This document shows positions 1 to 64,000 of a DNA stretch of 64,000 nucleotides, piece by piece. The notes below the pieces were generated by a model, which worked only from the letters and a program-made list of their open reading frames with translations, was not told the DNA's origin and ran no database searches. The stretch lies in NCBI GenBank assembly GCA_053919585.1, contig CM132826.1; one strand, given 5' to 3'. This DNA is from Euprymna scolopes. Lineage: Eukaryota. How positions within the stretch are numbered: the stretch's first letter is position 1; each line of letters starts with the position of its first letter. The translations under genes were made by a program, and so were the position numbers.

Positions 1-258
1 CCGGTTTATTTAATGCCGAATCCAGTAATTTTGGAAGCAGTTTTTACGCTTCAGGCTCTTTATATCTGCATATATTTATTCATGGTGTTTCCTTTGGTTA
101 TTTCGCAGTGGAAAGTTGTTGTTTATATTCTTAATCTTGCAGAACATGATTGAGTTTTGCGAAGAGAAAGGAGGGAAAACAATAACATCAATGTTTTATG
201 CCTTTGAATTCAGGAAGTTAGTATCTTTAGACAGCCTGATCTGATAGCACCAAGCAAG

Positions 259-301
259 CTAGTCCAGATAAGAAAAGAGTTGTTGTCTTCCAAAATTAGA
301 T
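259..301 (-). CDS. Probable terminal coding exon E (Q-SNFGRQQLFSYLD*), followed by 3' UTR
   Basis: Acceptor cttctttttctttcAG. Continuing from phase 2 gives TAG at 261-259. AATAAA occurs downstream on the minus strand at ~75-80 and 5-10. Confidence 0.65.
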
Positions 302-520
302 CTGAAAGAAAAAGAAGTGAATTTGCTATGCAGCACTTTTTATAACATGGATGGTATCGCCCTCGAAATTACCAAAGGGGAGATAATTCAGTTTTGTAAA
401 CGCCCTCTAGTGAGAGTTTGTGTAATTGTGTATAGAAGGGGAGGCAATGCAACAACCTATATTTCATTTTTTTTTTTTTTTTTTTTCAAGATGAACATAT
501 TTATTTCAATATCACAGTGG

Positions 521-827
521 GGGTAGGATTAGATTAGACACAAAGATCAGGAAAGTGAAATTGGAAAGCCAGTGCTCTCGAGGAGGAGCACTCTGGCCTG
601 CAAAAAAATGCCTGGGAAGCCCTATATTCTCCATTAGGGGTGACTCAGATGATTAGTAATAAACTAATCCCTTCTCAAAGAAAGGAGACAAAACCTGAGA
701 GGGTAGATTGGATTAGACACAAGGATTGGAAAGCCAGCGCTCTCAAGGAGGAGCACTCTGGCCAGCAAAAAATGCCTGGGAAGCTCTGTATTCTTCATTA
801 GGTGTGCCTCAGGCGATTAGTAATAAA
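521..827 (-). mobile_element. Two tandem diverged copies of a probable retroelement (LINE/SINE) 3' end with a stem-loop and short TAATC-type tail
   Basis: Direct repeats at ~521-663 and ~701-827. Minus-strand hairpin GCCAG-AG-TGCTC/GAGCR-CTGGC, with a U-G pair in the second copy. Ends in TCTAATCYAATC. Family assignment is an inference. Confidence 0.45.
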
Positions 828-1100
828 GAAAGAACGCAAAGCTTGAGAGGATGGACCTCCTAGAACTGCACAGCACCAGCATTATACGGCATCAGTCGGA
901 AAAAGGTCATTACAAGAATAGTTTACACTCTTGATTTTGGTGCTAAAGTAAAAACCCCAACGGCGCCAAAATGCAAGATGTTAAAATCAATCATTGAAAT
1001 ATTTGTTATCTCCCTTACTTTGCCACCCTAAAGTAAAAATGTCAAAACAAAAAACAAAAAATAAAATGCCAACAACACACAGGAAAAATGGTGGACTTAC

Positions 1101-1246
1101 TGTGTTTCGTTAAATATCTTCTTTGTGGATTCCGACTGATTAACACCTGCTAAGACATTTTGGATGTAAGTAAAATACTCCTGCTGCAAAAGACTCAGAT
1201 TGCCTTTTCTGATTAAAGATTGCAGGTTTGTAGGTAATTTTGTCAA
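1101..1246 (-). CDS. Coding exon D (LTKLPTNLQSLIRKGNLSLLQQEYFTYIQNVLAGVNQSESTKKIFNET-)
   Basis: Acceptor tttgtttttgctttcAG and donor GTAAGT. 146 bp; only the phase-0 frame is open, matching exon C; ends in phase 2. Confidence 0.85.
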
Positions 1247-1351
1247 CTGAAAGCAAAAACAAAAAAATAAGATAAAAAAAATTCCCAGTAAAAAAATATA
1301 TAAAAAAAAAAATGAAAGGATGTTGTAGTTTGCTTGAAGCATTGTACGTAG

Positions 1352-1860
1352 TGTGAAAGGAGTTGTGTTTGAAGGCTATATCAATGCTGTTTGTGGGGAA
1401 CACCATGGACAAGTTAGAATATTAGAAGGAATGTTCAATAATATTACATTTATTTAGAGCTAAATGTTTTGGTTTCGATTCTAACTGATGGCATACATTT
1501 TTTTTTACTTTTGAAATCACTACTATATATTATGTTTAATATTATTATAATTTATTATAATCGATAGAGAATTGGATATATAATAATAAATACAAAATCT
1601 GCATGAATTAAAATATAATATTTAAGCGTAATGCCAGGCCGGCTGCTAATCGAATATAAAAATTAAAATAAAAAAAAACAACCAAAAATAGCTAACAAAA
1701 CTGAAAAATAAATAAATAAAATGTGAAAGGAGCTGTGTTTGAAGGCTATATTAATGTGGTTTGTAGGAAACACCGTGGACATGAGTTAGCATATAAAAGT
1801 ATAATGACAATATTAGTAAGAATTTTCAATAATTTTTAATTATATTACGTTTATTTACCA
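1352..1860. repeat. Diverged direct duplication (~1352-1455 and ~1723-1857)
   Basis: GTGAAAGGAGYTGTGTTTGAAGGCTATATYAATG..GTTTGT.GG.AACACCRTGGACA..AGTTAG.ATAT occurs in both. Confidence 0.85.
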
Positions 1861-2069
1861 ACATAATGTGTTGTACAAGATGGTAAGTGTTGATGTCCCT
1901 AATTTTCGAGAGTAGAATCTCCTCTTCAGGAGAGAAAATAAAAAGAAACATGTACAACGAGGCTTTTCTTTGTCTGTTTTATTTTTCATTTATTTATTTC
2001 TATTATTTATCATGGAAATTTATTTGACAGCCAGTCTGCGTCACGGACTTCCGCAAAAAAAAAAAAAAA

Positions 2070-2580
2070 TGATTTTATAGTACCAAACGATTGCATATGA
2101 TCACACCATTTTATAGGGCCATATAAAAGTCCATAATCTAATAGGGACTCATTAGGACTGAACGATTTTACAAGACCCACATGAAGAATACATAATTTTA
2201 TAGAACCGAATGATTTTATGTGATCACACAAAAAAATATTCATAATTTTATAAAGGCCACATTAAATATTCATAATTTTATAAAGGCCACATTAAATATT
2301 CACAATTTTATAGGACAAAATAATTTCATAAAGCTAGTTCAAAATATGAAATTTTATAGGCCCGAACGATTGTATATGGAATACGATTTTATAGGACTAC
2401 ATAAAAATTTATAATCTTATAGGACCACGTGAGAACCGAGAGATTTCATGGGATCCACATTTAAAAAAAATCATAATTTTATAACATTCATAATTTTATA
2501 ACATTCACAATTTTATAGGGCCGGACAAAATGTAAAACTTTATAGGATCATATAAAAATGTTTATAATTGTATAGGGCCA
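2070..2580. repeat. Degenerate ~30 bp minisatellite (CATAATTTTATARRGGCCACATTAAATATT-like)
   Basis: Recurrent ATTTTATAG/ATTTTATAA cores, with exact 30-bp copies at 2236-2310. Confidence 0.85.
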
Positions 2581-2650
2581 CCGATTAATAAATAATAAAC
2601 ATTAAAATAGACCAAATAAAAAGCAAACGTATTTAATTTTTATTATTATA

Positions 2651-3015
2651 CTAGCAGGGCTACCCGGCGTTGCTCGGGACCGTATAAACAATGAAAAAAC
2701 AAAAGCAGATATTGAACATATGTTTTATTCTTAGGGGAGAGGAATCTTTCATCTCAAGTTTTAGCGTTACAAACAAACATTTGTCTTTTATATATATAGA
2801 TAATGACAGGTTTTTTTGGGGGCCCCCCTCGAAGATAACTGATCAGTTGACCAACTTCTAGTGGTCCGTTTGACGTGAAATTTCGATATTTGTCATCCGG
2901 GTGATGGGGCTTCGATATGATACCAAATTTGTCAAGTTTGGTTCCGTCTTTCAAAAGTTTTAGCGTTACAAACAAACATACATACACACAGACGTTTGGC
3001 TTTTATATATATAGA
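2651..3015 (-). mobile_element. Short Helitron derivatives of the same family: mini-element 2651-2800 plus a 5'-terminal segment 2802-3015
   Basis: 2651-2755 is near-identical to 3016-3120 (hairpin + CTAG). TC-TATATATATAAAAG 5' ends at 2800 and 3015. 2802-3015 is homologous to 8936-9165. Confidence 0.75.
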
Positions 3016-4539
3016 CTAGCAGGGCTACCCGGCGTTGCTCGGGACCGTATAAACAATGAAAAAACAAAAGCAGATATTGAACATATGTTTGATTCTTAGG
3101 GGAGAGGAATCTTTCATCTCTATGTATTATTTGTTTTATCTACCCTAGGACTGATATTGTTCATGTTTTATCCCTAGCATAGGTAATTTACAGCATGTAT
3201 ATGAAATTGTTTTACCTTAGGGAGAAGAGAACAGGTAATATACAACATAATGTGTCTATATTACATCCCTGGCAACGCCTAGAAACCAGCTAGAACATGT
3301 ATTTCAGTCAATCTTTATTATATCCTGGGCTATGCCGGGAAACCAGCTAATCTCTTTTTAGTGACTTGACCACCAAAATACCTCCCTAAGTGTGTCCTTT
3401 CTTTTGAACTTATTAGATATAGGTATCTAGAAATGTGTGTGAAATTTGTTGAATGCATTGTTCACTATGATTTTCTTATTGTTCTACACAATATCAACTG
3501 TAGCGAAATAACACAGTAAACTTAGTGTAGTGTTAGAATAAAGAGCAAAGGAAAAAATTAGAATCATATTTTGTAATTGCAAATCTAAATTTGCTAGCAT
3601 GTACCAGTATTTGCCAGGTTGTGGAAATTTGGAACTTATAACATATGTAGTGGCCTTTTCCTAGATACCTATTGCTAAAAATTATACTTTCATTTTGTTA
3701 GAAAAATCTCTCTTCAGATGCCCTGCATCATTCAAAATAAAAACAAATATTTTTATAATTGTTTCAGTATATTGCTACACAATGTGAAAGTTTTTAACGT
3801 TTGTAAAAAAAATCATGAATGTGCTTATATTGCAAAAAAGAAAATATCAGTGCACAGTATTGAAAGTGTTTGAGATTCAAAAGTCTGTAACATTTCTACT
3901 AACTTCATAAGATGTCATGTGAGAAACTGAATTGAATATCAAGACATTATCTGAAGCGTTTTTATTTTGGTGTAACATATGTGTTTACAGTGAACCTTAA
4001 CTTTTAATAAACAGATTGGTATGCAATGACATAGGCTAAGAATCTTTAAAATATATATAAATTGGAAAAATGTGTGAACAAATGAAAAAAAAATGATCCG
4101 CTCCACTTGATGACATCAAGCACAGTAATATTTTAGTGAAGAAAATATGAAATTGATGTTCAGTGATTAGTTTGGATGAATGAGAAAATGTAATTGTTTG
4201 ATGCATAAAAATAACTCAGTTGCTGTATTTGATATTAAGCAGCAAAATATAGTGATTTGAATATTTGGGAAAACATCAAACCAGATTATGTAAAAAGAAA
4301 AAAAAAAAGATGAAATTAGAAAATATATATTTTATGTTTATGAGTTCTGCCAATCAAAATTTTGTGGCAGAAATTGGGTGATTACCATGCAATTTTATTT
4401 TGGTAAAATTCTTAAATTATTAGAATGTTTATTATAATTTCTAATTAGTGACTTGTTATAATCAAAATCCGCCCTAAAGAGTGTCCTTTCTTTTATTAGG
4501 TATCAGAGTAGGTATCAAGATTTCTACTTCTATACAAAT

Positions 4540-5193
4540 GTGATATTTCAGATCTGTACATAAAAAATTTGTTGAATATATAGGTTGAGAATTGTTCTGT
4601 GTCGCTCTCTCTCACACACACACGCATTCTCACTTTTATAGATATAATAGATAGATTACTCTAGATATATTTCCATATGTCTGAATACCCTATATACAAA
4701 TTTTCAAATCTGTAGATAAAAAAATTTGTTGAGTATATAGGTTGAAAATTGTTCTCTCTCTCTCTCTCACACACACATTCTCAATTTTAGAGATATAATA
4801 GATAGATTATGCTAGATATATTTCCATATGTCTGAATACCCTATATACAAATTTTCTAATCTGTAGATCAAATATTTGTTGAATATATAGGTTGAAAATT
4901 GTTCTTACTCTCTCTCTCTCTCTCTCTGGCTACCTCACACACACATTCTAACTTTTATAGATATAATAGATAGATTATGCTAGATATATTTCCATATGTG
5001 TGAATACCCTATATACAAATTTTCTAATTTGTAGATAAAAAATTTGTAGAGTGCATAGGTTGAGAATTGTTCTCTCTATCTCTCACACACACATTCTAAC
5101 TTTTAAAGATATAATAGATTATGCTAGATATATTTCGATATTTCTGAATACCCTATATATAAAAATTTGTTGAATGTATAGGTTGAGAACTGT

Positions 5194-5224
<31 letters not shown>

Positions 5225-5361
5225 CACACACACACATTCTCACTTTTATAGATATAATAGAAAGATTATCCTAGATATATTTCTATTTGTATGAATACTC
5301 TATATACAAATTTTAAAATCTGTAGATAAAGAATTTGTTGAGTATATGGGTTGAGAATTGT

Positions 5362-5402
<41 letters not shown>

Positions 5403-6143
5403 TTCTCACTTTTATAGATATAATAGATTATGCTAGATATATTTCCATATGTCTGAATACCCTATATACAAATTTTCAAATCTGTAGATAAAAAATTTGT
5501 TGAGTATATAGGTTGAGAATTGTTCTCTCTCTCTCTATCACACACATTCTCACTTTTATAGATATAATAGACAGATTATGCCAGATATATTGAAATATGT
5601 CTGAATGCCCAATATACAAATTTTGAAATCTGTAGATAAAAAATTTGTTGTATACATAGGTTGACAATTGTCCTCTCTCTCACACACACACACATTCTCA
5701 CTTTTATACATATAATAGATAGATTATGCTAGATATATTTCTATATGTCTGAACACCCTATATACAAATGTTCAAATCTGTGGATAAAAAATTTGTTGAA
5801 TGTATAGGTTGAGAATTTTTATCTCTCTCTTTTTCTCTCTCTCTCTCTCGCTATCTCACACACACGCATTCTCACTTTTATAGATAAAATAGATAGATTA
5901 TGCTAGATATATTTCCATATGTCTGAATACCCTATATACAAAGTTTCAAATCTGTAGATAAAAAATTTGTTGAATATATAGGTTTAGAATTGTTCTCTCT
6001 CTCTCTCTCACACACACATTCTAACTTTTGTAGTTATAATAGATAGATTATGCTAGATATATTTCCATATGTCTGAATACCCTATATACAAATTTTCTAA
6101 ACTGTAGGTAAAAAATTTGTTGAGTATGTAGGTTAAGAATTGT

Positions 6144-6180
<37 letters not shown>

Positions 6181-6684
6181 AGTTCTCACTTTTATAGATA
6201 TAATAGATAGATTATGCTAGATATATTTCTATATGTCTGCCTACCCTATATACAAATTTCCAAATCTGTGCCCAAAAATGTGTGGAATATATAGGTTGAG
6301 AATTGTTCTCTCTCTCTCTCTCTCTCTCTCACACATATTCTCACTTTTATAGGTTATATAGGTTGAGAATTTTTTGCTCTTTCCATCACTCACATTCACA
6401 CTTTTATAGATATAATACATAGATTATGCCAGATATATTTACATATGTCTGAATACCCAATATACACATTTTCAAATCTGTAGATAAAAAATTAGTTGAA
6501 TATATAGGTTGAGAATTGTTCTCTCTCTCTCTCTTTCTCTCTCTCTCACACACACATTCTCACTTTTATAGATATAATAGATAGATTATGCTAGATATAT
6601 TTCCATATGTCTGAATACCCTATATACAAATTTTCTAATCGGTAGATAAAAAATTTGTTGAATATATAGGGTGAGAATTGTACT

Positions 6685-6723
<39 letters not shown>

Positions 6724-7188
6724 GCACACATTCTCACTTTTATGGATATAATAGATAGATTATGCTGGATATATTTCCATATGTCTGAATACCCTATATA
6801 CAAATGGTCAAATCTGTAGATAACAAATTTATTGAATAGATAGGTTGAGAATTGTTCTCTCTCTCTCTCTCGCAACCTTACACACACAACCACACGCAAA
6901 CATTCTGACTTTTATAGATATAATAGATCGATTATGCTAGATATATTTCCATATGTCTGAATACCCAATATACAAATTTTCAAATCTGTAGGTAAAAAAT
7001 TTGTTGAATATATAGGTTGAGAATTGTTCTCTCTCTCTCACACACTCACATTCTCACTTTTATAGATATAATGTATAGATTATGCTAGATATATTTCTAT
7101 ATGTCTGAATACCCTATATACAAAGTTTAAAATCTGTAGATAAAAATACGTTGAGTATATAGGTTGAGAATTGTTCTCTCTCTCTCTT

Positions 7189-7230
<42 letters not shown>

Positions 7231-7354
7231 TTTCACTTTTATAGATATAATAGATAGATTATGCTAGATATATTTCCATATGTCTGAATACCCTATATAC
7301 AAATTTTCAAATCTGTAGATAAAAAATGTATTGAATATATAGGTTGAGAATTGT

Positions 7355-7409
<55 letters not shown>

Positions 7410-7570
7410 CTACCTCACACACACACACATTTTCACTTTTATAGATATAATAGATAGATTATGCTAGATATATTTCCATATGTCTGAATACCCTATATAC
7501 AAACTTTCAAATCTGTAGATAAAAAATTTGTTGAGTATATAGGTTGAGAATTGTTCTCTCTCTCTCACAC
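4540..7570. repeat. Tandem array of ~18 units of ~150-190 bp, each with a (CT)n(CA)n microsatellite, inside the Helitron
   Basis: Recurrent CATATGTCTGAATACCCTATATACAAATTTTCAAATCTGTAGATAAAAAATTTGTTGARTATATAGGTTGAGAATTGTT(CT)n(CA)nTTCTCACTTTTATAGATATAATAGATAGATTATGCTAG. Confidence 0.97.
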
Positions 7571-7659
7571 GAAACTGTGCGCTCGGCTTCTTCCCCCCCT
7601 TCCCACCCCAAATGCTTGGGAAACTGTGCACTGTTTTTGTTGGTTTTCAAGCTGCCTCT

Positions 7660-7975
7660 TCCCCCCCCCCACACACACACACAGTTTAACAGTAGTAGGA
7701 GGTCAAGAGAAAGAGGGTGAGAGAGAGAGAAGAGTAAGTTGGTGAGAGAGAGAGAAAAGAGAAAGAGGGTGTTGGTTTTATATTTTTATTATCGTCTAAT
7801 ATTTTGAAAGCTGAATTTCTAATAAAATGTGCATCTATAGGAGATAATGCCTGGGAATGTGTTCCCCCCCCCCACAGTTTAACAGTGGTGTGACGTCAAG
7901 AGAAAGAGGGTGAGAGAGAGGGAAGAGTAAGTGGGTGAGAGAGAGAAAAAAAAGAAAGACGGTGTTGGTTTTGTG
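7660..7975. repeat. Two diverged direct copies of a C-tract/GA-rich module (~7660-7780 and ~7864-7973)
   Basis: Shared CCCCCCCCC..ACAGTTTAACAGT..GTCAAGAGAAAGAGGGTGAGAGAGAG..AAGAGTAAGT.GGTGAGAGAG..GGTGTTGGTTTT. Confidence 0.85.
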
Positions 7976-7998
7976 AAAAAAGTTGTTATTTACAATTG

Positions 7999-8190
7999 TT
8001 CGCATTCTTGGCCTTTTGGTCAAGATCAAAGTGTAGTATCTGTTCTTCAGATGCTGCACTTCTATTTCTTGTTCTCTTTCGGTGGAGGAGAAATCCGCCA
8101 CGACTGAGACAATTTTTATTTTTGTACCTTTTCTCCACGTTAAAAAACGACCCTGGTGTCTAACTCTGTCCCGTGGGGAGGCATAGTAAA
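7999..8190 (+). ncRNA. U2: U2 snRNA-like sequence (variant or pseudogene); confident core 7999-8047
   Basis: TTCGCATTCTTGGCCTTTTGGTCAAGATCAAAGTGTAGTATCTGTTCTT closely matches the U2 5' end, including the GTAGTA branch-site recognition motif. Downstream are an Sm-like AATTTTTATTTTTG (8111-8124) and CTCCACG..CGACCCTGGT, reminiscent of the U2 3' domain. The 3' extent is uncertain. Confidence 0.75.
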
Positions 8191-8733
8191 TAGGTACAAT
8201 TGTTCGCCATTAGTGGATGTTGACGTCACGTCACGTGACATGACTAAGCGTTTTTTTTTTTTAGTATGAATAACATTTTTTGTTATAATTATAAAGTCTA
8301 CACTTAATTTTATAGAAAATGATGTATATATAATAGAAAAAAAAAATTACTGGTTTTGTTGGATTCAAGTGGATCCCCCCCCCTCCAGTTTAAGAGATAG
8401 CAGGTCACGTGGTAATATACAAAATGGCTAGCGTAAATATAAAGATCGGTTTTTTTATCGACGAATATTTTGAAAGCTGAATTTTTTTTTATTCCTGTAC
8501 ATTTTTTCCTGATATTTTTCGTTAAAACTCTTGTATAAATACTATTTTTAACCAGTTAAATACGTTGGAGACATTGTCATGGAGTTTAATAATCTCTTGA
8601 ACAAAGCAGAAGAGAAATTACAAAAGTATCGGTAAAACAAAGTGTTTGTTTACATTTGTTCGCCATTACTGGATGTTGACGTCACGTCACGTGACATGAC
8701 TAAGCGTTTTTGGATTATGTAATATTAACATTT

Positions 8734-9100
8734 AAATGACAGGTTTTTTGGGGGGCCCCCCTAGGAGAGAAATGATCAGTTCACCCCCTTTTAATGGTCC
8801 GTTTGGTGTGGAATTTCGATATTTGTCATGCGGGTGATCAAGGTTCAATATGATACATAATTTGTCAACTTTGGTTGTGTCTGTCAAAAGTTTGAGCTGA
8901 CGTCACGTCACGTGACACGTATTGAATAACGTTAAAATGACAGGTTTTTTGGGGGGCCCCCCTAGGAGAAAAACGATCAGTTGACCCCTTTCTACTGGTC
9001 CGTTTGACGTGAAATTTCGATATTTGTCATCCGGGTGATCAAGGTGCAATATGATACCAAATTTGTCAACTCTGGTTCCGTCTTTCAAAAGTTTTAGCGT
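8734..9100. repeat. ~200 bp tandem duplication of the Helitron subterminal segment containing the GGGGGGCCCCCC palindrome
   Basis: AAATGACAGGTTTTTTGGGGGGCCCCCCTAGGAGA... at ~8734 and ~8936, with a third copy at ~2802. Confidence 0.9.
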
Positions 9101-9338
9101 TACAAACAAACATACATACATACATACATACATACACACCGATTTTTGCCTTTTATATATATAGATGTTTTACAGTTTTGTATACTATTCAGACGAAATA
9201 TATTTATTTGAAAGACAAAGTTACTTTAAAACGCAAACATTTAGTAACATTTGGTGGTGAGCCGTATGAATTCTTTTGATGGGCCACATACAGATTGTGA
9301 GCAATAGTTTGGCCACACCATGTCTAAACGATGCTTAC

Positions 9339-9491
9339 CTGTAGTAGTTCACGTGCCTGTTGGTATCCCTCTGTTAGCAGATCACTCTCACATATTAAAC
9401 TATGAACTTGGTTCATTGCAGATAATTCGGGGCCATCATTGTAAGAGGAGATCAATTTGCACAAAATTGATTTCAAGTGGATGCCAATCAC
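9339..9491 (-). CDS. Coding exon C (VIGIHLKSILCKLISSYNDGPELSAMNQVHSLICESDLLTEGYQQARELLQ)
   Basis: Acceptor ctatttttttcgtAG and donor CAG|GTAAGC. 153 bp, open in phase 0/0; an island of complex sequence among repeats. Confidence 0.85.
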
Positions 9492-9494
9492 CTA

Positions 9495-11140
9495 CGAAAA
9501 AAATAGTAGCATTATAAAAAAAACCAAAAAAACCATGCACCACCCAAAAATATTAATAGCAATACAAAAAGAATAGCATTACCCCCAAAATAGTAGCATT
9601 ACAAAAAAATACTGACATTACCAAAAGAAAAAAAAATAGCATTACAAAACAAAAAGAAACATTACCTCCCAAAAATATTAGTAGCATACCAAACAAAACA
9701 TTGAAAAAGAAAAATAGCATTAGAAAAAAAATATTAACATTACAAAAAATAGCACTACCCCCCATAATATTAATCGCAATACAAAAATAGCATCACCCCC
9801 CCACAAAAAAGTAGCATTACAAAAAATACTGACATTACCAAAAACTAAAAAAATAGTAACATTACAAAAAATAGTGGCACTTACCTTAAAATATTATTAG
9901 CCGTACAAAAAGCATAGCATTACAAAAAATAGTAGCATTGCAAAAAATACTGACATTACCAAAAACTAAAAAAATAGTAACATTACAAAAAATAGTGGCA
10001 CTTACCTTAAAATATTATTAGCCGTACAAAAAGCATAGCATTACAAAAAAAAGTAGCATTACAAAAAATACTGACATTACCAAAAACTAAAAAAATAGTA
10101 ACATTACAAAAAATAGTGGCACTTACCTTAAAATATTATTAGCCGTACAAAAAGCATGGCATTACAAAAAATAGTAGCATTGCAAAAAAAAAAAAAAAAG
10201 AAAAAATAGCAATACAAAAAATAACATTACCAAAAAGAAAAATTAATAGCAATACAAAGAAGAAAAGTAGAATTATAAAAAAATATTAATAGCAATACAG
10301 CTGTTTACATGATGAACTGCCGTCTAGATACTCTTTTGGAATTGATAGACCGGTAACGTAGATTAAATTGTGTCGATCGCATCAACTTAACCAGTTTTAA
10401 AAACATAGCATTAAATTATTTTTTTTTTAATGCAATTTGATACAAATACGACGCGATCATTACATTTTAACGGTGTCGTTACATTTTAACACTCGGGCCC
10501 ACACGTTGTGTCTGAGACAGTTGCAAAGGAACTCAAAAAGGAAAGAAATTCTACTCAGTTTTTCAATTGAAACGAAATGCATCTATACAAAAAGAATAGC
10601 ATCACAAAAACTTAAAATCGTAACATTAAAAAAATAAAAATAGTAATATTACAAAAAATACGAGCATTACAAAAAATATACTAGCATCACAAAAATAATA
10701 GCATCACAAAAATAATAGCAGTACCACTAAAAATTAATAGCAATACAAAAAGAATAGCATCATCCCTCAAACAGCAGCATTACAAAAAAATAATAACATA
10801 TAAAATGCTAGCACTACCCCTAAATATAAACAGCAATACAAAAAAATTACAAATCCTTCAAAAATACAGAAATAGTAGTCTTACAAAAAAATAGTACCCT
10901 TACAAAAATAGTAGCCTTACAAAAAATAGTAGCCTTACAAAAAATAGTAGCCTTACAAAAAAAATAGTAGTCTTACAAAAGAATAGTAGTCTTACAAAAA
11001 AATAGTAGTCTTACAAAAAAATAGTAGCCTTCCAAAAAAATAGTAGCCTTACAAAAAAAATAGTAGTCTTACAAAAAAATAGTAGTCTTACAAAAAACAG
11101 TAGCCTTGCACAAAACATAGTAGCCTTACAAAAAATAATA
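9495..11140. repeat. A-rich minisatellite family (AAAAATAG(TAG)CATTAC grading into AAAAAATAGTAGYCTTAC), with a ~121-bp higher-order triplet at ~9805-10185 and a unique insert at 10300-10584
   Basis: Directly visible. About 14 homogeneous ~19-21 bp units at 10870-11135. Confidence 0.92.
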
Positions 11141-11650
11141 GGGGTTAGCTTAGGGCTAGTTTAGGGTTAGGTTAGGGTTAGTTCAGGGTTAATTTAGCAT
11201 TAATTTAGTGCTGATTTAGGTTAGTTAGAGTTAATTTAGAATTATTAAATTTAATTCAGGGTTGATTTAAGTTACGTTGGGGTTAGGTTAAGGTTAATTT
11301 AGGGTCAAGCTTGGATTATTTAAGAGTTATTTTAGGGTCGATTTGAGGTTAGCTTTAAGAAACTATTCTTGTTCAGTTCAAAAGCTGTACCAGTACCTAA
11401 GTTAGTTTAGGGCTAGCTTAGGGTTAGTTTAGGGTTAGGTTAATTTATGGTTAGTTTAGGGCTAGTTTAGGGTTAATTTAGGATTATTTAAGATTAAATT
11501 AGATTTAATTTAGGATTGATTTAAGCTACATTGGGGTTGGTTAATTTAGGGTTAGGCTAGGATTATTTAAAAGTTATTTTAAGGTTGATTCGAGGTTAGC
11601 TTTAAGAAACAGTTTGTTTTTGTTCGATTAAAAAGCTGTACCAGTACCCA
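11141..11650 (+). repeat. Degenerate TTAGG(G)-like repeats arranged as two ~250 bp direct copies
   Basis: TTAGGGTTAGGTTAGGGTTAG-type runs. Both copies end in GAGGTTAGCTTTAAGAAAC...AAAAGCTGTACCAGTACC (to ~11398 and ~11648). Confidence 0.85.
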
Positions 11651-11680
11651 AGTCTTTCTAATCGCAATAAAACTTTTTAC

Positions 11681-11802
11681 CTGGAATGGATCCTGAGTAA
11701 TGGCTTTGTAGATGTCAAAGTTTTGTTGATTGAGTAGATGTTTCATGATTCGGTCGAGATTTTCTGATCCAGAGAAAATATCCGGGAGCATTGCTGTAAT
11801 AT
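11681..11802 (-). CDS. Coding exon B (D-ITAMLPDIFSGSENLDRIMKHLLNQQNFDIYKAITQDPFQ)
   Basis: Acceptor ttgttttttgtttAG and donor CAG|GTAAAA. 122 bp, phase 1 to 0, inside ORF-track 11579..11791. Confidence 0.8.
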
Positions 11803-11999
11803 CTAAACAAAAAACAATGCAAATGATAGAGCTGTGTGCGAGATGACGTCACGGCAAGGAGAAAGGAAAAAGATTATACAAAAAGAATGACGTGCGTAGA
11901 ACGATGATTAGATCAGAGAAGGGTGTATTCGACAGGTATTCTGAAAATCATGTCAGAGAAGGACAGAGACAGACATGTTATGCACGGTAGCTGATAGTA

Positions 12000-14900
12000 T
12001 GGAAATTGAGCTTTCTGTATTTTTTTAAAGAGAAAATATCCGAGAACATTGCTGAAATAACTAAACGAAAAAACAATAACCTTGAATGATTGGAAATTGG
12101 GCTTTCTGTATTTTTTTTAAAGAGAAAATATCCGAGAACATTGCTGAAATAACTAAACGAAAAAACAATAACCTTGAATGATTGGAAATTGAGCTTTCTG
12201 TATTTTTTTTTAAAGAGAAAATATCCGAGAACATTGCTGAAATAACTAAACGAAAAAACAATAACCTTGAATGATTGGAAATTGGGCTTTCTGTATTTTT
12301 TTTTTAAAAGAGAAAATATCCGAGAACATTGCTGAAATAACTAAACGAAAAAACAATAACCTTGAATGATTGGAAATTGGGCTTTCTGTATTTTTTTTTA
12401 AAGAGAAAATATCCGAGAACATTGCCGAAATAACTAAACGAAAAAACAATAACCTTGAATGATTGGAAATTGGGCTTTCTGTATTTTTTTTTAAAGAGAA
12501 AATATCCGAGAACATTGCTGAAATAACTAAACGAAAAAACAATAACCTTGAATGATTGGAAATTGGGCTTTCTGTATTTTTTTTTAAAGAGAAAATATCC
12601 GAGAACATTGCTGAAATAACTAAACGAAAAAACAATAACCTTGAATGATTGGAAATTGAGCTTTCTGTATTTTTTTTAAAAGAGAAAATATCCGAGAACA
12701 TTGCTGAAATAACTAAACGAAAAAACAATAACCTTGAATGATTGGAAATTGGGCTTTCTGTATTTTTTTAAAAAAGAGAAAATATCCGAGAACATTGCTG
12801 AAATAACTAAACGAAAAAACAATAACCTTGAATGATTGGAAATTGGGCTTTCTGTATTTTTTTTAAAGAGAAAATATCCGAGAACATTGCTGAAATAACT
12901 AAACGAAAAAACAATAACCTTGAATGATTGGAAATTGAGCTTTCTGTATTTTTTTTTAAAGAGAAAATATCCGAGAACATTGCTGAAATAACTAAACGAA
13001 AAAACAATAACCTTGAATGATTGGAAATTGAGCTTTCTGTATTTTTTTTTAAAGAGAAAATATCCGAGAACATTGCTGAAATAACTAAACGAAAAAACAA
13101 TAACCTTGAATGATTGGAAATTGGGCTTTCTGTATTTTTTTTTAAAAGAGAAAATATCCGAGAACATTGCTGAAATAACTAAACGAAAAAACAATAACCT
13201 TGAATGATTGGAAATTGGGCTTTCTGTATTTTTTTTAAAGAGAAAATATCCGAGAACATTGCTGAAATAACTAAACGAAAAAACAATAACCTTGAATGAT
13301 TGGAAATTGGGCTTTCTGTATTTTTTTTTAAAGAGAAAATATCCGAGAACATTGCTGATATAACTAAACGAAAAAACAATAACCTTGAATGATTGGAAAT
13401 TGAGCTTTCTGTATTTTTTTTTACAGAGAAAATATCCGAGAACATTGCTGAAATAACTAAACGAAAAAACAATAACCTTGAATGATTGGAAATTGGGCTT
13501 TCTGTATTTTTTTTTTAAAAGAGAAAATATCCGAGAACATTGCTGAAATAACTAAACGAAAAAACAATAACCTTGAATGATTGGAAATTGGGCTTTCTGT
13601 ATTTTTTTTAAAGAGAAAATATCCGAGAACATTGCTGAAATAACTAAACGAAAAAACAATAACCTTGAATGATTGGAAATTGAGCTTTCTGTATTTTTTT
13701 TTAAAGAGAAAATATCCGAGAACATTGCTGAAATAACTAAACGAAAAAACAATAACCTTGAATGATTGGAAATTGAGCTTTCTGTATTTTTTTTTAAAGA
13801 GAAAATATCCGAGAACATTGCTGAAATAACTAAACGAAAAAACAATAACCTTGAATGATTGGAAATTGGGCTTTCTGTATTTTTTTTTTAAAAGAGAAAA
13901 TATCCGAGAACATTGCTGAAATAACTAAACGAAAAAACAATAACCTTGAATGATTGGAAATTGAGCTTTCTGTATTTTTTTTTAAAGAGAAAATATCCGA
14001 GAACATTGCTGAAATAACTAAACGAAAAAACAATAACCTTGAATGATTGGAAATTGGGCTTTCTGTATTTTTTTTTTTAAAGAGAAAATATCCGAGAACA
14101 TTGCTGAAATAACTAAACGAAAAAACAATAACCTTGAATGATTGGAAATTGAGCTTTCTGTATTTTTTTTTAAAGAGAAAATATCCGAGAACATTGCTGA
14201 AATAACTAAACGAAAAAACAATAACCTTGAATGATTGGAAATTGGGCTTTCTGTATTTTTTTTTTAAAAGAGAAAATATCCGAGAACATTGCTGAAATAA
14301 CTAAACGAAAAAACAATAACCTTGAATGATTGGAAATTGAGCTTTCTGTATTTTTTTTTAAAGAGAAAATATCCGAGAACATTGCTGAAATAACTAAACG
14401 AAAAAACAATAACCTTGAATGATTGGAAATTGGGCTTTCTGTATTTTTTTTTTAAAAGAGAAAATATCCGAGAACATTGCTGAAATAACTAAACGAAAAA
14501 ACAATAACCTTGAATGATAGGAAATTGAGCTTTCTGTATTTTTTTTTAAAGAGAAAATATCCGAGAACATTGCTGAAATAACTAAACGAAAAAACAATAA
14601 TCTTGAATGATTGGAAATTGGGCTTTCTGTATTTTTTTTTAAAGAGAAAATATCCGAGAACATTGCTGAAATAACTAAACGAAAAAACAATAATCTTGAA
14701 TGATTGGAAATTGGGCTTTCTGTATTTTTTTTTAAAGAGAAAATATCCGAGAACATTGCTGAAATAACTAAACGAAAAAACAATAACCTTGAATGATTGG
14801 AAATTGAGCTTTCTGTATTTTTTTTTACAGCGAGAAAATATCCGAGAACATTGCTGAAATAACTAAACGAAAAAACAATAACCTTGAATGATTGGAAATT

Positions 14901-17900
14901 GGTCTTTCTGTATTTTTTTTTTAAAAGAGAAAATATCCGAGAACATTGCTGAAATAACTAAACGAAAAAACAATAACCTTGAATGATTGGAAATTGAGCT
15001 TTCTGTATTTTTTTTTAAAGAGAAAATATCCGAGAACATTGCTGAAATAACTAAACGAAAAAACAATAACCTTGAATGATTGGAAATTGAGCTTTCTGTA
15101 TTTTTTTTTAAAGAGAAAATATCCGAGAACATTGCTGAAATAACTAAACGAAAAAACAATAACCTTGAATGATTGGAAATTGGCTTTCTGTATTTTTTTA
15201 AAGAGAAAATATCCGAGAACATTGCTGAAATAACTAAACGAAAAAACAATAACCTTGAATGATTGGAAATTGGGCTTTCTGTATTTTTTTTTAAAGAGAA
15301 AATATCCGAGAACATTGCTGAAATAACTAAAAGAAAAAACAATAACCTTGAATGATTGGAAATTGAGCTTTCTGTATTTTTTTTTAAAGAGAAAATATCC
15401 GAGAACATTGCTGAAATAACTAAACGAAAAAACAATAACCTTGAATGATTGGAAATTCAGCTTTCTGTATTTTTTTTAAAAGAGAAAATATCCGAGAACA
15501 TTGCTGAAATAACTAAACGAAAAAACAATAACCTTGAATGATTGGAAAATGAGCTTTCTGTATTTTTTTTTAAAAGAGAAAATATCCGAGAACATTGCTG
15601 AAATAACTAAACGAAAAAACAATAACCTTGAATGATTGGAAATTGAGCTTTCTGTATTTTTTTTTAAAAGAGAAAATATCCAGGAACAATGCTGAAATAA
15701 CTAAACGAAAAAACAATAACCTTAAATGATTGGAAATTGAGCTTTCTGTATTTTTTTTTAAAAGAGAAAATATCCGAGAACATTGCTGAAATAACTAAAC
15801 GAAAAAACAATAACCTTAAATGATTGGAAATTGAGCTTTCTGTATTTTTTTTTTAAAAGAGAAAATATCCGAGAACATTGCTGAAATAACTAAACGAAAA
15901 AACAATAACCTTGAATGATTGGAAATTGAGCTTTCTGTATTTTTTTTTTAAAGAGAAAATATCCGAGAACATTGCTGAAATAACTAAACGAAAAAACAAT
16001 AACCTTGAATGATTGGAAATTGAGCTTTCTGTATTTTTTTTTAAAGAGAAAATATCCGAGAACATTGCTGAAATAACTAAACGAAAAAACAATAATCTTG
16101 AATGATTGGAAATTGGGCTTTCTGTATTTTTTTTTAAAGAGAAAATATCCGAGAACATTGCTGAAATAACTAAACGAAAAAACAATAACCTTGAATGATT
16201 GGAAATTGGGCTTTCTGTATTTTTTTTTAAAGAGAAAATATCCGAGAACATTGCTGAAATAACTAAACGAAAAAACAATAACCTTGAATGATTGGAAATT
16301 GGGCTTTCTGTATTTTTTTTTAAAGAGAAAATATCCGAGAACATTGCTGAAATAACTAAACGAAAAAACAATAACCTTGAATGATTGGAAATTGGGCTTT
16401 CTGTATTTTTTTTTAAAGAGAAAATATCCGAGAACATTGCTGAAATAACTAAACGAAAAAACAATAACCTTGAATGATTGGAAATTGAGCTTTCTGTATT
16501 TTTTTTTAAAAGAGAAAATATCCGAGAACATTGCTGAAATAACTAAACGAAAAAACAATAACCTTGAATGATTGGAAATTGAGCTTTCTGTATTTTTTTT
16601 TACTGAGAAAATATCCGAGAACATTGCTGAAATAACTAAACGAAAAAACAATAACCTTGAATGATTGGAAATTGGGCTTTCTGTATTTTTTTTTTAAAAG
16701 AGAAAATATCCGAGAACATTGCTGAAATAACTAAACGAAAAAACAATAACCTTGAATGATTGGAAATTGGGCTTTCTGTATTTTTTTTTAAAAGAGAAAA
16801 TATCCGAGAACATTGCTGAAATAACTAAACGAAAAAACAATAACCTTGAATGATTGGAAATTGGGCTTTCTGTATTTTTTTTTTAAAAGAGAAAATATCC
16901 GAGAACATTGCTGAAATAACTAAACGAAAAAACAATAACCTTGAATGATTGGAAATTGGGCTTTCTGTATTTTTTTTTTAAAAGAGAAAATATCCGAGAA
17001 CATTGCTGAAATAACTAAACGAAAAAACAATAACCTTGAATGATTGGAAATTGGCTTTCTGTATTTTTTTTAAAGAGAAAATATCCGAGAACATTGCTGA
17101 AATAACTAAACGAAAAAACAATAACCTTGAATGATTGGAAATTGAGCTTTCTGTATTTTTTTTTAAAGAGAAAATATCCGAGAACATTGCTGAAATAACT
17201 AAACGAAAAAACAATTACCTTGAATGATTGAAAATTGGTCTTTCTGTATTTTTTTTTAAAGAGAAAATATCCGAGAACATTGCTGAAATAACTAAACGAA
17301 AAAACAATAACCTTCAATGATTGGAAATTGGGCTTTCTGTATTTTTTTTTTAAAAGAGAAAATATCCGAGAACATTGCTGAAATAACTAAACGAAAAAAC
17401 AATAACCTTGAATGATTGGAAATTGGGCTTTCTGTATTTTTTTTTTAAAAGAGAAAATATCCGAGAACATTGCTGAAATAACTAAACGAAAAAACAATAA
17501 CCTTGAATGATTGGAAATTGGGCTTTCTGTATTTTTTTTTTAAAAGAGAAAATATCCGAGAACATTGCTGAAATAACTAAACGAAAAAACAATAACCTTG
17601 AATGATTGGAAATTGGGCTTTCTGTATTTTTTTTTTAAAAGAGAAAATATCCGAGAACATTGCTGAAATAACTAAACGAAAAAACAATAACCTTGAATGA
17701 TTGGAAATTGGCTTTCTGTATTTTTTTTAAAGAGAAAATATCCGAGAACATTGCTGAAATAACTAAACGAAAAAACAATAACCTTGAATGATTGGAAATT
17801 GGGCTTTCTGTATTTTTTTTTAAAGAGAAAATATCCGAGAACATTGCTGAAATAACTAAACGAAAAAACAATAACCTTGAATGATTGGAAATTGAGCTTT

Positions 17901-20900
17901 CTGTATTTTTTTTTAAAGAGAAAATATCCGAGAACATTGCTGAAATAACTAAACGAAAAAACAATAACCTTGAATGATTGGAAATTGAGCTTTCTGTATT
18001 TTTTTTTAAAGAGAAAATATCCGAGAACATTGCTGAAATAACTAAACGAAAAAACAATAACCTTGAATGATTGGAAATTGAGCTTTCTGTATTTTTTTTT
18101 TAAAAGAGAAAATATCCGAGAACATTGCTGAAATAACTAAACGAAAAAACAATAACCTTGAATGATTGGAAATTGGCTTTCTGTATTTTTTTTAAAGAGA
18201 AAATATCCGAGAACATTGCTGAAATAACTAAACGAAAAAACAATAACCTTGAATGATTGGAAATTGAGCTTTCTGTATTTTTTTTTTAAAAGAGAAAATA
18301 TCCGAGAACATTGCTGAAATAACTAAACGAAAAAACAATAACCTTGAATGATTGGAAATTGGGCTTTCTGTATTTTTTTTAAAGAGAAAATATCCGAGAA
18401 CATTGCTGAAATAACTAAACGAAAAAACAATAACCTTGAATGATTGGAAATTGGCTTTCTGTATTTTTTTTAAAGAGAAAATATCCGAGAACATTGCTGA
18501 AATAACTAAACGAAAAAACAATAACCTTGAATGATTGGAAATTCAGCTTTCTGTATTTTTTTTTAAAGAGAAAATATCCGAGAACATTGCTGAAATAACT
18601 AAACGAAAAAACAATAACCTTGAATGATTGGAAATTGAGCTTTCTGTATTTTTTTTTTAAAAGAGAAAATATCCGAGAACATTGCTGAAATAACTAAACG
18701 AAAAAACAATAATCTTGAATGATTGGAAATTGAGCTTTCTGTATTTTTTTTAAAGAGAAAATATCCGAGAACATTGCTGAAATAACTAAACGAAAAAACA
18801 ATAATCTTGAATGATTGGAAATTGAGCTTTCTGTATTTTTTTTTAAAAGAGAAAATATCCGAGAACATTGCTGAAATAACTAAACGAAAAAACAATAATC
18901 TTGAATGATTGGAAATTGAGCTTTCTGTATTTTTTTTTTAAAGAGAAAATATCCGAGAACATTGCTGAAATAACTAAACGAAAAAACAATAATCTTGAAT
19001 GATTGGAAATTGAGCTTTCTGTATTTTTTTAAAGAGAAAATATCCGAGAACATTGCTGAAATAACTAAACGAAAAAACAATAACCTTGAATGATTGGAAA
19101 TTGAGCTTTCTGTATTTTTTTTTTAAAAGAGAAAATATCCGAGAACATTGCTGAAATAACTAAACGAAAAAACAATAACCTTGAATGATTGGAAATTGAG
19201 CTTTCTGTATTTTTTTTTTAAAGAGAAAATATCCGAGAACATTGCTGAAATAACTAAACGAAAAAACAATAATCTTGAATGATTGGAAATTGAGCTTTCT
19301 GTATTTTTTTTTAAAGAGAAAATATCCGAGAACATTGCTGAAATAACTAAACGAAAAAACAATAACCTTGAATGATGGGAAATTGAGCTTTCTGTATTTT
19401 TTTTTAAAAGAGAAAATATCCGAGAACATTGCTGAAATAACTAAACGAAAAAACAATAACCTTGAATGATTGGAAATTGGGCTTTCTGTATTTTTTTTTT
19501 AAAAGAGAAAATATCCGAGAACATTGCTGAAATAACTAAACGAAAAAACAATAACCTTGAATGATTGGAAATTGAGCTTTCTGTATTTTTTTTTAAAGAG
19601 AAAATATCCGAGAACATTGCTGAAATAACTAAACGAAAAAACAATAATCTTGAATGATTGGAAATTGGGCTTTCTGTATTTTTTTTTAAAGAGAAAATAT
19701 CCGAGAACATTGCTGAAATAACTAAACGAAAAAACAATAACCTTGAATGATTGGAAATTGGGCTTTCTGTATTTTTTTTTAAAAGAGAAAATATCCGAGA
19801 ACATTGCTGAAATAACTAAACGAAAAAACAATAACCTTGAATGATTGGAAATTGGCTTTCTGTATTTTTTTTAAAGAGAAAATATCCGAAAACATTGCTG
19901 AAATAACTAAACGAAAAAACAATAACCTTGAATGATTGGAAATTGAGCTTTCTGTATTTTTTTTTAAAGAGAAAATATCCGAGAACATTGCTGAAATAAC
20001 TAAACGAAAAAACAATAACCTTGAATGATTGGAAATTGGGCTTTCTGTATTTTTTTTTAAAGAGAAAATATCCGAGAACATTGCTGAAATAACTAAACGA
20101 AAAAACAATAACCTTGAATGATTGGAAATTGGGCTTTCTGTATTTTTTTAAAGAGAAAATATCCGAGAACATTGCTGAAATAACTAAACGAAAAAACAAT
20201 AACCTTGAATGATTGGAAATTGGGCTTTCTGTATTTTTTTTTAAAGAGAAAATATCCGAGAACATTGCTGAAATAACTAAACGAAAAAACAATTACCTTG
20301 AATGATTGAAAATTGGCTTTCTGTATTTTTTTTAAAGAGAAAATATCCGAGAACATTGCTGAAATAACTAAACGAAAAAACAATAACCTTGAATGATTGG
20401 AAATTGGGCTTTCTGTATTTTTTTTAAAGAGAAAATATCCGAGAACATTGCTGAAATAACTAAACGAAAAAACAATAACCTTGAATGATTGGAAATTGAG
20501 CTTTCTGTATTTTTTTTAAAGAGAAAATATCCGAGAACATTGCTGAAATAACTAAACGAAAAACAATAACCTTGAATGATTGGAAATTGAGCTTTCTGTA
20601 TTTTTTTTTAAAGAGAAAATATCCGAGAACATTGCTGAAATAACTAAACGAAAAAACAATAACCTTGAATGATTGGAAATTGGGCTTTCTGTATTTTTTT
20701 TTAAAGAGAAAATATCCGAGAACATTGCTGAAATAACTAAACGAAAAAAACAATAACCTTGAATGATTGGAAATTAGCTTTCTGTATTTTTTTTAAAGAG
20801 AAAATATCCGAGAACATTGCTGAAATAACTAAACGAAAAAACAATAACCTTGAATGATTGGAAATTGGGCTTTCTGTATTTTTTTTTAAAGAGAAAATAT

Positions 20901-23900
20901 CCGAGAACATTGCTGAAATAACTAAACGAAAAAACAATAACCTTGAATGATTGGAAATTGGGCTTTCTGTATTTTTTTTTAAAGAGAAAATATCCGAGAA
21001 CATTGCTGAAATAACTAAACGAAAAAACAATAACCTTGAATGATTGGAAATTGAGCTTTCTGTATTTTTTTTTAAAGAGAAAATATCCGAGAACATTGCT
21101 GAAATAACTAAACGAAAAAACAATAACCTTGAATGATTGGAAATTGGGCTTTCTGTATTTTTTTTTTAAAAGAGAAAATATCCGAGAACATTGCTGAAAT
21201 AACTAAACGAAAAAACAATAACCTTGAATGATTGGAAATTGGGCTTTCTGTATTTTTTTTAAAAGAGAAAATATCCGAGAACATTGCTGAAATAACTAAA
21301 CGAAAAAACAATAACCTTGAATGATTGGAAATTGAGCTTTCTGTATTTTTTTTTAAAGAGAAAATATCCGAGAACATTGCTGAAATAACTAAACGAAAAA
21401 ACAATAACCTTGAATGATTGGAAATTGGGCTTTCTGTATTTTTTTTTAAAGAGAAAATATCCGAGAACATTGCTGAAATAACTAAACGAAAAAACAATAA
21501 CCTTGAATGATTGGAAATTGGGCTTTCTGTATTTTTTTTTAAAGAGAAAATATCCGAGAACATTGCTGAAATAACTAAACGAAAAAACAATAACCTTGAA
21601 TGATTGGAAATTGAGCTTTCTGTATTTTTTTTTAAAGAGAAAATATCCGAGAACATTGCTGAAATAACTAAACGAAAAAACAATAACCTTGAATGATTGG
21701 AAATTGGGCTTTCTGTATTTTTTTTTTAAAAGAGAAAATATCCGAGAACATTGCTGAAATAACTAAACGAAAAAACAATAACCTTGAATGATTGGAAATT
21801 GGGCTTTCTGTATTTTTTTTAAAAGAGAAAATATCCGAGAACATTGCTTAAATAACTAAACGAAAAAACAATAACCTTGAATGATTGGAAATTGAGCTTT
21901 CTGTATTTTTTTTTAAAGAGAAAATATCCGAGAACATTGCTGAAATAACTAAACGAAAAAACAATAACCTTGAATGATTGGAAATTGGGCTTTCTGTATT
22001 TTTTTTTAAAGAGAAAATATCCGAGAACATTGCTGAAATAACTAAACGAAAAAACAATAACCTTGAATGATTGGAAATTGGGCTTTCTGTATTTTTTTTT
22101 TAAAAGAGAAAATATCCGAGAACATTGCTGAAATAACTAAACGAAAAAACAATAACCTTGAATGATTGGAAATTGGCTTTCTGTATTTTTTTTAAAGAGA
22201 AAATATCCGAGAACATTGCTGAAATAACTAAACGAAAAAACAATAACCTTGAATGATTGGAAATTGAGCTTTCTGTATTTTTTTTTAAAGAGAAAATATC
22301 CGAGAACATTGCTGAAATAACTAAACGAAAAAACAATAACCTTGAATGATTGGAAATTGGGCTTTCTGTATTTTTTTTTAAAGAGAAAATATCCGAGAAC
22401 ATTGCTGAAATAACTAAACGAAAAAACAATAACCTTGAATGATTGAAAATTGGCTTTCTGTATTTTTTTAAAGAGAAAATATCCGAGAACATTGCTGAAA
22501 TAACTAAACGAAAAAACAATAACCTTGAATGATTGGAAATTGGGCTTTCTGTATTTTTTTTTAAAGAGAAAATATCCGAGAACATTGCTGAAATAACTAA
22601 ACGAAAAAACAATAACCTTGAATGATTGGAAATTGAGCTTTCTGTATTTTTTTTTAAAGAGAAAATATCCGAGAACATTGCTGAAATAACTAAACGAAAA
22701 AACAATAACCTTGAATGATTGGAAATTGAGCTTTCTGTATTTTTTTTTAAAGAGAAAATATCCGAGAACATTGCTGAAATAACTAAACGAAAAAACAATA
22801 ACCTTGAATGATTGGAAATTGAGCTTTCTGTATTTTTTTTTAAAGAGAAAATATCCGAGAACATTGCTGAAATAACTAAACGAAAAAACAATAACCTTGA
22901 ATGATTGGAAATTGGGCTTTCTGTATTTTTTTTTAAAGAGAAAATATCCGAGAACATTGCTGAAATAACTAAACGAAAAAACAATAACCTTGAATGATTG
23001 GAAATTGGGCTTTCTGTATTTTTTTTAAAGAGAAAATATCCGAGAACATTGCTGAAATAACTAAACGAAAAAACAATAACCTTGAATGATTGGAAATTGG
23101 GCTTTCTGTATTTTTTTTAAAGAGAAAATATCCGAGAACATTGCTGAAATAACTAAACGAAAAAACAATAACCTTGAATTATTGGAAATTGGGCTTTCTG
23201 TATTTTTTTTTAAAGAGAAAATATCCGAGAACATTGCTGAAATAACTAAACGAAAAAACAATAACCTTGAATGATTGGAAATTGAGCTTTCTGTATTTTT
23301 TTTTAAAGAGAAAATATCCGAGAACATTGCTGAAATAACTAAACGAAAAAACAGTAACCTTGAATGATTGGAAATTGAGCTTTCTGTATTTTTTTTTAAA
23401 GAGAAAATATCCGAGAACATTGCTGAAATAACTAAACGAAAAAACAATAACCTTGAATGATTGGAAATTGGGCTTTCTGTATTTTTTTTTAAAGAGAAAA
23501 TATCCGAGAACATTGCTGAAATAACAAAACGAAAAAACAATAACCTTGAATGATTGGAAATTGGGCTTTCTGTATTTTTTTTAAAGAGAAAATATCCGAG
23601 AACATTGCTGAAATAACTAAACGAAAAAACAATAACCTTGAATGATTGGAAATTGGGCTTTCTGTATTTTTTTTAAAGAGAAAATATCCGAGAACATTGC
23701 TGAAATAACTAAACGAAAAAACAATAACCTTGAATGATTGGAAATTGGGCTTTCTGTATTTTTTTTTAAAGAGAAAATATCCGAGAACATTGCTGAAATA
23801 ACTAAACGAAAAAACAATAACCTTGAATGATTGGAAATTGAGCTTTCTGTATTTTTTTTTAAAGAGAAAATATCCGAGAACATTGCTGAAATAACTAAAC

Positions 23901-26900
23901 GAAAAAACAATAACCTTGAATGATTGGAAATTGAGCTTTCTGTATTTTTTTTAAAGAGAAAATATCCGAGAACATTGCTGAAATAACTAAACGAAAAAAC
24001 AATAACCTTGAATGATTGGAAATTGGGCTTTCTGTATTTTTTTTTTTAAAGAGAAAATATCCGAGAACATTGCTGAAATAACTAAACGAAAAAACAATAA
24101 CCTTGAATGATTGGAAATTGGCTTTCTGTATTTTTTTTAAAGAGAAAATATCCGAGAACATTGCTGAAATAACTAAACGAAAAAACAATAACCTTGAATG
24201 ATTGGAAATTGAGCTTTCTGTATTTTTTTTTAAAGAGAAAATATCCGAGAACATTGCTGAAATAACTAAACGAAAAAACAATAACCTTGAATGATTGGAA
24301 ATTGAGCTTTCTGTATTTTTTTTAAAGAGAAAATATCCGAGAACATTGCTGAAATAACTAAACGAAAAAACAATAACCTTGAATGATTGGAAATTGGCTT
24401 TCTGTATTTTTTTTAAAGAGAAAATATCCGAGAACATTGCTGAAATAACTAAACGAAAAAACAATAACCTTGAATGATTGGAAATTGGGCTTTCTGTATT
24501 TTTTTTTAAAGAGAAAATATCCGAGAACATTGCTGAAATAACTAAACGAAAAAACAATAACCTTGAATGATTGGAAATTGAGCTTTCTGTATTTTTTTTT
24601 AAAGAGAAAATATCCGAGAACATTGCTGAAATAACTAAACGAAAAAACAATAACCTTGAATGATTGGAAATTGAGCTTTCTGTATTTTTTTTTTAAAGAG
24701 AAAATATCCGAGAACATTGCTGAAATAACTAAACGAAAAAACAATAACCTTAAATGATTGGAAATTGAGCTTTCTGTATTTTTTTTTTAAAAGAGAAAAT
24801 ATCCGAGAACATTGCTGAAATAACTAAACGAAAAAACAATAACCTTGAATGATTGGAAATTGAGCTTTCTGTATTTTTTTTTTAAAGAGAAAATATCCGA
24901 GAACATTGCTGAAATAACTAAACGAAAAAACAATAACCTTGAATGATTGGAAATTGAGCTTTCTGTATTTTTTTTAAAAGAGAAAATATCCGAGAACATT
25001 GCTGAAATAACTAAACGAAAAAACAATAACCTTGAATGATTGGAAATTGAGCTTTCTGTATTTTTTTTTACAGAGAAAATATCCGAGAACATTGCTGAAA
25101 TAACTAAACGAAAAAACAATAACCTTGAATGATTGGAAATTGGGCTTTCTGTATTTTTTTTAAAAGAGAAAATATCCGAGAACATTGCTGAAATAACTAA
25201 ACGAAAAAACAATAACCTTGAATGATTGGAAATTGAGCTTTCTGTATTTTTTTTTAAAGAGAAAATATCCGAGAACATTGCTGAAATAACTAAACGAAAA
25301 AACAATAACCTTGAATGATTGGAAATTGGGATTTCTGTATTTTTTTTTAAAGAGAAAATATCCGAGAACATTGCTGAAATAACTAAACGAAAAAACAATA
25401 ACCTTGAATGATTGGAAATTGGGCTTTCTGTATTTTTTTTTAAAGAGAAAATATCCGAGAACATTGCTGAAATAACTAAACGAAAAAACAATAACCTTGA
25501 ATGATTGGAAATTGAGCTTTCTGTATTTTTTTTTAAAGAGAAAATATCCGAGAACATTGCTGAAATAACTAAACGAAAAAACAATAACCTTGAATGATTG
25601 GAAATTGGGCTTTCTGTATTTTTTTTTTAAAAGAGAAAATATCCGAGAACATTGCTGAAATAACTAAACGAAAAAACAATAACCTTGAATGATTGGAAAT
25701 TGGGCTTTCTGTATTTTTTTTAAAAGAGAAAATATCCGAGAACATTGCTTAAATAACTAAACGAAAAAACAATAACCTTGAATGATTGGAAATTGAGCTT
25801 TCTGTATTTTTTTTTAAAGAGAAAATATCCGAGAACATTGCTGAAATAACTAAACGAAAAAACAATAACCTTGAATGATTGGAAATTGGGCTTTCTGTAT
25901 TTTTTTTTAAAGAGAAAATATCCGAGAACATTGCTGAAATAACTAAACGAAAAAACAATAACCTTGAATGATTGGAAATTGGGCTTTCTGTATTTTTTTT
26001 TTAAAAGAGAAAATATCCGAGAACATTGCTGAAATAACTAAACGAAAAAACAATAACCTTGAATGATTGGAAATTGGCTTTCTGTATTTTTTTTAAAGAG
26101 AAAATATCCGAGAACATTGCTGAAATAACTAAACGAAAAAACAATAACCTTGAATGATTGGAAATTGAGCTTTCTGTATTTTTTTTTAAAGAGAAAATAT
26201 CCGAGAACATTGCTGAAATAACTAAACGAAAAAACAATAACCTTGAATGATTGGAAATTGGGCTTTCTGTATTTTTTTTTAAAGAGAAAATATCCGAGAA
26301 CATTGCTGAAATAACTAAACGAAAAAACAATAACCTTGAATGATTGAAAATTGGCTTTCTGTATTTTTTTAAAGAGAAAATATCCGAGAACATTGCTGAA
26401 ATAACTAAACGAAAAAACAATAACCTTGAATGATTGGAAATTGGGCTTTCTGTATTTTTTTTTAAAGAGAAAATATCCGAGAACATTGCTGAAATAACTA
26501 AACGAAAAAACAATAACCTTGAATGATTGGAAATTGAGCTTTCTGTATTTTTTTTTAAAGAGAAAATATCCGAGAACATTGCTGAAATAACTAAACGAAA
26601 AAACAATAACCTTGAATGATTGGAAATTGAGCTTTCTGTATTTTTTTTTAAAGAGAAAATATCCGAGAACATTGCTGAAATAACTAAACGAAAAAACAAT
26701 AACCTTGAATGATTGGAAATTGAGCTTTCTGTATTTTTTTTTAAAGAGAAAATATCCGAGAACATTGCTGAAATAACTAAACGAAAAAACAATAACCTTG
26801 AATGATTGGAAATTGGGCTTTCTGTATTTTTTTTTAAAGAGAAAATATCCGAGAACATTGCTGAAATAACTAAACGAAAAAACAATAACCTTGAATGATT

Positions 26901-29900
26901 GGAAATTGGGCTTTCTGTATTTTTTTTAAAGAGAAAATATCCGAGAACATTGCTGAAATAACTAAACGAAAAAACAATAACCTTGAATGATTGGAAATTG
27001 GGCTTTCTGTATTTTTTTTTAAGAGAAAATATCCGAGAACATTGCTGAAATAACTAAACGAAAAAACAATAACCTTGAATGATTGGAAATTGGGCTTTCT
27101 GTATTTTTTTTTAAAGAGAAAATATCCGAGAACATTGCTGAAATAACTAAACGAAAAAACAATAACCTTGAATGATTGGAAATTGAGCTTTCTGTATTTT
27201 TTTTTAAAGAGAAAATATCCGAGAACATTGCTGAAATAACTAAACGAAAAAACAATTACCTTGAATGATTGGAAATTGAGCTTTCTGTATTTTTTTTTAA
27301 AGAGAAAATATCCGAGAACATTGCTGAAATAACTAAACGAAAAAACAATAACCTTGAATGATTGGAAATTGGGCTTTCTGTATTTTTTTTTAAAGAGAAA
27401 ATATCCGAGAACATTGCTGAAATAACTAAACGAAAAAACAATAACCTTGAATGATTGGAAATTGGGCTTTCTGTATTTTTTTTAAAGAGAAAATATCCGA
27501 GAACATTGCTGAAATAACTAAACGAAAAAACAATAACCTTGAATGATTGGAAATTGGGCTTTCTGTATTTTTTTTAAAGAGAAAATATCCGAGAACATTG
27601 CTGAAATAACTAAACGAAAAAACAATAACCTTGAATGATTGGAAATTGGGCTTTCTGTATTTTTTTTTAAAGAGAAAATATCCGAGAACATTGCTGAAAT
27701 AACTAAACGAAAAAACAATAACCTTGAATGATTGGAAATTGAGCTTTCTGTATTTTTTTTTAAAGAGAAAATATCCGAGAACATTGCTGAAATAACTAAA
27801 CGAAAAAACAATAACCTTGAATGATTGGAAATTGAGCTTTCTGTATTTTTTTTAAAGAGAAAATATCCGAGAACATTGCTGAAATAACTAAACGAAAAAA
27901 CAATAACCTTGAATGATTGGAAATTGGGCTTTCTGTATTTTTTTTTTAAAAGAGAAAATATCCGAGAACATTGCTGAAATAACTAAACGAAAAAACAATA
28001 ACCTTGAATGATTGGAAATTGGCTTTCTGTATTTTTTTTAAAGAGAAAATATCCGAGAACATTGCTGAAATAACTAAACGAAAAAACAATAACCTTGAAT
28101 GATTGGAAATTGAGCTTTCTGTATTTTTTTTTAAAGAGAAAATATCCGAGAACATTGCTGAAATAACTAAACGAAAAAACAATAACCTTGAATGATTGGA
28201 AATTGAGCTTTCTGTATTTTTTTTTAAAGAGAAAATATCCGAGAACATTGCTGAAATAACTAAACGAAAAAACAATAACCTTGAATGATTGGAAATTGGC
28301 TTTCTGTATTTTTTTTAAAGAGAAAATATCCGAGAACATTGCTGAAATAACTAAACGAAAAAACAATAACCTTGAATGATTGGAAATTGGGCTTTCTGTA
28401 TTTTTTTTTAAAGAGAAAATATCCGAGAACATTGCTGAAATAACTAAACGAAAAAACAATAACCTTGAATGATTGGAAATTGAGCTTTCTGTATTTTTTT
28501 TTAAAGAGAAAATATCCGAGAACATTGCTGAAATAACTAAACGAAAAAACAATAACCTTGAATGATTGGAAATTGAGCTTTCTGTATTTTTTTTTAAAAG
28601 AGAAAATATCCGAGAACATTGCTGAAATAACTAAACGAAAAAACAATAACCTTAAATGATTGGAAATTGAGCTTTCTGTATTTTTTTTTAAAAGAGAAAA
28701 TATCCGAGAACATTGCTGAAATAACTAAACGAAAAAACAATAACCTTGAATGATTGGAAATTGAGCTTTCTGTATTTTTTTTTTAAAGAGAAAATATCCG
28801 AGAACATTGCTGAAATAACTAAACGAAAAAACAATAACCTTGAATGATTGGAAATTGAGCTTTCTGTATTTTTTTTAAAAGAGAAAATATCCGAGAACAT
28901 TGCTGAAATAACTAAACGAAAAAACAATAACCTTGAATGATTGGAAATTGAGCTTTCTGTATTTTTTTTTACAGAGAAAATATCCGAGAACATTGCTGAA
29001 ATAACTAAACGAAAAAACAATAACCTTGAATGATTGGAAATTGGCTTTCTGTATTTTTTTTAAAGAGAAAATATCCGAGAACATTGCTGAAATAACTAAA
29101 CGAAAAAACAATAACCTTGAATGATTGGAAATTGGGCTTTCTGTATTTTTTTTTAAAGAGAAAATATCCGAGAACATTGCTGAAATAACTAAACGAAAAA
29201 ACAATAACCTTGAATGATTGGAAATTGGGCTTTCTGTATTTTTTTTTAAAGAGAAAATATCCGAGAACATTGCTGAAATAACTAAACGAAAAAACAATAA
29301 CCTTGAATGATTGGAAATTGGGCTTTCTGTATTTTTTTTTAAAGAGAAAATATCCGAGAACATTGCTGAAATAACTAAACGAAAAAACAATAACCTTGAA
29401 TGATTGGAAATTGAGCTTTCTGTATTTTTTTTTACAGAGAAAATATCCGAGAACATTGCTGAAATAACTAAACGAAAAAACAATAACCTTGAATGATTGG
29501 AAATTGGGCTTTCTGTATTTTTTTTAAAGAGAAAATATCCGAGAACATTGCTGAAATAACTAAACGAAAAAACAATAACCTTGAATGATTGGAAATTGGG
29601 CTTTCTGTATTTTTTTTTAAAGAGAAAATATCCGAGAACATTGCTGAAATAACTAAACGAAAAAACAATAACCTTGAATGATTGGAAATTGGGCTTTCTG
29701 TATTTTTTTTTAAAGAGAAAATATCCGAGAACATTGCTGAAATAACTAAACGAAAAAACAATAACCTTGAATGATTGGAAATTCAGCTTTCTGTATTTTT
29801 TTTAAAAGAGAAAATATCCGAGAACATTGCTGAAATAACTAAACGAAAAAACAATAACCTTGAATGATTGGAAATTCAGCTTTCTGTATTTTTTTTTTAA

Positions 29901-32900
29901 AAGAGAAAATATCCGAGAACATTGCTGAAATAACTAAACGAAAAAACAATAACCTTAAATGATTGGAAATTGAGCTTTCTGTATTTTTTTTTTTAAAGAG
30001 AAAATATCCGAGAACATTGCTGAAATAACTAAACGAAAAAACAATAACCTTGAATGATTGGAAATTGAGCTTTCTGTATTTTTTTTTAAAGAGAAAATAT
30101 CCGAGAACATTGCTGAAATAACTAAACGAAAAAACAATAACCTTGAATGATTGGAAATTGAGCTTTCTGTATTTTTTTTTAAAGAGAAAATATCCGAGAA
30201 CATTGCTGAAATAACTAAACGAAAAAACAATAACCTTGAATGATTGGAAATTGGGCTTTCTGTATTTTTTTTTTAAAAGAGAAAATATCCGAGAACATTG
30301 CTGAAATAACTAAACGAAAAAACAATAACCTTGAATGATTGGAAATTGAGCTTTCTGTATTTTTTTTTAAAGAGAAAATATCCGAGAACATTGCTGAAAT
30401 AACTAAACGAAAAAACAATAACCTTGAATGATTGGAAATTGGGCTTTCTGTATTTTTTTTTTAAAAGAGAAAATATCCGAGAACATTGCTGAAATAACTA
30501 AACGAAAAAACAATAACCTTGAATGATTGGAAATTGAGCTTTCTGTATTTTTTTTTTAAGAGAAAATATCCGAGAACATTGCTGAAATAACTAAACGAAA
30601 AAACAATAACCTTGAATGATTGGAAATTGGGCTTCTGTATTTTTTTTTTAAAAGAGAAAATATCCGAGAACATTGCTGAAATAACTAAACGAAAAAACAA
30701 TAACCTTGAATGATTGGAAATTGAGCTTTCTGTATTTTTTTTTAAAGAGAAAATATCCGAGAACATTGCTGAAATAACTAAACGAAAAAACAATAACCTT
30801 GAATGATTGGAAATTGAGCTTTCTGTATTTTTTTTTTAAAAGAGAAAATATCCGAGAACATTGCTGAAATAACTAAACGAAAAAACAATAACCTTGAATG
30901 ATTGGAAATTGAGCTTTCTGTATTTTTTTTTAAAGAGAAAATATCCGAGAACATTGCTGAAATAACTAAACGAAAAAACAATAACCTTGAATGATTGGAA
31001 ATTGAGCTTTCTGTATTTTTTTTTAAAGAGAAAATATCCGAGAACATTGCTGAAATAACTAAACGAAAAAACAATAACCTTGAATGATTGGAAATTGAGC
31101 TTTCTGTATTTTTTTTTTAAAAGAGAAAATATCCGAGAACATTGCTGAAATAACTAAACGAAAAAACAATAACCTTGAATGATTGGAAATTGAGCTTTCT
31201 GTATTTTTTTTTTAAAAGAGAAAATATCCGAGAACATTGCTGAAATAACTAAACGAAAAAACAATAACCTTGAATGATTGGAAATTGAGCTTTCTGTATT
31301 TTTTTTTAAAGAGTAAATATCCGAGAACATTGCTGAAATAACTAAACGAAAAAACAATAACCTTGAATGATTGGAAATTGAGCTTTCTGTATTTTTTTTT
31401 AAAGAGAAAATATCCGAGAACATTGCTGAAATAACTAAACGAAAAAACAATAACCTTGAATGATTGGAAATTGAGCTTTCTGTATTTTTTTTTTAAAAGA
31501 GAAAATATCCGAGAACATTGCTGAAATAACTAAACGAAAAAACAATAACCTTGAATGATTGGAAATTGAGCTTTCTGTATTTTTTTTTAAAGAGAAAATA
31601 TCCGAGAACATTGCTGAAATAACTAAACGAAAAAACAATAACCTTGAATGATTGGAAATTGAGCTTTCTGTATTTTTTTTTTAAAAGAGAAAATATCCGA
31701 GAACATTGCTGAAATAACTAAACGAAAAAACAATAACCTTGAATGATTGGAAATTGAGCTTTCTGTATTTTTTTTTTAAAAGAGAAAATATCCGAGAACA
31801 TTGCTGAAATAACTAAACGAAAAAACAATAACCTTGAATGATTGGAAATTGAGCTTTCTGTATTTTTTTTTAAAGAGAAAATATCCGAGAACATTGCTGA
31901 AATAACTAAACGAAAAAACAATAACCTTGAATGATTGGAAATTGAGCTTTCTGTATTTTTTTTTAAAGAGAAAATATCCGAGAACATTGCTGAAATAACT
32001 AAACGAAAAAACAATAACCTTGAATGATTGGAAATTGAGCTTTCTGTATTTTTTTTTTAAAAGAGAAAATATCCGAGAACATTGCTGAAATAACTAAACG
32101 AAAAAACAATAACCTTGAATGATTGGAAATTGAGCTTTCTGTATTTTTTTTTAAAGAGAAAATATCCGAGAACATTGCTGAAATAACTAAACGAAAAAAC
32201 AATAACCTTGAATGATTGGAAATTGAGCTTTCTGTATTTTTTTTTTAAAAGAGAAAATATCCGAGAACATTGCTGAAATAACTAAACGAAAAAACAATAA
32301 CCTTGAATGATTGGAAATTGAGCTTTCTGTATTTTTTTTTAAAAGAGAAAATATCCGAGAACATTGCTGAAATAACTTAACGAAAAAACAATAACCTTGA
32401 ATGATTGGAAATTGGGCTTTTTGTATTTTTTTTTTAAAAGAGAAAATATCCGAGAACATTGCTGAAATAACTAAACGAAAAAACAATAACCTTTAATGAT
32501 TGGAAATTGAGCTTTCTGTATTTTTTTTTTAAAAGAGAAAATATCCGAGAACATTGCTGAAATAACTAAACGAAAAAACAATAACCTTGAATGATTGGAA
32601 ATTGAGCTTTCTGTATTTTTTTTTTAAAAGAGAAAATATCCGAGAACATTGCTGAAATAACTAAACGAAAAAACAATAACCTTGAATGATTGGAAATTGA
32701 GCTTTCTGTATTTTTTTTTAAAGAGAAAATATCCGAGAACATTGCTGAAATAACTAAACGAAAAAACAATAACCTTGAATGATTGAAAATTGAGCTTTCT
32801 GTATTTTTTTTTTAAAAGAGAAAATATCCGAGAACATTGCTGAAATAACTAAACGAAAAAACAATAACCTTGAATGATTGGAAATTGAGCTTTCTGTATT

Positions 32901-35900
32901 TTTTTTTTAAAAGAGAAAATATCCGAGAACATTGCTGAAATAACTAAACGAAAAAACAATAACCTTGAATGATTGGAAATTGGGCTTTCTGTATTTTTTT
33001 TTTAAAAGAGAAAATATCCGAGAACATTGCTGAAATAACTAAACGAAAAAACAATAACTTTTAATGATTGGAAATTGAGCTTTCTGTATTTTTTTTTTAA
33101 AAGAGAAAATATCCGAGAACATTGCTGAAATAACTAAACGAAAAAACAATAACCTTGAATGATTGGAAATTGAGCTTTCTGTATTTTTTTTTTAAAAGAG
33201 AAAATATCCGAGAACATTGCTGAAATAACTAAACGAAAAAACAATAACCTTGAATGATTGGAAATTGAGCTTTCTGTATTTTTTTTTAAAGAGAAAATAT
33301 CCGAGAACATTGCTGAAATAACTAAACGAAAAAACAATAACATTGAATGATTGGAAATTGAGCTTTCTGTATTTTTTTTTTAAAAGAGAAAATATCCGAG
33401 AACATTGCTGAAATAACTAAACGAAAAAACAATAACCTTGAATGATTGGAAATTGGGCTTTCTGTATTTTTTTTTTAAAAGAGAAAATATCCGAGAACAT
33501 TGCTGAAATAACTAAACGAAAAAACAATAACCTTGAATGATTGGAAATTTGGCTTTCTGTATTTTTTTTAAAAGAGAAAATATCCGAGAACATTGCTGAA
33601 ATAACTAAACGAAAAAACAATAACCTTGAATGATTGGAAATTGGGCTTTCTGTATTTTTTTTAAAAGAGAAAATATCTGAGAACATTGCTGAAATAACTA
33701 AACGAAAAAACAATTACCTTGAATGATTGGAAACTGAGTTTTCTGTATTTTTTTTAAAGAGAAAATATCCGAGAACATTGCTGAAATAACTAAACGAAAA
33801 AACAATAACCTTGAATGATTGGAAATTGGGCTTTCTGTATTTTTTTTTAAAGAGAAAATATCCGAGAACATTGCTGAAATAACTAAACGAAAAAACAATA
33901 ACCTTGAATGATTGGAAATTGGGCTTTCTGTATTTTTTTTTAAAGAGAAAATATCCGAGAACATTGCTGAAATAACTAAACGAAAAAACAATAACCTTGA
34001 ATGATTGGAAATTTGGCTTTCTGTATTTTTTTTAAAGAGAAAATATCCGAGAACATTGCTGAAATAACTAAACGAGAAAACAATAACCTTGAATGATTGG
34101 AAATTGAGCTTTCTGTATTTTTTTTTAAAGAGAAAATATCCGAGAACATTGCTGAAATAACTAAACGAAAAAACAATAACCTTGAATGATTGGAAATTGA
34201 GCTTTCTGTATTTTTTTTAAAAGAGAAAATATCCGAGAACATTGCTGAAATAACTAAACGAAAAAACAATAACCTTGAATGATTGGAAATTGAGCTTTCT
34301 GTATTTTTTTTAAAAGAGAAAATATCCGAGAACATTGCTGAAATAACTAAACGAAAAAACAATAACCTTGAATGATTGGAAATTGAGCTTTCTGTATTTT
34401 TTTTAAAAGAGAAAATATCCGAGAACATTGCTGAAATAACTAAACGAAAAAACAATTACCTTGAATGATTGGAAATTGAATTTTCCGTATTTTTTTTAAA
34501 GAGAAAATATCCGAGAACATTGCTGAAATAACTAAACGAAAAAACAATAACCTTGAATGATTGGAAATTGGGCTTTCTGTATTTTTTTTAAAAGAGAAAA
34601 TATCCGAGAACATTGCTGAAATAACTAAACGAAAAAACAATAACCTTGAATGATTGGAAATTGGGCTTTCTGTATTTTTTTTTAAAGAGAAAATATCCGA
34701 GAACATTGCTGAAATAACTAAACGAAAAAACAATAACCTTGAATGATTGGAAATTGAGCTTTCTGTATTTTTTTTAAAGAGAAAATATCCGAGAACATTG
34801 CTGAAATAACTAAACGAAAAAACAATAACCTTGAATGATTGGAAATTGAGCTTTCTGTATTTTTTTTAAAGAGAAAATATCCGAAAACATTGCTGAAATA
34901 ACTAAACGAAAAAACAATAACCTTGAATGATTGGAAATTGGGCTTTCTGTATTTTTTTTTAAAGAGAAAATATCCGAGAACATTGCTGAAATAACTAAAC
35001 GAAAAAACAATAACCTTGAATGATTGGAAATTGGGCTTTTTGTATTTTTTTTTTAAAAGAGAAAATATCCGAGAACATTGCTGAAATAACTAAACGAAAA
35101 AACAATAACCTTGAATGATTGGAAATTGGTCTTTCTGTATTTTTTTTTTAAAGAGAAAATATCCGAGAACATTGCTGAAATAACTAAACGAAAAAACAAT
35201 AACCTTGAATGATTGGAAATTGGGCTTTCTGTATTTTTTTTTAAAGAGAAAATATCCGAGAACATTGCTGAAATAACTAAACGAAAAAACAATAACCTTG
35301 AATGATTGGAAATTGGGCTTTCTGTATTTTTTTTTTAAAGAGAAAATATCCGAGAACATTGCTGAAATAACTAAACGCAAAAACAATAACCTTGAATGAT
35401 TGGAAATTGAGCTTTCTGTATTTTTTTTTTAAAGAGAAAATATCCGAGAACATTGCTGAAATAACTAAACGAAAAAACAATAATCTTGAATGATTGGAAA
35501 TTGGCCTTTCTGTATTTTTTTTTAAAAGAGAAAATATCCGAGAACATTGCTGAAATAACTAAACGAAAAAACAATAACCTTGAATGATTGGAAATTGGGC
35601 TTTCTGTATTTTTTTTTTAAAAGAGAAAATATCCGAGAACATTGCTGAAATAACTAAACGAAAAAACAATAACCTTGAATGATTGGAAATTTGGCTTTCT
35701 GTATTTTTTTTAAAAGAGAAAATATCCGAGAACATTGCTGAAATAACTAAACGAAAAAACAATAACCTTGAATGATTGGAAATTTGGCTTTCTGTATTTT
35801 TTTTTAAAAGAGAAAATATCCGAGAACATTGCTGAAATAACTAAACGAAAAAACAATAACCTTGAATGATTGGAAATTGAGCTTTCTGTATTTTTTTTAA

Positions 35901-38900
35901 AAGAGAAAATATCCGAGAACATTGCTGAAATAACTAAACGAAAAAACAATAACCTTGAATGATTGGAAATTGGGCTTTCTGTATTTTTTTTTAAAGAGAA
36001 AATATCCGAGAACATTGCTGAAATAACTAAACGAAAAAACAATAACCTTGAATGATTGGAAATTGAGCTTTCTGTATTTTTTTTAAAGAGAAAATATCCG
36101 AGAACATTGCTGAAATAACTAAACGAAAAAACAATAACCTTGAATGATTGGAAATTGAGCTTTCTGTATTTTTTTTAAAGAGAAAATATCCGAAAACATT
36201 GCTGAAATAACTAAACGAAAAAACAATAACCTTGAATGATTGGAAATTGGGCTTTCTGTATTTTTTTTTAAAGAGAAAATATCCGAGAACATTGCTGAAA
36301 TAACTAAACGAAAAAACAATAACCTTGAATGATTGGAAATTGGGCTTTTTGTATTTTTTTTTTAAAAGAGAAAATATCCGAGAACATTGCTGAAATAACT
36401 AAACGAAAAAACAATAACCTTGAATGATTGGAAATTGGTCTTTCTGTATTTTTTTTTTAAAGAGAAAATATCCGAGAACATTGCTGAAATAACTAAACGA
36501 AAAAACAATAACCTTGAATGATTGGAAATTGGGCTTTCTGTATTTTTTTTTAAAGAGAAAATATCCGAGAACATTGCTGAAATAACTAAACGAAAAAACA
36601 ATAACCTTGAATGATTGGAAATTGGGCTTTCTGTATTTTTTTTTTAAAGAGAAAATATCCGAGAACATTGCTGAAATAACTAAACGCAAAAACAATAACC
36701 TTGAATGATTGGAAATTGAGCTTTCTGTATTTTTTTTTTAAAGAGAAAATATCCGAGAACATTGCTGAAATAACTAAACGAAAAAACAATAATCTTGAAT
36801 GATTGGAAATTGGCCTTTCTGTATTTTTTTTTAAAAGAGAAAATATCCGAGAACATTGCTGAAATAACTAAACGAAAAAACAATAACCTTGAATGATTGG
36901 AAATTGGGCTTTCTGTATTTTTTTTTTAAAAGAGAAAATATCCGAGAACATTGCTGAAATAACTAAACGAAAAAACAATAACCTTGAATGATTGGAAATT
37001 TGGCTTTCTGTATTTTTTTTAAAAGAGAAAATATCCGAGAACATTGCTGAAATAACTAAACGAAAAAACAATAACCTTGAATGATTGGAAATTTGGCTTT
37101 CTGTATTTTTTTTAAAAGAGAAAATATCCGAGAACATTGCTGAAATAACTAAACGAAAAAACAATAACCTTGAATGATTGGAAATTGAGCTTTCTGTATT
37201 TTTTTTAAAAGAGAAAATATCCGAGAACATTGCTGAAATAACTAAACGAAAAAACAATAACCTTGAATGATTGGAAATTGGGCTTTCTGTATTTTTTTTT
37301 TAAAGAGAAAATATCCGAGAACATTGCTGAAATAACTAAACGAAAAAACAATAACCTTGAATGATTGGAAATTGGGCTTTCTGTATTTTTTTTTTAAAGA
37401 GAAAATATCCGAGAACATTGCTGAAATAACTAAACGAAAAAACAATAACCTTGAATGATTGGAAATTTGGCTTTCTGTATTTTTTTTAAAAGAGAAAATA
37501 TCCGAGAACATTGCTGAAATAACTAAACGAAAAAACAATAACCTTGAATGATTGGAAATTGGTCTTTCTGTATTTTTTTTAAAAGAGAAAATATCCGAGA
37601 ACATTGCTGAAATAACTAAACGAAAAAACAATTACCTTGAATGATTGGAAACTGAGTTTTCTGTATTTTTTTTAAAGAGAAAATATCCAAGAACATTGCT
37701 GAAATAACTAAACGAAAAAACAATAACCTTGAATGATTGGAAATTTGGCTTTCTTTATTTTTTTTTTAAAAGAGAAAATATCCGAGAACATTGCTGAAAT
37801 AACTAAACGAAAAAACAATAACCTTGAATGATTGGAAATTGAGCTTTCTGTATTTTTTTTAAAGAGAAAATATCCGAAAACATTGCTGAAATAACTAAAC
37901 GAAAAAACAATAACCTTGAATGATTGGAAATTGGGCTTTCTGTATTTTTTTTTAAAGAGAAAATATCCGAGAACATTGCTGAAATAACTAAACGAAAAAA
38001 CAATAACCTTGAATGATTGGAAATTGGGCTTTTTGTATTTTTTTTTTAAAAGAGAAAATATCCGAGAACATTGCTGAAATAACTAAACGAAAAAACAATA
38101 ACCTTGAATGATTGGAAATTGGTCTTTCTGTATTTTTTTTTTAAAGAGAAAATATCCGAGAACATTGCTGAAATAACTAAACGAAAAAACAATAACCTTG
38201 AATGATTGGAAATTGGGCTTTCTGTATTTTTTTTTAAAGAGAAAATATCCGAGAACATTGCTGAAATAACTAAACGAAAAAACAATAACCTTGAATGATT
38301 GGAAATTGGGCTTTCTGTATTTTTTTTTTAAAGAGAAAATATCCGAGAACATTGCTGAAATAACTAAACGCAAAAACAATAACCTTGAATGATTGGAAAT
38401 TGAGCTTTCTGTATTTTTTTTTTAAAGAGAAAATATCCGAGAACATTGCTGAAATAACTAAACGAAAAAACAATAATCTTGAATGATTGGAAATTGGCCT
38501 TTCTGTATTTTTTTTTAAAAGAGAAAATATCCGAGAACATTGCTGAAATAACTAAACGAAAAAACAATAACCTTGAATGATTGGAAATTGGGCTTTCTGT
38601 ATTTTTTTTTTAAAAGAGAAAATATCCGAGAACATTGCTGAAATAACTAAACGAAAAAACAATAACCTTGAATGATTGGAAATTTGGCTTTCTGTATTTT
38701 TTTTAAAAGAGAAAATATCCGAGAACATTGCTGAAATAACTAAACGAAAAAACAATAACCTTGAATGATTGGAAATTTGGCTTTCTGTATTTTTTTTAAA
38801 AGAGAAAATATCCGAGAACATTGCTGAAATAACTAAACGAAAAAACAATAACCTTGAATGATTGGAAATTGAGCTTTCTGTATTTTTTTTAAAAGAGAAA

Positions 38901-41900
38901 ATATCCGAGAACATTGCTGAAATAACTAAACGAAAAAACAATAACCTTGAATGATTGGAAATTGGGCTTTCTGTATTTTTTTTTTAAAGAGAAAATATCC
39001 GAGAACATTGCTGAAATAACTAAACGAAAAAACAATAACCTTGAATGATTGGAAATTGGGCTTTCTGTATTTTTTTTTTAAAGAGAAAATATCCGAGAAC
39101 ATTGCTGAAATAACTAAACGAAAAAACAATAACCTTGAATGATTGGAAATTTGGCTTTCTGTATTTTTTTTAAAAGAGAAAATATCCGAGAACATTGCTG
39201 AAATAACTAAACGAAAAAACAATAACCTTGAATGATTGGAAATTGGTCTTTCTGTATTTTTTTTAAAAGAGAAAATATCCGAGAACATTGCTGAAATAAC
39301 TAAACGAAAAAACAATTACCTTGAATGATTGGAAACTGAGTTTTCTGTATTTTTTTTAAAGAGAAAATATCCAAGAACATTGCTGAAATAACTAAACGAA
39401 AAAACAATAACCTTGAATGATTGGAAATTTGGCTTTCTTTATTTTTTTTTTAAAAGAGAAAATATCCGAGAACATTGCTGAAATAACTAAACGAAAAAAC
39501 AATAACCTTGAATGATTGGAAATTGGGCTTTCTGTATTTTTTTTTTAAAGAGAAAATATCCGAGAACATTGCTGAAATAACTAAACGCAAAAACAATAAC
39601 CTTGAATGATTGGAAATTGAGCTTTCTGTATTTTTTTTTTAAAGAGAAAATATCCGAGAACATTGCTGAAATAACTAAACGAAAAAACAATAACCTTGAA
39701 TGATTGGAAATTGAGCTTTCTGTATTTTTTTTTTTAAAGAGAAAATATCCGAGAACATTGCTGAAATAACTAAACGAAAAAACAATAACCTTGAATGATT
39801 GGAAATTGGGCTTTCTGTATTTTTTTTTTAAAGAGAAAATATCCGAGAACATTGCTGAAATAACTAAACGAAAAAACAATAACCTTGAATGATTGGAAAT
39901 TGGGCTTTCTGTATTTTTTTTTTAAAGAGAAAATATCCGAGAACATTGCTGAAATAACTAAACGCAAAAACAATAACCTTGAATGATTGGAAATTGAGCT
40001 TTCTGTATTTTTTTTTAAAGAGAAAATATCCGAGAACATTGCTGAAATAACTAAACGAAAAAACAATAACCTTGAATGATTGGAAATTGGTCTTGCTGTA
40101 TTTTTTTTTAAAAGAGAAAATATCCGAGAACATTGCTGAAATAACTAAACGAAAAAACAATAACCTTGAATGATTGGAAATGGGGCTTTCTGTATTTTTT
40201 TTTTAAAGAGAAAATATCCGAGAACATTGCTGAAATAACTAAACGAAAAAACAATAACCTTGAATGATTGGAAATTGGTCTTTCTGTATTTTTTTTTTAA
40301 AGAGAAAATATCCGAGAACATTGCTGAAATAACTAAACGAAAAAACAATAACCTTGAATGATTGGAAATTGGGCTTTCTGTATTTTTTTTTTAAAAGAGA
40401 AAATATCCGAGAACATTGCTGAAATAACTAAACGAAAAAACAATAACCTTGAATGATTGGAAATTTGGCTTTCTGTATTTTTTTTAAAAGAGAAAATATC
40501 CGAGAACATTGCTGAAATAACTAAACGAAAAAACAATAACCTTGAATGATTGGAAATTTGGCTTTCTGTATTTTTTTTAAAAGAGAAAATATCCGAGAAC
40601 ATTGCTGAAATAACTAAACGAAAAAACAATAACCTTGAATGATTGGAAATTGAGCTTTCTGTATTTTTTTTTTAAAGAGAAAATATCCGAGAACATTGCT
40701 GAAATAACTAAACGAAAAAACAATAACCATGAATGATTGGAAATTGAGCTTTCTGTATTTTTTTTTTAAAGAGAAAATATCCGAGAACATTGCTGAAATA
40801 ACTAAACGAAAAAACAATAACCTTGAATGATTGGAAATTGGGCTTTCTGTATTTTTTTTTTAAAGAGAAAATATCCGAGAACATTGCTGAAATAACTAAA
40901 CGAAAAAACAATAACCTTGAATGATTGGAAATTGGGCTTTCTGTATTTTTTTTTAAAAGAGAAAATATCCGAGAACATTGCTGAAATAACTAAACGAAAA
41001 AACAATAACCTTGAATGATTGGAAATTTGGCTTTCAGTATTTTTTTTTTAAAGAGAAAATATCCGAGAACATTGCTGAAATAACTAAACGAAAAAACAAT
41101 AACCTTGAATGATTGGAAATTGGGCTTTCTGTATTTTTTTTTAAAGAGACAATATCCGAGAACATTGCTGAAATAACTAAACGAAAAAACAATAACCTTG
41201 AATGATTGGAAATTGGGCTTTCTGTATTTTTTTTTTAAAAGAGAAAATATCCGAGAACATTGCTGAAATAACTAAACGAAAAAACAATAACCTTGAATGA
41301 TTGGAAATTTGGCTTTCTGTATTTTTTTTTTAAAGAGAAAATATCCGAGAACATTGCTGAAATAACTAAACGAAAAAACAATAACCTTGAATGATTGGAA
41401 ATTGGGCTTTCTGTATTTTTTTTTAAAGAGAAAATATCCGAGAACATTGCTGAAATAACTAAACGAAAAAACAATAACCTTGAATGATTGGAAATTGGGC
41501 TCTCTGTATTTTTTTTTTAAAGAGAAAATATCCGAGAACATTGCTGAAATAACTAAACGAAAAAACAATAACCTTGAATGATTGGAAATTGGGCTTTCTG
41601 TATTTTTTTTTTAAAAGAGAAAATATCCGAGAACATTGCTGAAATAACTAAACGAAAAAACAATAACCTTGAATGATTGGAAATTTGGCTTTCTGTATTT
41701 TTTTTAAAAGAGAAAATATCCGAGAACATTGCTGAAATAACTAAACGAAAAAACAATAACCTTGAATGATTGGAAATTTGGCTTTCTGTATTTTTTTTAA
41801 AGAGAAAATATCCGAGAACATTGCTGAAATAACTAAACGAAAAAACAATAACCTTGAATGATTGGAAATTGGGCTTTCTGTATTTTTTTTTTAAAAGAGA

Positions 41901-44900
41901 AAATATCCGAGAACATTGCTGAAATAACTAAACGAAAAAACAATAACCTTGAATGATTGGAAATTTGGCTTTCTGTATTTTTTTTAAAAGAGAAAATATC
42001 CGAGAACATTGCTGAAATAACTAAACGAAAAAACAATAACCTTGAATGATTGGAAATTGGGCTTTCTGTATTTTTTTTAAAAGAGAAAATATCCGAGAAC
42101 ATTGCTGAAATAACTAAACGAAAAAACAATTACCTTGAATGATTGGAAATTGGTCTTTCTGTATTTTTTTTTTTAAAGAGAAAATATCCGAGAACATTGC
42201 TGAAATAACTAAACGAAAAAACAATAACCTTGAATGATTGGAAATTGGGCTTTCTGTATTTTTTTTTTAAAAGAGAAAATATCCGAGAACATTGCTGAAA
42301 TAACTAAACGAAAAAACAATAACCTTGAATGATTGGAAATTTGGCTTTCTGTATTTTTTTTAAAAGAGAAAATATCCGAGAACATTGCTGAAATAACTAA
42401 ACGAAAAAACAATAACCTTGATCGATTGGAAATTGGGCTTTCTGTATTTTTTTTAAAAGAGAAAATATCCGAGAACATTGCTGAAATAACTAAACGAAAA
42501 AACAATTATCTTGAATGATTGGAAATTGGTCTTTCTGTATTTTTTTTTTTAAAGAGAAAATATCCGAGAACATTGCTGAAATAACTAAACGAAAAAACAA
42601 TAACCTTGAATGATTGGAAATTGGGCTTTCTGTATTTTTTTTTTAAAAGAGAAAATATCCGAGAACATTGCTGAAATAACTAAACGAAAAAACAATAACC
42701 TTGAATGATTGGAAATTTGGCTTTCTGTATTGTTTTTAAAAGAGAAAATATCCGAGAACATTGCTGAAATAACTAAACGAAAAAACAATAACCTTGAATG
42801 ATTGGAAATTGAGCTTTCTGTATTTTTTTTTTTAAAGAGAAAATATCCGAGAACATTGCTGAAATAACTAAACGAAAAAACAATTACCTTGAATGATTGG
42901 AAATTGAATTTTCCGTATTTTTTTTAAAAGAGAAAATATCCGAGAACATTGCTGAAATAACTAAACGAAAAAAGAATTACCTTGAATGATTGGAAATTGA
43001 ATTTTCCGTATTTTTTTTTAAAGAGAAAATATCCGAGAACATTGCTGAAATAACTAAACGAAAAAACAATAACCTTGAATGATTGGAAATTGGGCTTTCT
43101 GTATTTTTTTTTTTAAAGAGAAAATATCCGAGAACATTGCTGAAATAACTAAACGAAAAAACAATAACCTTGAATGATTGGAAATTGGGCTTTCTGTATT
43201 TTTTTTTTTAAAGAGAAAATATCCGAGAACATTGCTGAAATAACTAAACGAAAAAACAATAACCTTGAATGATTGGAAATTGAGCTTTCTGTATTTTTTT
43301 TTTTAAAGAGAAAATATCCGAGAACATTGCTGAAATAACTAAACGAAAAAACAATAACCTTGAATGATTGGAAATTGGGCTTTCTGTATTTTTTTTTTTA
43401 AAGAGAAAATATCCGAGAACATTGCTGAAATAACTAAACGAAAAAACAATAACCTTGAATGATTGGAAATTGGGCTTTCTGTATTTTTTTTTTTAAAGAG
43501 AAAATATCCGAGAACATTGCTGAAATAACTAAACGAAAAAACAATAACCTTGAATGATTGGAAATTGAGCTTTCTGTATTTTTTTTTTTAAAGAGAAAAT
43601 ATCCGAGAACATTGCTGAAATAACTAAACGAAAAAACAATTACCTTGAATGATTGGAAATTGAATTTTCCGTATTTTTTTTTAAAGAGAAAATATCCGAG
43701 AACATTGCTGAAATAACTAAACGAAAAAACAATAACCTTGAATGATTGGAAATTGAGCTTTCTGTATTTTTTTTTTAAAGAGAAAATATCCGAGAACATT
43801 GCTGAAATAACTAAACGAAAAAACAATAACCTTGAATGATTGGAAATTGAGCTTTCTGTATTTTTTTTTTAAAGAGAAAATATCCGAGAACATTGCTGAA
43901 ATAACTAAACGAAAAAACAATAACCTTGAATGATTGGAAATTGAGCTTTCTGTATTTTTTTTTTAAAGAGAAAATATCCGAGAACATTGCTTAAATAACT
44001 AAACGAAAAAACAATAACCTTGAATGATTGGAAATTGGGCTTTCTGTATTTTTTTTTTAAAGAGAAAATATCCGAGAACATTGCTGAAATAACTAAACGA
44101 AAAAACAATTACCTTGAATGATTGGAAATTGAATTTTCCGTATTTTTTTTAAAAGAGATAATATCCGAGAACATTGCTGAAATAACTAAACGAAAAAACA
44201 ATTACCTTGAATGATTGGAAATTGAATTTTCCGTATTTTTTTTTAAAGAGAAAATATCCGAGAACATTGCTGAAATAACTAAACGAAAAAACAATAACCT
44301 TGAATGATTGGAAATTGGGCTTTCTGTATTTTTTTTTTTAAAGAGAAAATATCCGAGAACATTGCTGAAATAACTAAACGAAAAAACAATAACCTTGAAT
44401 GATTGGAAATTGGGCTTTCTGTATTTTTTTTTTTAAAGAGAAAATATCCGAGAACATTGCTGAAATAACTAAACGAAAAAACAATAACCTTGAATGATTG
44501 GAAATTGAGCTTTCTGTATTTTTTTTTTTAAAGAGAAAATATCCGAGAACATTGCTGAAATAACTAAACGAAAAAACAATAACCTTGAATGATTGGAAAT
44601 TGGGCTTTCTGTATTTTTTTTTTAAAGAGAAAATATCCGAGAACATTGCTTAAATAACTAAACGAAAAAACAATAACCTTGAATGATTGGAAATTGGGCT
44701 TTCTGTATTTTTTTTTTTAAAGAGAAAATATCCGAGAACATTGCTGAAATAACTAAACGAAAAAACAATTACCTTGAATGATTGGAAATTGAATTTTCCG
44801 TATTTTTTTTTAAAGAGAAAATATCCGAGAACATTGCTGAAATAACTAAACGAAAAAACAATAACCTTGAATGATTGGAAATTGAGCTTTCTGTATTTTT

Positions 44901-47900
44901 TTTTTAAAGAGAAAATATCCGAGAACATTGCTGAAATAACTAAACGAAAAAACAATAACCTTGAATGATTGGAAATTGAGCTTTCTGTATTTTTTTTTAA
45001 AGAGAAAATATCCGAGAACATTGCTGAAATAACTAAACGAAAAAACAATAACCTTGAATGATTGGAAATTGAGCTTTCTGTATTTTTTTTTTAAAGAGAA
45101 AATATCCGAGAACATTGCTGAAATAACTAAACGAAAAAACAATAACCTTGAATGATTGGAAATTGGGCTTTCTGTATTTTTTTTTAAAGAGAAAATATCC
45201 GAGAACATTGCTGAAATAACTAAACGAAAAAACAATAACCTTGAATGATTGGAAATTGAGCTTTCTGTATTTTTTTTTTAAAGAGAAAATATCCGAGAAC
45301 ATTGCTGAAATAACTAAACGAAAAAACAATAACCCAGAATGATTGGAAATTGGGCTTTCTGTATTTTTTTTTTAAAAGAGAAAATATCCGAGAACATTGC
45401 TGAAATAACTAAACGAAAAAACAATAACCTTGAATGATTGGAAATTGAGCTTTCTGTATTTTTTTTTTAAAGAGAAAATATCCGAGAACATTGCTGAAAT
45501 AACTAAACGAAAAAACAATAACCATGAATGATTGGAAATTGAGCTTTCTGTATTTTTTTTTTAAAGAGAAAATATCCGAGAACATTGCTGAAATAACTAA
45601 ACGAAAAAACAATAACCTTGAATGATTGGAAATTGAGCTTTCTGTATTTTTTTAAAAGAGAAAATATCCGAGAACATTGCTGAAATAACTAAACGAAAAA
45701 ACAATAACCTTGAATGATTGGAAATTGAGCTTTCTGTATTTTTTTAAAAGAGAAAATATCCGAGAACATTGCTGAAATAACTAAACGAAAAAACAATAAC
45801 CTTGAATGATTGGAAATTGAGCTTTTTGTATTTTTTTTTAAAGAGAAAATATCCGAGAACATTGCTGAAATAACTAAACGAAAAAACAATAACCTTGAAT
45901 GATTGGAAATTTGGCTTTCTGTATTTTTTTTTAAAAGAGAAAATATCCGAGAACATTGCTGAAATAACTAAACGAAAAAACAATAACCTTGAATGATTGG
46001 AAATTTGGCTTTCTGTATTTTTTTTTAAAGAGAAAATATCCGAGAACATTGCTGAAATAACTAAACGAAAAAACAATAACCTTGAATGATTGGAAATTGG
46101 GCTTTCTGTATTTTTTTTTTAAAGAGAAAATATCCGAGAACATTGCTGAAATAACTAAACGAAAAAACAATAACCTTGAATGATTGGAAATTGGGCTTTC
46201 TGTATTTTTTTTTTAAAGAGAAAATATCCGAGAACATTGCTGAAATAACTAAACGAAAAAACAATAACCTTGAATGATTGGAAATTTGGCTTTCTGTATT
46301 TTTTTTTAAAGAGAAAATATCCGAGAACATTGCTGAAATAACTAAACGAAAAAACAATAACCGTGAATGATTGGAAATTGGGCTTTCTGTATTTTTTTTT
46401 TAAAGAGAAAATATCCGAGAACATTGCTGAAATAACTAAACGAAAAAACAATAACCTTGAATGATTGGAAATTTGGCTTTCTGTATTTTTTTTAAAAGAG
46501 AAAATATCCGAGAACATTGCTGAAATAACTAAACGAAAAAACAATAACCTTGAATGATTGGAAATTGGTCTTTCTGTATTTTTTTTAAAAGAGAAAATAT
46601 CCGAGAACATTGCTGAAATAACTAAACGAAAAAACAATAACCTTGAATGATTGGAAATTGGGCTTTCTGTATTTTTTTTTTAAAGAGAAAATATCCGAGA
46701 ACATTGCTGAAATAACTAAACGAAAAAACAATAACCTTGAATGATTGGAAATTGGGCTTTCTGTATTTTTTTTAAAAGAGAAAATATCCGAGAACATTGC
46801 TGAAATAACTAAACGAAAAAACAATAACCTTGAATGATTGGAAATTGGGCTTTCTGTATTTTTTTTTTAAAGAGAAAATATCCGAGAACATTGCTGAAAT
46901 AACTAAACGAAAAAACAATAACCTTGAATGATTGGAAATTGGGCTTTCTGTATTTTCTTTAAAAGAGAAAATATCCGAGAACATTGCTGAAATAACTAAA
47001 CGAAAAAACAATAACCTTGAATGATTGGAAATTGGGCTTTCTGTATTTTTTTTTTAAAGAGAAAATATCCGAGAACATTGCTGAAATAACTAAACGAAAA
47101 AACAATAACCTTGAATGATTGGAAATTGGGCTTTCTGTATTTTTTTTTTAAAGAGAAAATATCCGAGAACATTGCTGAAATAACTAAACGAAAAAACAAT
47201 AACCTTGAATGATTGGAAATTGAGCTTTCTGTATTTTTTTTTTAAAGAGAAAATATCCGAGAACATTGCTGAAATAACTAAACGAAAAAACAATAAGCTT
47301 GAATGATTGGAAATTGGGCTTTCTGTATTTTTTTTTAAAGAGAAAATATCCGAGAACATTGCTGAAATAACTAAACGAAAAAACAATAACCATGAATGAT
47401 TGGAAATTGAGCTTTCTGTATTTTTTTTTTAAAGAGAAAATATCCGAGAACATTGCTGAAATAACTAAACGAAAAAACAATAACCTTGAATGATTGGAAA
47501 TTGAGCTTTCTGTATTTTTTTAAAAGAGAAAATATCCGAGAACATTGCTGAAATAACTAAACGAAAAAACAATAACCTTGAATGATTGGAAATTGAGCTT
47601 TCTGTATTTTTTTAAAAGAGAAAATATCCGAGAACATTGCTGAAATAACTAAACGAAAAAACAATAACCTTGAATGATTGGAAATTGAGCTTTTTGTATT
47701 TTTTTTTAAAGAGAAAATATCCGAGAACATTGCTGAAATAACTAAACGAAAAAACAATAACCTTGAATGATTGGAAATTTGGCTTTCTGTATTTTTTTTT
47801 AAAAGAGAAAATATCCGAGAACATTGCTGAAATAACTAAACGAAAAAACAATAACCTTGAATGATTGGAAATTTGGCTTTCTGTATTTTTTTTAAAAGAG

Positions 47901-50900
47901 AAAATATCCGAGAACATTGCTGAAATAACTAAACGAAAAAACAATAACCTTGAATGATTGGAAATTGGGCTTTCTGTATTATTTTTTTAAAGAGAAAATA
48001 TCCGAGAACATTGCTGAAATAACTAAACGAAAAAACAATAACCTTGAATGATTGGAAATTGGGCTTTCTGTATTTTTTTTTTAAAGAGAAAATATCCGAG
48101 AACATTGCTGAAATAACTAAACGAAAAAACAATAACCTTGAACGATTGGAAATTTGGCTTTCTGTATTTTTTTTAAAAGAGAAAATATCCGAGAACATTG
48201 CTGAAATAACTAAACGAAAAAACAATAACCTTGAATGATTGGAAATTGGTCTTTCTGTATTTTTTTTAAAAGAGAAAATATCCGAGAACATTGCTGAAAT
48301 AACTAAACGAAAAAACAATAACCTTGAATGATTGGAAATTGGGCTTTCTGTATTTTTTTTAAAAGAGAAAATATCCGAGAACATTGCTGAAATAACTAAA
48401 CGAAAAAACAATTACCTTGAATGATTGGAAACTGAGTTTTCTGTATTTTTTTTAAAGAGAAAATATCCAAGAACATTGCTGAAATAACTGAACGAAAAAA
48501 CAATAACCTTGAATGATTGGAAATTGGGCTTTCTGTATTTTTTTTTTAAAAGAGAAAATATCCGAGAACATTGCTGAAATAACTAAACGAAAAAACAATA
48601 ACCTTGAATGATTGAAAATTGGGCTTTCTGTATTTTTTTTTTAAAGAGAAAATATCCGAGAACATTGCTGAAATAACTAAACGCAAAAACAATAACCTTG
48701 AATGATTGGAAATTGAGCTTTCTGTATTTTTTTTTTAAAGAGAAAATATCCGAGAACATTGCTGAAATAACTAAACGAAAAAACAATAACCTTGAATGAT
48801 TGGAAATTGAGCTTTCTGTATTTTTTTTTTTAAAGAGAAAATATCCGAGAACATTGCTGAAATAACTAAACGAAAAAACAATAACCTTGAATGATTGGAA
48901 ATTGGGCTTTCTGTATTTTTTTTTTAAAGAGAAAATATCCGAGAACATTGCTGAAATAACTAAACGAAAAAACAATAACCTTGAATGATTGGAAATTGGG
49001 CTTTCTGTATTTTTTTTTTAAAGAGAAAATATCCGAGAACATTGCTGAAATAACTAAACGCAAAAACAATAACCTTGAATGATTGGAAATTGAGCTTTCT
49101 GTATTTTTTTTTTAAAGAGAAAATATCCGAGAACATTGCTGAAATAACTAAACGAAAAAACAATAACCTTGAATGATTGGAAATTGGTCTTTCTGTATTT
49201 TTTTTTAAAAGAGAAAATATCCGAGAACATTGCTGAAATAACTAAACGAAAAAACAATAACCTTGAATGATTGGAAATGGGGCTTTCTGTATTTTTTTTT
49301 TAAAGAGAAAATATCCGAGAACATTGCTGAAATAACTAAACGAAAAAACAATAACCTTGAATGATTGGAAATTGGGCTTTCTGTATTTTTTTTTAAAGAG
49401 AAAATATCCGAGAACATTGCTGAAATAACTAAACGAAAAAACAATAACCTTGAATGATTGGAAATTGGGCTTTCTGTATTTTTTTTAAAAGAGAAAATAT
49501 CCGAGAACATTGCTGAAATAACTAAACGAAAAAACAATAACCTTGAATGATTGGAAATTGGGCTTTCTGTATTTTTTTTTAAAGAGAAAATATCCGAGAA
49601 CATTGCTGAAATAACTAAACGAAAAAACAATAACCTTGAATGATTGGAAATTGGGCTTTCTGTATTTTTTTTTTAAAAGAGAAAATATCCGAGAACATTG
49701 CTGAAATAACTAAACGAAAAAACAATAACCTTGAATGATTGGAAATTTGGCTTTCTGTATTTTTTTTAAAAGAGAAAATATCCGAGAACATTGCTGAAAT
49801 AACTAAACGAAAAAACAATAACCTTGAATGATTGGAAATTGGGCTTTCTGTATTTTTTTTTAAAGAGAAAATATCCGAGAACATTGCTGAAATAACTAAA
49901 CGAAAAAACAATAACCTTGAATGATTGGAAATTGGGCTTTCTGTATTTTTTTTTAAAGAGAAAATATCCGAGAACATTGCTGAAATAACTAAACGAAAAA
50001 ACAATAACCTTGAATGATTGGAAATTGGGCTTTCTGTATTTTTTTTAAAAGAGAAAATATCCGAGAACATTGCTGAAATAACTAAACGAAAAAACAATAA
50101 CCTTGAATGATTGGAAATTGGGCTTTCTGTATTTTTTTTTTAAAGAGAAAATATCCGAGAACATTGCTGAAATAACTAAACGAAAAAACAATAACCTTGA
50201 ATGATTGGAAATTTGGCTTTCTGTATTTTTTTTTTAAAAGAGAAAATATCCGAGAACATTGCTGAAATAACTAAACGAAAAAACAATAACCTTGAATGAT
50301 TGGAAATTTGGCTTTCTGTATTTTTTTTAAAAGAGAAAATATCCGAGAACATTGCTGAAATAACTAAACGAAAAAACAATAACCTTGAATGATTGGAAAT
50401 TGGGCTTTCTGTATTTTTTTTAAAAGAGAAAATATCCGAGAACATTGCTGAAATAACTAAACAAAAAAACAATAACCTTGAATGATTGGAAATTGGGCTT
50501 TCTGTATTTTTTTTTAAAGAGAAAATATCCGAGAACATTGCTGAAATAACTAAACGAAAAAACAATAACCTTGAATGATTGGAAATTGGGCTTTCTGTAT
50601 TTCTTTTTAAAGAGAAAATATCCGAGAACATTGCTGAAATAACTAAACGAAAAAACAATAACCTTGAATGATTGGAAATTGGTCTTTCTGTATTTTTTTT
50701 TTAAAGAGAAAATATCCGAGAACATTGCTGAAATAACTAAACGAAAAAACAATAACCTTGAATGATTGGAAATTGGGCTTTCTGTATTTTTTTTTTAAAA
50801 GAGAAAATATCCGAGAACATTGCTGAAATAACTAAACGAAAAAACAATAACCTTGAATGATTGGAAATTTGGCTTTCTGTATTTTTTTTAAAAGAGAAAA

Positions 50901-53900
50901 TATCCGAGAACATTGCTGAAATAACTAAACGAAAAAACAATAACCTTGAATGATTGGAAATTTGGCTTTCTGTATTTTTTTTAAAAGAGAAAATATCCGA
51001 GAACATTGCTGAAATAACTAAACGAAAAAACAATAACCTTGAATGATTGGAAATTTGGCTTTCTGTATTTTTTTTAAAGAGAAAATATCCGAGAACATTG
51101 CTGAAATAACTAAACGAAAAAACAATAACCTTGAATGATTGGAAATTGGGCTTTCTGTATTTTTTTTAAAAGAGAAAATATCCGAGAACATTGCTGAAAT
51201 AACTAAACGAAAAAACAATAACCTTGAATGATTGGAAATTGGGCTTTCTGTATTTTTTTTAAAAGAGAAAATATCCGAGAACATTGCTGAAATAACTAAA
51301 CGAAAAAACAATAACCTTGAATGATTGGAAATTGGGCTTTCTGTATTTTTTTTAAAAGAGAAAATATCCGAGAACATTGCTGAAATAACTAAACGAAAAA
51401 ACAATAACCTTGAATGATTGGAAATTGGGCTTTCTGTATTTTTTTTTTAAAGAGAAAATATCCGAGAACATTGCTGAAATAACTAAACGAAAAAACAATA
51501 ACCTTGAATGATTGGAAATTTGGCTTTCTGTATTTTTTTTTTAAAAGAGAAAATATCCGAGAACATTGCTGAAATAACTAAACGAAAAAACAATAACCTT
51601 GAATGATTGGAAATTTGGCTTTCTGTATTTTTTTTAAAAGAGAAAATATCCGAGAACATTGCTGAAATAACTAAACGAAAAAACAATAACCTTGAATGAT
51701 TGGAAATTGGGCTTTCTGTATTTTTTTTAAAAGAGAAAATATCCGAGAACATTGCTGAAATAACTAAACAAAAAAACAATAACCTTGAATGATTGGAAAT
51801 TGGGCTTTCTGTATTTTTTTTTAAAGAGAAAATATCCGAGAACATTGCTGAAATAACTAAACGAAAAAACAATAACCTTGAATGATTGGAAATTGGGCTT
51901 TCTGTATTTCTTTTTAAAGAGAAAATATCCGAGAACATTGCTGAAATAACTAAACGAAAAAACAATAACCTTGAATGATTGGAAATTGGTCTTTCTGTAT
52001 TTTTTTTTTAAAGAGAAAATATCCGAGAACATTGCTGAAATAACTAAACGAAAAAACAATAACCTTGAATGATTGGAAATTGGGCTTTCTGTATTTTTTT
52101 TTTAAAAGAGAAAATATCCGAGAACATTGCTGAAATAACTAAACGAAAAAACAATAACCTTGAATGATTGGAAATTTGGCTTTCTGTATTTTTTTTAAAA
52201 GAGAAAATATCCGAGAACATTGCTGAAATAACTAAACGAAAAAACAATAACCTTGAATGATTGGAAATTTGGCTTTCTGTATTTTTTTTAAAAGAGAAAA
52301 TATCCGAGAACATTGCTGAAATAACTAAACGAAAAAACAATAACCTTGAATGATTGGAAATTTGGCTTTCTGTATTTTTTTTAAAGAGAAAATATCCGAG
52401 AACATTGCTGAAATAACTAAACGAAAAAACAATAACCTTGAATGATTGGAAATTGGGCTTTCTGTATTTTTTTTAAAAGAGAAAATATCCGAGAACATTG
52501 CTGAAATAACTAAACGAAAAAACAATAACCTTGAATGATTGGAAATTGGGCTTTCTGTATTTTTTTTAAAAGAGAAAATATCCGAGAACATTGCTGAAAT
52601 AACTAAACGAAAAAACAATAACCTTGAATGATTGGAAATTGGGCTTTCTGTATTTTTTTTTTAAAAGAGAAAATATCCGAGAACATTGCTGAAATAACTA
52701 AACGAAAAAACAATAACCTTGAATGATTGGAAATTTGGCTTTCTGTATTTTTTTTAAAAGAGAAAATATCCGAGAACATTGCTGAAATAACTAAACGAAA
52801 AAACAATAACCTTGAATGATTGGAAATTGGGCTTTCTGTATTTTTTTTAAAAGAGAAAATATCCGAGAACATTGCTGAAATAACTAAACGAAAAAACAAT
52901 TACCTTGAATGATTGGAAATTGGTCTTTCTGTATTTTTTTTTTAAAGAGAAAATATCCGAGAACATTGCTGAAATAACTAAACGAAAAAACAATAACCTT
53001 GAATGATTGGAAATTGAGCTTTCTGTATTTTTTTTTTTAAAAAGAAAATATCCGAGAACATTGCTGAAATAACTAAACGAAAAAACAATTACCTTGAATG
53101 ATTGGAAATTGGTCTTTCTGTATTTTTTTTTTTAAAGAGAAAATATCCGAGAACATTGCTGAAATAACTAAACGAAAAAACAATAACCTTGAATGATTGG
53201 AAATTGGGCTTTCTGTATTTTTTTTTTAAAAGAGAAAATATCCGAGAACATTGCTGAAATAACTAAACGAAAAAACAATAACCTTGAATGATTGGAAATT
53301 GGGCTTTCTGTATTTTTTTTTAAAGAGAAAATATCCGAGAACATTGCTGAAATAACTAAACGAAAAAACAATAACCTTGAATGATTGGAAATTTGGCTTT
53401 CTGTATTTTTTTTTTTAAAGAGAAAATATCCGAGAACATTGCTGAAATAACTAAACGAAAAAACAATTACCTTGAATGATTGGAAATTGAATTTTCCGTA
53501 TTTTTTTTTAAAGAGAAAATATCCGAGAACATTGCTTAAATAACTAAACGAAAAAACAATAACCTTGAATGATTGGAAATTTGGCTTTCTGTATTTTTTT
53601 TAAAAGAGAAAATATCCGAGAACATTGCTGAAATAACTAAACGAAAAAACAATAACCTTGAATGATTGGAAATTGAGCTTTCTGTATTTTTTTTAAAAGA
53701 GAAAATATCCGAGAACATTGCTGAAATAACTAAACGAAAAAACAATAACCTTGAATGATTGGAAATTGGGCTTTCTGTATTTTTTTTAAAAGAGAAAATA
53801 TCCGAGAACATTGCTGAAATAACTAAACGAAAAAACAATTACCTTGAATGATTGGAAATTGGTCTTTCTGTATTTTTTTTTTTAAAGAGAAAATATCCGA

Positions 53901-56900
53901 GAACATTGCTGAAATAACTAAACGAAAAAACAATAACCTTGAATGATTGGAAATTGGGCTTTCTGTATTTTTTTTTTAAAAGAGAAAATATCCGAGAACA
54001 TTGCTGAAATAACTAAACGAAAAAACAATAACCTTGAATGATTGGAAATTTGGCTTTCTGTATTTTTTTTAAAAGAGAAAATATCCGAGAACATTGCTGA
54101 AATAACTAAACGAAAAAACAATAACCTTGAATGATTGGAAATTTGGCTTTCTGTATTTTTTTTTTTAAAGAGAAAATATCCGAGAACATTGCTGAAATAA
54201 CTACACGAAAAAACAATAACCTTGAATGATTGGAAATTGAGCTTTCTGTATTTTTTTTAAAGAGAAAATATCCGAGAACATTGCTGAAATAACTAAACGA
54301 AAAAACAATAACCTTGAATGATTGGAAATTGGGCTTTCTGTATTTTTTTTTAAAGAGAAAATATCCGAGAACATTGCTGAAATAACTAAACGAAAAAACA
54401 ATAACCTTGAATGATTGGAAATTCAGCTTTCTGTATTTTTTTTTAAAAGAGAAAATATCCGAGAACATTGCTGAAATAACTACACGAAAAAACAATAACC
54501 TTGAATGATTGGAAATTGGGCTTTCTGTATTTTTTTTTAAAGAGAAAATATCCGAGAACATTGCTGAAATAACTAAACGAAAAAACAATTACCTTGAATG
54601 ATTGGAAATTGAATTTTCCGTATTTTTTTTTAAAGAGAAAATATCCGAGAACATTGCTGAAATAACTAAACGAAAAAAAACAATAACCTTGAATGATTGG
54701 AAATTGGGCTTTCTGTATTTTTTTTTTAAAAGAGAAAATATCCGAGAACATTGCTGAAATAACTAAACGAAAAAACAATAACCTTGAATGATTGGAAATT
54801 GAGCTTTCTGTATTTTTTTTAAAAGAGAAAATATCCGAGAACATTGCTGAAATAACTAAACGAAAAAACAATAACCTTGAATGATTGGAAATTGGGCTTT
54901 CTGTATTTTTTTTAAAAGAGAAAATATCCGAGAACATTGCTGAAATAACTAAACGAAAAAACAATTACCTTGAATGATTGGAAATTGGTCTTTCTGTATT
55001 TTTTTTTTTAAAGAGAAAATATCCGAGAACATTGCTGAAATAACTAAACGAAAAAACAATAACCTTGAATGATTGGAAATTGGGCTTTCTGTATTTTTTT
55101 TTTAAAAGAGAAAATATCCGAGAACATTGCTGAAATAACTAAACGAAAAAACAATAACCTTGAATGATTGGAAATTTGGCTTTCTGTATTTTTTTTAAAA
55201 GAGAAAATATCCGAGAACATTGCTGAAATAACTAAACGAAAAAACAATAACCTTGAATGATTGGAAATTTGGCTTTCTGTATTTTTTTTTTTAAAGAGAA
55301 AATATCCGAGAACATTGCTGAAATAACTACACGAAAAAACAATAACCTTGAATGATTGGAAATTGAGCTTTCTGTATTTTTTTTAAAGAGAAAATATCCG
55401 AGAACATTGCTGAAATAACTAAACGAAAAAACAATAACCTTGAATGATTGGAAATTGGGCTTTCTGTATTTTTTTTTAAAGAGAAAATATCCGAGAACAT
55501 TGCTGAAATAACTAAACGAAAAAACAATAACCTTGAATGATTGGAAATTCAGCTTTCTGTATTTTTTTTTAAAAGAGAAAATATCCGAGAACATTGCTGA
55601 AATAACTACACGAAAAAACAATAACCTTGAATGATTGGAAATTGGGCTTTCTGTATTTTTTTTTAAAGAGAAAATATCCGAGAACATTGCTGAAATAACT
55701 AAACGAAAAAACAATTACCTTGAATGATTGGAAATTGAATTTTCCGTATTTTTTTTTAAAGAGAAAATATCCGAGAACATTGCTGAAATAACTAAACGAA
55801 AAAAAACAATAACCTTGAATGATTGGAAATTGGGCTTTCTGTATTTTTTTTTTAAAAGAGAAAATATCCGAGAACATTGCTGAAATAACTAAACGAAAAA
55901 ACAATAACCTTGAATGATTGGAAATTGGGCTTTCTGTATTTTTTTTTAAAGAGAAAATATCCGAGAACATTGCTGAAATAACTAAACGAAAAAACAATAA
56001 CCTTGAATGATTGGAAATTGAGCTATCTGTATTTTTTTTAAAAGAGAAAATATCCGAGAACATTGCTGAAATAACTAAACGAAAAAACAATAACCTTGAA
56101 TGATTGGAAATTGGGCTTTCTGTATTTTTTTTAAAAGAGAAAATATCCGAGAACATTGCTGAAATAACTAAACGAAAAAACAATTACCTTGAATGATTGG
56201 AAATTGGTCTTTCTGTATTTTTTTTTTAAAGAGAAAATATCCGAGAACATTGCTGAAATAACTAAACGAAAAAACAATAACCTTGAATGATTGGAAATTG
56301 GGCTTTCTGTATTTTTTTTAAAAGAGAAAATATCCGAGAACATTGCTGAAATAACTAAACGAAAAAACAATAACCTTGAATGATTGGAAATTGGGCTTTC
56401 TGTATTTTTTTTTTAAAAGAGAAAATATCCGAGAACATTGCTGAAATAACTAAACGAAAAAACAATAACCTTGAATGATTGGAAATTGGGCTTTCTGTAT
56501 TTTTTTTTAAAGAGAAAATATCCGAGAACATTGCTGAAATAACTAAACGAAAAAACAATAACCTTGAATGATTGGAAATTGAGCTTTCTGTATTTTTTTT
56601 AAAAGAGAAAATATCCGAGAACATTGCTGAAATAACTAAACGAAAAAACAATAACCTTGAATGATTGGAAATTGGGCTTTCTGTATTTTTTTTAAAAGAG
56701 AAAATATCCGAGAACATTGCTGAAATAACTAAACGAAAAAACAATTACCTTGAATGATTGGAAATTGGTCTTTCTGTATTTTTTTTTTTAAAGAGAAAAT
56801 ATCCGAGAACATTGCTGAAATAACTAAACGAAAAAACAATAACCTTGAATGATTGGAAATTGGGCTTTCTGTATTTTTTTTAAAAGAGAAAATATCCGAG

Positions 56901-59900
56901 AACATTGCTGAAATAACTAAACGAAAAAACAATAACCTTGAATGATTGGAAATTGGGCTTTCTGTATTTTTTTTTTAAAAGAGAAAATATCCGAGAACAT
57001 TGCTGAAATAACTAAACGAAAAAACAATAACCTTGAATGATTGGAAATTGGGCTTTCTGTATTTTTTTTTAAAGAGAAAATATCCGAGAACATTGCTGAA
57101 ATAACTAAACGAAAAAACAATAACCTTGAATGATTGGAAATTGAGCTTTCTGTATTTTTTTTAAAAGAGAAAATATCCGAGAACATTGCTGAAATAACTA
57201 AACGAAAAAACAATAACCTTGAATGATTGGAAATTGGGCTTTCTGTATTTTTTTTAAAAGAGAAAATATCCGAGAACATTGCTGAAATAACTAAACGAAA
57301 AAACAATTACCTTGAATGATTGGAAATTGGTCTTTCTGTATTTTTTTTTTTAAAGAGAAAATATCCGAGAACATTGCTGAAATAACTAAACGAAAAAACA
57401 ATAACCTTGAATGATTGGAAATTGGGCTTTCTGTATTTTTTTTAAAAGAGAAAATATCCGAGAACATTGCTGAAATAACTAAACGAAAAAACAATAACCT
57501 TGAATGATTGGAAATTGGGCTTTCTGTATTTTTTTTTTAAAAGAGAAAATATCCGAGAACATTGCTGAAATAACTAAACGAAAAAACAATAACCTTGAAT
57601 GATTGGAAATTGGGCTTTCTGTATTTTTTTTTAAAGAGAAAATATCCGAGAACATTGCTGAAATAACTAAACGAAAAAACAATAACCTTGAATGATTGGA
57701 AATTGAGCTTTCTGTATTTTTTTTAAAAGAGAAAATATCCGAGAACATTGCTGAAATAACTAAACGAAAAAACAATAACCTTGAATGATTGGAAATTGGG
57801 CTTTCTGTATTTTTTTTAAAAGAGAAAATATCCGAGAACATTGCTGAAATAACTAAACGAAAAAACAATTACCTTGAATGATTGGAAATTGGTCTTTCTG
57901 TATTTTTTTTTTTAAAGAGAAAATATCCGAGAACATTGCTGAAATAACTAAACGAAAAAACAATAACCTTGAATGATTGGAAATTGGGCTTTCTGTATTT
58001 TTTTTAAAAGAGAAAATATCCGAGAACATTGCTGAAATAACTAAACGAAAAAACAATAACCTTGAATGATTGGAAATTGGGCTTTCTGTATTTTTTTTTT
58101 AAAAGAGAAAATATCCGAGAACATTACTGAAATAACTAAACGAAAAAACAATAACCTTGAATGATTGGAAATTGGGCTTTTTGTATTTTTTTTTAAAGAG
58201 AAAATATCCGAGAACATTGCTGAAATAACTAAACGAAAAAACAATAACCTTGAATGATTGGAAATTGAGCTTTCTGTATTTTTTTTAAAAGAGAAAATAT
58301 CCGAGAACATTGCTGAAATAACTAAACGAAAAAACAATAACCTTGAATGATTGGAAATTGGGCTTTCTGTATTTTTTTTAAAAGAGAAAATATCCGAGAA
58401 CATTGCTGAAATAACTAAACGAAAAAACAATTACCTTGAATGATTGGAAATTGGTCTTTCTGTATTTTTTTTTTTAAAGAGAAAATATCCGAGAACATTG
58501 CTGAAATAACTAAACGAAAAAACAATAACCTTGAATGATCGGAAATTGGGCTTTCTGTATTTTTTTTTTAAAAGAGAAAATATCCGAGAACATTGCTGAA
58601 ATAACTAAACGAAAAAACAATAACCTTGAATGATTGGAAATTTGGCTTTCTGTATTTTTTTTAAAAGAGAAAATATCCGAGAACATTGCTGAAATAACTA
58701 AACGAAAAAACAATAACCTTGAATGATTGGAAATTTGGCTTTCTGTATTTTTTTTTTTAAAGAGAAAATATCCGAGAACATTGCTGAAATAACTACACGA
58801 AAAAACAATAACCTTGAATGATTGGAAATTGAGCTTTCTGTATTTTTTTTAAAGAGAAAATATCCGAGAACATTGCTGAAATAACTAAACGAAAAAACAA
58901 TAACCTTGAATGATTGGAAATTGGGCTTTCTGTATTTTTTTTTAAAGAGAAAATATCCGAGAACATTGCTGAAATAACTAAACGAAAAAACAATAACCTT
59001 GAATGATTGGAAATTCAGCTTTCTGTATTTTTTTTTAAAAGAGAAAATATCCGAGAACATTGCTGAAATAACTACACGAAAAAACAATAACCTTGAATGA
59101 TTGGAAATTGGGCTTTCTGTATTTTTTTTTAAAGAGAAAATATCCGAGAACATTGCTGAAATAACTAAACGAAAAAACAATAACCTTGAATGATTGGAAA
59201 TTGAGCTTTCTGTATTTTTTTTAAAGAGAAAATATCCGAGAACATTGCTGAAATAACTAAACGAAAAAACAATAACCTTGAATGATTGGAAATTGGGCTT
59301 TCTGTATTTTTTTTTAAAGAGAAAATATCCGAGAACATTGCTGAAATAACTAAACGAAAAAACAATAACCTTGAATGATTGGAAATTCAGCTTTCTGTAT
59401 TTTTTTTAAAGAGAAAATATCCGAGAACATTGCTGAAATAACTACACGAAAAAACAATAACCTTGAATGATTGGAAATTGAGCTGTCTGTATTTTTTTTT
59501 AAAGAGAAAATATCCGAGAACATTGCTGAAATAACTAAACGAAAAAACAATTACCTTGAATGATTGGAAATTGAATTTTCCGTATTTTTTTTTAAAGAGA
59601 AAATATCCGAGAACATTGCTGAAATAACTAAACGAAAAAACAATAACCTTGAATGATTGGAAATTGGGCTTTCTGTATTTTTTTTTTAAAAGAGAAAATA
59701 TCCGAGAACATTGCTGAAATAACTAAACGAAAAAACAATAACCTTGAATGATTGGAAATTGGGCTTTCTGTATTTTTTTTTTTAAAGAGAAAATATCCGA
59801 GAACATTGCTGAAATAACTAAACGAAAAAACAATAACCTTGAATGATTGGAAATTGAGCTTTCTGTATTTTTTTTTTTAAAGAGAAAATATCCGAGAACA

Positions 59901-62660
59901 TTGCTGAAATAACTAAACGAAAAAACAATTACCTTGAATGATTGGAAATTGAATTTTCCGTATTTTTTTTTAAAGAGAAAATATCCGAGAACATTGCTGA
60001 AATAACTAAACGAAAAAACAATAACCTTGAATAATTGGAAATTGGGCTTTCTGTATTTTTTTTTTAAAGAGAAAATATCCGAGAACATTGCTGAAATAAC
60101 TAAACGAAAAAACAATAACCTTGAATGATTGGAAATTGAGCTTTCTGTATTTTTTTTTTAAAGAGAAAATATCCGAGAACATTGCTGAAATAACTAAACG
60201 AAAAAACAATAACCTTGAATGATTGGAAATTGGGCTTTCTGTATTTCTTTTTAAAGAGAAAATATCCGAGAACATTGCTGAAATAACTAAACGAAAAAAC
60301 AATAACCATGAATGATTGGAAATTGAGCTTTCTGTATTTTTTTTTTAAAGAGAAAATATCCGAGAACATTGCTGAAATAACTAAACGAAAAAACAATAAC
60401 CTTGAATGATTGGAAATTGAGCTTTCTGTATTTTTTTAAAAGAGAAAATATCCGAGAACATTGCTGAAATAACTAAACGAAAAAACAATAACCTTGAATG
60501 ATTGGAAATTGAGCTGTCTGTATTTTTTTAAAAGAGAAAATATCCGAGAACATTGCTGAAATAACTAAACGAAAAAACAATAACCTTGAATGATTGGAAA
60601 TTGAGCTTTTTGTATTTTTTTTTAAAGAGAAAATATCCGAGAACATTGCTGAAATAACTAAACGAAAAAACAATAACCTTGAATGATTGGAAATTGGGCT
60701 TTCTGTATTTTTTTTTAAAGAGAAAATATCCGAGAACATTGCTGAAATAACTAAACGAAAAAACAATAACCTTGAATGATTGGAAATTGGGCTTTCTGTA
60801 TTTTTTTTTAAAGAGAAAATATCCGAGAACATTGCTGAAATAACTAAACGAAAAAACAATAACCTTGAATGATTGGAAATTCAGCTTTCTGTATTTTTTT
60901 TTAAAAGAGAAAATATCCGAGAACATTGCTGAAATAACTACACGAAAAAACAATAACCTTGAATGATTGGAAATTGGGCTTTCTGTATTTTTTTTTAAAG
61001 AGAAAATATCCGAGAACATTGCTGAAATAACTAAACGAAAAAACAATAACCTTGAATGATTGGAAATTGAGCTTTCTGTATTTTTTTTAAAGAGAAAATA
61101 TCCGAGAACATTGCTGAAATAACTAAACGAAAAAACAATAACCTTGAATGATTGGAAATTGGGCTTTCTGTATTTTTTTTTAAAGAGAAAATATCCGAGA
61201 ACATTGCTGAAATAACTAAACGAAAAAACAATAACCTTGAATGATTGGAAATTCAGCTTTCTGTATTTTTTTTAAAGAGAAAATATCCGAGAACATTGCT
61301 GAAATAACTACACGAAAAAACAATAACCTTGAATGATTGGAAATTGGGCTTTCTGTATTTTTTTTTAAAGAGAAAATATCCGAGAACATTGCTGAAATAA
61401 CTAAACGAAAAAACAATTACCTTGAATGATTGGAAATTGAATTTTCCGTATTTTTTTTTAAAGAGAAAATATCCGAGAACATTGCTGAAATAACTAAACG
61501 AAAAAACAATAACCTTGAATGATTGGAAATTGGGCTTTCTGTATTTTTTTTTTAAAAGAGAAAATATCCGAGAACATTGCTGAAATAACTAAACGAAAAA
61601 ACAATAACCTTGAATGATTGGAAATTGGGCTTTCTGTATTTTTTTTTTTAAAGAGAAAATATCCGAGAACATTGCTGAAATAACTAAACGAAAAAACAAT
61701 AACCTTGAATGATTGGAAATTGAGCTTTCTGTATTTTTTTTTTAAAGAGAAAATATCCGAGAACATTGCTGAAATAACTAAACGAAAAAACAATTACCTT
61801 GAATGATTGGAAATTGAATTTTCCGTATTTTTTTTTAAAGAGAAAATATCCGAGAACATTGCTGAAATAACTAAACGAAAAAACAATAACCTTGAATGAT
61901 TGGAAATTGGGCTTTCTGTATTTTTTTTTTAAAGAGAAAATATCCGAGAACATTGCTGAAATAACTAAACGAAAAAACAATAACCTTGAATGATTGGAAA
62001 TTGAGCTTTCTGTATTTTTTTTTTAAAGAGAAAATATCCGAGAACATTGCTGAAATAACTAAACGAAAAAACAATAACCTTGAATGATTGGAAATTGGGC
62101 TTTCTGTATTTCTTTTTAAAGAGAAAATATCCGAGAACATTGCTGAAATAACTAAACGAAAAAACAATAACCATGAATGATTGGAAATTGAGCTTTCTGT
62201 ATTTTTTTTTTAAAGAGAAAATATCCGAGAACATTGCTGAAATAACTAAACGAAAAAACAATAACCTTGAATGATTGGAAATTGAGCTTTCTGTATTTTT
62301 TTAAAAGAGAAAATATCCGAGAACATTGCTGAAATAACTAAACGAAAAAACAATAACCTTGAATGATTGGAAATTGAGCTGTCTGTATTTTTTTAAAAGA
62401 GAAAATATCCGAGAACATTGCTGAAATAACTAAACGAAAAAACAATAACCTTGAATGATTGGAAATTGAGCTTTTTGTATTTTTTTTTAAAGAGAAAATA
62501 TCCGAGAACATTGCTGAAATAACTAAACGAAAAAACAATAACCTTGAATGATTGGAAATTGGGCTTTCTGTATTTTTTTTTAAAGAGAAAATATCCGAAA
62601 ACATTGCCGAAATAACTAAACGAAAAAACAATAACCTTGAATGATTGGAAATTGAGCTTT
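12000..62660. repeat. Satellite array, ~540 monomers of 92-95 bp (consensus GGAAATTGRGCTTTCTGTA T8-11 AAA(A)GAGAAAATATCCGAGAACATTGCTGAAATAACTAAACGAAAAAACAATAACCTTGAATGATT)
   Basis: Directly visible uninterrupted head-to-tail repeats. Length varies mostly in the T/A tract. Copy number is span divided by ~93.4. Confidence 0.99.
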
Positions 62661-63109
62661 TTTAAAAAATTTTTTTATATCCATCTGTCCTAGGTAGAAA
62701 GTACTGTTGGAGAGCTAAATGTTTTGGTTTCGATTTTAGCTGATGGCACCCAAGGCGTACATATTTTTAAAAAAAACTTTTCAAATCAGCGTTTAGGAAC
62801 CTCTACAGTGATAGATCAAATGGTAATATTTGAAATGGCTTTAGAATCCAGTCTACCCTACTATTTAGTTTTTAGTTTGAAAGAAGATAAATTCATACTT
62901 TTGACCTGGGTATTAAATGAAAGTGATTGGGGTTTCCTTCTATTATATATGCGCTGCAGCCGATTGTCAAATGTGTTCTTCAGGCTATTTAATTTTAAAA
63001 AATTATTTAATTTTTAAAAATCAACCTTTCTGATTGTCTCGATATATACACTTGTTGGCAATAATAAAACATACACAGCTGGTTATAAAAATATTTTGTT
63101 TATTCTTAT

Positions 63110-63330
63110 TCTTAGAACTACACGCCTGTGGAACTCTGTTCCGTCTGCCTGCTTCCCTCCTGACTACAACATCGATGTCTTCAAGTCCAACGTAAACAAA
63201 TTCCTGATGAACCGCCCCCTTAAGTAGACACTTTAAATATCCTCACTAACGTACTGTACTTACAATAACCCTTATCCCCGAGTGGCTTCCGGGCCTTGAT
63301 AAGTGTTAACCACCTTGTAAAAAAAAAAAA
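63110..63330 (+). mobile_element. 5'-truncated non-LTR retrotransposon (CR1/Jockey-like) 3' end with poly(A) tail
   Basis: Translates as LRTTRLWNSVPSACFPPDYNIDVFKSNVNKFLMNRPLK*, the RLWNxLP..FP..Y....FK motif typical of LINE ORF2 C-termini. Followed by a ~90 nt UTR and an A-run at ~63319-63331. Confidence 0.85.
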
Positions 63331-63344
63331 ATAAAATAAAATAA

Positions 63345-63520
63345 CATTTTCGGTTTCTGAATAACAGTTTTGACATTAGTGATGGCGTGCGTGGCGGAGG
63401 TGTCGTGTGGAGAAGAATGTGTTGCTTAGCTAACCTGTCGTAGTTGCTCTCCTTTTTCTTTGTTGTCTGTCATCTCTTTTATCGGCCCAGACGACGTCAA
63501 CAATCATGCAGTATTTTAAA
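63345..63520 (-). pseudogene. Possible highly degraded mariner transposase fragment
   Basis: With frameshifts the minus strand gives RR...G*LSN / ILLH / HDTSATHAITNVKTVIQK, loosely like the ILLHDNARPH region. Confidence 0.3.
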
Positions 63521-63744
63521 AATGTGGGGTCAATCTCACTGATTCTACGTCCTATATCTTGACCTCCTTTGATGTCAGAATCTGGGGCCCCCAGGCTTCC
63601 GATTAACTTTTCTTTGATCTCACTCGCCGGGGATCTGGATTATCCAACACTTTTGGACTAGTATCACTATCAAAGTCTGCTAGTCCTGACTACCCTACTA
63701 TTTTAATCATAGAGTATGTGGCTTTTACTTCTCTTTATACTCAC

Positions 63745-63803
63745 CACTGTCATTTGCTGATGAGAGCAGAAGATTTGACAACAAATTTTGTATCATGGCT
63801 GAG
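63745..63803 (-). CDS. Internal coding exon A of an unidentified host gene (x-SAMIQNLLSNLLLSSANDS-G)
   Basis: Acceptor cttttctattttcAG and donor GTGAGT. 59 bp, open, ends in phase 1, which matches the start of exon 11681-11802 (G+AT = Asp). Confidence 0.75.
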
Positions 63804-63890
63804 CTGAAAATAGAAAAGTATCAGTAAAGAATCCGCTGATAAAATGCAAATTTTATATTCAGAGATTGGGGGAAAAAAACTAAACAAATA

Positions 63891-64000
63891 TACGAGATAC
63901 CTCAACAAGTTTCCAGACTTTTTTTTTTGAATAAACACTTTTATAGATAGTACACACATGAAACTTTAGTCCCTCTCGAAGTAATCTCCTCCGGCTGCAA
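63891..64000 (-). mobile_element. Tc1/mariner element 3' end (terminal repeat plus transposase C-terminus), running off the window
   Basis: Minus strand 64000-63966 reads (I)AAGGDYFERD*, like the mariner C-terminal CIxxxGDYFE motif. TA-CGAG...AAGTTTCCAGACTTTT resembles a mariner terminus. Confidence 0.8.

What the first reader, a model, noticed from the sequence alone, without database searches (positions are those of the whole stretch)
259..63803. Hidden five-exon gene spans the window; the 50 kb satellite lies in one of its introns
Seen: five minus-strand segments with canonical AG/GT sites whose phases chain without a break (2-1, 1-0, 0-0, 0-2, 2-stop) into ~170 aa of non-repetitive protein, which I do not recognise. 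Inference: the intron 11803-63744 is ~52 kb and ~97% satellite, i.e. satellite-driven intron gigantism, a phenomenon known from Drosophila Y fertility genes.
Basis: partly seen in the sequence, partly recalled or inferred. Interest (0 to 1): 0.7.

Follow-up and report, generated by a model that had tools for sequence, protein, structure and literature searches.

The report
Satellite-filled intron inside ABCA transporter gene
The predicted exons are real and are spliced across a 52-kb intron made almost entirely of one satellite repeat, but they are internal exons of a very large ABCA lipid-transporter-type gene of a cephalopod, not a small five-exon gene.

Summary
These are E1/E2 (63745/11802, across the satellite), E2/E3 (11681/9491) and E3/E4 (9339/1246). 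The phase chain holds.

The "five-exon, ~170 aa" model is wrong in extent. The same contigs carry about 1.9 kb of transcript upstream of E1 and at least 4.3 kb downstream of E3. E5 and its stop codon are untested and probably not part of the main mRNA.

Downstream on the same strand lie exons homologous to ABCA transporters:
- the end of the first extracellular domain (ECD1), matching ABCA1 residues 545-630, at window -86 and -91 kb;
- the NBD1 Walker A exon at -129 kb;
- the NBD2 Walker A exon at -211 kb.

E1-E4 are therefore most likely part of a long, poorly conserved ECD1. This link is inferred, not shown by RNA.

Intron 1 is 51,942 nt, and 97.5% of it is 542 copies of a 93-bp satellite found nowhere else in the 5.9-Gb genome. 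Each unit carries a 49-bp, 90%-identical copy of the intron's own acceptor plus the first 32 nt of exon 2.

The array has about 530 acceptor-like sites and no consensus donor, so exon definition probably keeps it silent. The fly Y-gene comparison is only a loose analogy.

The parts
63745..63803 (-). Exon E1 (59 nt), an internal coding exon. Only frame 1 is open. The ATG at 63796 is probably an internal Met, not the start codon.
   Evidence: frames, acceptor and donor; the loose end at 11803 in X1 and X10 equals the 3' end of E1. At least 238 nt (X1 record 6) and about 1944 nt (X10 record 9) of transcript lie upstream of it.
11803..63744 (-). Intron 1, 51,942 nt with GT..AG ends, removed as mapped.
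   Evidence: E1/E2 junction in two studies; length and satellite share of 0.975.
12000..62660 (-). Locus-specific 93-bp satellite, 542 monomers, about 2 differences per monomer from the consensus. On the sense strand it has about 530 acceptor-like TTTAG, 0 GTAAG/GTGAG and 4 canonical polyA hexamers.
   Evidence: Genome-wide counts equal window counts (394 = 394; 542 = 542).
11771..11818 (-). The authentic acceptor (16 nt of intron including the AG) plus the first 32 nt of exon 2. This is the 48-nt segment that is copied, with one extra base, as 49 bp at 90% identity in every satellite monomer.
   Evidence: local score 40 against a shuffle maximum of 22.
11819..11999 (-). 181-bp unique spacer between the array and the authentic acceptor, with no detectable similarity to the monomer.
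11681..11802 (-). Exon E2 (122 nt).
   Evidence: contigs X1 record 6 and X10 record 9; joint to E3.
9492..11680 (-). Intron 2 (2,189 nt), rich in minisatellites whose unit resembles the E3 acceptor.
   Evidence: joint 'skips 2189' in X1 and X10.
9339..9491 (-). Exon E3 (153 nt, 51 codons), single copy in the genome.
1247..9338 (-). Intron 3 (8,092 nt).
   Evidence: the loose end at 9339 equals the first 30 nt of E4. (length).
1101..1246 (-). Exon E4 (146 nt); its 5' junction is confirmed, its 3' junction is untested.
259..301 (-). Unverified, and probably not in the productive mRNA.
   Evidence: frame. It has no GT before the stop. Contig lengths and the ABCA exons downstream argue against it.

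Best explanation
The window lies inside one very large gene on the minus strand of a cephalopod chromosome-scale contig.

Shown:
- E1-E4 are real exons, joined in polyA/oligo-dT RNA from two studies exactly as predicted, including the join across the 52-kb intron.
- That intron is 97.5% a 93-bp satellite that exists only at this locus.
- Each monomer contains a 90% copy of the intron's own 3' splice site and the first 32 nt of exon 2.
- An ABCA-subfamily transporter is encoded downstream on the same strand. Its exons are ECD1 C-terminal exons at -86 and -91 kb, NBD1 at -129 kb and NBD2 at -211 kb.

Inferred:
- E1-E4 encode part of the long, fast-evolving, N-glycosylation-sequon-rich first extracellular domain (ECD1) of that ABCA protein. 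This would explain why they have no detectable homologues.
- The satellite arose in place from a short local duplicate of the acceptor/exon-2 boundary that then amplified and homogenised.
- RNA polymerase II reads through the whole array, and the spliceosome ignores the roughly 530 decoy acceptors. The array contains no consensus 5' splice site, so no decoy can be paired with a downstream donor into an exon (exon definition). Only the last, authentic acceptor has a donor 122 nt downstream.
- The near absence of polyA hexamers likewise lets transcription run through.
For: Splicing: (joint 9489->11679 with cut +2; loose ends at 9339 and 11803; X1 and X10 come from different studies).

Coding:
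- a unique open frame per exon, chaining in phase.
- chance of the chain about 1e-3.
- The three RNA-versus-reference differences (9384, 11726, 11738) all fall on third codon positions and are synonymous (my calculation).

Transcript size: table 8 (E2 at 2004-2128 of 5731 nt; E3 at 31-181 of 4524 nt).

ABCA identity:
- two Walker-A matches on the C44 minus strand, 82 kb apart. This is the same paired layout as the ABCA-like pairs on C3, C20 and C41.
- the NBD1 exon's best PDB hits are ABCA3/7/1, E about 1e-12.
- the exon at -90886..-90701 hits only ABCA7/1/4/3, E 9e-5, aligned to ABCA1 573-630.
- the exon at -86.4 kb aligns to ABCA1 545-571 and is in phase with the next exon.
- no ABCA N-terminal-type exon between -100 and +164 kb.
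- the first protein-like, phase-compatible exon after E4 is at -12331..-12452.

Satellite:
- 542 copies, about 2 differences per unit.
- and 43/44: every genome-wide match lies in this window.
- 49-bp homology, score 40 against a shuffle maximum of 22.
- 0 GTAAG/GTGAG and 4 polyA hexamers, against 61 and 130 in an equal length of flanking sense sequence.
Against: - No RNA evidence links E4 to the ABCA exons; the link rests on strand, order, distance and contig lengths.
- E1-E4 and the other candidate ECD1 exons have no significant similarity to any ABCA ECD1 or to anything else.
- The array is separated from the authentic acceptor by 181 bp of unrelated sequence, and the other 44 bp of the monomer have no identified source. 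The birth-in-place scenario is therefore incomplete.
- The direction of copying (exon to satellite, or satellite to exon) is not settled.
- Contigs cannot exclude rare use of decoy acceptors.
- The array's length was not checked against long reads.
Confidence: 0.8

Rival explanations
1. One reading: a stand-alone five-exon gene. Translation starts at the ATG in E1 (63796) and stops in exon 5 (261-259), giving a protein of about 170 aa of unknown family.
For: - If E1 ran on upstream unspliced, an in-frame TGA would lie 27 nt before the ATG.
- Exon 5 has a strong acceptor.
- AATAAA motifs lie about 190-250 nt after the stop.
- No homologue of the peptide pieces was found.
Against: -: about 1.9 kb of transcript lies upstream of E1 and at least 4.3 kb downstream of E3. 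A 170-aa ORF would then sit in an mRNA of at least 6.6 kb with very long UTRs.
- E1 has a strong acceptor with a TACTGAT branch-like motif upstream.
- ABCA exons follow on the same strand.
- A phase-compatible, protein-like next exon exists at -12.3 kb.
Confidence: 0.07
2. E1-E4 belong to a separate large gene that ends between the window and -86 kb. The ABCA gene starts downstream of it.
For: No RNA link was obtained between E4 and the ABCA exons. The window's exons have no similarity to ABCA ECD1.
Against: - An ABCA1/4/7-like protein needs at least 540 residues (TM1 plus ECD1) upstream of the exon at -86.4 kb.
- With the intron sizes seen here (2-52 kb), these residues would not fit alongside the 3' end of another gene of over 4 kb in 86 kb.
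- No ABCA N-terminal motif was found there.
- The candidate exons at -12, -38 and -41 kb have the same composition as E1-E4.
Confidence: 0.1
3. The direction of copying is the reverse. The satellite came first, and the present acceptor and first 32-39 nt of exon 2 were recruited from intronic, monomer-like sequence. The ancestral acceptor would be the in-frame TTTTCTCTGGATCAG 39 nt downstream.
For: - The homology ends exactly upstream of a second plausible acceptor, 39 nt (13 codons) into E2.
- All four exonic differences between E2 and the monomer change the amino acid (my reading), so there is no sign of constraint shared by the copies.
Against: - Two of the differences are C in E2 against T in the satellite, the common mutational direction away from an E2-like ancestor.
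- No monomer retains E2-like states.
- The array is not contiguous with E2; a 181-bp spacer intervenes.
- None of these points is decisive.
Confidence: 0.25
4. The array, or its length, is an assembly artefact (an expanded or misplaced repeat).
For: A 50-kb, 97%-identical array is hard to assemble. No long-read check could be made here.
Against: - The RNA junction shows that E1 and E2 are adjacent exons in the same orientation.
- Monomer lengths and variants differ region by region along the array.
- Both array edges are clean and unique.
- The motif occurs nowhere else, so the repeats cannot have been imported from another locus.
Confidence: 0.08

Closest known systems
ABCA-subfamily full ABC transporters with an enlarged N-terminal extracellular region (ABCA12/ABCA13 type; ABCA13 has 5058 aa with a long N-terminal region, PMC7948424)
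   Same: - Two nucleotide-binding-domain exons sit in tandem on one strand.
- NBD1 is closest to ABCA3/7/1.
- The ECD1 C-terminal segment is collinear with ABCA1 545-630.
- The ECD1-end exons lie further into the mRNA than in ABCA1: at least 2 kb of transcript precedes E2, and E2-E4 plus further exons still precede the ECD1 end.
   Different: Orthology to a particular ABCA member was not tested. The transmembrane domains and N-terminus were not located. The link of E1-E4 to this gene is inferred.
Satellite-containing gigantic introns of Drosophila Y-linked fertility genes (kl-3, kl-5; PMC6508621, PMC11207136)
   Same: An intron of an expressed gene consists almost entirely of tandem satellite DNA. 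It must be transcribed through and spliced out.
   Different: - Size is 52 kb here, not hundreds of kb to Mb.
- The unit is a complex 93-bp sequence, unique to the locus, not a simple genome-wide satellite.
- There is no evidence of sex linkage, testis specificity or a dedicated expression programme.
- Other 20-50-kb intronic satellites are noted in this genome.
Intronic decoy (pseudo) splice sites silenced by exon definition (PMC2095810); intronic minisatellites linked to splicing decisions in C. elegans (PMC4039745)
   Same: Many good matches to a splice-site motif lie inside an intron and are not used. Repeats are built from splice-signal-like sequence.
   Different: Here the decoys are about 530 near-identical tandem copies of the authentic acceptor itself, with part of its exon. 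No regulatory effect is known.

Membership tests
ABCA subfamily of ABC transporters | Two nucleotide-binding domains (Walker A) in one gene on one strand | tested here: met
   C44 minus strand, 47176819 and 47094519, 82 kb apart; exon translations with ...LLGQNGAGKTTT and GVNGAGKTTTFKILTG.
ABCA subfamily of ABC transporters | NBD1 closest to ABCA members rather than other ABC subfamilies | tested here: met
   the top hits are ABCA3, ABCA7 and ABCA1 (E 9e-13 to 5e-11), ahead of ABCF and LptB.
ABCA subfamily of ABC transporters | Large first extracellular domain ending in the conserved segment before TM2 (ABCA1 545-630) | tested here: met
   E 6e-4, ABCA1 545-571; E 9e-5, ABCA1 573-630; all 13 hits are ABCA. 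The two exons are in phase.
ABCA subfamily of ABC transporters | The window's exons E1-E4 are part of the same transcript as the ABCA exons | tested here: inconclusive
   Same strand, same order, 87 kb from E4 to the nearest ABCA exon (92 kb to the ECD1-end exon), and at least 4.3 kb of transcript after E3.
ABCA subfamily of ABC transporters | Transmembrane domains (ABC2_membrane_3) and an N-terminal TM1 | not tested
   The region 47177000-47206000 and the sequence beyond +164 kb could not be fetched. The PF12698 genome search scored only 19 of 65,866 candidates.
Satellite-driven intron gigantism (Drosophila Y type) | Intron made mostly of tandem satellite and still spliced | tested here: met
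   (97.5% satellite; junction in two RNA studies).
Satellite-driven intron gigantism (Drosophila Y type) | Intron hundreds of kb to Mb, orders of magnitude above the genome's typical introns | tested here: not met
   The intron is 51,942 nt, against 2,189 and 8,092 nt for the two confirmed neighbouring introns and about 13,430 nt for the next one if the inferred exon after E4 is right. Definition taken from PMC6508621 and PMC11207136.
Satellite-driven intron gigantism (Drosophila Y type) | Y-linked or germline-specific expression programme | not testable with these tools
   Run metadata are coded. No tissue or sex information was available.
Recursive (ratchet) splice sites | Acceptor directly followed by a consensus donor (AG|GTAAGT/GTGAGT) | tested here: not met
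   0 GTAAG/GTGAG in the 50.7-kb array. Only a weak AAG|GTTATT occurs, 480 times.

The most novel reading that the evidence does not exclude
The array of about 530 copies of the authentic acceptor is not neutral. It could act on the host ABCA pre-mRNA as a local sink or landing pad for 3'-splice-site factors (U2AF or polypyrimidine-tract binders). Alternatively it could act as a delay element, tuning the timing or efficiency of intron-1 removal and hence expression. The same process could be at work in intron 2, whose minisatellite also mimics its own acceptor.
Probability: 0.07. Interest if true: 0.75.

Novelty: new variant of a known kind. Interest (0 to 1): 0.45.

Why it matters
It gives RNA-backed annotation for part of a large cephalopod ABCA gene whose variable extracellular domain no sequence search used here could recognise.

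It also documents a clean natural experiment in splice-site choice. Hundreds of near-perfect tandem copies of an acceptor sit upstream of the real one, in an array that lacks any donor motif, and the assembled mRNA joins the flanking exons exactly.

It shows too that satellite-bloated introns occur outside fly Y chromosomes at a more modest scale, and that such a satellite can be built from its host intron's own splice signal.

Tried and rejected
- Exons were searched one by one, by reference.
- Word search with E3: blank.
- Full HMMER search with E3: only three hits, all tandem-repeat proteins whose scores add up over repeats. Rejected as spurious; there was no self or orthologue hit.
- Pfam: blank on the exon pieces and on candidate exons. 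On 147 minus-strand ORFs of at least 71 aa within +-100 kb it found only transposon families (HTH_48, RVT_1, GIY-YIG) and weak chance hits.
- ESM Atlas with a 105-aa candidate exon: citrate-synthase clusters at 0.88-0.89 with low recognition. Rejected.
- PDB sequence search with E3, E4 and two candidate exons: nothing.
- PF12698 search of the genome: too few candidates were scored to be informative.
- A strict ABCA NBD1 Walker-A pattern (GHNGAGKTT) missed C44. The looser NGAGK[ST]T pattern found it.
- The idea that the monomer's other 44 bp derive from the rest of exon 2, or that the 181-bp spacer is decayed monomers: no similarity above shuffles.
- The idea that similar ORFs at +137 kb and +157 kb are duplicated exons: they are 218-280-bp dispersed repeats in both orientations.
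- Weak internal similarity among candidate exons (z 3.4-3.6 for 2 of 45 pairs): not treated as evidence.
Full report
**Setting**

The window is G000:C44:47306001-47370000 of a 5.9-Gb, 925-contig assembly. It contains no N. Public runs that hold the stretch are labelled mollusc or invertebrate, and earlier notes of this scan call the genome a cephalopod.

**The observation**

- E1 63803-63745
- E2 11802-11681
- E3 9491-9339
- E4 1246-1101
- E5 301-259

Each has a pyrimidine-rich AG acceptor, and E1-E4 have GT(A/G)AG donors. Each of E1-E4 is open in exactly one frame, and those frames chain through the exon lengths as stated. E5 then ends at a TAG. Sampling random non-satellite minus-strand segments of the same lengths from 264 kb around the window gives the probability that the prescribed frame is open as 0.386, 0.173, 0.115 and 0.129 for E1-E4. 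The product is about 1e-3.

**RNA evidence**

One read-laying run was allowed, so I laid four runs from four studies on window 9200-11990. All runs are Logan contigs, which show joins but not levels.

Two RNA libraries gave long sense-strand contigs: X1 (oligo-dT, study P1) and X10 (polyA, study P4). Both show:
- the joint 9489->11679, 'skips 2189, CT..AC, cut +2', i.e. the GT..AG intron 9492-11680 on the minus strand;
- at 9339, a loose end whose reverse complement is the first 30 nt of E4;
- at 11803, a loose end whose reverse complement is the last 30 nt of E1. Base 11803 is ambiguous because the G of the acceptor equals the last G of E1.

So three of the four predicted junctions, including the one across the satellite, are confirmed in two independent studies. 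The E4/E5 junction lies outside the stretch and is untested.

The contigs differ from the reference at 9384, 11726 and 11738. By my calculation from the exon frames, all three are third-position synonymous transitions (AGT>AGC Ser, CAA>CAG Gln, CAT>CAC His). This weakly supports selection on this reading frame.

**The gene is much larger than the model**

- In X10 record 9 (5731 nt), E2 is at 2004-2128 and E3 at 2129-2279.
- In X1 record 1 (4524 nt), E3 is at 31-181.
- X1 record 6 carries 297 nt upstream of E2.

Hence about 1.9 kb of transcript precedes E1 and at least 4.3 kb follows E3 (table 8). E1 is therefore an internal exon. It has a strong acceptor with a TACTGAT motif 22 nt upstream.

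With AATAAA motifs about 190-250 nt further on, it could only end a short transcript. That does not fit either contig.

**What the gene is**

The exon pieces, searched one by one by reference, match nothing.
- Pfam: nothing.
- Word search with E3: nothing.
- Full HMMER search with E3: three spurious tandem-repeat proteins.
- PDB: nothing.
- E3 is single-copy in the genome.

I fetched 100 kb on each side. Further minus-strand ORFs there have strong splice sites and the same character: leucine-rich, many N-x-S/T sequons, paired cysteines. This style suggested an ABCA extracellular domain, which was a lead from memory and not evidence.

I tested the lead with a back-translated Walker-A pattern (NGAGK[ST]T). 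It gave 23 genome matches. Two are on the C44 minus strand, at 47176819 and 47094519, which is 129 and 211 kb downstream of the window and 82 kb apart. This is the same paired layout as on C3, C20 and C41.
- The first exon reads ...LDFYKGEITTLLGQNGAGKTTT. Its best PDB matches are the NBD1 of ABCA3, ABCA7 and ABCA1 (E 9e-13 to 5e-11).
- The second reads GVNGAGKTTTFKILTG.

Motif scans of the fetched flank then found two further exons:
- one at window -90886..-90701, whose 13 PDB hits are all ABCA7/1/4/3 (E 9e-5, aligned to ABCA1 573-630);
- one at about -86.4 kb aligned to ABCA1 545-571 (E 6e-4).

These two exons are in phase.

So an ABCA-type full transporter runs on the same strand, and the conserved end of its first extracellular domain lies about 87-92 kb downstream of E4. 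Such a protein needs its TM1 and the rest of ECD1 (about 540 residues in ABCA1) upstream of that point.
- No ABCA N-terminal-type exon occurs between -100 and +164 kb.
- The first protein-like exon that accepts E4's phase is at -12331..-12452.

I conclude, by inference and with about 85-90% confidence, that E1-E4 encode part of an enlarged, poorly conserved ECD1 of this ABCA gene. In an ABCA context, exon 5's stop would truncate the protein inside ECD1.

**The intron and its satellite**

Intron 1 is 51,942 nt. The array 12000-62660 makes up 97.5% of it.

The array has 542 monomers of 90-95 bp (mode 93), differing from the consensus by about 2 positions each. Most of that variation is in the A-run length and one GCCC/GCTC site.

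It is unique to this locus:
- a 34-mer from the monomer occurs 394 times in the genome and 394 times in the window;
- a 23-nt core motif with up to one mismatch occurs 542 times in both.

Positions 18-66 of the monomer are 90% identical to window 11818-11771, i.e. the last 16 nt of the intron (with the AG) plus the first 32 nt of exon 2. The local score is 40, against a maximum of 22 in 300 shuffles.

The rest of exon 2 and the 181-bp spacer between array and acceptor show nothing above chance. The other 44 bp of the unit therefore have no known source. No monomer keeps the E2 states at four of the five diagnostic sites; at the fifth, one monomer of 542 has the E2-like C.

**How it most likely works**

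On the sense strand the array has 530 TTTAG. It has no GTAAG or GTGAG and only 4 AATAAA/ATTAAA. An equal length of flanking sense sequence has 61 and 130 respectively.

The decoy acceptors thus have no donor to pair with for 50 kb. Only the authentic acceptor has one, 122 nt downstream. Under exon definition (established knowledge; PMC2095810) this is enough to explain why the mRNA joins E1 to the true E2.

Lack of polyA signals explains read-through. These two mechanistic steps are inferred. Contigs cannot exclude rare decoy use.

There is no recursive-splice motif in the unit.

**Comparison with the known**

The Drosophila kl-3 and kl-5 introns are megabase-scale and part of a special spermatocyte programme (PMC6508621, PMC11207136). 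This intron is about 6-24 times the two confirmed neighbouring introns, 8,092 and 2,189 nt. This scan's notes list other 20-50-kb intronic satellites in the same genome.

The new aspect is that the unit is a copy of the host intron's own acceptor and exon start.

**Verdict**

Exons 1-4 and the satellite-filled intron are real. The gene model and the fly analogy are overstated. The gene is ordinary (ABCA family). The satellite's origin from a splice acceptor is a modestly novel variant of a known phenomenon.

Noticed in passing
window 9492-11140 (minus strand): Intron 2 is packed with minisatellites (19-bp unit x14 at 10870-11135; 121-bp unit x3.2 at 9805-10189). Their GCTACTATTTTTTGTAA-type unit is a variant of the E3 acceptor tract (…GCTACTATTTTTTTCGTAG|G). 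So two consecutive introns of this gene carry arrays resembling their own 3' splice site.
   Followed up: partly
window 12000-62660 (minus strand): The 93-nt monomer is 31 codons long and lacks stops in two of the three sense frames. One of these is the frame of exon 2 (ISAMFSDIFS against ITAMLPDIFS). The array therefore yields ORFs of up to 291 aa, which automatic gene callers could mistake for a repetitive protein.
   Followed up: partly
window 63900-64000 and L003:126-485 (minus strand): A mariner-type transposase remnant lies just upstream of E1, in the sense orientation. Its C-terminal ...DYFERD* sits at the window's end, with a 120-aa ORF beyond it. One ORF of the flank set hit Pfam HTH_48 (1.7e-6), but I did not check which one.
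   Followed up: no
window 4546-7566: Intron 3 holds a 148-200-bp tandem repeat (about 20 copies in several registers, 76-91% matches) that includes CT/CA microsatellite tracts.
   Followed up: no
window 9384, 11726, 11738: RNA contigs differ from the reference at three exon positions. All three are synonymous third-position transitions. 9384 is seen in both X1 and X10; the other two in X10 only. These look like population or strain differences rather than editing, but no matched DNA was available.
   Followed up: partly
G000:C3:89473497/89554239; C20:85179897/85243626; C41:67594184/67633785: Three further pairs of same-strand Walker-A matches lie 40-81 kb apart. They are probably three more ABCA-type full transporters in this genome. 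The C41 pair lies beside the only scored PF12698 hit.
   Followed up: no
window -16722..-13130 (L006, minus strand): A retroelement sits in the intron after E4, in the sense orientation. It has a 751-aa pol-like ORF plus 191-aa and 268-aa ORFs. RVT_1 and GIY-YIG families were hit among the flank ORFs.
   Followed up: no
window +131000..+160000 (L012-L015): A 218-280-bp dispersed repeat occurs in both orientations at 77-94% identity. Some copies carry a protein-like ORF (…KLYEPNSQLDSVKLNF…) that could be mistaken for duplicated exons.
   Followed up: partly

What the first reader, a model, noticed from the sequence alone, without database searches (positions are those of the whole stretch)
7991..8207. 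Helitron carries a divergent, roughly U2-length snRNA-like cassette bounded by a 13-bp direct repeat
Seen: a U2 5' domain with intact GTAGTA, then a hairpin GGTGGA/TCCGCC, an Sm-like site and faint U2 3' similarity over ~190 nt. TACAATTGTTCGC flanks both sides (7991-8003 and 8195-8207). A third 'empty' copy, TTTACATTTGTTCGCCATTACTGG (~8649), resembles the U2 5' end, suggesting microhomology-guided capture or a target-site duplication. Inference: a rolling-circle element dispersing a spliceosomal RNA variant, here antisense within an intron.
Basis: partly seen in the sequence, partly recalled or inferred. Interest (0 to 1): 0.7.

Follow-up and report, generated by a model that had tools for sequence, protein, structure and literature searches.

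The report
U2-headed SINE nested in a Helitron
The U2-like "cassette" is one copy of a very abundant short retroposon (SINE) whose first 47 bases were copied from U2 spliceosomal RNA; it landed once inside a Helitron transposon, making the 13-base repeat, and has since been copied along with that Helitron, so it is a passenger and not a Helitron-made snRNA gene.

Summary
Bases 8004-8194 start with a U2 5' end (GTAGTA intact) and are flanked by an exact 13-bp repeat.

- Only about 47 nt are demonstrably U2. The Rfam score is 47 bits against a cut-off of 46, and the remaining 144 nt match the host's real U2 no better than shuffled sequence.
- The 191-nt unit is a SINE. Its head/body junction occurs 22,674 times in this 5.9-Gb mollusc genome, with copy-specific target-site duplications, 5' truncations and a fixed tail.
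- The 13-bp repeat is that SINE's target-site duplication. The predicted empty site occurs 342 times in sister copies of the carrier, and the filled junction 657 times.
- The carrier does look like a non-autonomous Helitron, on the minus strand: 5' TC, 3' CTAG, A|T flanks and head-to-tail arrays. The SINE lies antisense in it and hitch-hikes.
- The GGTGGA/TCCGCC hairpin depends on a substitution seen only in this copy.
- Nothing shows snRNA function or an intron.

U2-headed SINEs (SINEU) are published only from crocodilians, so the family is notable. This scan had already found the same family on other DNA of this genome.

The parts
7991..8003 (+). Left copy of the 13-bp target-site duplication, TACAATTGTTCGC
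   Evidence: It is an exact repeat of 8195-8207. A single copy stands at the empty site of sister Helitron copies.
8004..8194 (+). The SINE copy: 191 nt, made of a U2-derived head, a body and a tail
   Evidence: RNA-library contigs pile up only on about 8005-8200, thousands of them with differing flanks. The central 35-mer has 33,719 genome hits and the head/body junction 22,674. Independent copies have their own TSDs and 5' truncations.
8004..8050 (+). U2 snRNA-derived head (about U2 nt 6-48), including stem-loop I (8006-8013 paired with 8018-8025) and the branch-point recognition sequence GTAGTA
   Evidence: Rfam alignment. Alignment to host U2 genes that score 161-181 bits, including the shared GATCAAAGTG insertion.
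8029..8061 (+). 14-bp hairpin in which the first bases of the body (CAGATGCTGCACTT) pair with the U2 branch-point recognition region
   Evidence: The whole element folds at -65.5 kcal/mol, z = -5.0. At least 5 U2-headed families in the genome carry the same antisense arm, CAGAT(G/A)CTGCA.
8084..8099 (+). GGAGGA-GAAA-TCC(G)CC hairpin with a GNRA loop.
   Evidence: The column count over 30 Helitron-borne copies gives 29 T and 1 G at 8097. The family reads TT at 8097-8098 in more than 99% of the contig depth.
8118..8124 (+). ATTTTTG, the 'Sm-like' heptamer inside a double T5 run
   Evidence: It is present in the sequence and kept in all 30 family copies aligned. Similarity to the U2 Sm region is not above chance. 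T5 runs would terminate RNA polymerase III (general knowledge).
8182..8194 (+). SINE 3' tail, CATAGTAAATAGG, with no poly-A
   Evidence: The same end is seen in 27 of 30 independent copies.
8195..8207 (+). Right copy of the 13-bp target-site duplication
8631..8711 (+). Paralogous segment of the same Helitron that keeps the uninterrupted site (…TTTACATTTGTTCGCCATTACTGG…)
   Evidence: It aligns across the rebuilt pre-insertion junction with 73 identical bases in 81 columns.
3016..9165 (-). Full unit of the carrier, a non-autonomous Helitron of 6,150 bp. On the minus strand the 5' TC is at 9165-9164 and the 3' CTAG at 3019-3016. It contains a ~150-170-bp satellite (4546-7566), a (TACA)n run (9101-9136) and 201-bp modules (8726-9098).
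   Evidence: Colinear copies at 96-99% identity, and arrays with a ~7-kb period. All CTAG ends are preceded by A on the plus strand, and 6 of 8 unique flanks after ...TATAGA start with T. Array junctions read CTAG|TC on the minus strand. There are no terminal inverted repeats and no ORF above 88 aa.
2651..3015 (-). Two truncated units of the same Helitron, joined head to tail with the full unit: an internally deleted unit (2651-2800) and a 5'-terminal fragment (2801-3015)
   Evidence: Read directly from the sequence and from the end anchors.

Best explanation
Bases 8004-8194 are a copy of a high-copy SINE of this mollusc genome.

The SINE consists of:
- a ~47-nt head copied from U2 snRNA;
- a body unrelated to U2, whose first bases fold back on the U2 branch-point recognition sequence;
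- a fixed tail, ...AGTAAATAGG.

History of this copy:
1. Shown: a SINE RNA was reverse-transcribed into the sequence ...TTATT|TACAATTGTTCGC|CATTAG... of a non-autonomous Helitron, antisense to it, and duplicated 13 bp of target.
2. Inferred: the step was target-primed reverse transcription by a LINE enzyme.
3. Shown: the Helitron lineage with the insert then multiplied, dispersed and in head-to-tail arrays, to about 650 copies, while about 340 copies keep the empty site. The Helitron spreads the SINE passively.

Origin of the head (inferred, about 50-60% likely): the U2 head is the stretch of U2 upstream of the Keno/Utopia-type LINE target site, at U2 nt 38/39 plus a ~9-bp duplication. It would have been carried along from an ancestor that sat in a U2 gene. 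In other loci of this genome, related units are stacked behind a single U2 head, each separated by ATCTGTTC(C/T).

Nothing indicates that this copy works as an snRNA.

The confidence given (0.88) is for the core claim: a SINE copy with a TSD, nested in a repeat with Helitron-type ends and amplified with it.
For: A dispersed retroposon, not a gene:
- In four RNA libraries only about 8005-8200 attracts thousands of different contigs (5,736 in X5), with unlike AT-rich flanks. The neighbouring Helitron sequence is covered by about one contig.
- Genome counts are 33,719 for the central 35-mer and 22,674 for the head/body junction, each allowing up to 2 mismatches, with 0 hits for the reversed controls.
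- Thirty independent copies show TSDs of 9-20 bp that differ from copy to copy, 5'-truncated copies with TSDs, and a common 3' end.

The 13-bp repeat is a TSD:
- The exact predicted empty site gives 342 hits and the filled left junction 657.
- L039:520-720 is such an empty Helitron copy, aligned on both sides of the site.
- A paralogous uninterrupted site lies in the same unit.

Only the head is U2. The host has proper U2 genes scoring 161-181 bits.

Helitron termini and arrays.

Origin of the head:
- Stacks of units separated by ATCTGTTC(C/T) behind one full head, with different numbers and kinds of units from locus to locus.
- Keno and Utopia share one insertion site in U2, with downstream U2 starting at nt 39 and junction motifs TGTAGTATCTG and TCTGTTCTT (PMC4640811).
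- Crocodilian Tx1 LINEs share U1/U2-derived 5' ends with SINEU (PMC4758252 citing Kojima 2015).
Against: - The partner LINE was not found.
- How the SINE is transcribed is unknown. U2 has no internal promoter (PMC4494074), and the T5 runs argue against polymerase III.
- The Helitron call rests on termini and arrays only. The 3' hairpin is weak (-5.5 kcal/mol, z = -0.4), and neither RepHel nor an autonomous partner with the same ends was found.
- The TSDs of dispersed copies begin with TAC or AAC and do not look like the U2 site. The enzyme that moved this family therefore need not be U2-specific.
Confidence: 0.88

Rival explanations
1. One reading: the Helitron captured a U2 variant gene at the DNA level (microhomology-guided gene capture), and rolling-circle transposition is what disperses it.
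For: About 650 Helitron copies do carry it. TCGC at the end of the left repeat happens to continue the U2 5' end, and Rfam starts its match at 7999.
Against: - The same 191-nt unit occurs more than 22,000 times outside this Helitron context, with its own TSDs. Helitron-borne copies are about 3% of them.
- The insert is bounded by a clean 13-bp duplication of a site that exists uninterrupted in 342 sister copies.
- TCGC is already present in the empty site, so it comes from the target and not from U2.
- No U2 flanks came along. The 3' box ...AAAAACAGAC... seen after the host U2 genes is absent here.
Confidence: 0.03
2. A working variant snRNA, or an snRNA-like regulatory RNA such as a U2 decoy or a splicing modulator, encoded by the cassette.
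For: - The U2 stem-loop I and GUAGUA are intact, and an AUUUUUG heptamer is present.
- The fold is strong (z = -5.0).
- The sequence is abundant in RNA libraries.
Against: - The body is not U2-like above chance.
- The U2 stem-loops IIa, III and IV are absent.
- The branch-point recognition sequence is locked in a 14-bp hairpin.
- No shared upstream element or 3' box with the host U2 genes was visible by eye.
- RNA contigs run from Helitron sequence across the 5' junction (7793-8033 and 7793-8046), so this copy is seen as part of longer molecules.
- The library contigs cannot show transcript ends and may include DNA.
Confidence: 0.04
3. The SINE reading is right, but the carrier is not a Helitron. 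It would be a complex satellite or a segmentally duplicated block.
For: There is no RepHel, no significant 3' hairpin and a large internal satellite. Many copies lie in tandem arrays.
Against: - TC...CTAG ends are seen in every copy.
- A|T flanks are seen at independent sites on many chromosomes.
- The CTAG|TC junctions are those typical of Helitron read-through arrays, and there are no TSDs or TIRs.
- The genome teems with Helitrons: 6,421 Helitron_like_N candidates, many with open frames of 1,486-1,603 aa.
Confidence: 0.1

Closest known systems
SINEU: SINEs with U1/U2 snRNA-derived heads in crocodilians (Kojima 2015, PMC4494074)
   Same: - A short non-coding retroposon whose 5' head is copied from U2 snRNA.
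- No internal polymerase III promoter, and oligo-T runs inside.
- High copy number, TSDs and 5' truncation.
- Frequent nesting inside a DNA transposon. Kojima also had to rule out hitch-hiking on Mariner-N4_AMi.
   Different: - The host is a mollusc, and the origin is independent: the head carries the host lineage's own GATCAAAGTG variant.
- The body starts with an inverted copy of the U2 target region, which forms a hairpin.
- The partner LINE was not identified here, whereas it is Tx1-Mar in crocodilians.
- Sequence homology to the crocodilian families was not tested.
Keno (Tx1 clade) and Utopia (NeSL clade), the LINEs that target U2 snRNA genes (PMC4640811)
   Same: Their shared insertion site lies in GTGTAGTATCTGTTCTT, with downstream U2 starting at nt 39. 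The SINE head ends just after that site. Stacked units in this genome are separated by ATCTGTTC(C/T), as expected for insertions at that site with a ~9-bp TSD.
   Different: This copy sits in a target that is not U2, so the enzyme that moved it was not strictly U2-specific.
Non-autonomous Helitrons that form head-to-tail arrays and carry passenger sequence
   Same: 5' TC, 3' CTAG, insertion between A and T without a TSD, read-through tandem copies, internal satellite and microsatellite.
   Different: The passenger was not captured by the Helitron's own mechanism. It retroposed into the Helitron. The 3' hairpin is weak and no autonomous partner was identified.
R2 elements co-transcribed with 28S rRNA. 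The comparison is by analogy only and comes from my own knowledge, not from a test here.
   Same: A site-specific LINE whose RNA can keep upstream target sequence at its 5' end.
   Different: No ribozyme or co-transcription was shown here.

Membership tests
U2 spliceosomal RNA (Rfam RF00004) | A covariance-model match over the whole RNA (stem-loops I, IIa/IIb, III, IV) | tested here: not met
   The score is 47.0 bits against a gathering score of 46. Only model positions 1-48 and a U-run align, and about 100 model positions are skipped. Host U2 genes score 161-181 bits.
U2 spliceosomal RNA (Rfam RF00004) | A 3' half homologous to U2, including a true Sm site | tested here: not met
   The local alignment score of 8051-8194 against the host U2 3' parts is reached by 805 and by 159 of 1000 shuffles. 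The ATTTTTG heptamer is present but is not significant on its own.
U2 spliceosomal RNA (Rfam RF00004) | snRNA gene signals: an upstream proximal element and a downstream 3' box | tested here: not met
   The host U2 genes are followed by ...AAAAACAGAC...; the cassette is followed by the TSD and Helitron sequence. No shared upstream motif was visible (comparison by eye only).
SINE (LINE-dependent short retroposon) | Short, non-coding, high copy number and dispersed | tested here: met
   191 nt. 22,674 to 33,719 genome hits on both strands equally, with controls at 0. Thousands of distinct RNA-library contexts.
SINE (LINE-dependent short retroposon) | Copy-specific target-site duplications and 5' truncations | tested here: met
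   TSDs of 9-20 bp differ between copies, and truncated copies keep the tail and a TSD. Here the TSD is 13 bp, with 342 empty sites.
SINE (LINE-dependent short retroposon) | A 3' tail shared with a partner LINE | not tested
   No LINE with this tail occurs in the roughly 400 kb held.
SINEU (snRNA-headed SINEs) | A head derived from U1 or U2 snRNA that is part of the retroposed unit | tested here: met
   The head equals U2 nt ~6-48 with the host-specific extra A. The head is present in copies inserted at targets that are not U2, each with its own TSD.
SINEU (snRNA-headed SINEs) | Common descent with the crocodilian SINEU-1, -2 and -3 families | not tested
Independent origin is likely, because the head carries this host's own U2 variant.
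Helitron (canonical, Helitron1-type) | 5' TC and 3' CTRR termini | tested here: met
   On the minus strand the unit reads TCTATATATA... at its start and ...GCCCTGCTAG at its end, in every copy examined.
Helitron (canonical, Helitron1-type) | Insertion between A and T, without TSD or TIR | tested here: met
   All 26 CTAG ends are followed by T on the minus strand; two of them have unique flanks. Six of 8 unique 5' flanks give A|TC, and the other two fit a TCTTC... start. No terminal inverted repeats.
Helitron (canonical, Helitron1-type) | A hairpin about 10 nt upstream of the 3' end | tested here: inconclusive
   Only short stems (CCCG...CGGG and GGG.TAG.CCC), -5.5 kcal/mol, z = -0.44.
Helitron (canonical, Helitron1-type) | A RepHel protein, in this copy or in an autonomous partner with the same ends | tested here: not met
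   No ORF above 88 aa in the unit. Neither blastn nor tblastx finds a match between the window and 12 RepHel loci. A partner was not sought further, so the unit is non-autonomous at best.

The most novel reading that the evidence does not exclude
The 47-nt U2 head would be a working module rather than dead baggage. It would serve as a portable landing pad for U2-homing LINEs and SINEs, so that every SINE copy, including the ~650 spread by this Helitron, seeds new insertion sites. Alternatively or in addition, the head-plus-hairpin RNA, abundant in transcripts, would bind U2 partners or Sm proteins and affect splicing.
Probability: 0.15. Interest if true: 0.75.

Novelty: new member of a known kind. 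Interest (0 to 1): 0.4.

Why it matters
On its own this locus is an ordinary nested transposon: a SINE inside a Helitron. It is useful for three reasons.
- It gives a clean, countable natural experiment, with about 340 empty and about 650 filled sister copies. This proves that the U2-headed unit moves as an RNA with its head attached, into DNA that is not U2.
- It shows how a rolling-circle element can multiply a retroposon several hundred-fold.
- It belongs to a SINE family with more than 22,000 copies whose head is U2 snRNA. In the literature I could search, that type is described only from crocodilians.

How such promoter-less heads arise and are transcribed is still open, and this genome looks like a good place to settle it.

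Tried and rejected
- Searching the whole genome with the Rfam U2 model failed twice. I replaced it by a 42-nt U2 pattern and a DNA search with the U2 gene found, then ran Rfam on the fetched loci.
For the same reason no LINE could be fetched.
- Looking for the SINE tail without the SINE body, as a sign of the partner LINE, found none among 27 tails in all DNA held.
- Comparing divergence of the SINE with that of its Helitron flanks among 30 copies was dropped as evidence of selection. The copies had been picked by similarity to the SINE itself, and the right flank is misaligned in loci with a 1.2-kb internal tandem duplication.
- Treating the SINE body as a diverged U2 3' half was rejected by the shuffle test.
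- Reading the carrier on the plus strand gave no Helitron ends. Read on the minus strand it does.
- The resemblance of the Helitron target (TTGTTCGCCATTAG) to U2 TCTGTTCTTATCAG, about 10 of 15 by eye, was not pursued. Other TSDs of the family show no such motif.
- The literature searches found no mollusc U2-headed SINE and no Helitron-borne snRNA of this kind. Repbase and subscription journals were not searchable.

Full report
**What is at 7991-8207.**
The sequence reads TACAATTGTTCGC, then 191 nt, then TACAATTGTTCGC. Rfam finds one family in the whole window: U2 at 7999-8132, with 47.0 bits against a gathering score of 46. In that alignment only model positions 1-48 and a U-run are matched.

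**The host's real U2.**
- The window comes from a 5.9-Gb assembly.
- Run labels call the organism a mollusc. Taking it for a cephalopod, from genome size and at least 46 large contigs, is my inference only.
- The genome has proper U2 genes: dispersed copies scoring 180.9 bits, a 764-bp tandem array on contig 9 scoring 161.3 bits, and older variants.
- These genes share with the cassette the unusual GATCAAAGTG (one extra A), so the cassette's head was copied from this lineage's own U2.
- Beyond the head there is no demonstrable U2 homology. A local alignment of 8051-8194 against the 3' 146-149 nt of two host U2 genes finds only ATTTTTG or TTCTCCACG. Its score is reached by 805 and by 159 of 1000 dinucleotide shuffles.
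- The host genes are followed by a 3' box-like ...AAAAACAGAC..., which the cassette lacks.

**The cassette is a SINE.**
- A first genome search gave 40 scored hits out of 584 candidates, all 99-100% identical. All of them also had identical flanks, including both 13-bp repeats. Those copies therefore belong to one larger repeat.
- Contigs of four RNA libraries then changed the picture. The neighbouring sequence is covered by about one contig per run. Positions about 8005-8200 are hit by thousands of contigs (5,736 in X5 and 2,153 in X15) of graded similarity, which run on into unlike, AT-rich flanks at 8005-8008 and 8197-8200.
- A 35-mer from the middle, written with the majority letters TT at 8097-8098, has 33,719 genome hits with up to 2 mismatches. 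The 39-mer across the U2-head/body junction has 22,674. Both are split evenly between strands, and the reversed controls give 0.
- Thirty copies from contig 1 show the marks of LINE-driven retroposition:
  - a common 3' end, ...CATAGTAAATAGG;
  - flanking duplications of 9-20 bp that differ from copy to copy, for example TACAATAAAGGGGTT, TACACTATAAGAAC and AACTTGAATGTTATTAGTTT, and that mostly begin with TAC or AAC;
  - 5'-truncated copies that still have duplications.
- Full-length copies begin at about U2 nt 6-9. The TCGC that seems to extend the U2 match in the window belongs to the target.

**The 13-bp repeat is this SINE's target-site duplication.**
- The predicted empty site, GTTGTTATTTACAATTGTTCGCCATTAGTGGATGTTGACG, occurs 342 times with up to 3 mismatches, at least 71 of them exact. 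The filled left junction occurs 657 times. Controls give 0.
- One empty copy is in hand. L039:520-720 aligns to window 7862-8006 and 8195-9160 with a single copy of the 13-mer.
It spans the rebuilt junction with 73 identical bases in 81 columns.
- RNA-library contigs that join 8632 or 8580 back to 8195/8196 fit such empty or variant forms.

**The carrier.**
- The repeat unit runs from 3016 to 9165. Other copies are 96-99% identical and often stand in arrays with a ~7-kb period. The difference in length comes from the internal ~150-170-bp satellite.
- On the plus strand the ends look meaningless. On the minus strand the unit starts TCTATATATA... and ends ...CCGGGTAGCCCTGCTAG.
- Every CTAG is followed by T. 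Six of eight unique 5' flanks give A|TC. Array junctions read CTAG|TC.
- There are no terminal inverted repeats, no duplication of the flanks and no ORF above 88 aa.
- These are the defining ends and target of a canonical Helitron, and here it is non-autonomous.
- Two weak points remain. The 3' hairpin is not significant. No RepHel is in the window, although the genome has 6,421 Helitron_like_N candidates, many with open frames of about 1,500-1,600 aa.
- Two truncated units (2651-2800 and 2801-3015) are joined head to tail to the full one.
- The SINE lies on the plus strand, so it is antisense to the Helitron.

**Details of this copy.**
- The RNA fold is strong (-65.5 kcal/mol, z = -5.0). It comprises U2 stem-loop I, a 14-bp hairpin in which the start of the body (CAGATGCTGCACTT) pairs with AGTGTAGTATCTGT, a GNRA-looped hairpin, and a long 3' stem.
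- The antisense arm CAGAT(G/A)CTGCA follows the U2 head in at least five different families of the genome, so it is a family feature.
The 29 other Helitron-borne copies fetched have T at 8097, which gives a perfect GGAGGA-GAAA-TCCTCC. The wider family has TCCTTC.

**Where the head may come from (inference).**
- Keno and Utopia LINEs insert at one site of U2, with downstream U2 starting at nt 39. The motifs TGTAGTATCTG and TCTGTTCTT are seen at their weaker junctions (PMC4640811).
- In ten loci where other sequence precedes the family's body, I find one full U2 head followed by one to several different units. Each unit ends ...AAATAAATACC and is separated from the next by ATCTGTTC(C/T). The number and kind of units differ from locus to locus.
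- That is what repeated insertion at U2 nt 38/39 with a ~9-bp duplication would give. It places the end of the head exactly at the end of that duplication.
- Earlier notes of this scan proposed the same reading. I reached the SINE reading before opening them. I tested the stacking only in part and the LINEs not at all.

**Expression and context.**
- RNA-library contigs cross the left Helitron/SINE junction (7793-8033 and 7793-8046). This copy is therefore seen inside longer molecules.
- Contigs cannot show ends or strand, and DNA carry-over is possible.
- I found no support for 'within an intron'. From 12,000 to 64,000 the window is a 93-bp satellite, and there is no protein-like ORF elsewhere.

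**Literature.**
- SINEs with U1/U2 heads (SINEU) were reported only from crocodilians, with no internal promoter and internal oligo-T runs. Kojima explicitly discusses hitch-hiking on a DNA transposon (PMC4494074).
- Searches for later reports in molluscs found none. Repbase and subscription journals were not searchable.
- This scan has already reported the same family from other pieces of this genome.

**Verdict.**
The snRNA-gene and Helitron-capture reading is rejected. The locus is a U2-headed SINE with a 13-bp TSD, nested antisense in a non-autonomous Helitron and amplified with it.

Noticed in passing
window 12000-64000: A very regular 93-bp (or 188-bp) satellite with about 97% matches fills the rest of the window. 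All long 'ORFs' of the window are read from it.
   Followed up: partly
L049-L072 (contig 1 loci), alignment: Head-to-tail stacks of different short units lie behind one full U2 head. Each unit is separated from the next by ATCTGTTC(C/T), which is U2 nt ~39-47. The number and type of units vary from locus to locus, which suggests repeated site-specific insertion into the SINE's U2 head.
   Followed up: partly
L041, L042, L031, L033, L043 (dispersed U2 genes): Dispersed U2 copies with unrelated upstream flanks share about 40 nt of downstream sequence (CA(C/A)(C/T)AGGGAAACAAA...AAAAACAGACT), including a 3' box-like motif. They may be DNA-level duplicates or retrocopies of 3'-extended precursors.
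   Followed up: no
G000:C9:168867155-168891007 (L040): A GC-rich tandem array of U2 genes with a 764-bp period, with at least 21 units among the listed hits. It is probably the main U2 locus.
   Followed up: partly
L037 (G000:C3:91560000-91569999) and L022-L025: In one Helitron array a 1.19-kb internal segment (window 7094-8288), including the SINE, is itself tandemly repeated at least four times.
   Followed up: partly
window 8216-8245, 8678-8705, 8899-8917: The palindrome-rich motif TGACGTCACGTCACGTGACA (overlapping CRE-like and E-box-like cores) recurs three times in the Helitron, next to poly-C/poly-G tracts and a GGGGGGCCCCCC palindrome (8751-8762, 8952-8963).
   Followed up: no
window 4546-7566: The Helitron carries an internal ~150-170-bp satellite with (TC)n and (CA)n junctions. 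Its copy number explains the length differences (6.15 kb against ~7 kb) between Helitron copies.
   Followed up: partly
Read-laying runs X19 and X20 ('organism B'): Contigs labelled as another organism match the Helitron/SINE junction and the Helitron flank with 0-1 differences. Either that label is a very close relative or the same species, or the Helitron with its insert is shared between the two.
   Followed up: no

What the first reader, a model, noticed from the sequence alone, without database searches (positions are those of the whole stretch)
11745..62660. 50-kb satellite whose monomer is a copy of the host intron's own 3' splice site and exon start (~540 decoy acceptors)
Seen: 11771-11818 aligns to the monomer at 44 of 49 columns. 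On the minus strand the real site is attgtttttt-gtttAG|ATATTACAGCAATGCTCCCGGATATTTTCTCT and the monomer is attgttttttcgtttAG|TTATTTCAGCAATGTTCTCGGATATTTTCTCT (ITAMLPDIFS vs ISAMFSDIFS). Weaker similarity continues on both sides (ATGATT..GAG.TTTCTG; AATGAT..GAGCT). The array is in sense orientation, ends ~200 nt upstream of the true acceptor, and keeps the U-tract and AG in essentially every copy. Inference: the satellite arose from an intron-exon junction, and the spliceosome must skip or use hundreds of near-cognate acceptors. Possible roles are stepwise removal of the giant intron, a splicing-factor sink, or a length-tunable expression brake.
Basis: partly seen in the sequence, partly recalled or inferred. 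Interest (0 to 1): 0.9.

Follow-up and report, generated by a model that had tools for sequence, protein, structure and literature searches.

The report
Young intronic satellite carrying splice-acceptor look-alikes
A 50-kb tandem repeat fills an expressed mollusc gene's intron, and half of each 93-bp unit is an old copy of the nearby splice acceptor and exon start; the cell splices correctly past all ~540 look-alikes, and the array looks like a recent, probably neutral expansion rather than a splicing device.

Summary
The core observation holds. A 93-bp satellite of 542 copies (12000-62660) fills 97.5% of a 51,942-nt intron. It lies in sense orientation and ends 197 nt upstream of the acceptor. 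Monomer positions 14-62 match the acceptor plus the first 32 nt of exon 2 at 44 of 49 columns (score 71; shuffles 18±2.4). The claimed weaker similarity on both sides is at chance level, so only half the monomer is junction-like.

RNA contigs join exon 1 (donor 63745) directly to 11802, and also join exon 2 to 3 and exon 3 to 4. The exon and the giant intron are therefore real. No exon-1-to-monomer junction was seen. Satellite RNA depth is about 3 summed over 542 copies, against about 100 for the exons.

A sister species (organism B, DNA) and another (organism C, RNA) carry exon 2 almost unchanged. B holds the spacer and the terminal monomer in one single-copy-depth contig and shows no array. 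Satellite words occur only in organism A runs. The array is therefore younger than the exon. It was amplified from a pre-existing intronic seed that holds an older (about 10% diverged) paralogue of the junction.

Monomers are about 99% uniform at every position, and the AG is no better protected than other sites. Recursive-splicing and decoy-exon criteria fail. The scan has noted many other large intronic satellites in this genome. Interest is modest.

The parts
12000..62660 (-). 93-bp satellite, 542 copies, 50,661 bp, sense orientation in intron 1. Each unit carries ATTGTTTTTTCGTTTAG|TTATTTCAG...
   Evidence: TRF; segmentation and alignment of 541 monomers, about 99% per-column identity; multi-monomer block duplications and no edge gradient.
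62661..62697 (-). Degenerate partial unit at the distal (5') edge of the array: GGATAT, then an A/T run, then GCTCAATTTCCA.
   Evidence: Read directly from the sequence; not tested statistically.
11771..11818 (-). 49-column homology core. It covers the last 15 nt of intron 1 (pyrimidine tract plus AG at 11804-11803) and the first 32 nt of exon 2, and is paralogous to monomer positions 14-62.
   Evidence: Local alignment 44/49, score 71 against shuffles 18.2±2.4; flanks at chance.
11681..11802 (-). Exon 2 (122 nt), encoding (D)ITAMLPDIFSGSENLDRIMKHLLNQQNFDIYKAITQDPFQ.
   Evidence: RNA contigs X2 and X19 cover 11679-11803 and 11679-11800. The joint to exon 3 is 9489/11679 CT..AC. The loose end at 11803 equals the end of exon 1. 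Translation.
11819..11999 (-). 181-bp unique spacer between the array and the acceptor. 11817-11883 is a fragment of a dispersed repeat containing TGACGTCA and ATTTGCAT motifs.
   Evidence: Organism B contig depth is 282-710 over 11849-11861, against 3.5-4.3 for the surroundings. Loose ends lie on both sides at 11817/11844 and 11878/11883.
63745..63803 (-). 3' part of exon 1, with ATG at 63796-63794 and the donor G|GTGAGT after 63745. The 5' limit of the exon was not determined.
   Evidence: Sequence. The loose end of the RNA contig at 11803 matches 63775-63746 exactly. An in-frame stop lies upstream of the ATG if the exon runs on.
11803..63744 (-). Intron 1, 51,942 nt, GT..AG, 97.5% satellite.
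9339..9491 (-). Exon 3 (153 nt).
   Evidence: Joint 9489/11679 in X2 and X19. The loose end at 9339 equals the first 30 nt of exon 4.
1101..1246 (-). Exon 4 (146 nt). The ORF stays open over exons 1-4 (157 codons).
   Evidence: Loose end of X2 contig 2 (4,524 nt) at 9339 matches 1246-1217 exactly.

Best explanation
The array is a young, lineage-specific satellite. It formed by tandem amplification of a roughly 93-bp piece of intron 1 that was already present, unexpanded, before organisms A and B split. Growth was by unequal exchange or slippage, and whole multi-monomer blocks were re-duplicated.

About half of that seed (49 bp) is an older local paralogue of the neighbouring 3' splice site plus the first 32 nt of exon 2. 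As a side effect, every monomer carries a near-cognate acceptor in sense orientation.

The gene is still expressed and spliced normally from donor 63745 to acceptor 11802. By inference, the look-alike acceptors are ignored because they lack what defines an exon: a competent 5' splice site downstream. The monomer offers only AAG|GTTATT, whereas the real exon has CAG|GTAAAA 122 nt on. The real exon's remaining 90 nt are also absent from the monomer. The array also lacks poly(A) signals.

Shown: the anatomy, the homology, the correct splicing, the exon's presence in sister species, and the absence of the array signal in organism B.
Inferred: neutrality, the reason the decoys are skipped, and the order 'old 49-bp duplication, then recent amplification'.
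For: - Array uniformity of about 99% at nearly all columns, and block duplications of 6 to about 41 monomers, fit recent amplification.
- Satellite 31-mers are held only by organism A runs.
- Organism B DNA has one 270-nt contig at single-copy depth (3.5) running unbroken from the spacer (11842) through the whole terminal monomer to 12108. Its depth on 12109-12300 is about 0. A de Bruijn contig could not cross that boundary unbranched if identical monomers were repeated there.
- Exon 2 is nearly identical in B (DNA) and C (RNA), with 1 non-synonymous and 2 synonymous differences.
- The junction and the monomer differ at about 10% of the 49 columns. A and B differ by about 1-3% locally, so the paralogy predates the amplification.
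- No monomer retains junction states apart from one C at position 48, so there is no ongoing gene conversion.
- RNA shows exon 1 joined to 11802. Exon depth is 80-105, the unspliced intron 2 contig is at 8.7, and the satellite contig is at about 3 even though its k-mers are shared by 542 copies.
- Singleton variants per column are 0.47 in the acceptor motif, against 0.34-0.77 elsewhere.
- Other notes of this scan report 15-55-kb satellites in introns of other genes of this genome (unchecked).
Against: - Absence of the array in organism B rests on short-read contigs at low depth, and the tool warns that contigs show presence, not absence. A diverged array in B is not excluded.
- The one raw-read RNA run that was laid had no reads on this gene. 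Rare use of monomer acceptors was therefore not tested, because contigs drop rare variants.
- The junction-like half of the monomer has somewhat fewer variable columns than the other half (22/49 against 29/44). This could be weak constraint, or simply hitch-hiking of variants by block duplication.
- The direction of the old 49-bp duplication is unresolved. No orthologue outside the close relatives could be found.
Confidence: 0.72

Rival explanations
1. Functional decoy array. The roughly 540 acceptor look-alikes bind U2AF/U2 and act as a splicing-factor sink, a kinetic delay or a length-tunable brake on expression. Alternatively, they allow stepwise removal of the giant intron.
For: - There are 512-520 intact pyrimidine-tract-plus-AG motifs in sense orientation, equal in pyrimidine content (14/18) to the real acceptor.
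- Satellite words are present in many poly(A)/oligo-dT RNA runs.
- The decoy-exon and intronic-VNTR literature shows that such effects exist elsewhere (PMC6097662, PMC5954066).
Against: - The AG is followed by TT, not GT, so splicing to it cannot regenerate a donor. The only AG|GT in the monomer (CAAG|GTTATT) has a poor tract and a poor donor.
- The acceptor motif shows no excess conservation.
- The array appears absent in the sister species, while the gene and exon are conserved.
- No exon-1-to-monomer junction and no intron 1 retention were seen, whereas intron 2 retention is visible in the same run.
- The A9 run in every unit can explain capture by oligo-dT priming (inference).
Confidence: 0.07
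2. Exonised satellite. A tandem repeat came first, and its terminal, now diverged, unit was recruited as the acceptor and the first 11 codons of exon 2.
For: - The direction of the 49-bp paralogy is not resolved.
- No distant orthologue of the protein could be found to show that ITAMLPDIFS is ancient.
- The homology core ends exactly where a dispersed-repeat fragment begins (11817/11818), so upstream homology could have been overwritten.
- In intron 2 a minisatellite unit does supply the pyrimidine tract of the exon 3 acceptor.
Against: - The long array itself is specific to organism A and homogeneous, so it is younger than the exon shared by A, B and C.
- There is no trace of further decayed monomers in the spacer, in exon 2 or in intron 2.
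- The ORF is open over four exons, and exon 2 shows mostly synonymous change.
Confidence: 0.15
3. Both the exon start and the monomer core derive independently from a dispersed mobile element.
For: A dispersed repeat abuts the core at 11817-11883. This genome is rich in Helitron-borne tandem repeats, from general knowledge of bivalves (PMC7492417) and from scan notes.
Against: Organism B depth over 11698-11799 is single-copy (4.28) at a 90% likeness threshold, so the core is not a high-copy family. The core has no other copy in the 13 kb of non-array window.
Confidence: 0.05

Closest known systems
Satellite-filled giant introns of Drosophila Y-linked fertility genes (kl-3, kl-5; PMC6508621)
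   Same: A long satellite array lies inside an intron of an expressed gene. It must be transcribed through and removed, and it differs between close species.
   Different: This array is 52 kb, not megabases. Its unit is a complex 93-bp monomer, not a simple repeat. Half of the monomer is a paralogue of the intron's own acceptor and exon start. No dedicated expression programme is known or suggested.
Decoy exons that promote intron retention (SF3B1 intron 4 and others; PMC6097662, PMC7373989)
   Same: Non-productive splice-site-like sequences lie inside a large intron in sense orientation.
   Different: Decoy exons have both splice sites, are conserved and cause measurable retention. Here only the 3' site is good, the array is not conserved in the sister species, and no retention of intron 1 is seen.
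Recursive splice (ratchet) sites in long introns
   Same: A 3' splice-site motif sits deep in a very long intron.
   Different: A ratchet site is AG|GTRAGT. The monomer has TTTAG|TTATTT and TTTCAG|CAATGT. Its only AG|GT is CAAG|GTTATT, behind an A-interrupted tract.
Intronic VNTR near an acceptor that affects splicing (ABCA7 intron 18 VNTR; PMC5954066)
   Same: A tandem repeat lies in an intron close to the acceptor, with length variation that could in principle modulate splicing.
   Different: No length-to-splicing relation has been tested here. The unit is 93 bp and the array 50 kb, and the monomer holds an exon-derived segment.
De novo satellites amplified from local unique or gene-derived seeds
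   Same: The array is species-specific and homogeneous, was expanded in situ from a short seed, and lies inside an intron.
   Different: Here the seed contains a paralogue of a functional splice junction, so every unit is a pseudo-acceptor.

Membership tests
Satellite DNA (tandem, homogeneous, lineage-specific array) | Head-to-tail repeats of a fixed unit in a long array | tested here: met
   93 bp x 542 copies, 50,661 bp, 97% matches.
Satellite DNA (tandem, homogeneous, lineage-specific array) | High intra-array homogeneity with higher-order or block structure from unequal exchange | tested here: met
   About 99% per-column identity. Repeated variant blocks such as CTCCCC x6 and a duplicated block of about 41 monomers.
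Satellite DNA (tandem, homogeneous, lineage-specific array) | Rapid turnover between close species | tested here: met
   Satellite words are held only in organism A runs. Organism B has the terminal unit at single-copy depth and about 0 depth on further units. The absence rests on short-read contigs.
Recursive splicing (ratchet) site | A 3' splice site immediately followed by a regenerated 5' splice site (YnNCAG|GTRAGT) | tested here: not met
   The monomer AGs at positions 29-30 and 38-39 are followed by TT and CA. The only AG|GT (positions 9-12) is CAAG|GTTATT with a weak tract.
Recursive splicing (ratchet) site | Saw-tooth nascent RNA profile or intermediate junction reads | not testable with these tools
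Decoy exon causing intron retention | Cryptic exon with both a 3' and a 5' splice site | tested here: inconclusive
   The 3' site is good. The only candidate donor lies 74 nt downstream and is AAG|GTTATT, with no +5 G and a +3 pyrimidine. It was scored by consensus only.
Decoy exon causing intron retention | Retention of the host intron in polyadenylated RNA | tested here: not met
   In X2 the satellite contig depth is about 3 summed over 542 copies. Exon depth is 80-105 and the retained intron 2 contig is at 8.7. This is one run of contigs only.
Decoy exon causing intron retention | Evolutionary conservation of the decoy | tested here: not met
   No array in organism B. The acceptor motif has no excess conservation within the array.
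Exonised repeat (repeat older than the exon) | The repeat family is present before, or more widely than, the exon | tested here: not met
   The exon is present in A, B and C. The array is seen in A only. The single-copy seed is as old as the A/B split, so the direction of the 49-bp paralogy stays open.

The most novel reading that the evidence does not exclude
The A-specific expansion has turned intron 1 into a cis-acting kinetic or titration element. About 540 U2AF/U2-binding pseudo-acceptors on each nascent transcript would delay or lower productive splicing in proportion to array length. Expression of this gene would then differ between organism A and its array-less sister species, and between alleles of different array length.
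Probability: 0.05. Interest if true: 0.7.

Novelty: new member of a known kind. Interest (0 to 1): 0.33.

Why it matters
As it stands, this is a clean natural example of two known processes. One is the birth of a satellite from a short local seed inside an intron. The other is the spliceosome's ability to ignore hundreds of near-perfect 3' splice-site copies, each with 32 nt of exon-like sequence, that it meets before the real acceptor. It could serve as a ready-made natural experiment on what, beyond the acceptor core, defines an exon. The sister species without the array offers a natural control for the cost of a 50-kb repetitive intron. It does not currently point to a new mechanism.

Tried and rejected
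1. Extended homology beyond the 49-bp core: lenient local alignments of both flanks were at chance.
2. A larger ancestral duplication: spacer against exon 2 remainder plus intron 2, distal flank against spacer, and distal flank against junction were all at chance.
3. A source for the other 44 bp of the monomer elsewhere in the window: none found on either strand.
4. Selective protection of TTTAG: singleton and variant-type counts per column show no depletion relative to the rest. The variant-rich columns (84, 85, the A-run) are spread by block duplication.
5. Deep orthologues to date exon 2:
   - Exon 3 against 1.84 billion representative proteins gave only 3 spurious hits to repeat proteins.
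   - Pfam found nothing on exons 2-4.
   - The 70-aa ORF over exon 2 shared no words with any of 5.8 billion clusters.
   - The spliced 157-aa protein could not be submitted, because it has no single reference and I did not type it.
6. A metagenome contig scan for the core, allowing either the junction or the monomer state, gave 0 hits.
7. Known oyster satellitome: no 93-bp unit among the 52 C. gigas satDNAs (PMC8268682). The organism is coded, so this is only a side check.
8. Raw RNA reads (X42) to look for rare decoy junctions: no reads on the gene in the 12% of the run that was read.
9. Rfam: no family on the monomer or the junction.
10. A look-up of the scan's own notes by sequence was blank.


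Full report
**What is there**

Tandem Repeats Finder reports a single array at 12000-62660 with period 93, 542.2 copies and 97% matches. Anchoring on a 17-mer gave 542 hits, which bound 541 complete monomers of 90-95 bp. Their alignment shows 97-100% identity at nearly every column. Real variation is confined to the length of an A-run, to position 13 and to positions 82-85.

Variant patterns repeat in blocks. One six-monomer pattern occurs six times in a row, and a block of about 41 monomers is duplicated. Divergence shows no gradient towards the edges. This is the signature of a young array grown by unequal exchange at several scales.

**The homology**

On the minus strand, window 11818-11771 aligns to monomer positions 14-62 at 44 of 49 columns, with 4 substitutions and a one-base gap. 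The score is 71, against 18.2±2.4 (maximum 29) for 500 shuffles.

- The segment covers the last 15 nt of the intron (ATTGTTTTTTGTTTAG) and the first 32 nt of exon 2.
The downstream flank scores 7 against 8.7±1.7, and the upstream flank 6 against 6.0±1.2.
- Only about half of the monomer is junction-like. The other 44 bp have no detectable relative in the rest of the window on either strand.
- No larger duplication can be traced. Spacer against intron 2, and distal flank against spacer or junction, are all at chance.

**The gene is real and the giant intron is spliced**

Contigs of an oligo-dT RNA run (X2) and of an RNA run of another species (X19, organism C) were laid on 9250-12300.

- Both show a joint 9489→11679 (CT..AC on the plus strand, GT..AG in the sense of the gene), which is exon 2 joined to exon 3.
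- The X2 contig that covers exon 2 stops at 11803. Its overhang is the exact reverse complement of 63775-63746, the last bases of exon 1.
- The contig that covers exon 3 stops at 9339. Its overhang equals 1246-1217, the start of exon 4.
- Intron 1 is therefore 63744-11803, 51,942 nt, GT..AG, and 97.5% of it is satellite.
- The reading frame is open over exons 1-4 for 157 codons from the ATG at 63796, with an in-frame stop upstream.
- One X2 contig is 4,524 nt long, so the transcript runs on beyond the window.
- The protein has no Pfam domain in exons 2-4. Exon 3 has no relative among 1.84 billion representative proteins, where the three hits were repeat proteins matched in several weak stretches. 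The gene cannot be named.

**Age**

- Near-identical 31-mers of the satellite are held only by runs labelled organism A, both DNA and RNA.
- Organism B (DNA contigs, X3) covers 11399-11855 with 3 differences.
- In one unbroken 270-nt contig at single-copy depth (3.5), B also covers 11842-12108. That span is the spacer, the whole terminal monomer and 18 nt of the preceding unit.
- B's depth on the next two monomers of the reference is about 0.
- A de Bruijn contig could not run unbranched from unique spacer through a monomer if identical monomers were repeated, and a 500-copy array would give very deep contigs. B therefore most likely has an unexpanded seed.
- The tool warns that contigs show presence, not absence, so a diverged array in B is not excluded.
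- Exon 2 in B and C differs from the window at three sites: one non-synonymous (A3S in B) and two synonymous.
- The junction and the monomer core differ by about 10%, several times the local A-B divergence. No monomer keeps junction states, apart from a single C at position 48.

The most economical order of events has two steps. First, an old local duplication placed a 49-bp copy of the junction about 258 bp upstream in the intron. Second, a 93-bp unit containing it was amplified to about 540 copies in the lineage of organism A only. The direction of the first step (junction to intron, or intron to junction) is not resolved.

**Is there any sign of function?**

- The full 17-nt tract plus AG is intact in 512 of 541 monomers, but so is everything else. 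Singleton variants per column are 0.47 in the acceptor motif, 0.34 in the exon-like part, 0.77 upstream and 0.50 in the rest. TTTAG is not specially protected.
- The two AGs of the homology core are followed by TT and CA, so ligation of exon 1 to them cannot regenerate a donor. The only AG|GT of the monomer is CAAG|GTTATT, behind an A-interrupted tract. Recursive splicing in the known sense is therefore not supported.
- The decoy-exon model predicts intron retention. In X2 the exons have depth 80-105, and a contig that runs unspliced across the exon 2 donor has 8.7. The single satellite contig has about 3, although its k-mers are shared by 542 copies. Intron 1 is thus far less represented than intron 2, and the 8.7 cannot be DNA contamination.
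- No exon-1-to-monomer junction appeared. However, contigs drop rare variants, and the one raw-read run laid (X42) had no reads on this gene, so rare decoy use remains untested.
- The A9 run in every unit offers a trivial route into oligo-dT libraries (inference).
- The monomer has no AATAAA or ATTAAA in sense, which fits its being tolerated in a transcribed intron.

**Why the decoys are skipped (inference)**

The real and decoy acceptors have the same pyrimidine content (14 of 18) and the same -3 base. They differ at +1 (A against T). The real acceptor is followed at 122 nt by CAG|GTAAAA, and by 90 nt of exon that the monomer lacks. The monomer offers only AAG|GTTATT at 74 nt. Exon definition, an established principle, is enough to explain the choice. 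A minigene that gives a monomer a good donor would test it.

**Context**

Other notes of this scan (unchecked) list 15-55-kb satellites in introns of several other genes of this genome, including arrays with visible seeds. Large intronic satellites therefore appear common here. In intron 2 of this same gene, a 17-20-bp minisatellite runs right up to the exon 3 acceptor, and its last unit supplies the acceptor's pyrimidine tract. Repeats seeded at or near T-rich acceptor regions may therefore be a local habit rather than a device.

**Comparison with known systems**

- The closest parallels are the satellite-filled giant introns of Drosophila Y genes (PMC6508621). They share the problem, but at another scale and with another repeat type.
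- Decoy exons (PMC6097662, PMC7373989) were considered, and their criteria are not met here.
- Recursive splice sites were considered, and the criterion is not met.
- Intronic VNTRs that affect splicing, such as ABCA7 (PMC5954066), are a further parallel. The effect was not tested here.
- No 93-bp unit is listed in the published Pacific oyster satellitome (PMC8268682). The organism here is coded, so that is only a side check.

**Verdict**

The exon is exonic, and the satellite is not older or more widespread than the exon. The functional ideas find no support. The best reading is a recent, probably neutral, species-specific expansion of an intronic seed that happens to contain an old copy of the splice junction.

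Noticed in passing
window 7999-8132 (+): Rfam U2 snRNA match at 47 bits, just above the gathering score of 46. It covers the full model length but only 134 nt of DNA, and it lies inside intron 3 on the opposite strand. It is probably a degenerate or partly deleted U2 copy.
   Followed up: partly
window 11817-11883: A fragment of about 35-65 bp immediately upstream of the exon 2 acceptor belongs to a dispersed repeat. It contains TGACGTCA (CRE-like) and ATTTGCAT (octamer-like). Organism B contig depth is 282-710 there, against about 4 for the surroundings. RNA reads from another locus match it at 90-95% with loose ends on both sides, and one overhang looks like a second tandem copy of the same element.
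   Followed up: partly
window 9492-11140 (-): The intron 2 minisatellites (units of about 17-20 bp, GTAATGCTACTATTTTT-like) run up to the exon 3 acceptor. The last unit (ATAATGCTACTATTTTTTTCGTAG) supplies its pyrimidine tract. Two consecutive introns of this gene thus hold repeats related to their own acceptor regions.
   Followed up: partly
window 11150-11708: An RNA contig of 559 nt (depth 8.7, against about 100 for exon 2) runs unspliced across the exon 2 donor. This suggests about 8% retention of intron 2 in oligo-dT RNA. It cannot be DNA contamination, because the 542-copy satellite has a depth of only about 3 in the same run.
   Followed up: no
window 12000-62660 (-): The 93-bp unit is 31 codons, and two of its three sense frames have no stop. 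One of them is the frame homologous to exon 2. Stop-free stretches of up to 350 codons occur in the array, against 71 at most on the other strand. This is expected by chance about once in five for such a unit, but it could mislead gene predictors.
   Followed up: yes
window 11142-11653: Degenerate telomere-like repeats (GGGTTAGTTTA / TTAGGG-like units, with a 247-bp higher period) lie inside intron 2.
   Followed up: no
window 4546-7566: A second tandem family of about 148-200 bp, with embedded (TC)n and (CA)n runs, has about 20 units in intron 3.
   Followed up: no
The 4.5-kb transcript contig implies much more transcript downstream of exon 3 than this model gives, unless the 3' UTR is very long.
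   Followed up: no
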